From Flavobacteriaceae bacterium (GTDB lineage Bacteria > Bacteroidota > Bacteroidia > Flavobacteriales > Flavobacteriaceae), in NCBI GenBank assembly GCA_965224465.1, contig OZ245049.1, positions 3,000,001 through 3,032,000 on the forward strand: a DNA stretch of 32,000 nucleotides, read 5' to 3'. This document shows, piece by piece, positions 1 to 32,000 of this stretch. The notes beneath the pieces are model-generated. The model saw nothing but the letters and a program-made list of their open reading frames with translations, ran no database searches and was not told where the DNA came from. Position numbers and translations under genes: made by a program. Within the stretch, counting starts at the first letter, position 1. Each line of letters begins with the position of its first letter.

Positions 1-1155
1 GCATCTGGTTATATTCAAAATCCGCAAGAAGTAGGCCATGGTTATGAAGACCCATCTAAGAAATTAAAAAAATCAAAATCTAAAAAAATAACATGGCATT
101 TTAAAGCGCCCAATGTACACGATTTTAGTTGGGCTGCAGATCCTGATTATATCCATGATAAACTAGCGGTAGATAAGGAAAGAACGTTGCACTTTTTCTA
201 TAAAAAATCACTTGCTAAAAAATACAGAAAAAACTGGAAACAATTTCAACCTAAGGCTGTGGAAATCATGCAGTATTTTAACAAATACATAGGAGAATAC
301 CCTTACAAACAATATTCTATTATCCAAGGAGGTGACGGAGGTATGGAGTACGCTATGTTAACCATGATAACTGGAAAAAGAAGTCAAGGAAGCTTGGCAG
401 GGATCACGGCACATGAAATGGCACATATGTGGTTCCAGCATATATTGGCAACTAACGAGAGTACACATCCGTGGATGGATGAAGGATTTACGAGTTATAT
501 TTCTGATAAATGTATGGATGCTATTTTTGATAGAAATAGTAAAGAAATTTTTAAAGGTTCTTATGATTCATATAACTATTTAGTGAATTCGGGGAAGCAA
601 GAACCATTAACTACTCATGGAGATCGTTTTAATTTGAATATGGCTTATGGCATCGCAAGTTATAGTATGGGTACTATATTTTTAAACCAACTGGAATATA
701 TTATTGGGAAAGAAAATTTAGCCAGCACACTTAAAAAGTACTTTGATGATTTCAAGTTTACGCATCCTACACCCAACGATTTTAAACGTGTTGCAGAACG
801 TGTTTCAGGGATCCAACTTGAATGGTATTTGAATGAGTGGATACAAACTACGCATACGATAGATTATGGAGTAACCAAAGTGATGGAGAATCAAATCACA
901 TTAACAAGACTTGGGGCAATGCCGATGCCTATTGATTTAACAGTCCAATATACCGATGGGACCTCAGAGAATTATTACATCCCATTACGTATGATGCGTG
1001 GTCAAAAACCAAGCGTTGCAATCTTATTAAAAAGTTGGGCTTGGGCAGTACCTAATTATACGTTTAAAGCAAGTAAAACAATTAAATCTGTAACGATAGA
1101 CCCTTCCAATCGCATGGCAGATGTAAATAAAGCAAACAATGTATTTACTTTTTAG
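1..1155 (+). CDS. M1-family zinc metallopeptidase (aminopeptidase N-like), 5'-partial
   Basis: Frame 1 is open from nt 1, and the listed start at 187 is a TTG inside that open frame. HEMAH (HExxH) is followed about 18 aa later by WMDEGFTSY (distal Glu), the gluzincin/M1 signature. Confidence 0.85.
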   Translation, partial: ASGYIQNPQEVGHGYEDPSKKLKKSKSKKITWHFKAPNVHDFSWAADPDYIHDKLAVDKERTLHFFYKKSLAKKYRKNWKQFQPKAVEIMQYFNKYIGEYPYKQYSIIQGGDGGMEYAMLTMITGKRSQGSLAGITAHEMAHMWFQHILATNESTHPWMDEGFTSYISDKCMDAIFDRNSKEIFKGSYDSYNYLVNSGKQEPLTTHGDRFNLNMAYGIASYSMGTIFLNQLEYIIGKENLASTLKKYFDDFKFTHPTPNDFKRVAERVSGIQLEWYLNEWIQTTHTIDYGVTKVMENQITLTRLGAMPMPIDLTVQYTDGTSENYYIPLRMMRGQKPSVAILLKSWAWAVPNYTFKASKTIKSVTIDPSNRMADVNKANNVFTF

Positions 1156-1167
1156 TGACAGGACTTG

Positions 1168-1321
1168 TACCAACTAAAATCCGAAATAACCGATATAAAT
1201 AGTTTATGTTGCATTTTAGTTTTATTGAAAAACAGAACGATAGCTATCCTTCCATTTTTCGTCTAGCTAAAACAAAAAATAATTTCATTTCTAAACCGTC
1301 ACTTGGAAATGCATTTGGTAT
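1168..1321 (+). repeat. TACCAA-element copy A (154 bp): interspersed structured repeat with a 6-nt in-frame core deletion
   Basis: Aligns along its length with copies at 23361, 27106, 27268, 27435 and 31172 (taccaactaaaat...gatataaatagttta...ttgaaaaacagaacgatagctatcc...ctagctaaaacaaaaaataatttcatttctaaaccgtcacttggaaatgcatttggtat). Termini are TACCAA / TTGGTA. Confidence 0.85.
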
Positions 1322-1358
1322 ATAGGACATAAGGGAGCCAGAAATAAAGATTAAATAG

Positions 1359-1400
1359 AGAGCAATTGTAAGTAGTAATACGGCAATTGCTCTTTTTTTT
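1359..1400 (+). terminator. Rho-independent terminator of the M1 peptidase transcript
   Basis: AGAGCAATTG (1359-1368) pairs with CAATTGCTCT (1384-1393), a 10-bp stem, followed by a T7 run. Confidence 0.75.
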
Positions 1401-1484
1401 GAGGGCTAAAATCAAGACGATATCCCATTTATAAAGTTGCTCAATTTTCCGATTTGTGAGCTTTAAAACTATGCGTTTTTAACA

Positions 1485-1937
1485 CTAAGAAACCGCTAAT
1501 ATTTCCATCAGTTTCCCTTGGAACTGAATGCGATCTCCTTGTTTTTTACCCAACAGCAATTTTCCAATTGGAGCATGGGTGGAGATTCCAAAGTACAATT
1601 GCTTATTCAATGTTATTTGTCCAGTAGCAATGCCCATATAATAAGTGCCAATTTCTAAGTGAACCAAGCTTCCTAGGCAGACTAAATTTGACGTATTTTC
1701 TGGATTAATCTTGGAGAGTACCCGTTGCATGTGTTGTACGTTTTCTAATTGTTGCCCTGCTTTTTCCATTTCTAACTGAATCATGGCCCTCCCTGTTTCG
1801 TGTTTGTCTCCAGCGGAGCTTTTTGTTTCGCTATTCAAGTCGTTTTTGCAAGATTTAATGGTGTGTTCTATGGTTTCTAGACGTTCTTGTACGTATTGTT
1901 TGCAAAAGGCATGTAATTGCTGTTTTAGAAGTTGCAT
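1485..1937 (-). CDS. GreA/GreB C-terminal-domain-like protein (small coiled-coil plus FKBP-like fold)
   Basis: 150-aa ORF. The N-terminal half is a predicted helical region with KSSAGDKHETGRAM. The C-terminus, ISTHAPIGKLLLGKKQGDRIQF, resembles the GreA C-domain motif S-P-(I/L)-G-x-x-L-L-G-x-x-x-G-D. Confidence 0.6.
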   Translation of the reverse strand: MQLLKQQLHAFCKQYVQERLETIEHTIKSCKNDLNSETKSSAGDKHETGRAMIQLEMEKAGQQLENVQHMQRVLSKINPENTSNLVCLGSLVHLEIGTYYMGIATGQITLNKQLYFGISTHAPIGKLLLGKKQGDRIQFQGKLMEILAVS

Positions 1938-2014
1938 ATATAGAAATAATTAACAGGATTAAACGTCAAATATAAAGGAATAATACGGATCGGTATTTAA
2001 CTAATTTTTTAGAC

Positions 2015-2051
2015 AAAAAAATACTGTTCAAAATGTAATTTTGAACAGTAT
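2015..2051 (-). terminator. Rho-independent terminator downstream of asd
   Basis: ATACTGTTCAAAA (2021-2033) pairs with TTTTGAACAGTAT (2039-2051), a 13-bp perfect stem. A T-run follows on the minus strand (A-run 2015-2020 on +). Confidence 0.8.
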
Positions 2052-2073
2052 TTTAAAGTAGTATTATTGGGTT

Positions 2074-3063
2074 TTACACAAGGTTATTGGCAACTAAATA
2101 CTCTGCAATTTGCACTGCATTTGTAGCTGCACCTTTACGTAAATTATCTGCTACAATCCACATGTTTACGGTGTTTGGAAGCGATTCGTCTCTTCGGATT
2201 CTCCCTACAAAAACAGCATCTTTTCCATGTGCATAAATAGGCATAGGGTAGGTGTTGGTGTCTAGGTTGTCTTTTACAACAATACCAGAGGTTTCACTTA
2301 GTAATTTACGGAGTTCTGCCTCGTCAAATTCTTTTAAAAATTCAATATTCACACTCTCGCTATGTCCTCCTACAACAGGGATACGTACAGCTGTTGCTGT
2401 AATTGCGATGCTGCGATCATTTAGTATTTTTTGTGGTTCGCGTACTAATTTCATTTCTTCTTTGGTGTACCCATTTGCTTCGAATACATCACAATGTGGA
2501 ATTGCATTTTGATGAATAGGGTAATGATAGGCCATTTCTCCTTGTATACCTGCCATTTCATTTTCCAATTGTTGTACTGCTTTTACCCCTGTTCCTGTAA
2601 TGGACTGATAGGTAGAGACAATCAATCGTTTGATTCCATATTTTTTATGCAAGGGTGCTAATGTCAATACCAATTGAATGGTAGAACAGTTGGGATTTGC
2701 AATAATTTTATCTTCTTTGGTAAGTTCGTTCGCATTAATTTCTGGAACCACTAATTTTTTTGTTGGATCCATACGCCATGCCGATGAATTGTCTATAACT
2801 GTAGTTCCTGCATCAGCAAATTTAGGAGCCCATTCTAAGGAGGTGTCACCTCCTGCAGAAAAAATGGCGATATCTGCCTTCATATCCACAGCAGTTTGCA
2901 ATCCTACAACAGTATAATCCTTGTTTTTAAAACTTACTTTTTTTCCAACCGACCGTTCCGAGGCAACCGGAATCAATTCTGTAATTGGGAAATTACGTTC
3001 TGCTAATACCTGTAACATTACATTACCTACCATTCCTGTTGCGCCTACGACTGCTACTTTCAT
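2074..3063 (-). CDS. asd: Aspartate-semialdehyde dehydrogenase
   Basis: 329 aa. N-terminal Rossmann motif VAVVGATGMVG, active-site NPNCSTIQ, and family-like length and architecture. Confidence 0.92.
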   Translation of the reverse strand: MKVAVVGATGMVGNVMLQVLAERNFPITELIPVASERSVGKKVSFKNKDYTVVGLQTAVDMKADIAIFSAGGDTSLEWAPKFADAGTTVIDNSSAWRMDPTKKLVVPEINANELTKEDKIIANPNCSTIQLVLTLAPLHKKYGIKRLIVSTYQSITGTGVKAVQQLENEMAGIQGEMAYHYPIHQNAIPHCDVFEANGYTKEEMKLVREPQKILNDRSIAITATAVRIPVVGGHSESVNIEFLKEFDEAELRKLLSETSGIVVKDNLDTNTYPMPIYAHGKDAVFVGRIRRDESLPNTVNMWIVADNLRKGAATNAVQIAEYLVANNLV

Positions 3064-3219
3064 TTGTTCTTATTTAGAATTTTGATCCTACAAATGTTGT
3101 GAAAAAAAAGCAATTCGCCTAGAACAAGAGATTTAAAATTACAAAATTCTTTATTTTTGTTAAAAAACAAATAAATACGCTATCTATTATTATATAGCTG
3201 ATTATATGACAGAAATCAG

Positions 3220-3227
3220 TATTTTTG
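3220..3227 (+). promoter_or_regulatory. Candidate Bacteroidota sigma-A -7 box (TATTTTTG = TAnnTTTG)
   Basis: Exact TAnnTTTG match 15 nt upstream of the ATG at 3242. No clean -33 TTG was seen. Confidence 0.3.
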
Positions 3228-3241
3228 CAAAAAATTAATGA

Positions 3242-4495
3242 ATGACAACAACTGGAAGAATAGAATTAATGGCTCCTGCCGGAAACTTTGAATCCATGCA
3301 AGCTGCATTGGACAATGGTGCGGATTCCATTTATTTTGGAGTGGAGCAATTAAACATGCGGGCGAGAGCGTCAATTAATTTTACCTTAGATGATTTACAA
3401 GAAATCTCTGAGAGATGTAAAGCTAAAAAAGTACGAACATACCTTACCTTAAATACCATTATTTACGATCATGATTTAACCATCATCAGAACGTTGATTC
3501 AGAAAGCAATAGAGGCAGATATTACAGCTGTTATAGCCATGGATCAAGCCGTTATTTCGGTAGCTCGTGAATTGAAAATGGAGGTGCATATTTCTACGCA
3601 GATAAATATTACCAATATCGAAACAGTGAAGTTTTATGCCCTGTTTGCAGATACGATGGTAATGAGTAGAGAATTGAGTTTGCGTCAAGTAAAAAGCATC
3701 AGTGATCAGATTAAAAAACAACAAATCAAAGGCCCTTCTGGAAATTTGGTTGAGATTGAAATTTTTGGTCATGGAGCTTTGTGTATGGCGGTTTCTGGTA
3801 AATGTTACATGAGTTTACATTCTAGTAATTCTAGTGCAAACCGTGGAGCATGTAAACAAAATTGCCGTAAAAAATACACTGTTATTGACCAAGAAACTGG
3901 TTTTGAAATGGAGTTGGACAATGAGTATATTATGAGTCCAAAAGATTTATGTACCATTGATTTCTTAGACGAAATTGCCGATGCAGGAGTTAAAGTATTG
4001 AAAATTGAAGGTCGGGGTAGGGCGCCAGAATATGTTGCAAATGTGATCAAATGTTACCGCAACGCAATTGATGCCATTGAAGAAGGAACCTATAGTAAAG
4101 AGAAGGTGATTGACTGGATGAAAGATTTAGAAAAAGTGTACAATCGCGGATTTTGGAGTGGTTATTATTTAGGTCAGAAACTCGGTGAATGGAGCAAAGG
4201 TTCTGGATCTCATGCTACTCAAAAGAAAGTATATATAGGAAAAGGAATGCATTATTTCCCAAAAGTGAATATTGGTGAATTCAAAATAGAAGCTTTTGAT
4301 ATTTCTATTGGAGACACCATTTTAATTACGGGACCTACCACAGGAGCAAAAGAAATGAAAGTCAAAGAAATGTTTGTAAATGATGTTAAAGGAGAAAAAG
4401 CAAGCAAAGGAGATTCCTGTACGATTCCTTTAGAATTTAGAATTAGACCATCGGATAAATTATACAAAATTGTAGCCAATAAAGTAGAGGCCTAG
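3242..4495 (+). CDS. Peptidase U32 family protein
   Basis: 417 aa. N-terminal ELMAPAGN...AAL..GADSIYFG, central EIFGHGALCMAVSGKCYMS and Cys-rich CKQNCRK are typical of the U32 family. Confidence 0.8.
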   Translation: MTTTGRIELMAPAGNFESMQAALDNGADSIYFGVEQLNMRARASINFTLDDLQEISERCKAKKVRTYLTLNTIIYDHDLTIIRTLIQKAIEADITAVIAMDQAVISVARELKMEVHISTQINITNIETVKFYALFADTMVMSRELSLRQVKSISDQIKKQQIKGPSGNLVEIEIFGHGALCMAVSGKCYMSLHSSNSSANRGACKQNCRKKYTVIDQETGFEMELDNEYIMSPKDLCTIDFLDEIADAGVKVLKIEGRGRAPEYVANVIKCYRNAIDAIEEGTYSKEKVIDWMKDLEKVYNRGFWSGYYLGQKLGEWSKGSGSHATQKKVYIGKGMHYFPKVNIGEFKIEAFDISIGDTILITGPTTGAKEMKVKEMFVNDVKGEKASKGDSCTIPLEFRIRPSDKLYKIVANKVEA

Positions 4496-4637
4496 GGATT
4501 AGCAAAAAAGAGAGACGCAAGCGTCAAAACGCAGGACATAGGGTTTGTGCTCCGAGAGAAAATGGACTGGAGAAATGCTGAAGACAGAGTGTCAATAACT
4601 AACAACTAATAACCAACCACTAATTTTTTTTGAATCC

Positions 4638-4868
4638 ATGGTAATTATCACTTTACAAAGAGCAAAATGCATTGGTTGTAACTATTGCGTAGAACTTGCT
4701 GCTGCACAATTTCAAATGTCCAAAAAGGATGGGAAATCTGTATTGTTACATTCAAAAGAAAAGAAAGGTTTTTTTACCATAAAATCAAGGGATGAAACCA
4801 TTTATAACGATGCAATTAACGCTAAAGAAGCGTGTCCAGTTAAAATTATTGATGTAAAACAAATTTAA
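4638..4868 (+). CDS. Small ferredoxin (single Fe-S cluster)
   Basis: 76 aa with a CIGCNYC...CP cysteine pattern (CxxCxxC plus distal CP). Confidence 0.7.
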   Translation: MVIITLQRAKCIGCNYCVELAAAQFQMSKKDGKSVLLHSKEKKGFFTIKSRDETIYNDAINAKEACPVKIIDVKQI

Positions 4869-4920
4869 ATAAAACAGTTTAAATCAGCTATTTTTTTAGA
4901 ACGATGTCTGGAATAAAGAT

Positions 4921-4955
4921 AAAAAGCAATCACTATTAATTATTGATTGCTTTTT
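4921..4955 (+). terminator. Rho-independent terminator after the ferredoxin gene
   Basis: AAAAAGCAATCA (4921-4932) pairs with TGATTGCTTTTT (4944-4955), a 12-bp stem whose 3' arm ends in a T-run. Confidence 0.7.
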
Positions 4956-5193
4956 AAGGAAAGTTCCCCATTAAAATATTTATCGAAATCTAATTTTAAT
5001 TTCGGTATATTTACAAATTAGTACGATTTAAAAAAATGCATTGAGGTCTTTTGAAGCCCTTTTTTAAATATTTTTCTAACAATATATAATACCCATTGTT
5101 CTAAGTGTATGCGTTGAAAAACAACACTTTAAGAGATATTTAGTACAGAAAAAGGATGCTTTAGAATTACTTCTTAATCTTTAAATAAAATAT

Positions 5194-6708
5194 ATGAGCT
5201 GTAATAGTTGCTCTTCAGATATACAAACAAAACCCAACGGATGTAAAAGTAACGGTGGTTGTAGTAGTGGAGGTTGTGATAAATTATCCGTTTTTGATTG
5301 GCTGGCAAATATGACCTTGCCTACGGGACAAAAACCTTTTAATATCATGGAAGTTCGTTTTAAAAACGGACGTAAACACTTTTTTAAAAATGTAAATAAC
5401 ATAGCCCTTTCTATGGGTGATGTTATTGCTGTGGAAGGCAGCCCAGGACATGATATAGGTTCTGTATCTCTTACGGGGGAATTGGTAAAAGTTCAAATGA
5501 ACAAAAAAAGTGTTTCCATTGACGACGAAGAATTAATCAAGAAAATTTATAGAAAAGCCACTCAAAAAGATATTGATATTTGGACACGCGCAAAGGAAAA
5601 AGAAATTGAAACCCAACGAAGAGGTAGAGAAATCATATTGAGATTGGGTTTGAAAATGAAATTATCTGATATTGAATATCAAGGTGATGGAAACAAAGCT
5701 ACTTTTTATTATACCGCAGACGAACGTGTAGATTTTCGTCAATTGATTCGTGATCTAGCCAGTGCTTTTAATATTCGTGTAGAGATGAAACAAGTAGGTT
5801 TACGTCAAGAAGCTGCGCGATTAGGAGGCGTAGGGTCTTGTGGTCGTGAGTTGTGTTGTTCCACTTGGTTGACCGATTTACGAAAAGTAAATACGGCCGC
5901 AGCACGTTACCAACAATTATCCTTAAACCCTCAGAAATTAGCAGGGCAATGTGGTAAATTAAAATGCTGCTTAAACTTTGAATTAGATACCTATGTAGAT
6001 GCGTTGTCTAAATTTCCAAAACCTGATGTAATGTTAAACACAGATAAAGGAAATGCGGTATTTATTAAAATGGATATTTTCAAAGAGTTACTTTGGTATA
6101 CCTACAAAGACGACCGTTCTAAATGGTTTAAGCTTACGTTGGAACAGGTACACGAAATTATTGAACTGAATAAAGAAAACGAAAAAGTAGCGTCTTTAGA
6201 AGAATTTGATGCAGAAAACACAGCCGTTGATACTAAAGTAGATTTTGAAAACGTTGTGGGACAAGACAGTTTGACTCGTTTTGATACACCTAAACGAACA
6301 CGTAACAAACGAAATAATCGTACTAAGAATAAAAAGAAACAAGGAAATTCTAACAGTAAGAATCCAAATCAACGTAAAAATACGGATCAAAAAAATGGGC
6401 ACAAACAAGAAGATAAACCCCTAAACAAAGGGAATAAGCCTCCTCAGCGAAAAAAGAAAAACCCACAAAATAACCGTCCACAAGTTGAAGGTAAGGATCC
6501 ACAACAAAAAGGAAAAGAAAATACGCCTAAAAAGAAGTCAAATTCTGGAGGAAATTCTCAAAAGAAAAAGCCACAAGAAAAAGATAATAAAGATCCAAAA
6601 GGGCAAAATAATCAAGGGAATAAGGCACGTAATAAACGTAGAAACAATAGAAATAACAAACCAAAACAATCACAAAATAACGACAATAAACCTGTTAAAA
6701 ATGATTAA
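5194..6708 (+). CDS. PSP1/RicT-domain protein with Cys-rich N-terminus and a long K/N/Q-rich basic tail
   Basis: Cys-rich N-terminus (CNSC...CKSNGGCSSGGC). PSP1-like core (EVRFKNGRKHFF...YQGDGNKATFYYTADERVDFRQLIRDLA). The last ~150 aa are low-complexity basic sequence. Confidence 0.8.
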   Translation: MSCNSCSSDIQTKPNGCKSNGGCSSGGCDKLSVFDWLANMTLPTGQKPFNIMEVRFKNGRKHFFKNVNNIALSMGDVIAVEGSPGHDIGSVSLTGELVKVQMNKKSVSIDDEELIKKIYRKATQKDIDIWTRAKEKEIETQRRGREIILRLGLKMKLSDIEYQGDGNKATFYYTADERVDFRQLIRDLASAFNIRVEMKQVGLRQEAARLGGVGSCGRELCCSTWLTDLRKVNTAAARYQQLSLNPQKLAGQCGKLKCCLNFELDTYVDALSKFPKPDVMLNTDKGNAVFIKMDIFKELLWYTYKDDRSKWFKLTLEQVHEIIELNKENEKVASLEEFDAENTAVDTKVDFENVVGQDSLTRFDTPKRTRNKRNNRTKNKKKQGNSNSKNPNQRKNTDQKNGHKQEDKPLNKGNKPPQRKKKNPQNNRPQVEGKDPQQKGKENTPKKKSNSGGNSQKKKPQEKDNKDPKGQNNQGNKARNKRRNNRNNKPKQSQNNDNKPVKND

Positions 6709-7186
6709 ACATAGCGTCCTTATTGGTCTTGTTCTATTGTTGATGAGTTGTGATTCTAATCGTGTATTTGATACTTATGTATCGATTCCAAATCAAGAAT
6801 GGACTTCAGAAAACAGTATTAATTTTGAGGTTATAGCTTCGGATACATTGTCTAAGAACAATGTGTTTATACAATTGAGAAATACCGACGATTTTGAATT
6901 TAGCACCCTATTTATCATTGGTAAAATTAGTTTCCCTAATGGAACTCAAGTTATTGATACCTTGGAGTATGAAATGGCTGATGTTCGGGGGAAATGGTTA
7001 GGGTCTGGCTACACAAGCATAAAAGAAAACAAACTATTTTACAAAGAGAATATTCAATTTAACCAACCCGGAACATATACTTTTAATCTAAAACAAGCAA
7101 CTCGAAAGATGTCGGACCTTGAAGGGAAAACACCTTTAAAAGGGGTGAGTGATGTAGGTCTAAGAATTGAAAAAATATTGAAATAA
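6701..7186 (+). CDS. gldH: Gliding-motility lipoprotein GldH
   Basis: The internal ATG at 6701 gives MIKHSVLIGLVLLLMSCDS (lipobox LMSC). The C-terminal GVSDVGLRIEK is GldH-like, as is the PSP1-gldH-PBP1A neighbourhood (synteny from memory, not checked). The start overlaps the PSP1 stop (ATGATTAA). Confidence 0.75.
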   Translation: MIKHSVLIGLVLLLMSCDSNRVFDTYVSIPNQEWTSENSINFEVIASDTLSKNNVFIQLRNTDDFEFSTLFIIGKISFPNGTQVIDTLEYEMADVRGKWLGSGYTSIKENKLFYKENIQFNQPGTYTFNLKQATRKMSDLEGKTPLKGVSDVGLRIEKILK

Positions 7187-7193
7187 TTACACA

Positions 7194-9506
7194 ATGGCAG
7201 AAAAAAAAACAGCAGGCAATCCATTTAGAAAATTTATAAAATGGTTTTGGATTTTAATAGCAAGTGGAATGACAGCATTTCTATTGATGTTTCTATTAGC
7301 CTCTTGGGGAGTGCTAGGTCCCTTACCTTCGTTTGAAGAATTAGAAAACCCAGAACACAATTTAGCAACAGAAGTGATTTCTATAGATGGGAAAACCTTA
7401 GGGAAATACGCTATAGAGAACAGAACCCCTATAAAATTTAAGGACTTGCCAAAGAGTTTATTGGAAGCCCTTGTAGCAACAGAGGATGAACGCTATTACG
7501 AACATTCTGGAATTGATTTTAAGTCCAGTTTAAGAGCGGTTGTTAAAATGGGAAGTAGTGGTGGAGGGAGTACCATTACTCAGCAATTGGCTAAATTGTT
7601 GTTTCATGGAGAGGGTTCTAAGAATATTGTGGAACGTATCAAACAGAAAATAAAAGAATACGTAATATCTGTGCGCTTGGAACGTCAATATACCAAGCAA
7701 GAAATACTAGCCATGTATTTGAATAAATACGATTTTATAAATGGGGCTGTTGGAATCCGTTCTGCTTCACGTATTTATTTTGGTAAAGAGCCTATAAAAT
7801 TAGAAATTAAAGAATCTGCCATGCTGGTTGGAATGTTAAAGAATTCTTCTTTATTCAATCCACTACGCAGGGAAAAAATGGTTCAAAAAAGGCGTAATGT
7901 AGTTTTAAAACAAATGGAACGCAGTCAGTTTATTTCTACTAAATTAAAAGACTCACTCCAAAAAACACCCTTGGATTTAGATGTTCATAAAGAAGGTCAT
8001 AATGATGGTTCAGCGACTTATTTTAGAGAGTATTTACGTAGTTTTATTAAAACTTGGATTAAAGAAAACCCAAAACAAGATGGGACATTTTATAATTTAC
8101 CTCGCGATGGATTAAAGATTTTTGTAACCATAGATTCTCGCATGCAAAAATACGCAGAGGAAGCGATGCAAGAGCATATGTCCAATTTACAACGGGTATT
8201 TTTTAAAGAGCAAAAACGCAATAAAACGGCTCCGTTTTACGGTCTAAACGCTGCTGGAATTAAGTCAAGTATTTTGAGGTCTATGAAGCGTTCTTCAAGA
8301 TGGAAAAGCATGCGAAAGAATAATAAATCTACCAAAGAAATTTTGGCTTCTTTTGATAAGAAAATAAAAATGAAAGTGTTTTCTTGGAAGAAAGATTTTG
8401 ACACAATCATGTCTCCAAAAGACTCTATCCGTTATTATAAGTATTTTTTACGTGCAGGATTAATGTCTATAGAACCACAAACAGGACATGTTAAAGCATG
8501 GGTTGGAGGGATTAATTATAAACACTTTAAGTATGATGCTGTAAAAATGCAAAAAAGACAAGTAGGTTCTACGTTTAAACCTTTTGTATATGCGTCTGCC
8601 ATCAATCAGTTAAAATATTCACCTTGTGACACACTTCCAAATACTCCTTTTACCATTTTAAAGGAAAAATATGGAATGGATAAAGATTGGACACCAAAAA
8701 ATGCAAGTAATAAATACGGAGGATTTTTGTCTTTAAAAGCAGCACTAGCTGGATCGGTAAATGTAATTACTGCTCGTTTGATAGACGAGGTTGGGCCGAG
8801 CACTGTTGTCCGTTTGGCACATAGTGCTGGGATTACAAGTGAAATTTTAGCAGTGCCTTCTATCGCCTTAGGAACGGTAGATTTAAGTCTGTTTGAAATG
8901 GTGGGTGCCTATTCCACTTTTGCGAATAAAGGCTTGCGAGTAGAACAAATGATGGTTATGAGAATTGAAGATAAAAACGGAACTGTATTAGAAGAGTTTA
9001 TTCCAAATACACAAGAAGTTTTAAGTGAAGATTCGGCGTATGTTGTATTGAATTTGTTAGAAGGAGTAACGCGTGGTGGTTCTGGTACTAGATTGCGTAC
9101 TAAAGGAGGAAGGTATCCAGACAATGTGGTCACAGGTTATCCTTATGGGTTTACCAATCCAATTGCTGGAAAAACAGGAACTACTCAGAATCAGTCTGAT
9201 GGATGGTTTATGGGAATTGTACCTAATTTGGCTACCGGAGTTTGGGTAGGAGGTGAAGACAGGGCTGTCCATTTTGCAAGAATTACCCAAGGTCAAGGAG
9301 CGACAATGGCATTGCCTATTTGGGCAATTTACTATAAAAAATTATACGCAGATAAGGCATTAAAAATCAGCAATAAAGCCTTTGATAAACCGAAGGATTT
9401 ATCCATAAGAATTAATTGTAACGAAACAGAAAATGCGAAAGATAGTGATTCGGATGATTTAGAAAACAGTATTGATGACGAGGAAGAAGAGGAAATAGAA
9501 TTTTAA
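7194..9506 (+). CDS. mrcA: Class A penicillin-binding protein 1A (glycosyltransferase GT51 plus transpeptidase)
   Basis: N-terminal TM segment. GT51 motifs EDERYYEHSGID and GGSTITQQL. Transpeptidase motifs STFKP (SxxK), SVN (SxN) and KTGTT. Acidic D/E tail. Confidence 0.9.
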   Translation: MAEKKTAGNPFRKFIKWFWILIASGMTAFLLMFLLASWGVLGPLPSFEELENPEHNLATEVISIDGKTLGKYAIENRTPIKFKDLPKSLLEALVATEDERYYEHSGIDFKSSLRAVVKMGSSGGGSTITQQLAKLLFHGEGSKNIVERIKQKIKEYVISVRLERQYTKQEILAMYLNKYDFINGAVGIRSASRIYFGKEPIKLEIKESAMLVGMLKNSSLFNPLRREKMVQKRRNVVLKQMERSQFISTKLKDSLQKTPLDLDVHKEGHNDGSATYFREYLRSFIKTWIKENPKQDGTFYNLPRDGLKIFVTIDSRMQKYAEEAMQEHMSNLQRVFFKEQKRNKTAPFYGLNAAGIKSSILRSMKRSSRWKSMRKNNKSTKEILASFDKKIKMKVFSWKKDFDTIMSPKDSIRYYKYFLRAGLMSIEPQTGHVKAWVGGINYKHFKYDAVKMQKRQVGSTFKPFVYASAINQLKYSPCDTLPNTPFTILKEKYGMDKDWTPKNASNKYGGFLSLKAALAGSVNVITARLIDEVGPSTVVRLAHSAGITSEILAVPSIALGTVDLSLFEMVGAYSTFANKGLRVEQMMVMRIEDKNGTVLEEFIPNTQEVLSEDSAYVVLNLLEGVTRGGSGTRLRTKGGRYPDNVVTGYPYGFTNPIAGKTGTTQNQSDGWFMGIVPNLATGVWVGGEDRAVHFARITQGQGATMALPIWAIYYKKLYADKALKISNKAFDKPKDLSIRINCNETENAKDSDSDDLENSIDDEEEEEIEF

Positions 9507-9514
9507 ATATATAT

Positions 9515-11332
9515 ATGGGCAATACACCTTACTGGAAACCATCAAAAAGCGTAATTGAGCAGAGCAATATTTATAAAGTGATGCAAAAAAATGCGATAGA
9601 TAATTATGGTGATTTTTGGAGGTGGTCTGTTGCAGAAAAACAAGTTTTTTGGAAACAAACAGTCGCGGAATTAGGCATTCAATTTCACAAGAAATTTGAC
9701 TGTATTTTAAATACTGATAAAGGTGTTGAATCGCCTTTTTGGCTGTGTAATTCACAATTGAATATTGTAGATAGCTGTTTTCAAAACGAGGATGATTCCA
9801 TAGTGATTTGTTTTCAAAAAGAGGGAGGAGCTATAGAAAAGGTCACCCAAAAGGAGCTAGAAAACTTAGTCAATACCATTGCGAATGCGTTGGTAAATGC
9901 AGGCTTAGAACAAGGAGATAAAATTGGGATAGATCTTCCTATGACAGTGGAGGCAGTCGCCATTTATTTAGCAGGAATAAAAGCAGGAATGCCAGTGGTA
10001 ACTATTGCGGATAGTTTTACAACCAACGAAATAGCAGTACGCTTGGCGAGCACGCTACCTAAAATTGTTTTCACGCAAGACGTGTTGTTGCGCAGAGGGA
10101 AATCCTTGCCTTTATATGTAAAAGTTGTGGAAGCAAATGCGGAAAGTATTGTGGTGATTCCTGTTTCTAATAAAAGCATTCCCTTGCGCAGGCAAGATAA
10201 ATTTTGGAATGATTTTATCAGTTCAAATACACAGTTTACATCTATTAAACAATCACCAGATACCTGCATTACGGTATTGTTCTCTTCTGGAACAACGGGA
10301 GCTCCAAAAGCCATTCCTTGGACGCATATTACACCTATAAAATCGGCTTCTGATGGGTTTTATCACCAAGATATTCATAAAAATGATGTGGTATGCTGGC
10401 CTACAAATTTGGGTTGGATGATGGGACCTTGGTTGGTGTTTGCTTCTTTAATTAATAAAGGATGTATGGCCTTGTATTATGGCGCACCGATGGGTGCCGA
10501 ATTCGGTAAATTTATACAAGATAGCAAAACCACCATGCTGGGTGTTATACCGAGCTTTGTCAACCATTGGAAACAGTCTCAGTGCATGGAAAAGTACGAT
10601 TGGACAGCCATTAAATGCTTTAGTTCTACAGGTGAAGTCTCCAATCCTATAGAAATGGAATACTTGATGGATCTGGCAGGCAACAAACCTGTAATTGAGT
10701 ATTGTGGAGGTACAGAAATAGGTGGTGGATATGTGACCAGTACGGTTGTTCAAGACAATTACCCAAGTACTTTTTCTAGTCAAGCTTTAGGAGGAGCCTT
10801 TGTACTGCTGGACGATGAAAATAACGAAGCGGTCACAGGTGAAATGTTTTTGATACCTCCTGTACTAGGGATGTCAAATACTTTATTGAATAGAAATCAT
10901 CACGAGGTGTATTTTAAAGGGACTCCAAGGTATAAAAATCAAGTGTTAAGGCGTCATGGGGATCAATTAACAATGCTAGAAAACGGTTATTATAAAGCCA
11001 GTGGGCGTGTGGATGACGCCATGAATTTAGGAGGAATTAAAGTGAGCTCTATTCAAATAGAGAAGGTCTTAAACAAACTTGTATTTATCAAAGAATCTTC
11101 GGCAGTAGCAATTGCTCCACAAGGAGGTGGGCCAAGTAAATTGGTGGTTTTTTATGTAGAAAACACTTCTAAATTACAGGAGGAGGACAGGTTGAATTTG
11201 GTTAAAAAAAGTATAAAAGATCAACTAAATCCGCTTTTTAAAGTTGCTGATTTGGTAAAAATTATTAGCTTGCCCCGAACTGCCTCAAATAAGGTAATGC
11301 GTAGATCTTTACGCAATTCATATCAACAATAA
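9515..11332 (+). CDS. AMP-dependent synthetase/ligase (acyl/acetyl-CoA synthetase-like)
   Basis: 605 aa. ANL adenylation core LFSSGTTGAPKAI, plus GYYKASGRVDD and GGIKVSS near the C-terminus. Confidence 0.8.
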   Translation: MGNTPYWKPSKSVIEQSNIYKVMQKNAIDNYGDFWRWSVAEKQVFWKQTVAELGIQFHKKFDCILNTDKGVESPFWLCNSQLNIVDSCFQNEDDSIVICFQKEGGAIEKVTQKELENLVNTIANALVNAGLEQGDKIGIDLPMTVEAVAIYLAGIKAGMPVVTIADSFTTNEIAVRLASTLPKIVFTQDVLLRRGKSLPLYVKVVEANAESIVVIPVSNKSIPLRRQDKFWNDFISSNTQFTSIKQSPDTCITVLFSSGTTGAPKAIPWTHITPIKSASDGFYHQDIHKNDVVCWPTNLGWMMGPWLVFASLINKGCMALYYGAPMGAEFGKFIQDSKTTMLGVIPSFVNHWKQSQCMEKYDWTAIKCFSSTGEVSNPIEMEYLMDLAGNKPVIEYCGGTEIGGGYVTSTVVQDNYPSTFSSQALGGAFVLLDDENNEAVTGEMFLIPPVLGMSNTLLNRNHHEVYFKGTPRYKNQVLRRHGDQLTMLENGYYKASGRVDDAMNLGGIKVSSIQIEKVLNKLVFIKESSAVAIAPQGGGPSKLVVFYVENTSKLQEEDRLNLVKKSIKDQLNPLFKVADLVKIISLPRTASNKVMRRSLRNSYQQ

Positions 11333-11396
11333 AACAGGTCGTTTTATTGTTTTTACATTCATATTTTAGGAGTACTAACGAATTAATAATAGACAG

Positions 11397-12161
11397 ATGA
11401 AAATTATCTCATATAATGTAAATGGCATCAGAGCAGCCATTAAAAAAGGTTTTTTTGATTGGATAAAAGCCGCAAATCCGGATGTGCTTTGCATTCAAGA
11501 AACAAAAGCACATAAAGAACAATTAGATTTAAGTTTGTTTGAAGAAGCAGGTTATAAATATAACTATTGGTTTTCTGCACAAAAAAAAGGGTATAGCAGC
11601 GTTGCTATTTTATGTAAAACAGAACCGAAGCATATAGAATATGGAACTGGGATAGAAACCATGGATTTTGAAGGGCGTAATTTACGTGTGGATTTTGAAA
11701 CTGTTTCTGTAATGAGTTTGTATTTGCCTTCAGGAACTAATAGTGCTCGCTTGGATTTTAAACTCAATTATATGGACGAATTTTTGGACTATATAAATGA
11801 CTTAAAAAAAACCATTCCCAACCTTGTGATCTGTGGAGATTACAATATTTGTCATACAGAAATAGACATTCATAATCCAAAACAAAACAAAAATACTTCT
11901 GGTTTTTTACCCATTGAACGTACGTGGTTGGGAACATTTATAGACAGTGGTTTTGTAGATACTTTTCGTTATTTTAACAAAGACCCACACCATTATAGCT
12001 GGTGGAGTTACCGTGCAAATTCCAGAAATAATAATAAGGGATGGCGTATAGATTATTGTATGGCAACAGAAAACTTAAGTGACCGTTTAGAGCGTGCTTT
12101 TATTTTACCAGAAGCAAAACACTCGGATCATTGCCCTATAGGAGTAGAAATAAAAGAATAA
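11397..12161 (+). CDS. xth: Exodeoxyribonuclease III (AP endonuclease)
   Basis: 254 aa. MKIISYNVNGIRA, LCIQETK, GDYNICH and the C-terminal SDHCP are hallmarks of the ExoIII/EEP fold. Confidence 0.9.
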   Translation: MKIISYNVNGIRAAIKKGFFDWIKAANPDVLCIQETKAHKEQLDLSLFEEAGYKYNYWFSAQKKGYSSVAILCKTEPKHIEYGTGIETMDFEGRNLRVDFETVSVMSLYLPSGTNSARLDFKLNYMDEFLDYINDLKKTIPNLVICGDYNICHTEIDIHNPKQNKNTSGFLPIERTWLGTFIDSGFVDTFRYFNKDPHHYSWWSYRANSRNNNKGWRIDYCMATENLSDRLERAFILPEAKHSDHCPIGVEIKE

Positions 12162-12186
12162 TAATTAGATAAAACCAATTGAACTT

Positions 12187-13752
12187 ATGCGTAGTATTTT
12201 CACGTACGCCTTTTTAATAGCAAGCTATATAGGACTTGCACAATCACAAAATACGGTTCTTGATACCGTTGTTCCAGCAACTGTTTTTCGGGATCATATC
12301 CAATTGACATCTACGGACTCTTTGCCCGTAATGTCTAAAAAGCTACAACCATTTGCTGAAAAACATGTGGAAGCTACTTTAATTGATAGCTTGTGGATGC
12401 AAGAAATGTATTATTCAAAATTGTATGACACGGTACAATTTATACTTAAACCAAACGAGATAAAAGTTACGGAAATTGCGGAATTACCGACTGAATTATT
12501 AAAGGAACGTCTGGCATATTTGAACAGTCAAACACCTTTTAATGTAGCGTATAATCCAAGTTTAGAGAATATTATAAAATCGTATTTAAAAAGACGTAAG
12601 AGTTCTTATTCTATTTTATTGGAGCGTGCCCGCTATTATTTCCCAATGTTTGAGGAAAAACTAGACCAATATGACATTCCTTTAGAAATGAAATATTTAG
12701 CCATTGTGGAATCTGCATTAAAACCAAGAGCAAAATCTCGCGTAGCTGCTACAGGGTTGTGGCAGTTTATGTATGCGACAGGGAAACAATTTGATTTAAA
12801 TGTAAGTTCTTATGTTGATGAGCGCTCTGATCCATTAAAGGCTACGGAAGCTGCATGTAAATATTTGGGGAGTTTATACAGAATATTTGGAGATTGGGAC
12901 TTGGCATTGGCTGCCTATAACTCAGGGCCAGGAAATGTTTCAAAAGCCATTCGTAGAGCAGGAGGAAGTAGGAATTATTGGAATATCCGTCAATTTTTAC
13001 CTAGAGAAACTTCCGCTTATGTACCCGCATTTTATGCAACGTTGTACATTATGGAATATGCCGCTGAGCATGATATTGTAGCGCGGAAGAATACGCCCGT
13101 TTATTTTGAATCAGATACCGTACATGTAAAGCACCAAATTACCTTTGAACAAATTCATGAAACTGTAGGGGTGGACATAGAAACGTTACAGTTTTTAAAC
13201 CCGCAATATAAATTGGATATTATTCCCTTTGTAAAAGGACGTAATTACACCTTGACAATGCCTAGAAAATCGATCGGTAAATTTGTGAGTAACGAAGCTG
13301 AAATATACGCTTATGTAGCCGCAGAAGAAGCGAAAAGAGAAAAGCCTTTACCTAAGTATTTTGAACTAAATTCTAGTACTAGGTATCGTGTGAGAAGTGG
13401 TGATTATTTAGGTAGAATTGCAGATAAATTTGGCGTGAGTATCTCTAAATTAAAACGATGGAATGGACTGAGAAGTAACCGCTTAAAAGTGGGACAGCGT
13501 TTGACGATTTATCCACGGAAATTAAGAAGTCTATCTCCTCGGAAATCTTCAAGAAAAAAATCAGATAAAAAGGTCGTAAAACCACTACCTACAGGCCCAT
13601 ATCAAATCTATAAAGTACAGTCAGGAGACAGCCTTTGGTTGATTGCGCAAAAATATGAAGGTGTTTCAACTCAAAATATCAAAGAATGGAACAATATTTG
13701 GAGTGTTAAAAAACTGAAACTAGGATTGCAATTAAAGATTTACAGAAAATAA
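12187..13752 (+). CDS. Lytic murein transglycosylase (MltD-like) with two C-terminal LysM domains
   Basis: Signal peptide. SLT catalytic region AIVESALKPRAKSRVAATGLWQFM...AYNSGPGNV. Two LysM repeats (YRVRSGDYLGRIADKFGVS..., YKVQSGDSLWLIAQKYEGVS...). Confidence 0.88.
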   Translation: MRSIFTYAFLIASYIGLAQSQNTVLDTVVPATVFRDHIQLTSTDSLPVMSKKLQPFAEKHVEATLIDSLWMQEMYYSKLYDTVQFILKPNEIKVTEIAELPTELLKERLAYLNSQTPFNVAYNPSLENIIKSYLKRRKSSYSILLERARYYFPMFEEKLDQYDIPLEMKYLAIVESALKPRAKSRVAATGLWQFMYATGKQFDLNVSSYVDERSDPLKATEAACKYLGSLYRIFGDWDLALAAYNSGPGNVSKAIRRAGGSRNYWNIRQFLPRETSAYVPAFYATLYIMEYAAEHDIVARKNTPVYFESDTVHVKHQITFEQIHETVGVDIETLQFLNPQYKLDIIPFVKGRNYTLTMPRKSIGKFVSNEAEIYAYVAAEEAKREKPLPKYFELNSSTRYRVRSGDYLGRIADKFGVSISKLKRWNGLRSNRLKVGQRLTIYPRKLRSLSPRKSSRKKSDKKVVKPLPTGPYQIYKVQSGDSLWLIAQKYEGVSTQNIKEWNNIWSVKKLKLGLQLKIYRK

Positions 13753-13791
13753 ATAATCAGAAGTGCAGTCGCAGCACTTAAAAGAATTAAA

Positions 13792-14769
13792 ATGATGAAA
13801 AAATTAGTCGTATTATTTGTAGCAACCCTATTCGCAGTTGGGTGTCAAAATAAAAACCCACAGCGCATTTATCAAAATTCAAATGGTAGAATTAACAATG
13901 TGTTGGTTATTGTTAAAAACAGTGAATGGCAAGGAGCTATTGGAGATGCTTTGCGTAAAATTATTGCTGCTCCCGTTGTTGGATTGCCACAGCCAGAAGC
14001 TCAATTTGATATAACTCAAGCACCACCAGAAAGTTATGGAAGTATGTTTAGAGCAACACGTAGTTTATTGGTGATTGGAATTGCAAATAAAAACACATTC
14101 AGTGCTAAATCTAATGTATACGCTAAACCTCAGAAAATTGTGACCATTACAGGGACTTCAGAGGCTCAAATAATTGCACAAATTGAGAAACATAAAAAGG
14201 AAATATTAACTGCTTTTAGAGAAAATGATTTAGCGACTGCACAAAAAAATAATGCAAAAGATTTATTGGATGGAAGTAAGATTACTACATTTAATAAATT
14301 AGGATTTTCTATGAGTATTCCACGTAAATACAGAAAAGTGGAAGAAAACGATTCGTTTTTCTGGTATAGACATCACTTGAATAATGGAAATACGATGGAA
14401 ATATTAGCCTATACAATGCCTATAGATCCTGATATGGACATGAGCGACCAAATTGTGAAAAACAGAAATACCATTGGGAAAAAGTATATTCCAGGTGCTA
14501 AAGAAGGTTCTTATATGATTACCGAACAAGCCTATACTCCACATGTGTTTGAGGTGACTTTGGCAGGGAAAAAAGCCTATGAAACACGGGGTAAATGGGA
14601 AGTGAAAGATGCTTATATGGCAGGGCCCTTTTTAAATTATACCGTAGTGGATAAAGCCAATAATAGATTGATAATTGTGGAAGGATTTACCTACGCACCA
14701 TCTATTAACAAGCGTGATTATATGTTTGAGTTGGAAGCCATCTTAAAGACCTTGAAGATTCGTAGTTAG
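13792..14769 (+). CDS. Lipoprotein of unknown function (DUF4837-like)
   Basis: 325-aa ORF with signal peptide and lipobox (LFAVGCQ). The family name is from memory of Bacteroidota homologues, not verified. Confidence 0.6.
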   Translation: MMKKLVVLFVATLFAVGCQNKNPQRIYQNSNGRINNVLVIVKNSEWQGAIGDALRKIIAAPVVGLPQPEAQFDITQAPPESYGSMFRATRSLLVIGIANKNTFSAKSNVYAKPQKIVTITGTSEAQIIAQIEKHKKEILTAFRENDLATAQKNNAKDLLDGSKITTFNKLGFSMSIPRKYRKVEENDSFFWYRHHLNNGNTMEILAYTMPIDPDMDMSDQIVKNRNTIGKKYIPGAKEGSYMITEQAYTPHVFEVTLAGKKAYETRGKWEVKDAYMAGPFLNYTVVDKANNRLIIVEGFTYAPSINKRDYMFELEAILKTLKIRS

Positions 14770-14792
14770 ATTTTAGATTTTAGAATTTAGAT
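14766..14792 (+). repeat. Heptamer microsatellite (TTAGATT)x4, imperfect, overlapping the stop codon
   Basis: TTAGATT TTAGATT TTAGAAT TTAGAT read directly. The TAG stop of the upstream CDS is 14767-14769. Confidence 0.8.
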
Positions 14793-15014
14793 GTGAGTCT
14801 TGAGAAGCAAGAATCAAGATACTAGAAACAGGATTGATTTTGAGTATTCGGCAGGCTGTTTTTCCTCTATAAATTGAGGGAATAGATATAAAAATCTACA
14901 GACCGCATAGCTGATAAAAAAGACTATGTATTGTCGCATCATCTTAAAAGTTCTAAATTACAGACTCCTGATCTCAGATTCTTATCATCAAACAAACAGA
15001 AATTATTAAAAAAT

Positions 15015-15048
15015 AAAAAAAGTGTGCTTTTAAAAGCACACTTTTTTT
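15015..15048 (+). terminator. Bidirectional-looking rho-independent terminator
   Basis: AAAAGTGTGCTTTT/AAAAGCACACTTTT is a perfect palindrome flanked by an A-run and a T-run. It lies 250 nt after the DUF4837-like stop and 60 nt before glnS. Confidence 0.75.
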
Positions 15049-15080
15049 ATGTGAATACACCACATCCTAGCATTTATTAG

Positions 15081-15088
15081 TATTTTTG
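15081..15088 (+). promoter_or_regulatory. Candidate -7 box (TATTTTTG) for glnS
   Basis: Exact TAnnTTTG match 20 nt upstream of the ATG at 15108, immediately after the terminator. Confidence 0.35.
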
Positions 15089-15107
15089 TAGTCTAATTAA
15101 TGTCAAC

Positions 15108-16793
15108 ATGAGCGAAGAAAGAAAAACGCTGAATTTTATTGAGCAAATTATTGAAGAAGATTTGGCAAACGGACTGTCTAAGGATCGTCTACGTTTCCGG
15201 TTTCCACCTGAGCCAAATGGGTATTTACACATTGGACATGCGGCTTCTATTTGTTTAAACTTTGGTTTAGGATTGCGATACAATGCACCTGTAAATTTAC
15301 GTTTTGATGATACAAATCCAGCCAAAGAAGAGCAGGAATATGTAGATGCCATCAAAAAGGATATCGAATGGTTAGGGTTTAAGTGGGATCAGGAATTGTA
15401 TTCTTCCAACTATTTTGATCAATTGTACCAATGGGCACTTGAGTTTATAAAAGAGGGAAAAGCGTATATCGATAATCAATCTTCTGCTGAAATGGCGGCT
15501 CAAAAAGGAACACCTACCGAACCAGGTACAGATAGTCCTAACAGGGATCGTTCTGTAGCGGAAAACTTGGACTTGTTTGCGCAAATGAAAAATGGAGATT
15601 TTGAAGAAGGATCTCATGTATTGCGTGCAAAAATAGATATGAAACACAATAACATGCATATGCGTGATCCTATTATGTATCGTATTCTTAAAAAAGACCA
15701 TCATAGAACGGGCGATACTTGGTGTATATACCCAATGTATGATTGGACACATGGGCAATCGGATTACCTAGAACAAGTGTCACATTCTATCTGTACATTA
15801 GAATTTAAAAGCCATAGAGATTTATACGATTCGTATTTGGACCAAGTGTTTTCTGACAAAGATATACGCCCAAAACAACGTGAATTTGCTCGTCGTAATT
15901 TAAGTTATACGGTTATGAGTAAACGTAAATTATTACAATTGGTAGAAGAAGGTGTTGTAAATGGATGGGACGATCCCCGTATGCCTACTATTTCTGGATT
16001 GCGTAGACGTGGTTATACCGCAAATTCTATTCGTACTTTCAGTGAAACAGCAGGAATTTCTAAACGTGAGAATGTAACAGATGTAGCCTTATTAGAATTC
16101 TGTATCAAAGACGATTTAAATAAAACAGCACCTCGAGTAATGGGTGTGCTAGATCCTGTGAAAGTAGTAATTACCAACTACCCAGAAGGAGAGGAAGAGT
16201 GGTTGACAGCAGAAAACAACCCTGAAGATGAAGCTGCAGGATCAAGACAAGTTCCATTTTCTAGAGAAATCTATATCGAAAAAGAAGATTTTAGAGAAGC
16301 GGCTAATAAAAAGTTTTTCCGATTAAAATTAGGGAAAGAAGTACGTCTTAAAAATGCCTATATCATCAAAGCAGAAAGTTGTACCAAAGATGAAAACGGA
16401 GAAGTCATAGAAATACAGTGTACCTATGATCAAGAGAGTCGAAGTGGTAGTGGAAGTGAAGCTAGCAAGCGCAAAGTAAAAGGAACCTTACATTGGGTGT
16501 CTGTGCAGCACGCTGTTCCAGCTGAGGTGCGTATTTACGATCGTTTGTTTAATGATGAAGCACCAGACGGACATAAAGAGGTGGATTTTAAAGAATTCTT
16601 AAATCCAGACTCTTTACACATTATCAATGCTTTTGTAGAGCCTAGTCTTAAAGAAGCTAAAGACCTAGATCGCTTCCAATTCCAACGTTTGGGGTATTTT
16701 TGTGTAGACAAAGATAGCACCGCAGATAAAATTGTATTTAACCGTACCGTAGCTTTGCGTGATTCTTGGGCGAAGAAAGAAGATAAGAAATAG
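15108..16793 (+). CDS. glnS: Glutamine--tRNA ligase
   Basis: 561 aa. Class I HIGH motif (GYLHIGHA), KMSKS variant (VMSKRK) and GlnRS-type length and C-terminal beta-barrel region. Confidence 0.92.
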   Translation: MSEERKTLNFIEQIIEEDLANGLSKDRLRFRFPPEPNGYLHIGHAASICLNFGLGLRYNAPVNLRFDDTNPAKEEQEYVDAIKKDIEWLGFKWDQELYSSNYFDQLYQWALEFIKEGKAYIDNQSSAEMAAQKGTPTEPGTDSPNRDRSVAENLDLFAQMKNGDFEEGSHVLRAKIDMKHNNMHMRDPIMYRILKKDHHRTGDTWCIYPMYDWTHGQSDYLEQVSHSICTLEFKSHRDLYDSYLDQVFSDKDIRPKQREFARRNLSYTVMSKRKLLQLVEEGVVNGWDDPRMPTISGLRRRGYTANSIRTFSETAGISKRENVTDVALLEFCIKDDLNKTAPRVMGVLDPVKVVITNYPEGEEEWLTAENNPEDEAAGSRQVPFSREIYIEKEDFREAANKKFFRLKLGKEVRLKNAYIIKAESCTKDENGEVIEIQCTYDQESRSGSGSEASKRKVKGTLHWVSVQHAVPAEVRIYDRLFNDEAPDGHKEVDFKEFLNPDSLHIINAFVEPSLKEAKDLDRFQFQRLGYFCVDKDSTADKIVFNRTVALRDSWAKKEDKK

Positions 16794-16869
16794 CTTCCAA
16801 AAAAAAGTAGAGAGCGTAAAGAGAAGAGCGTATTGATTGTTCTTTTTTAAAAGTAAAATAGAGATTGAG

Positions 16870-16908
16870 AAACATCAAAGCCTTTTATGGGTTTTGATGT
16901 TTTTTTTT
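16870..16908 (+). terminator. Rho-independent terminator of glnS
   Basis: AAACATCAAA (16870-16879) pairs with TTTGATGTTT (16893-16902), followed by a T-run to 16908. Confidence 0.8.
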
Positions 16909-17018
16909 GCTTAACACTTCTGTTCTTTACAGTATGTTTTTTTTCTTAATGTGAGTTAAGAATACGAATTAATTTTATAAATTTACAGGAACAAACCATT
17001 ATTAACCTAGATCAATAC

Positions 17019-19430
17019 ATGATGAAACAATTCCTCTATTTTGCTCTTTTACTGTCTTTAGTAAAAGTGACAGCCCAAGAAAATGCACGTTACCAAAAAC
17101 CTCCAAAAGAAATTTTAGACCTCGTAGATATTGAGAAGGCACCAAGTGTACTCATAGATGATGCTAAAGAATTTATGGTGTTTTTGTACAGAGATGCGTA
17201 CAAATCTATTCAAGACCTTTCTAGAGAAGAACTCCGTTTAGGGGGCTTGCGCATAGACCCTAAAACCAATATAGGTAGTAGGATCACCTATTTTAAGACT
17301 CTAAAAATAAAAAACATTTCGAAAAAAGGAAATGCTATTTTATTGGTAAAAGGATTGCCGAGTGCTCCTAAATTAGCTAATTTTAGTTGGTCTCCAAAAC
17401 AGCAAAGAATTGCATTTACAAACACCACTTCAAAGGGTGTTGAACTGTGGGTAATGGAGTTGGCAACTGCTACAGCAACCAAACTGACAACAGCAATAGT
17501 AAATGCGAATATTGGGGATGTTATGAATTGGTTTAAAGATGGGAAATCACTGTTACTTAAAGTGGTTTCTGAAAATAAAAAACCATTGATCAATACAAAA
17601 ACTGCAGTTCCATTGGGACCTACGATTTCTGTAAATGAAGGGAAAAAAGCGCAGAATAGAACTTACCAAGATTTATTAAAAAACAAGAATGATGAGCATA
17701 ATTTTGAACAACTTGCCATATCAGAATTGTACAAGGTTTCGTTGGATGGTACAAAAGAAAAATGGTTAGGAACTGCCATCTATAAAAGTATTAACTTTTC
17801 ACCTGATGGTAAGTATGTCTTGGTGAATACCGTAGAAAAACCATATTCATATTTGGTACCTTATCATCGGTTTCCTTCTAAAACGAGCGTTTATTCTAAA
17901 GACGGAAGTTTGGTAGAAACCCTGCTAGAAGTTCCTTTAATTGAGGATTTACCAAAAGGATTTATGGCTGTTAGAACAGGGAAAAGAAATTTTACTTGGA
18001 GAAAAGATACAGCTGCAACTCTTGTTTATATCAGCGCTTTAGATGGAGGAGATCCAGCGACTAAAGTAGATTTTAGAGATGAGGTTTTAACATTGGATTT
18101 TCCTTATAAAGGAGAAGGAAAGCGCATTTTAAAAACAATCAATAGAATGTCTGATATTGAATGGGGAAATAATTCTTTGGCTATTGCACATGATTATTGG
18201 TGGAATACCAGAAACACAAAATCCTATGTATTCAATCCTTCTGATGCTTCACAAAAACCGGTCATTATTTCTGACAGAAATTATCAAGATACCTATAGTG
18301 ATCCGGGTAGATTTTTAAGCCAGAGAAATAGCATGGGAAGTAGGGTATTGACCTTGATAAAAGGGAATGCTTTTTTAATAGGAAGAGGCTATAGTGCAAA
18401 AGGACAATTTCCTTTTGTAGATCAGATGAATTTAAAAAGTCTAAAGACAAAAAGGATTTATCAATCAAAACTCACTGATAAGCTTGAAAACATACAACGT
18501 TACGATCCTAAGAAGAAGGAATTACTAGTTAAAATTGAATCTCCAAAAGCGTATCCAAATTATTATTTTAGAAAGCTTAGAAAAAATAAGTTAACACAAC
18601 TCACCTTTTTTGAAAATCCATTTAAGAGCATTCAAAATGTATCTAAAGAAGTGATACATTACAAACGTGAAGATGGACTGGAACTGTCAGGGACATTGTA
18701 TTTACCTGTTGGATATGATAAAAGTAAGAAGGAAAAAATGCCGATGATTATGTGGGCATACCCAACAGAATTTAAGGATAAATCTAGTGCTGGACAAAGC
18801 ACAAAAAACCCAAATAAATTCACCTATCCTTACTATGGTTCCATGATTTATTGGCTTACCAAAGGGTATGTAGTTTTAGATGGCGCTTCTTTTCCTATTG
18901 TTGGTGAGGGAGATGCAGAACCAAATGATACTTTTATCACTCAATTAGTTGCCAATGCTAAAGCAGCCATTGATGCTGTAGATAAACTTGGATATATAGA
19001 TAGAAATAGAGTTGCGGTAGGTGGACATAGCTATGGTGCATTTATGGTGGCAAATTTATTGTCACATTCGGACTTGTTTGCTGCTGGAATTGCGCGTAGT
19101 GGTGCATATAATAGAACCTTAACTCCTTTTGGATTTCAAAGTGAGGAGCGTAATTATTGGGAAGCACCAGAGGTGTATAATGCTATGTCTCCATTTATGA
19201 ATGCAGATAAAATGAAATATCCTTTGTTGTTAATTCACGGTGAGGCAGATAATAATTCGGGAACATATCCTATGCAAAGCGAGCGCTATTTTAATGCTCT
19301 AAAAGGTTTAGGGGCTACCGTGAGACTTGTTATTTTACCGAAAGAAAGTCATGGTTATAAGTCTAAAGAAAGCATACTTCACCTTCTTTGGGAACAAGAT
19401 CAATGGTTGGAAAAATACTTAAAAAAATAA
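17019..19430 (+). CDS. S9-family (prolyl oligopeptidase/dipeptidyl peptidase-like) serine peptidase, secreted
   Basis: 803 aa. Signal peptide, long beta-propeller-like N-terminal region, and a C-terminal alpha/beta hydrolase with GGHSYGAF (GxSxG), HGEADNN and ESHGY. Confidence 0.85.
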   Translation: MMKQFLYFALLLSLVKVTAQENARYQKPPKEILDLVDIEKAPSVLIDDAKEFMVFLYRDAYKSIQDLSREELRLGGLRIDPKTNIGSRITYFKTLKIKNISKKGNAILLVKGLPSAPKLANFSWSPKQQRIAFTNTTSKGVELWVMELATATATKLTTAIVNANIGDVMNWFKDGKSLLLKVVSENKKPLINTKTAVPLGPTISVNEGKKAQNRTYQDLLKNKNDEHNFEQLAISELYKVSLDGTKEKWLGTAIYKSINFSPDGKYVLVNTVEKPYSYLVPYHRFPSKTSVYSKDGSLVETLLEVPLIEDLPKGFMAVRTGKRNFTWRKDTAATLVYISALDGGDPATKVDFRDEVLTLDFPYKGEGKRILKTINRMSDIEWGNNSLAIAHDYWWNTRNTKSYVFNPSDASQKPVIISDRNYQDTYSDPGRFLSQRNSMGSRVLTLIKGNAFLIGRGYSAKGQFPFVDQMNLKSLKTKRIYQSKLTDKLENIQRYDPKKKELLVKIESPKAYPNYYFRKLRKNKLTQLTFFENPFKSIQNVSKEVIHYKREDGLELSGTLYLPVGYDKSKKEKMPMIMWAYPTEFKDKSSAGQSTKNPNKFTYPYYGSMIYWLTKGYVVLDGASFPIVGEGDAEPNDTFITQLVANAKAAIDAVDKLGYIDRNRVAVGGHSYGAFMVANLLSHSDLFAAGIARSGAYNRTLTPFGFQSEERNYWEAPEVYNAMSPFMNADKMKYPLLLIHGEADNNSGTYPMQSERYFNALKGLGATVRLVILPKESHGYKSKESILHLLWEQDQWLEKYLKK

Positions 19431-19440
19431 GAAAAGAACC

Positions 19441-19481
19441 GCTAATAAACAGCTTAACAAAGGGTGTTTATTAGCCGTTTT
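19441..19481 (+). terminator. Terminator hairpin after the S9 peptidase gene
   Basis: GCTAATAAACA (19441-19451) pairs with TGTTTATTAGC (19465-19475), an 11-bp stem, then CGTTTTT. Confidence 0.65.
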
Positions 19482-19526
19482 TACAGTACTGTATTTGTAC
19501 AGTATTGATTCTTAGATGTATATTTT

Positions 19527-19555
19527 AAAAGGAGAAATTTTTCTCCTTTTTTTGT
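19527..19555 (+). terminator. Second terminator-like hairpin
   Basis: AAAAGGAGAAATTTTTCTCCTTTTTTTG: a GGAGA/TCTCC stem with a T7 run. Confidence 0.5.
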
Positions 19556-19840
19556 TTCTATAAATTGTACCAACTTGATTTTTGGAATGATAGGATCATT
19601 CTATTGAATTTATTGTTGGAAGGTAACATGGGTTCGCATAGCCATTGTTACAGTACGCTGTTTTTTGAATAGAATGTGAAAAAGAAACAATATAATATGG
19701 TATTATAGGACTAAAAGGGTGATGAAAAGCATTAAAAGACCCTTTTTTTTGGCTAGAAACAAATCTATTGATAAATTTGGAGGATATATAACACTAGGTT
19801 GAATGTTTTTGTCGTTATTAAAAGTTAAAATAAATTTGTA

Positions 19841-20470
19841 ATGGAACTGTCTAAAGCACAAACAAGTAGAAATCATATTATAAAAACAGCATTTGTTTTG
19901 TTTTTAGAAAAAGGGTATAAACAAATTACTATAAATAACATTGTGAAAGACAGTGGTTTTTCTAAAGGTGCAATTTACCATCATTTTAAAAGTAAAGAAG
20001 CAATCTATTACGCGACATTAGAAACCTATTATTTTTGTTACTTAACAAAAGAACAATTACAACTGTCATCTGGTAATTTTAAAAGTGATATAAAAAAAAT
20101 GTATGCCTATGTTTGTAAGGTGTTTGGTCAAATTGAGAACCTGACATCTTCCAAGTTAAAATACCCGATAAGAAATTTTTTCAGCTTTCAATTGGAAAGT
20201 CAACTGAATCCAAAAGTGAGAGATCAAATCTATGAGACAGTTCTTTTTTACAGATTAGAATTGGTTAAAATTGTCTCCGCTGCAAAACAAAACAATCAAA
20301 TAAAACAGGACATTGATATTGAGGCAATTGCATTTCAAATTGCAGGAATTATAGAAGGGATTGCGATTAATAATGCGACCCTTGAGCTAGATGTCGAATC
20401 TAAATTGATGGTGCAATACGACATTGTTTTTAATAGTTTTTTTAAATTAATATGTACTGAACAGGAATAG
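19841..20470 (+). CDS. TetR/AcrR-family transcriptional regulator
   Basis: 209 aa. The N-terminal HTH TINNIVKDSGFSKGAIYHHFKSKEAIY is typical of the TetR family. Confidence 0.85.
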   Translation: MELSKAQTSRNHIIKTAFVLFLEKGYKQITINNIVKDSGFSKGAIYHHFKSKEAIYYATLETYYFCYLTKEQLQLSSGNFKSDIKKMYAYVCKVFGQIENLTSSKLKYPIRNFFSFQLESQLNPKVRDQIYETVLFYRLELVKIVSAAKQNNQIKQDIDIEAIAFQIAGIIEGIAINNATLELDVESKLMVQYDIVFNSFFKLICTEQE

Positions 20471-20605
20471 TTTAGAGAGTAAAAAGTTAATAAAAAATTC
20501 ACACCTCGAAAAAACGAATCGAGATATGAATTCTTAAAACGTACACCCTTTTAATCTCACCAGTGGACTTACCTGGAGGTTATTGATTTTTTTAAATTTG
20601 AGAGC

Positions 20606-23287
20606 TTAAAAACTGTAACTTGCATTTAGCATTAGCATTCTACCTATTTTCGGAGTAAATGGATATGCCCTATAAGACGTGTTATTTATGTTTTGTATTG
20701 AACCTGCAAGGCGCCATCCATTTTCGAATTTATAGCTTACATTCGCATCTACAACTGTAAAAGAAGGCATAATACCTTGAAATCCATAGCCGTCTTTAAA
20801 ATTAGCAGTATAGCTATCTTGATATCTTGCAGAGACTCCACAGGAGATTCCTTTTTCTTGGGTATAATCAATCCCGTATTTTACTCTGTTCTTCGGTGTT
20901 AGTCCAGAATTTACGAGTTTTGTTTTACTAAAATCAAAATTTACATGCGTGTAATTTGCGTATACCGACCATTTATCCGTTACTAAATACTGTGCTCCTA
21001 CTTCGAGTCCTCCCCATTTAATGGCTTCGTTAAAAGTCGTATTTTCATAGGTCAAATGCATTTCTGCAACACCATCGTACTTATTTGCCATAGAATGTTC
21101 TACAAATCCTATAATTGCTTCATTTTCTATAGGTTTCATTGCTTCTGAGAGCATGTAATGTAAGGTCGCTCTATCGATACCAAAAGCAGTCAGTTGATCA
21201 TCCGATATTAAAGGATTTACAGCAGCTATTAAATCTTGTCCTACAGATCCATAATGAACCCCTGGATTGGTCAATTGAATATCTCCTTTAATTTTTCTAC
21301 CCCAATAGCTTGAAAAATCTAGGATCCACTTATCATTGATAATTCCTTGATATCCGAACTCAAAATTTTCTGTTACTTTTGGTTTTATGGGGGTAGTTTT
21401 TGTAGCCATAGGATTCACTCCTGCATCATAAACTGTTCCTGTCAATGGATTTATCAAGGTCGCAGCTGAAGTTCCTTGAACATAGTCTTTTAAGCCTATT
21501 AAAGCATCATATTGCCCTTGATTAATTGCGCCTTCTCCCAATAAACCTCCAATAGCAATTTGATAAGCAGTAGACAAGGGCATGTCTGTACCATCAAAAG
21601 ATACGCCTGGAATAAAGGTTTCTGTTCTCGCATTGTCATAATTATAGTTAGAATATCCACCTAAATAATTGATATAAAAAGGCTGACTTGCAGAGGGTGT
21701 TCCTACGATAACATCCCCAAAGAAATCTATAGATGCACGTGCTTGTGCCGTTCTGGACCACGATCCTCTTATGGAATGGTTTGGAGCTGGCTTATATATC
21801 AGTGCTACTTGTGGTGAAAATTCTGTTGCATTCATGGCTTTAAAGTCATCGATACGTCCTGTTACTTTTAAATTTAGTTTTTCTGGAACTAGCACAAGAT
21901 CACCGTGTAAATACAATCCTAAGACTCCAAAATCATCTTCATCTTCATACCTTCCATAAACGGTTCCTTTAGAATCGGTAAGTTCTAATCTATATTCTCC
22001 ACCAATACTTATATTTAACCTGTTTTTTATGGCATCAAAATTATATTGTGTTTGAAACTCATGTGCTGCATTCTCCGCTACATTTATTTCTCCTGTTTTA
22101 TATGAAAAAGCATCCCCAAGTCCCACTTTTAAATAACTCGATGAATATTGTGCGAAAAATCCACGTACAGAATATCGTACTTGTGTGTAAAGTGATGGGT
22201 ATTTCCAATAACCATCACCTCTATCTACATAAAATGGAGCTTTTCCTTTTGTAAAACCGGCATTGAATTTAAGGGTATGTCCATTACTTCTATATTCCAT
22301 ACTTGTAGATACACCAATGTTTTTTACAGCTGTTAAAGGTTTTTCTACCGTTTTTAATACCTCGCCTGTGAGTCCATTCACAATGGCGGTTTTGTTATTA
22401 AATATATGTGCATCTATAGGATCCTTAGGGTCGTACTCCCACGCATTTGCTGAATAGTATTTTGCAGATACTTTGATTCCAAATTTATCACTAAATTTCA
22501 TCGCATGCTTTATACCTGTTGTTAGTGTCGCATTTGTCCCCACTCCCATCGTTATCGTAGTTCCAGGATAATCAATAGGGCTTTTTGTTAAAAAATGAAC
22601 CACTCCAGAGGTGACCCCTGGGCCATACATCGCAGAGGCAGGTCCACGAACGACTTCTATTTGATGAATATCTTCGGAAATCATAGGCAACCTCCCTATG
22701 TCCGCTAAATCAAATCCAGCCAATTTAACATTTCTATTGTCAACCATTACAAGCGTTTCATTTCCAAAAGGATACCTTCCTCCACGCAAGGTCACAGAAT
22801 ACTGTCCTGCATTTTCCTCGGAAACCTCAACTCCTACAAGTCCTGTAAGTGCTTTTATGGGATTGTCAACTGGCTTTGCTAGTAGTTTTCGCGAACTAAT
22901 GATAGATACTGAAGCCGGAGCATCAATTCGCTTTTCTGCTTTTCTAGAAGCTGTTAACACAACTACATCCATCAACTCTAAACTCTCTTCCAATACAATT
23001 GTTTGAGAATCAGTACTATTGATTTCTATAATTTTTGACTTAAATCCTAAGAAACTTATTTTTAATTTAAAGGGGAATGTTTTGGAGGTGTTGAAATTGA
23101 AATTCCCGTCAAAATCAGTAGAGGCTCCTATAGATGTTCCTTCAATAATTATACTTACACCTGGTAGCGGTGATTTATGGATGTCTTTAACAGTTCCTTG
23201 AACCGATTGCTGTGCAATACTTGTTACTTGAATACAGAAAACAATAACGAGTATTAAAAAATATTTTTTTCTCATAGGTCTATACAT
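20606..23287 (-). CDS. TonB-dependent outer-membrane receptor with CarboxypepD_reg-like N-domain
   Basis: Signal peptide. VQGTVKD...PLPGVSIIIEGTSIGASTDFDGNFNF (CarboxypepD_reg-like), then a plug (ASRKAEKRIDAPASVSII) and a long beta-barrel ending in ...NASYSF (terminal Phe). The true start may be the Met at 23275. Confidence 0.88.
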   Translation of the reverse strand: MYRPMRKKYFLILVIVFCIQVTSIAQQSVQGTVKDIHKSPLPGVSIIIEGTSIGASTDFDGNFNFNTSKTFPFKLKISFLGFKSKIIEINSTDSQTIVLEESLELMDVVVLTASRKAEKRIDAPASVSIISSRKLLAKPVDNPIKALTGLVGVEVSEENAGQYSVTLRGGRYPFGNETLVMVDNRNVKLAGFDLADIGRLPMISEDIHQIEVVRGPASAMYGPGVTSGVVHFLTKSPIDYPGTTITMGVGTNATLTTGIKHAMKFSDKFGIKVSAKYYSANAWEYDPKDPIDAHIFNNKTAIVNGLTGEVLKTVEKPLTAVKNIGVSTSMEYRSNGHTLKFNAGFTKGKAPFYVDRGDGYWKYPSLYTQVRYSVRGFFAQYSSSYLKVGLGDAFSYKTGEINVAENAAHEFQTQYNFDAIKNRLNISIGGEYRLELTDSKGTVYGRYEDEDDFGVLGLYLHGDLVLVPEKLNLKVTGRIDDFKAMNATEFSPQVALIYKPAPNHSIRGSWSRTAQARASIDFFGDVIVGTPSASQPFYINYLGGYSNYNYDNARTETFIPGVSFDGTDMPLSTAYQIAIGGLLGEGAINQGQYDALIGLKDYVQGTSAATLINPLTGTVYDAGVNPMATKTTPIKPKVTENFEFGYQGIINDKWILDFSSYWGRKIKGDIQLTNPGVHYGSVGQDLIAAVNPLISDDQLTAFGIDRATLHYMLSEAMKPIENEAIIGFVEHSMANKYDGVAEMHLTYENTTFNEAIKWGGLEVGAQYLVTDKWSVYANYTHVNFDFSKTKLVNSGLTPKNRVKYGIDYTQEKGISCGVSARYQDSYTANFKDGYGFQGIMPSFTVVDANVSYKFENGWRLAGSIQNINNTSYRAYPFTPKIGRMLMLNASYSF

Positions 23288-23360
23288 TTAATTAATTATT
23301 TCAATGGTTCGTACTAGTCATACGTCTCACTAAAGTTTGTCTTGTAAATTCAGGGGATTT

Positions 23361-23520
23361 ATATCAATTAAATCTAAAATGACTGATATAAATAGTTTAT
23401 TATACGTTCTAGCGTGGTTGAAAAACAGAACGATAGCTAAGGCTATTCTTAGATTTTTTACCTAGCTAAAACATAAAATATTTCCATTTCTAAATCTTTA
23501 CTGGGAAATGTATTTGGTAT
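23361..23520 (+). repeat. TACCAA-element copy B (160 bp, most diverged full-length copy)
   Basis: atatcaattaaatctaaaatgactgatataaatagtttattatacgttctagcgtggttgaaaaacagaacgatagctaaggctatt...cctagctaaaacataaaatatttccatttctaaatctttactgggaaatgtatttggtat. Collinear with the 27.1-27.6 kb copies. Confidence 0.85.
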
Positions 23521-23865
23521 TTGATGATTTTTTGTTTCTAATTCAAAACCATTCAGCCTTGATTTCTATCCTTAGTATGTTGACAACGTACTAAATCTAA
23601 CTATTAAAAATGTTAATAGTTAGATCTTTCCAAAATATGAATAAGGTTAATTTCAAGCAATAAAAAACGGAGTGTTCTACAGTTAAATCATAGTAAACCG
23701 ACCAGACGTTTTGTTGCAATGTAGGTTTTTTTATCGACATAACACATTAACTGTATGTAATCTAACCTTTTTTAAAGGAGATGTGATGCCGTAAATTAAC
23801 TGTGTAAATTATAAATGAGACTTAGAAGAACAAGGTCAAAGTAGTTGTTTTTTTATTCTTAAATA

Positions 23866-25598
23866 GGGCTTGCTGATTTTATAAGCGATTAACTAAACTT
23901 CAGATTAGATATATATCTATTTTCATGATAATAACCACTTCTATTAAAAAAACAGAAGAACTTATTTGATTCATTTTTTGAACAAATACTATTTTTATTC
24001 CTTTTTTAAAAAAGGCATAAAAAATAGCATATAGATCTGCTATTTTTAATAAAGTTACTAGATTCATTACAAAGAAAATTGCACCAATCCAGCTTTGTGA
24101 GGTGTCGTTTGTTTTGGCTTTTATATTGCTTAGTCCGTATCCATTTTTAGCTTGCCCAAATTTTCCTTCGATTAGATTTCTTTGGTTTCGCTCTTTCTTT
24201 AGTTTTCGTCTCTGATACGCATTGAGCTCTTGTTTTGGTGGACGCCCTAAAGGTTTTCCTACAATACGAATCTCTCTTTCTTTAAGCCACTTCCTGTTCT
24301 TTCTATTCAGATAAATACGATCTGCCAATAACAATTCTGGATAATTACCAAAGGTAGTTTTGTAGGTTTCTATCTGGAGTTCTAAGTCTATGGATTCATT
24401 AAAATTATCCCAACTGATGTGTTCTACACGACTCATTCCGTCTACTTCGCTTCCGCTTATTTTTGCGCCAAACTCTGTTCTTGCATTGTCTTTTCCTCTT
24501 GCTATGGGACGTACGTAAGGCTGATAGATATTAACAACTCTGTCTTTTACGCTATGTACTTTTTGATCATACATGAATTGCTGTTGCTCATAAAGAAGTT
24601 GTACAACCCAGTATATTTTCTGATCTCGTTTAGAAATTGGAAACCTAAATGGATAAGCATCTTTTAAATCGGGAAATACTCCTACTGATTGTCCTTGTTT
24701 TCTTTGAGCTTCGATCTGATCTAAAAGTGATTCGATATAACTGATATTACGTTTTAAATAACCTAACTGTTTTCGAATAAATTTACGAATTACTTTTTGC
24801 GACTTTCTTCTGTTTTTTGAAAAGTTTAAGTATTCTGTCCTAGCTATTCTACGGTAATCACGTGGCTTTTTATCCAAACCAGCTTCTTTGTATAATAAAT
24901 CAATAATCCGCTCACTCTCTTTTCTTGCTCCATTTAACAATCCTGCATCAGTAGGAAATGCTATTTTCTGATTCGCTACGGTGGCATCAATTTTTAGTGT
25001 GCCTTTGTTTTGAGAAGTATCATTCTTATTTTTACTAATGTTCTTCTTTTTATCAGGTTTTAATTCATCTGCTCTTTCTATAACAAGTGCATTCCATGCT
25101 TCAAAATTACTTGCACCCATTCGCTTACGAATATCAACAAAAACTGTAGGATGGAAGGGTGGTTTTGTTTGGAAATTTCTCAAACCACAAAAATATTGAA
25201 GATAGATGTTTTCACTAATCATAGCAACAGTTCCCCTGTCATCTAAATTTAATTTATGTTTTACAATTAGTGCACCAATAACCATACGAACATCTATACT
25301 CTCTCTACCAGAGCTAGAATTAAGCTCTTTTGAATATACAGATGCTAAAGCATCCCAAGGGATCACTTTAGCTAATTTTACCCAACGATTTTCTTTTGAT
25401 AATTCCTGATCAAATGGATGAGAGAATCCTAATAAAGTTAACTGATTTGAAGGCGTATATTTTACCATAAGTGCACAAGTTTATTACCTAAAGATACGAA
25501 AACATACGCACTTATCAAAAAAAATAAAGCACAAAATACAAGTTAATATTCTGATAATCAAATATGTAAGTTGTGTTTAGTTGAAAATCAGCAAACCC
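23866..25598 (-). mobile_element. Insertion sequence, IS5/IS1182-like, apparently intact (~1.73 kb)
   Basis: Imperfect terminal inverted repeats: GGGCTTGCTGATTTT[ATAAGCGAT]TAACTAAAC (23866-23898) versus the reverse complement of 25575-25598, GGGTTTGCTGATTTTCAACTAAAC. A flanking direct repeat TAAATA(GGG) sits at 23860-23865(-68) and 25599-25604(-07). One transposase ORF. Confidence 0.8.
23900..25468 (-). CDS. DDE transposase (IS5/IS1182 superfamily, InsH-like N-terminal domain)
   Basis: 522 aa. The N-terminal ...ENRWVKLAKVIPWD... region resembles the InsH N-terminal domain. Candidate catalytic residues are in FPTDAGLL, LLADRIYLN and NLIEGKFGQAKNGYGL. Confidence 0.85.
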   Translation of the reverse strand: MVKYTPSNQLTLLGFSHPFDQELSKENRWVKLAKVIPWDALASVYSKELNSSSGRESIDVRMVIGALIVKHKLNLDDRGTVAMISENIYLQYFCGLRNFQTKPPFHPTVFVDIRKRMGASNFEAWNALVIERADELKPDKKKNISKNKNDTSQNKGTLKIDATVANQKIAFPTDAGLLNGARKESERIIDLLYKEAGLDKKPRDYRRIARTEYLNFSKNRRKSQKVIRKFIRKQLGYLKRNISYIESLLDQIEAQRKQGQSVGVFPDLKDAYPFRFPISKRDQKIYWVVQLLYEQQQFMYDQKVHSVKDRVVNIYQPYVRPIARGKDNARTEFGAKISGSEVDGMSRVEHISWDNFNESIDLELQIETYKTTFGNYPELLLADRIYLNRKNRKWLKEREIRIVGKPLGRPPKQELNAYQRRKLKKERNQRNLIEGKFGQAKNGYGLSNIKAKTNDTSQSWIGAIFFVMNLVTLLKIADLYAIFYAFFKKGIKIVFVQKMNQISSSVFLIEVVIIMKIDIYLI

Positions 25599-25616
25599 TA
25601 AATAGGGTGATAAAAA

Positions 25617-25718
25617 GGTGAAATAAAACGATGGCTAAGGCTCTCCTTAAATTTTTTTCCTTGCTAAAATAAAAAATATATCCATTTCTAAACTGTCACC
25701 TGAAAATGTATTTGGTAT
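25617..25718 (+). repeat. TACCAA-element copy C (5'-truncated/diverged, ~102 bp)
   Basis: ggtgaaataaaacgatggctaaggctctcc...ccttgctaaaataaaaaatatatccatttctaaactgtcacctgaaaatgtatttggtat aligns with the 3' two-thirds of the consensus. It begins 19 nt after the IS right end. Confidence 0.7.
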
Positions 25719-25962
25719 TAATCCCAACAAATCTAATATAGTATGATGCTGTTTTTAAGGAAGTAAAATAACGCCTATTAGATCCTTGACTTTACCTGAT
25801 AGTAGAACATCTAAAAGACAGGTAATCAAGTTGTATTTAGAGATGTTTACTTAAATGAAACACTTGCTTTATCTAGGTAAAACTACAGAAAACTTTAATT
25901 CCATCTGTTATTTGGAATTGTTTCTGGTAGTCTAAATTATGGAGTGTGTTTGTAAAAGAATC

Positions 25963-27015
25963 TCAATCCTTAAAAAACAGTTCTATTTCGTTCCTAGAAC
26001 TGATCAATAGCTTTTTATAAATAGCATTGATATGGGTTTTAACTGTACTTATGCTAATAAATAAATGCGCTGCTATTTCTTTGTTTGATAAATTATCGTG
26101 CATAAGAAGAAATACTTTTTGCTCTTGATTGGACAACACCTCTTTATATTGAATTCGACGCTGTTTAGGCGTTATTTTTGTGAATAAAAATACATTGAGA
26201 AAAATAGACAACAATAAAAGGAACAAGCTACTATACATTCCTATTTTATAGCTGCTGTTTTTTTTGATGAGTAATGGATATTGATCGTTGACTAAGTCTG
26301 CTTTAAACTGAGAAGCGTAGCTCGCTGTTGGATAGCGCTTTTCTATCCTATGGAGTAATTTGGTGTAGTAGTCAGAATTTTGTAAATCCTTTAAATAGAA
26401 TTTTCTACTAAAAGATGTTGAATTGGCATATAAATTATAAGTATATAATTCTACCAAAGGAGCTTTAAACGAGCGACCAAAATGCTTGATTTTAATAAAA
26501 TAATTTTTAAATATGATGTTCCGTTGAGCCTCGTTTTTTGCTTCTTGTAAAACCCCTAATAATTGTTCTTGAATAGAATCAATTTTTTGAATCGCTGTGT
26601 TTTCAGACCTTGAAAATTGGACATCGCAAAACATTTGATCCAATCCGTTTAAGGGAAAATAAATATGGTCTGTATTATTTGCTATAAAAATAATGGAGGT
26701 GCTTTCTTCGCATTGTTTCAGAAGGTGCAATGCATCCGAAACATTGCCTTGACATTTATCGACATAAATCTTATAAAACCTACTTTCAGAAGATAGAAAA
26801 TCACCAGAAAACTGAAAACGTCCTTCGGCGTCTATTTTAGACTCTTGAAGTATGTACTCCGTCTGAAATACATGGCTTTTTTTATAGTCTTCTATACACA
26901 TTAAATAACAAGTAGCTTCAGTAAATTCTTCTGTAACAAGCCCGTTAAATTTGAACTGACCATACGATGAAACCGTACAGAATAAAATAAGGACTAATAC
27001 GCAGCGATGTAACAT
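25963..27015 (-). CDS. Membrane-anchored LuxR/GerE-family transcriptional regulator (exported N-domain, one TM, cytoplasmic HTH)
   Basis: C-terminal SNQEQKVFLLMHDNLSNKEIAAHLFISISTVKTHINAIYKKL is a LuxR-type HTH. TM segment IGMYSSLFLLLLSIFLNVFLF. The start is placed at the internal Met (MLHRCVLVLILFCTVSSYG, signal-like), because the longer ORF runs into repeat copy D1. Confidence 0.75.
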   Translation of the reverse strand: MLHRCVLVLILFCTVSSYGQFKFNGLVTEEFTEATCYLMCIEDYKKSHVFQTEYILQESKIDAEGRFQFSGDFLSSESRFYKIYVDKCQGNVSDALHLLKQCEESTSIIFIANNTDHIYFPLNGLDQMFCDVQFSRSENTAIQKIDSIQEQLLGVLQEAKNEAQRNIIFKNYFIKIKHFGRSFKAPLVELYTYNLYANSTSFSRKFYLKDLQNSDYYTKLLHRIEKRYPTASYASQFKADLVNDQYPLLIKKNSSYKIGMYSSLFLLLLSIFLNVFLFTKITPKQRRIQYKEVLSNQEQKVFLLMHDNLSNKEIAAHLFISISTVKTHINAIYKKLLISSRNEIELFFKD

Positions 27016-27061
27016 AACAATTATTTGAATACGGAATATAGTAAAAAAAGGATAGCTCCAT

Positions 27062-27101
27062 AAAAAAGCACCCTTTAGTTTTACACGTAATAGTAAAGGG
27101 G
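27062..27101 (-). terminator. Candidate terminator hairpin between the repeat array and the LuxR gene
   Basis: CCCTTTA (27071-27077) pairs with TAAAGGG (27094-27100). On the minus strand the stem is followed by TGCTTTTTT. Confidence 0.45.
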
Positions 27102-27105
27102 ACCT

Positions 27106-27266
27106 ATACCAATTATATTCCAAAATGACAGATATAAATAGTTTATTTTTTGTTCTAGCGTTGTTGAAAAATAGAACGATAGCTACGGCTATCCATCCAT
27201 TTTCCGCCTAGCTAGAACAAAAAATAATTCCATTTCTAAACTGTCACTTGGAGATGTATTTGGTAT
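27106..27266 (+). repeat. TACCAA-element copy D1 (161 bp), first unit of the tandem array
   Basis: ataccaattatattccaaaatgacagatataaatag...gatgtatttggtat. Contains a 17-bp perfect long-range stem (27143-27159 with 27211-27227) enclosing the GATAGC-tacg-GCTATC hairpin (27178-27193). Confidence 0.9.
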
Positions 27267-27267
27267 G

Positions 27268-27433
27268 ATACCAATTAAATTACATTCCAAAATGACAGAT
27301 ATAAATAGTTTATTTTAGGTTCTAGTGTTGTTGAAAAATAGAACGAGAGCTACGGCTATCCATCCATTTTTCGCCTAGCTAGAACAAAAAATAATTCCAT
27401 TTCTAAACTGTCACTTGGAGATGTATTTGGTAT
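27268..27433 (+). repeat. TACCAA-element copy D2 (166 bp)
   Basis: Near-identical to D1 (a handful of substitutions and one 5-nt indel). Separated from D1 by a single G. Confidence 0.9.
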
Positions 27434-27434
27434 G

Positions 27435-27590
27435 ATACCAATTAAATTACATTCCAAAATGACAGATATAAATAGTTTATTTTACGTTCTAGTGTTGTTG
27501 AAAAACAGAACGATAGCTACGGCTATCCATCCATTTTTCGCCTAGCTATAATTCCATTTCTAAACCGTCACTTGGAGATGTATTTGGTAT
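27435..27590 (+). repeat. TACCAA-element copy D3 (156 bp, 10-nt deletion of GAACAAAAAA)
   Basis: Same consensus, but cctagctagaacaaaaaataattcc is replaced by cctagctataattcc. Confidence 0.9.
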
Positions 27591-27628
27591 GATCCGATAC
27601 TGTTCTAATTATTTTTGAAGTTGCATGT

Positions 27629-28030
27629 TTATTGCTGCGCAACAACTGGAGCCAAGACCATCCCTTTTATTCGAATGTTTTTAGTTTTTTCGCGGGCATT
27701 TGATACAATCGAAAATGTTTTTGAGAATCCACCCAAACGATTTGTTGCGTAGTTTACACGTATCACACCGCTTTCACCAGGCATAATAGGCTTACTTGGC
27801 TTTTGGGCTACAGAACAGCCACAACTACTTTTAATGCTGGAAATAAAAATCGGAGACTTTCCTATATTTGTAAAATTGAACGTACGATACCCATTGTCAT
27901 GTTGTGAAACTTGGCCATAATCAACAATTTCTTTTTCGAATTTAAAGATGCCTTCTTTTAGAGTGTCTTTTTCTTGAGCGATCAATAAAGATCCTATAAA
28001 TAACATTAAAATACAGCTTACATTTTTCAT
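27629..28030 (-). CDS. DUF1573-like secreted protein
   Basis: 133 aa. Signal peptide. FKFEKEIVDYGQV...FNFTNIGKSPIFISSIKSSCGCSV...PGESGVIRVNY matches my recollection of the DUF1573 pattern (conserved CGC). Confidence 0.7.
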   Translation of the reverse strand: MKNVSCILMLFIGSLLIAQEKDTLKEGIFKFEKEIVDYGQVSQHDNGYRTFNFTNIGKSPIFISSIKSSCGCSVAQKPSKPIMPGESGVIRVNYATNRLGGFSKTFSIVSNAREKTKNIRIKGMVLAPVVAQQ

Positions 28031-28106
28031 TTTTATTGTTTTAAAATTAATAGGTTACAAACATCAAGAAAACTGTGTAAAAAATAAAGTTTAAGGAGAT
28101 GGATTA

Positions 28107-28120
28107 TAGGACTAGTCCTA
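28107..28120. promoter_or_regulatory. 14-bp perfect palindrome TAGGACTAGTCCTA in a divergent promoter region (candidate operator)
   Basis: Read directly. It lies between the divergently transcribed DUF1573 gene (start 28030) and the peroxidase gene (start 28387). Confidence 0.3.
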
Positions 28121-28386
28121 GGTTGAAATTGTATTTTAGGAGAAATCTATGGAATAAAAACACATAAACTACCATTTTTTTACTGCTTAAATTCGGGTAA
28201 TTTTTTTAAAAAAAAATAATTGAAACAGTTGAAAACACTACTTCCCTCCCTAAGAAACAACTTCTTTTTAGGCGCAACGTGCTTATAGTAAACAATGTAA
28301 TAATAACTACTTTACAAAACGAACGGTTGGTTTTTTAAATATAAAAGTATATATTGTGTTCTTTATCAACCTTATTCTAAAAAAGA

Positions 28387-29607
28387 ATGATTCGTAAAAT
28401 ACGGCAATACTTTATTTTTTTAACACTACTTATTATAGGTGGAGTTGCTCTTTTTTTTACAAGTTTGTCTGATAATACCGCTGGTATAATTGATTCTTCA
28501 ACTAGTAATTCGAAGGATGAATACCAGAAGATAAGATTAAAAACTACCTGTCCTCCTGGATTTAAGAAAAACGAGAATAACGAATGTGTTACCGTAAACT
28601 TATACCAACAATATCACATAAAAAACGAAGCAGGTGTTGGAGGCTTACAATCTGGATTGTCTGATAATAGAGATGGTTTTTCTCCGCAACAAATAGATTT
28701 AGGACGTTATTTGTTTTTTGATCCTATTTTATCTGGAGATGGAACTATTTCATGTGCTACGTGTCACGATCCAAACCAAGGTTTTAGTGATGGCTTAGGT
28801 GCCAGTATAGGAATAGGTGATCAAAAATTAAAACGTGGAGCTCCAACGATTTGGAATGTAGGATTTTTAAAAAAATTATTTTGGGACGGTCGGTCAAACA
28901 ATCTAGAAGATCAAGCTATGGGGCCTTTATTTGCAGCAAATGAAATGGGAAATACTCCGAGTAAATTAGTAGCAACCTTAAATAGTATAAAAACATATCG
29001 CGTGTTATTTGCAGAGGCATTTCCTAAAAGAGCAACTACAACTGCAATTTCTTTAGATGAAATTCTCGCTGCTATTACTGCTTTTGAAGCTTCTCTAATT
29101 TCCTTGAATAGTAGGTATGACCAATATGCCCATGGCTATCACGAGGCTTTAACCAGTAAAGAGAAAGAGGGGATGAATGTATTTAGGTCTTTTGTAGCTA
29201 GATGTGCAGAATGCCATACGCCTCCTTTATTTACCAATCAACAAATTGCTGTTATCGGGACTCCAGAACCTACAGGGTTTTCCTTTGATCCTGGAGCTGA
29301 AATCCCTTCGAAGGATAAAACATTAAGAGGTGGGTTTAAAGTTCCATCCCTGAGAAATATCGAAAAAACAGCGCCATATATGCATTCTGGGAAGTTTCAA
29401 ACATTAAGAGAAACCGTACAATTTTATACAGATGGTAGAGGACATGCTGTTCCTAAGGATGCGCAACTGCTTATACATTGGCATATTTGGGAACCAAAAT
29501 TAACGGACTATGAACTTGATAGACTTGTAGATTTTTTAAGAACACTTACCGATGAGAGTTTTATGCCAGAGATCCCCAAAATTCTCCCGTCAGGAAAACC
29601 AATATAG
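28387..29607 (+). CDS. Di-haem cytochrome c peroxidase / MauG-family enzyme, membrane-anchored
   Basis: Two CxxCH motifs (CATCHD, CAECHT). Family motifs GRYLFFDPILSGDGTISCATCH, FKVPSLRNI and APYMHSGKFQTLRETVQFY. N-terminal TM helix. Confidence 0.85.
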   Translation: MIRKIRQYFIFLTLLIIGGVALFFTSLSDNTAGIIDSSTSNSKDEYQKIRLKTTCPPGFKKNENNECVTVNLYQQYHIKNEAGVGGLQSGLSDNRDGFSPQQIDLGRYLFFDPILSGDGTISCATCHDPNQGFSDGLGASIGIGDQKLKRGAPTIWNVGFLKKLFWDGRSNNLEDQAMGPLFAANEMGNTPSKLVATLNSIKTYRVLFAEAFPKRATTTAISLDEILAAITAFEASLISLNSRYDQYAHGYHEALTSKEKEGMNVFRSFVARCAECHTPPLFTNQQIAVIGTPEPTGFSFDPGAEIPSKDKTLRGGFKVPSLRNIEKTAPYMHSGKFQTLRETVQFYTDGRGHAVPKDAQLLIHWHIWEPKLTDYELDRLVDFLRTLTDESFMPEIPKILPSGKPI

Positions 29608-29665
29608 CCTTAAAGAAACGTTTCCTAAAACATTTTATAAATACGAATTAAAGAAAAAGAAATCA

Positions 29666-31168
29666 ATGAAAAAGACAGCTAGATTATTTAAGTTTTTAAT
29701 GGCAATATTTTTACTTGTCATTGGTGTACTAATTGGAAAAACATTTTTTAATGCTACAGGAGAGGAAGCAATTCCAATGCCTAGTTCCATGCGTTTTAAA
29801 AGTGTAATGCTCACCGATAGTACGGCAATAGAGCAAGAAGAGTTTAAGGGGGAAATTATAAATGTCAAAGATGGTCAATCCATTCAAAAAGCCGTAGAGA
29901 AAGCATCTCCAGGGGATATCATAAGAGTTTTTCCTGGGACTTATCATGAAACAGTGTATATAGACAAAGACAGGATTAGCTTACAAGGAATTATTCAAAA
30001 TGGTTCATGGCCAACATTGGATGGACAAAAAAAGCTCAACGATGCTATTCTGTATTCAGGAAACCGCATACGTATAGAGAATTTTAAAATCATGCAATAC
30101 AAAGGGAATGCTATTATGGGGCAAGCTGGTAATAATTTTGTTATCCGTAACAATTGGGTGATTGATTCTGGTGTGTATGGTATTTTTCCTCAGTACGGTA
30201 AAAATGGTTTGATAGCACACAATGTGTTGTCTGGAATAGAAGATGCTGCAATTTATGTGGGTATGTGTGACAATATAGATGTACTTCACAATGAGGTTTT
30301 TGAGAGTGTAGCAGGGATTGAAATTGAAAATTCTCGCCATTGTTTGGTCGAAAATAATTATGTACATAATAATACAGGAGGAATTTTAGTTTTTGTGACT
30401 CCTGGTTTGCCTATAAAAACAACGTTTGATGTGATTGTTAGAAATAATTTTGTTGTGAACAACAATCATAAAAATTTTGGAGCTCCTGGTTCTACGGTAG
30501 CCTCAATTCCGCCTGGAACAGGTATTTTAATTATGGCTGCAGATGATGTAATAGTTGAAAATAATATTATTTCAAATAATGATACAGGTGGAATTATAAT
30601 AACAGATTTAAAAAATGGAGACCCAAAAGCGAACGATCCTAATGTAGAAGGAAACCCAGACCGTGTAATTATATTAGACAATATAATGTATAATAACGGA
30701 AATAAACCAGTAGGAGAATTAAAAGCATTAATGCTCACCAATTTAAAAACAAAATCTCCAGATATTTTTGCTTATGGTGGTGGTGTTGGCTCCACTATTT
30801 TAGATAAAAATAAGTACCGTACTTTTGGTCTTGGCCCTTTCGGAATCCCAACAATTACGGATACAAAAGACATTCCAACAATGCGACTGCCAAATCTTGT
30901 ACCTCCAAGATCTGTTTCTAAAGAACAATTGGGGGAAATAACGTATTTTGGTATTTGTGCTGGATGCCATGCTATGGGCTCAAGATTGATAGGAGTCGAT
31001 ACAAAAATAATACAAGCCATTTATGCAGGAAACCCTCAAGGCATTGTAGATTATATAAACGCACCTAAAAACGCAAGAGAAGATTATCCAGAAATGCCTC
31101 CTCAAAATTATTTAACGGAAGAAGCAAAAATAGCGGTGGCAGAATACCTGCTGGCCTTAAAAGACTAA
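29666..31168 (+). CDS. Parallel beta-helix (NosD/PbH1-like) repeat protein fused to a C-terminal mono-haem cytochrome c domain
   Basis: The start is set at MKKTARLFKFLMAIFLLVIG (signal/anchor). There are reiterated N-x-(I/V)-x-x-N...G-(I/G) beta-helix turns (NNFVIRNNWVIDSGVYGIF, VENNYVHNNTGGILVF, VENNIISNNDTGGIII). The C-terminus has CAGCHA plus a downstream Met. Confidence 0.75.
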   Translation: MKKTARLFKFLMAIFLLVIGVLIGKTFFNATGEEAIPMPSSMRFKSVMLTDSTAIEQEEFKGEIINVKDGQSIQKAVEKASPGDIIRVFPGTYHETVYIDKDRISLQGIIQNGSWPTLDGQKKLNDAILYSGNRIRIENFKIMQYKGNAIMGQAGNNFVIRNNWVIDSGVYGIFPQYGKNGLIAHNVLSGIEDAAIYVGMCDNIDVLHNEVFESVAGIEIENSRHCLVENNYVHNNTGGILVFVTPGLPIKTTFDVIVRNNFVVNNNHKNFGAPGSTVASIPPGTGILIMAADDVIVENNIISNNDTGGIIITDLKNGDPKANDPNVEGNPDRVIILDNIMYNNGNKPVGELKALMLTNLKTKSPDIFAYGGGVGSTILDKNKYRTFGLGPFGIPTITDTKDIPTMRLPNLVPPRSVSKEQLGEITYFGICAGCHAMGSRLIGVDTKIIQAIYAGNPQGIVDYINAPKNAREDYPEMPPQNYLTEEAKIAVAEYLLALKD

Positions 31169-31171
31169 ATT

Positions 31172-31279
31172 ATACCAACTAAAACCCAAAATGACAGATA
31201 TAAATAGGTTGTTTTAGGTTCTAGCGTTGTTGAAAACTAATTCCATTTTTAAACCGTCACTTGGAAATGTATTTAGAAT
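31172..31279 (+). repeat. TACCAA-element copy E (108 bp, core-deleted variant)
   Basis: ataccaactaaaacccaaaatgacagatataaataggttgttttaggttctagcgttgttgaaaac|taattccatttttaaaccgtcacttggaaatgtatttagaat. It lacks the ~55-nt GATAGC hairpin/CTAGCTAGAAC core and starts 4 nt after the upstream stop codon. Confidence 0.8.
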
Positions 31280-31320
31280 TATAGCTATCAATAATTGATT
31301 TTAGCTATTGAGAATAGCAA

Positions 31321-31344
31321 TATCCTCTTAGATTAGAGAGGATA
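31321..31344. terminator. Hairpin between convergent genes (candidate bidirectional terminator)
   Basis: TATCCTCT (31321-31328) pairs with AGAGGATA (31337-31344), an 8-bp stem. It is preceded by a second small hairpin, GCTATT-gag-AATAGC. There is no clear T-run. Confidence 0.4.
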
Positions 31345-31346
31345 GA

Positions 31347-32000
31347 CTATTGGTTAAAATGAACGTATTTTTTTAAGATAGCATCTTCACAGATAAAAGA
31401 GATATGACTGTTGTAAATACCTTTGTAATTTGTGTACACCTGTCCGCATTTGGTTTCGTTATAGTGATTTATAATCACAAGTTTTCCTGCTTCTAAAAAG
31501 CGCTGAGCACCGGATACATCCCACCAGTTTAGATCATCAGCATAAGATTCATAGAGTACACCATCAAAATTAGAGGCGTTCGCAACCGTGTTTTTTGCCA
31601 TACATTTCATTCCCTTTGCATGTACATAATTACAAAGCTCTTGAAAATAGGCAATTCCCTCTGCTTCGGTCGCTTGAATTCCATAATTAGTTCTTAATTC
31701 TTCATCAAAACACCAATCCATATTATCAAATTCAACCCAGTCACAACCCCACAAAGCTATTTTATCAATTCTAGCCTTCATTAGATCCATTATTCCTGTG
31801 GTTGTACTGTTGACAAAATACTCATCGGGCCATTCTCCCCATTGCTTTTCAACCAAATAAGGTTTCATTGCTGTAAAATCATCTCTATATGTTTCTCCTG
31901 TACCAATGCTTATATAAGCACTTACCTGATTTCCATTTGCCTTAATTTCTGCAATAGAAATAAATACATCATCTTGAAATGGATCAATCAGCACGTATGC
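31347..32000 (-). CDS. GH114-like (endo-alpha-1,4-polygalactosaminidase family) TIM-barrel hydrolase, 5'-partial at the window edge
   Basis: The frame stays open to nt 32000 (the listed start at 31994 is a GTG). VSAYISIGTGETYRDDF and GCDWVEFDNMDW resemble GH114 conserved blocks. The family call is from memory only. Confidence 0.5.
   Translation of the reverse strand, partial: AYVLIDPFQDDVFISIAEIKANGNQVSAYISIGTGETYRDDFTAMKPYLVEKQWGEWPDEYFVNSTTTGIMDLMKARIDKIALWGCDWVEFDNMDWCFDEELRTNYGIQATEAEGIAYFQELCNYVHAKGMKCMAKNTVANASNFDGVLYESYADDLNWWDVSGAQRFLEAGKLVIINHYNETKCGQVYTNYKGIYNSHISFICEDAILKKYVHFNQ

Follow-up and report, generated by a model that had tools for sequence, protein, structure and literature searches.

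A probable MITE-like family of non-coding, hairpin-shaped repeats in marine Flavobacteriaceae

The recurrence of one short palindromic sequence, always in the same orientation, along a stretch of Flavobacteriaceae DNA raises the question of what kind of repeat it is: a local duplication, a structured module acting in transcripts, a small gene or a mobile element. In the whole 32-kb stretch analysed here (the window), a profile built from the copies detects seven copies, all on the + strand (nhmmer, 92-175 bits), together with one degenerate relic, which bears out the number, positions and strand given by the first-pass annotation. Scores on the reverse strand are at most 48 bits, so that the orientation of the copies is well defined although the unit is palindromic. 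Units measure 154-167 bp, and the copies and their immediate context are as follows:

Copy A, about 1167-1321, + strand: full length apart from 6 nt deleted at the center; nhmmer 142.8 bits, covariance model (CM) 152 bits
Copy B, 23361-23520, + strand: full length; nhmmer 148 bits, CM 149 bits
IS1182-like insertion sequence, 23850-25616, - strand: context, outside the repeat family; Pfam DUF772 and DDE_Tnp_1_2
Copy C, about 25617-25719, + strand: model positions 62-164 only (the 3' two-thirds); nhmmer 92 bits
Degenerate 3'-arm relic, 25868-25929, + strand: model positions 100-162; weak (nhmmer --max E 0.22)
D1-D3 array, about 27105-27593, + strand: head-to-tail units joined by TGA; nhmmer 157-175 bits
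Units of the array, + strand, by nhmmer bounds: D1 27105-27267, D2 27274-27434, D3 27441-27591
Copy E, about 31171-31279, + strand: 108-nt short form with both arms kept; CM 77 bits, nhmmer in two segments (31171-31236, model 2-67; 31233-31279, model 117-163)

The unit, of about 160 nt, is a single imperfect hairpin of about 75 bp, whose arms pair along its whole length and end in the terminal inverted repeats ATACCAA...TTGGTAT; copy D1 folds at -57.7 kcal/mol on the + strand and -63.6 on the - strand (z about -10). The TACCAA...TTGGTA ends described previously hold for most copies but not for B, which starts TATCAA, or E, which ends TTTAGAAT; nor are the copies "always bordered by TA", as A has TG on its left, D3 has TG on its right and B has TT on its right. 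Copies also differ by internal deletions located at microhomologies: 6 nt in A (GATA[GCTACG]GCTATC, a deletion found again in the copy at locus L002 of another assembly), 10 nt in D3 and, by alignment, 53 nt of the core in E, between A-runs, all three in line with what had been reported.

All copies are intergenic, as first described. Copy A lies between convergent genes, 12 nt after the stop of an M1-peptidase gene, and is followed 35 nt later by a strong terminator, a hairpin with U8 at 1357-1400 (-18.7 kcal/mol, z -3.9). Copy E also lies between convergent genes, 4 nt after the stop of a NosD-like gene. Copy B is antisense to a TonB-dependent receptor gene (- strand; Pfam), 74 nt upstream of its start, and shares one intergenic region with copy C and the relic, which sits 34 nt from the stop of a LuxR-type gene. 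Copy C begins exactly at the right end of the IS1182-like element, which truncates it; the 5' half was searched for to the left of the insertion sequence and not found there. The array D1-D3 (TRF period 167, 3.0 copies, 93% matches, with a 5-nt AATTA duplication common to D2 and D3) fills the gap between the stop of a DUF1573 gene (27629) and a hairpin with U6 at 27060-27105, which is weak in the window (z -0.05) and has a strong terminator at the orthologous position in L012. A listed open reading frame (25963-27123) overlaps D1, but the true start of this LuxR-type gene is at 27015, and D1 is therefore intergenic too.

Some of these copies plainly arose in place: D1-D3 are a local tandem amplification, and B, C and the relic are neighbors. 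Yet local segmental or tandem duplication without mobility, or a chance palindrome, is a very improbable account of the family as a whole. The number of copies in the window is far above chance, with six matches to the 37-nt 3' arm (up to three mismatches) where 100 shuffles lead one to expect 0.00. Moreover, copies with 79-91% identity occur in four other assemblies, namely, three Flavobacteriaceae metagenome-assembled genomes (NORP129, NORP150, and NORP167) and one JGI metagenome contig, at non-orthologous, unrelated intergenic sites whose flanks lack similarity, which brings the independent sites to five in the window and five elsewhere. The gene order around A, B/C, D and E is kept in relatives (∼72-82% amino acid identity) that lack the element at those sites. 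The site orthologous to A is empty in L010, L017, and L018, and that orthologous to E is empty in L012/L013, where the intergenic region holding the D array is 108 nt long compared to 614 nt in the window (27015-27629), an excess of about 506 nt, or roughly 3 × 167; these presence/absence comparisons are between species. Since copies stand at non-orthologous sites and orthologous sites are empty, purely local segmental duplication is ruled out, and the earlier proposal of a non-autonomous mobile element or structured module gains support. The tree of copies is star-like and identity across genomes (up to 91%) equals or exceeds that within the window (81% for A versus B), which fits derivation from a conserved master rather than local duplication. 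The family is also sparse: a pattern search of GTDB representative genomes returned four genuine and two chance matches, and in about 168 kb of relatives' DNA that had not been selected by pattern we found no full copy, indicating a very low density.

The reading that we consider the probable one is that of a lineage-restricted, non-coding, hairpin-shaped repeat family behaving like a non-autonomous transposable element (MITE). The small, non-coding unit, the terminal inverted repeats and the dispersed copies differing in presence and absence are all features by which MITEs are recognized. On this reading, a unit of about 160 bp would have inserted independently into AT-rich intergenic DNA of several related marine Flavobacteriaceae, close to terminators and the 3' ends of genes, mobilized in trans by a transposase whose gene lies at another place in the genome. 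After insertion, point mutations would erode the hairpin, slippage between short repeats inside the unit would delete 6, 10 or 53 nt, unequal recombination would triplicate one copy into D1-D3, and the IS1182-like element would destroy half of copy C. Transposition as the mode of spread, like the type of transposase behind it, is what we infer. A transposase with matching ends was found neither in the window, in agreement with the first-pass annotation, nor across related loci totaling ∼227 kb; the IS1182-like element, with its 522-amino-acid DDE transposase (23900-25468), has unrelated, imperfect inverted repeats of about 30 bp (23848-23880 and 25584-25616).

The target site bears on how such a unit might move. 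In most copies the ends allow the reading TA-CCAA...TTGG-TA, with the duplicated TA of an IS630/Tc1-mariner-derived MITE (Correia/RUP/Nezha type), yet this TA may just as well belong to the inverted repeat itself, and the dinucleotides one step farther out do not agree among copies. Flank repeats of k = 2 to 9 are no better than in mismatched-flank controls (best repeats at k = 9, 6.12 compared to 5.62). Copy A abuts a 7/9 repeat, ACAGGACTT/ATAGGACAT, and the intergenic DNA of relatives is too diverged to give an exact empty site. A hairpin that a Y1/HUH enzyme moves in single-stranded form, as with IS200/IS605-derived PATEs or REP-RAYT systems, and whose orientation is tied to the replication strand rather than to transcription, would predict just this lack of a detectable target-site duplication, and would also agree with a unit dominated by hairpins and with the single orientation of all window copies over 30 kb. 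We nonetheless regard this mechanism as improbable: the unit has long terminal inverted repeats, which are absent from IS200/IS605 ends; its left flank holds no motif beyond A/T richness and no conserved tetra- or pentanucleotide; REPs are 20 to 40 nt long compared to 160 here; and there is no Y1 transposase or RAYT gene in the window, with no Y1_Tnp domain in the 20 largest window open reading frames scanned. On these grounds, we rejected both an IS200/IS605-derived PATE (long terminal inverted repeats, no shared left-flank target) and a REP/BIME with RAYT (unit length, no Y1_Tnp domain). GC skew in the window tracks the direction of the genes, and the replication strand cannot be read from it.

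Relative to the genes around them, the copies are biased in orientation. The first-pass annotation held that copies are on the + strand whatever the direction of their neighbors; the strand stands, but the right-hand neighboring gene of window copies is always on the - strand (that of B lies past the insertion sequence and copy C), and co-directional flanks are all -/-. Including the other assemblies, the element is antisense in six of six co-directional gene contexts (B/C and D in the window; L002, L004, L006, and L008), with a two-sided probability of about 0.03. A classical cut-and-paste MITE does not predict this bias, which counts against the MITE reading, as do the very low copy density in relatives, the lack of a transposase with matching ends in the window and related loci, and flank repeats that stay at control level.

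The bias would suit a REP/ERIC-like structured element acting at the RNA level, co-transcribed as part of a 3' UTR or an intercistronic stretch, whose - strand hairpin, the reverse complement of the first-pass consensus, serves as an RNase III target or blocks 3' exonucleases and whose orientation is kept by selection, a reading that we think unlikely. In its favor, the reverse complement is sense to the genes in all six co-directional contexts, the - strand RNA fold is the more stable one in 11/11 copies, and the element at L008 fills the gap from a stop codon to the next start, 38 nt away. Because the L001 copy and the D array are each flanked by a stop codon on one side and a hairpin with a U-run on the other (at L001, a clear terminator), the former is very probably and the latter probably transcribed. 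Against it, the L002 copy is located past a strong terminator, A and E follow the stops of + strand genes so closely that transcripts would carry them in the other orientation, and the 11/11 energy asymmetry may have been inherited from a single ancestor. Nor is hairpin stability kept, as it falls across copies from -64 to about -18 kcal/mol. The C-G to T-A double change that had been put forward as stem preserving does exist, but only 3 of the 50 pairs, this one included, carry double changes; shuffles give 2.2, and the figure is attained in 193 of 500 (nine sequences, low power). The covariation score from these nine sequences (0.101) likewise does not rise above shuffles (0.089; 37 of 500 reach it), so that selection on RNA structure is unsupported, and one-sided pair changes show no G-U bias on either strand (16 versus 12 cells). 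Hairpin decay together with shuffle-level covariation is what one expects if inserted copies decay neutrally.

Still, we entertain, with considerable doubt, that the element is orientation constrained, either through a strand-specific role of the hairpin in transcripts or through strand-specific mobilization despite its MITE-like inverted repeats. If so, the hairpin would have a role such as 3'-UTR or intercistronic processing or stabilization, in a phylum from which elements of this sort are all but undescribed, or mobilization would be coupled to single-stranded DNA or transcription, without a known transposase.

A small gene, that is, a type-I-toxin-like peptide or an sRNA transcribed independently from a promoter of its own, is hardly credible. 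The sole small open reading frame, on the + strand (28 amino acids, MTDINSLF...), starts at a conserved ATGAC and is intact in 5 of 11 copies, with 47 amino acids in a sixth (L008), but it is lost or truncated in another five (A, D2, E, L001, and L002), and its variable columns fall about equally on the three codon positions (9/12/11). Every copy lacks the Bacteroidetes promoter consensus, and there is no terminator at the unit's end. The lack of coding and promoter signals speaks for the MITE reading as well, as does the finding that no copy is located in a divergent, promoter-bearing region.

How does the family compare to known ones? Rfam 15 gave no match at gathering scores in the whole window, the only low-E matches being generic miRNA-hairpin models far under their thresholds, and we found no literature on such an element, in keeping with the view that it is not a described family. 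Flavo-1 (RF01705), a non-coding motif of Flavobacteria that sometimes occurs in several copies and had been suggested for comparison, scored only 13.5 bits where 42 is the gathering threshold (E 8.5, opposite strand, partial model) and was rejected. Integron attC sites (e.g., Vibrio VCRs) are imperfect palindromes of ∼60 to 140 bp that immediately follow stop codons and keep a single orientation with respect to the gene before them; we rejected them as well, since the flanking genes here are ancestral and syntenic in relatives without the repeat, copies abut with no cassette between them, the ends lack R''/R' core sites (RYYYAAC/GTTRRRY), and no integrase domain was found among the scanned window open reading frames.

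The best reading is a new family that in form stands nearest to Correia, ERIC, and RUP repeats. Neisseria has the Correia elements (CREE/NEMIS), which are non-coding, about 150 bp long, and built of terminal inverted repeats around a long hairpin; they are intergenic near genes, often co-transcribed, have ends that read TA, and come in two lengths, the shorter of which (∼105 nt, without some 50 internal nucleotides) the 108-nt copy E resembles. We know of no cognate transposase for them. The likeness is one of form, with no sequence relationship expected, and Neisseria belongs to another phylum; Correia elements reach hundreds of copies per genome and contain promoter and IHF sites, whereas the present family has no promoter consensus and a low copy number in relatives. 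ERIC/IRU and RUP/BOX of Enterobacteria and Streptococcus pneumoniae are likewise imperfect palindromes, of ∼100 to 130 bp, in transcribed intergenic regions, with size variants from internal deletions or insertions, but they occur in both orientations, and RUP comes with a TA duplication and a putative partner of the IS630 family, for neither of which we found evidence here. REP/BIMEs share the position at gene 3' ends and occasional tandem clusters; these clusters alternate in orientation, however, whereas the far longer units here run head-to-tail with no RAYT gene nearby in the window.

To our knowledge, MITE- and REP-like repeats have barely been described in Flavobacteriaceae. The present one adds a new family to a familiar class rather than introducing a new type of system, and it leaves current understanding intact; its use is that of a catalogue entry, with an orientation bias as its one intriguing feature. 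A family HMM and covariance model aid genome annotation, and the family explains over-extended open reading frame calls, such as the one running into D1, and breaks in metagenome-assembled genomes. It further serves as a marker for a little-known clade of marine and subseafloor habitats, and as a test case for whether hairpin orientation is selected in transcripts and for which transposase moves such elements.

All seven window copies (A, B, C, D1 to D3, and E) of the ~160-bp repeat, hereafter the element, were recovered where the first-pass annotation had placed them, both by a repeat search, which found the families directly, and by a search with a profile built from the copies. They scored 92 to 175 bits on the + strand, compared to at most 48 bits on the reverse strand, and the claim that every copy is intergenic holds for all of them. 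The conserved 37-nt 3′ arm matched six times at three or fewer mismatches (0.00 expected in shuffles), and a covariance model made from nine full-length copies returned known copies only, and no further ones, from the window and 168 kb of related DNA.

Element copies (located by profile search), arm relic, and insertion sequence (IS) in the window.
1167-1321, + strand, copy A
23361-23520, + strand, copy B
23850-25616, IS1182-like IS, transposase on the − strand (522 aa; DUF772 and DDE_Tnp_1_2)
25617-25719, + strand, copy C
25868-25929, degenerate relic of the 3′ arm (permissive search, E 0.22)
27105-27591, + strand, D1-D3 array
two segments within 31171-31279, + strand, copy E

Beyond its short terminal repeats (termini ATACCAA...TTGGTAT), the entire unit is a single long imperfect hairpin, which in D1 folds at −57.7 kcal/mol as + strand RNA and at −63.6 kcal/mol as − strand RNA (z about −10). 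Hairpin strength is not maintained among copies, with −64 kcal/mol in D1 against about −18 to −33 kcal/mol in A, B, and E. Alignment confirmed that size variants differ by clean internal deletions, as first proposed, and sited these at microhomologies: copy A lacks 6 nt at GATA[GCTACG]GCTATC, a deletion that is identical in L002 (a locus in another assembly), D3 lacks 10 nt, and E has lost a 53-nt core between A-runs. The D units lie head to tail (TRF: period 167 nt, 3.0 units, 93% identity), and because a 5-nt AATTA duplication is common to D2 and D3 but missing in all other copies, we regard the array as a local amplification and not as three insertions. Copy C starts at the exact edge of the right inverted repeat of the IS1182-like IS, by which it was truncated; this IS has imperfect inverted repeats of ~30 bp (TTATTCTTAAATAGGGCTTGCTGATTTT / AAAATCAGCAAACCCTAAATAGGGTGATAA) and sits between the TonB receptor and LuxR-type genes, a region of only 388 nt in the orthologous NORP167-like contig L012. 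The absent 5′ part of copy C was sought beyond the far IS end, where no significant similarity was found. D1 (27178-27193) and D3 (27512-27527) each have a 6-bp hairpin, GATAGC-TACG-GCTATC, at their center. On either strand a T-run comes after it, and a simple scan flagged it as terminator-like both ways; it is probably too weak for termination and could be a pause site.

When the GTDB species-representative genomes were scanned once with a pattern, four matches were genuine copies, spread over three MAGs of Flavobacteriaceae (two in NORP167 and one each in NORP150 and NORP129), and two further matches were chance hits within genes. One more copy (L008) came from the JGI metagenome scan, and viral contigs and plasmids held no copies, only chance matches of 18 to 29 nt. 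As far as can be seen, the element is confined to a small marine/subseafloor clade of Flavobacteriaceae. Copies elsewhere are 79 to 91% identical to those in the window, their flanks are without similarity, and the identity matrix is star-like: the NORP129 copy (L006) is 86 to 89% identical to A, B, and D, whereas A and B are 81% identical, so that copies from the same genome are not mutual closest relatives. NORP129 also carries a solo, diverged 3′ arm (38/46 nt; 5877-5921 in contigs L009, L010, and L011) in a divergent intergenic region ~80 nt upstream of a GreA-like gene, the sole fragment in DNA not chosen by the pattern search.

Syntenic contigs of the same clade, reached through homologues of two window proteins (~72 to 82% amino acid identity), show what these sites look like in relatives. 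The order TetR, TonB receptor, LuxR-type, DUF1573, cytochrome-c peroxidase, NosD-like, and GH114 is the same in the window and in contigs L012 and L013, where the TonB-LuxR-type and NosD-like-GH114 gaps are without the element and the LuxR-type-DUF1573 gap measures 108 nt against 614 nt in the window (with the LuxR-type start corrected to 27015), an excess of about three units. The element is missing from site A in NORP129, JAESRX01, and a JGI population, and both flanks of the site, ...CCCTTAAGTCCTA and AAAA(A/C)CTAAA, can be aligned as far as the insertion point. Because orthologous sites are empty in syntenic relatives, the element appears to have been gained independently of its neighbors, four losses being the less parsimonious alternative; a purely local duplication, the scenario named at the outset as able to refute a mobile family, is effectively excluded by the same empty sites.

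These comparisons yielded further observations. The − strand open reading frame (ORF) at 25963-27123 starts 36 codons too early, at a TTG within D1; alignment with a 351-aa ortholog places the true LuxR-type start at ATG 27015, and the ORF is a case of repeat-induced over-calling. A seeming length difference of 155 nt between L011 and L009/L010 proved to be an artifact, produced by the Ns of a scaffold gap that falls within a different repeat. In the same place, the NORP129 spacer between the GreA-like and M1-peptidase genes (L010, 6455-6640) bears about three imperfect copies of another, GC-richer motif, AAGAAACAAGACGCCTAGATGCA(A/G)GATACAGGACT..., for which TRF made no call. Window 15108-20470 is rearranged relative to L012 14000-21266: the window has its GlnRS and S9-peptidase genes on the + strand, upstream of TetR/TonB, and L012 has them on the − strand beyond GH114, where Rce1-like and TPR-HTH_18 genes intervene. 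Missing from the window is the saccharopine-dehydrogenase gene that NORP129 and the JGI population (L009-L011 and L018-L020) have beside the GreA-like gene.

The element is small, has inverted-repeat ends, and lacks a coding signature; its copies are dispersed over nonorthologous sites, are missing from the orthologous sites of relatives, and form a star-shaped tree in which the hairpins decay. Together these six observations suggest that it is probably a nonautonomous, MITE-like mobile element, which a transposase encoded elsewhere would spread in trans to AT-rich sequence at the 3′ ends of genes and whose inserted copies would afterwards decay neutrally. Of five features that define a generic MITE, three are present, the other two being a target duplication and a partner IS. 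Target-site duplications of 2 to 9 nt were not above controls, the TA at the ends is indistinguishable from the inverted repeat itself, and a 7/9 repeat abuts copy A. In line with the earlier remark that no transposase has matching ends, a partner IS was found in neither the window nor 227 kb of relatives. The failure to detect a target duplication and the uniform orientation would suit a hairpin transposon moving as single-stranded DNA, of the IS200/IS605 or RAYT type, but the long inverted repeats and the flanks, which carry no conserved motif, make this very improbable. Tests for membership in Flavo-1, REP/RAYT, and IS200/IS605 PATE families were each negative, and synteny and end motifs ruled out an integron attC.

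In form, the element comes nearest to the Correia elements of Neisseria, which are ~150 bp long, hairpin forming, and TA ended, with short forms of ~105 nt that arise by an internal deletion of ~50 nt, and for which no transposase is known. ERIC and RUP repeats are also similar in form; none of these likenesses implies homology. The element had been put forward as no described family, and this stands: it has no Rfam match, no description was found in the searchable literature, and literature on Flavobacteriaceae MITEs or palindromic repeats gave nothing relevant. The family is new; the kind of element is not.

Rfam searches, whether run permissively or with gathering cut-offs, gave no family at threshold; Flavo-1, the comparison initially suggested, reached 13.5 bits against a threshold of 42, and low-E matches to miRNA hairpin models were dismissed as generic. 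The window has no tRNA or tmRNA genes. A 28-aa ORF from a conserved ATGAC is broken in 5 of 11 copies, and its variable sites are spread evenly over codon positions (9/12/11); with no codon-position signal, a small peptide or toxin is effectively ruled out, and we give a small gene practically no chance. A mobile promoter was likewise rejected, the Bacteroidetes consensus TTG-N17-21-TAnnTTTG occurring in no copy on either strand. The compensatory C-G to U-A change noted in the first-pass annotation is real, with a half-step C-A mismatch at that pair in B and L001, but it is one of 3 double-change pairs in the helix, a total not above shuffled controls (2.2; 193 of 500 shuffles reach it). The − strand RNA has the more stable fold in 11/11 copies, an asymmetry that may go back to one common ancestor.

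No copy lies between divergent genes. Copies follow stop codons by 0 nt (L008), 4 nt (E), and 12 nt (A); L001 stands between a stop codon and an intrinsic terminator (hairpin and U6), the D array adjoins a hairpin and U6 (the orthologous locus carries a −20 kcal/mol terminator at this position), and L002 lies just past a strong terminator. In other assemblies, the ORFs next to the copies are genuine genes. In the window, the convergent M1-peptidase and GreA-like genes have a strong hairpin (1357-1400) between them, with A8 before and U8 after it; its position is conserved in all relatives examined, and it is likely a bidirectional terminator.

All window copies do share the + strand, as first described, although for five independent events this alone gives p of about 0.06; the pattern is better put as antisense to codirectional neighbors, which is so in 6/6 cases (B/C, D, L002, L004, L006, and L008; two-sided p about 0.03). 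The neighbors of A and E are convergent, which makes these two copies uninformative. GC skew follows gene direction and gives no replication strand, so that replication-linked and transcription-linked biases are inseparable. The orientation bias and the 3′-UTR placement would both fit an ERIC/REP-like element acting at the RNA level as a − strand transcript, yet covariation is absent and the stems decay, and we consider this reading unlikely next to a MITE-like element. The orientation rule is the single feature that could make the element more than modestly interesting.
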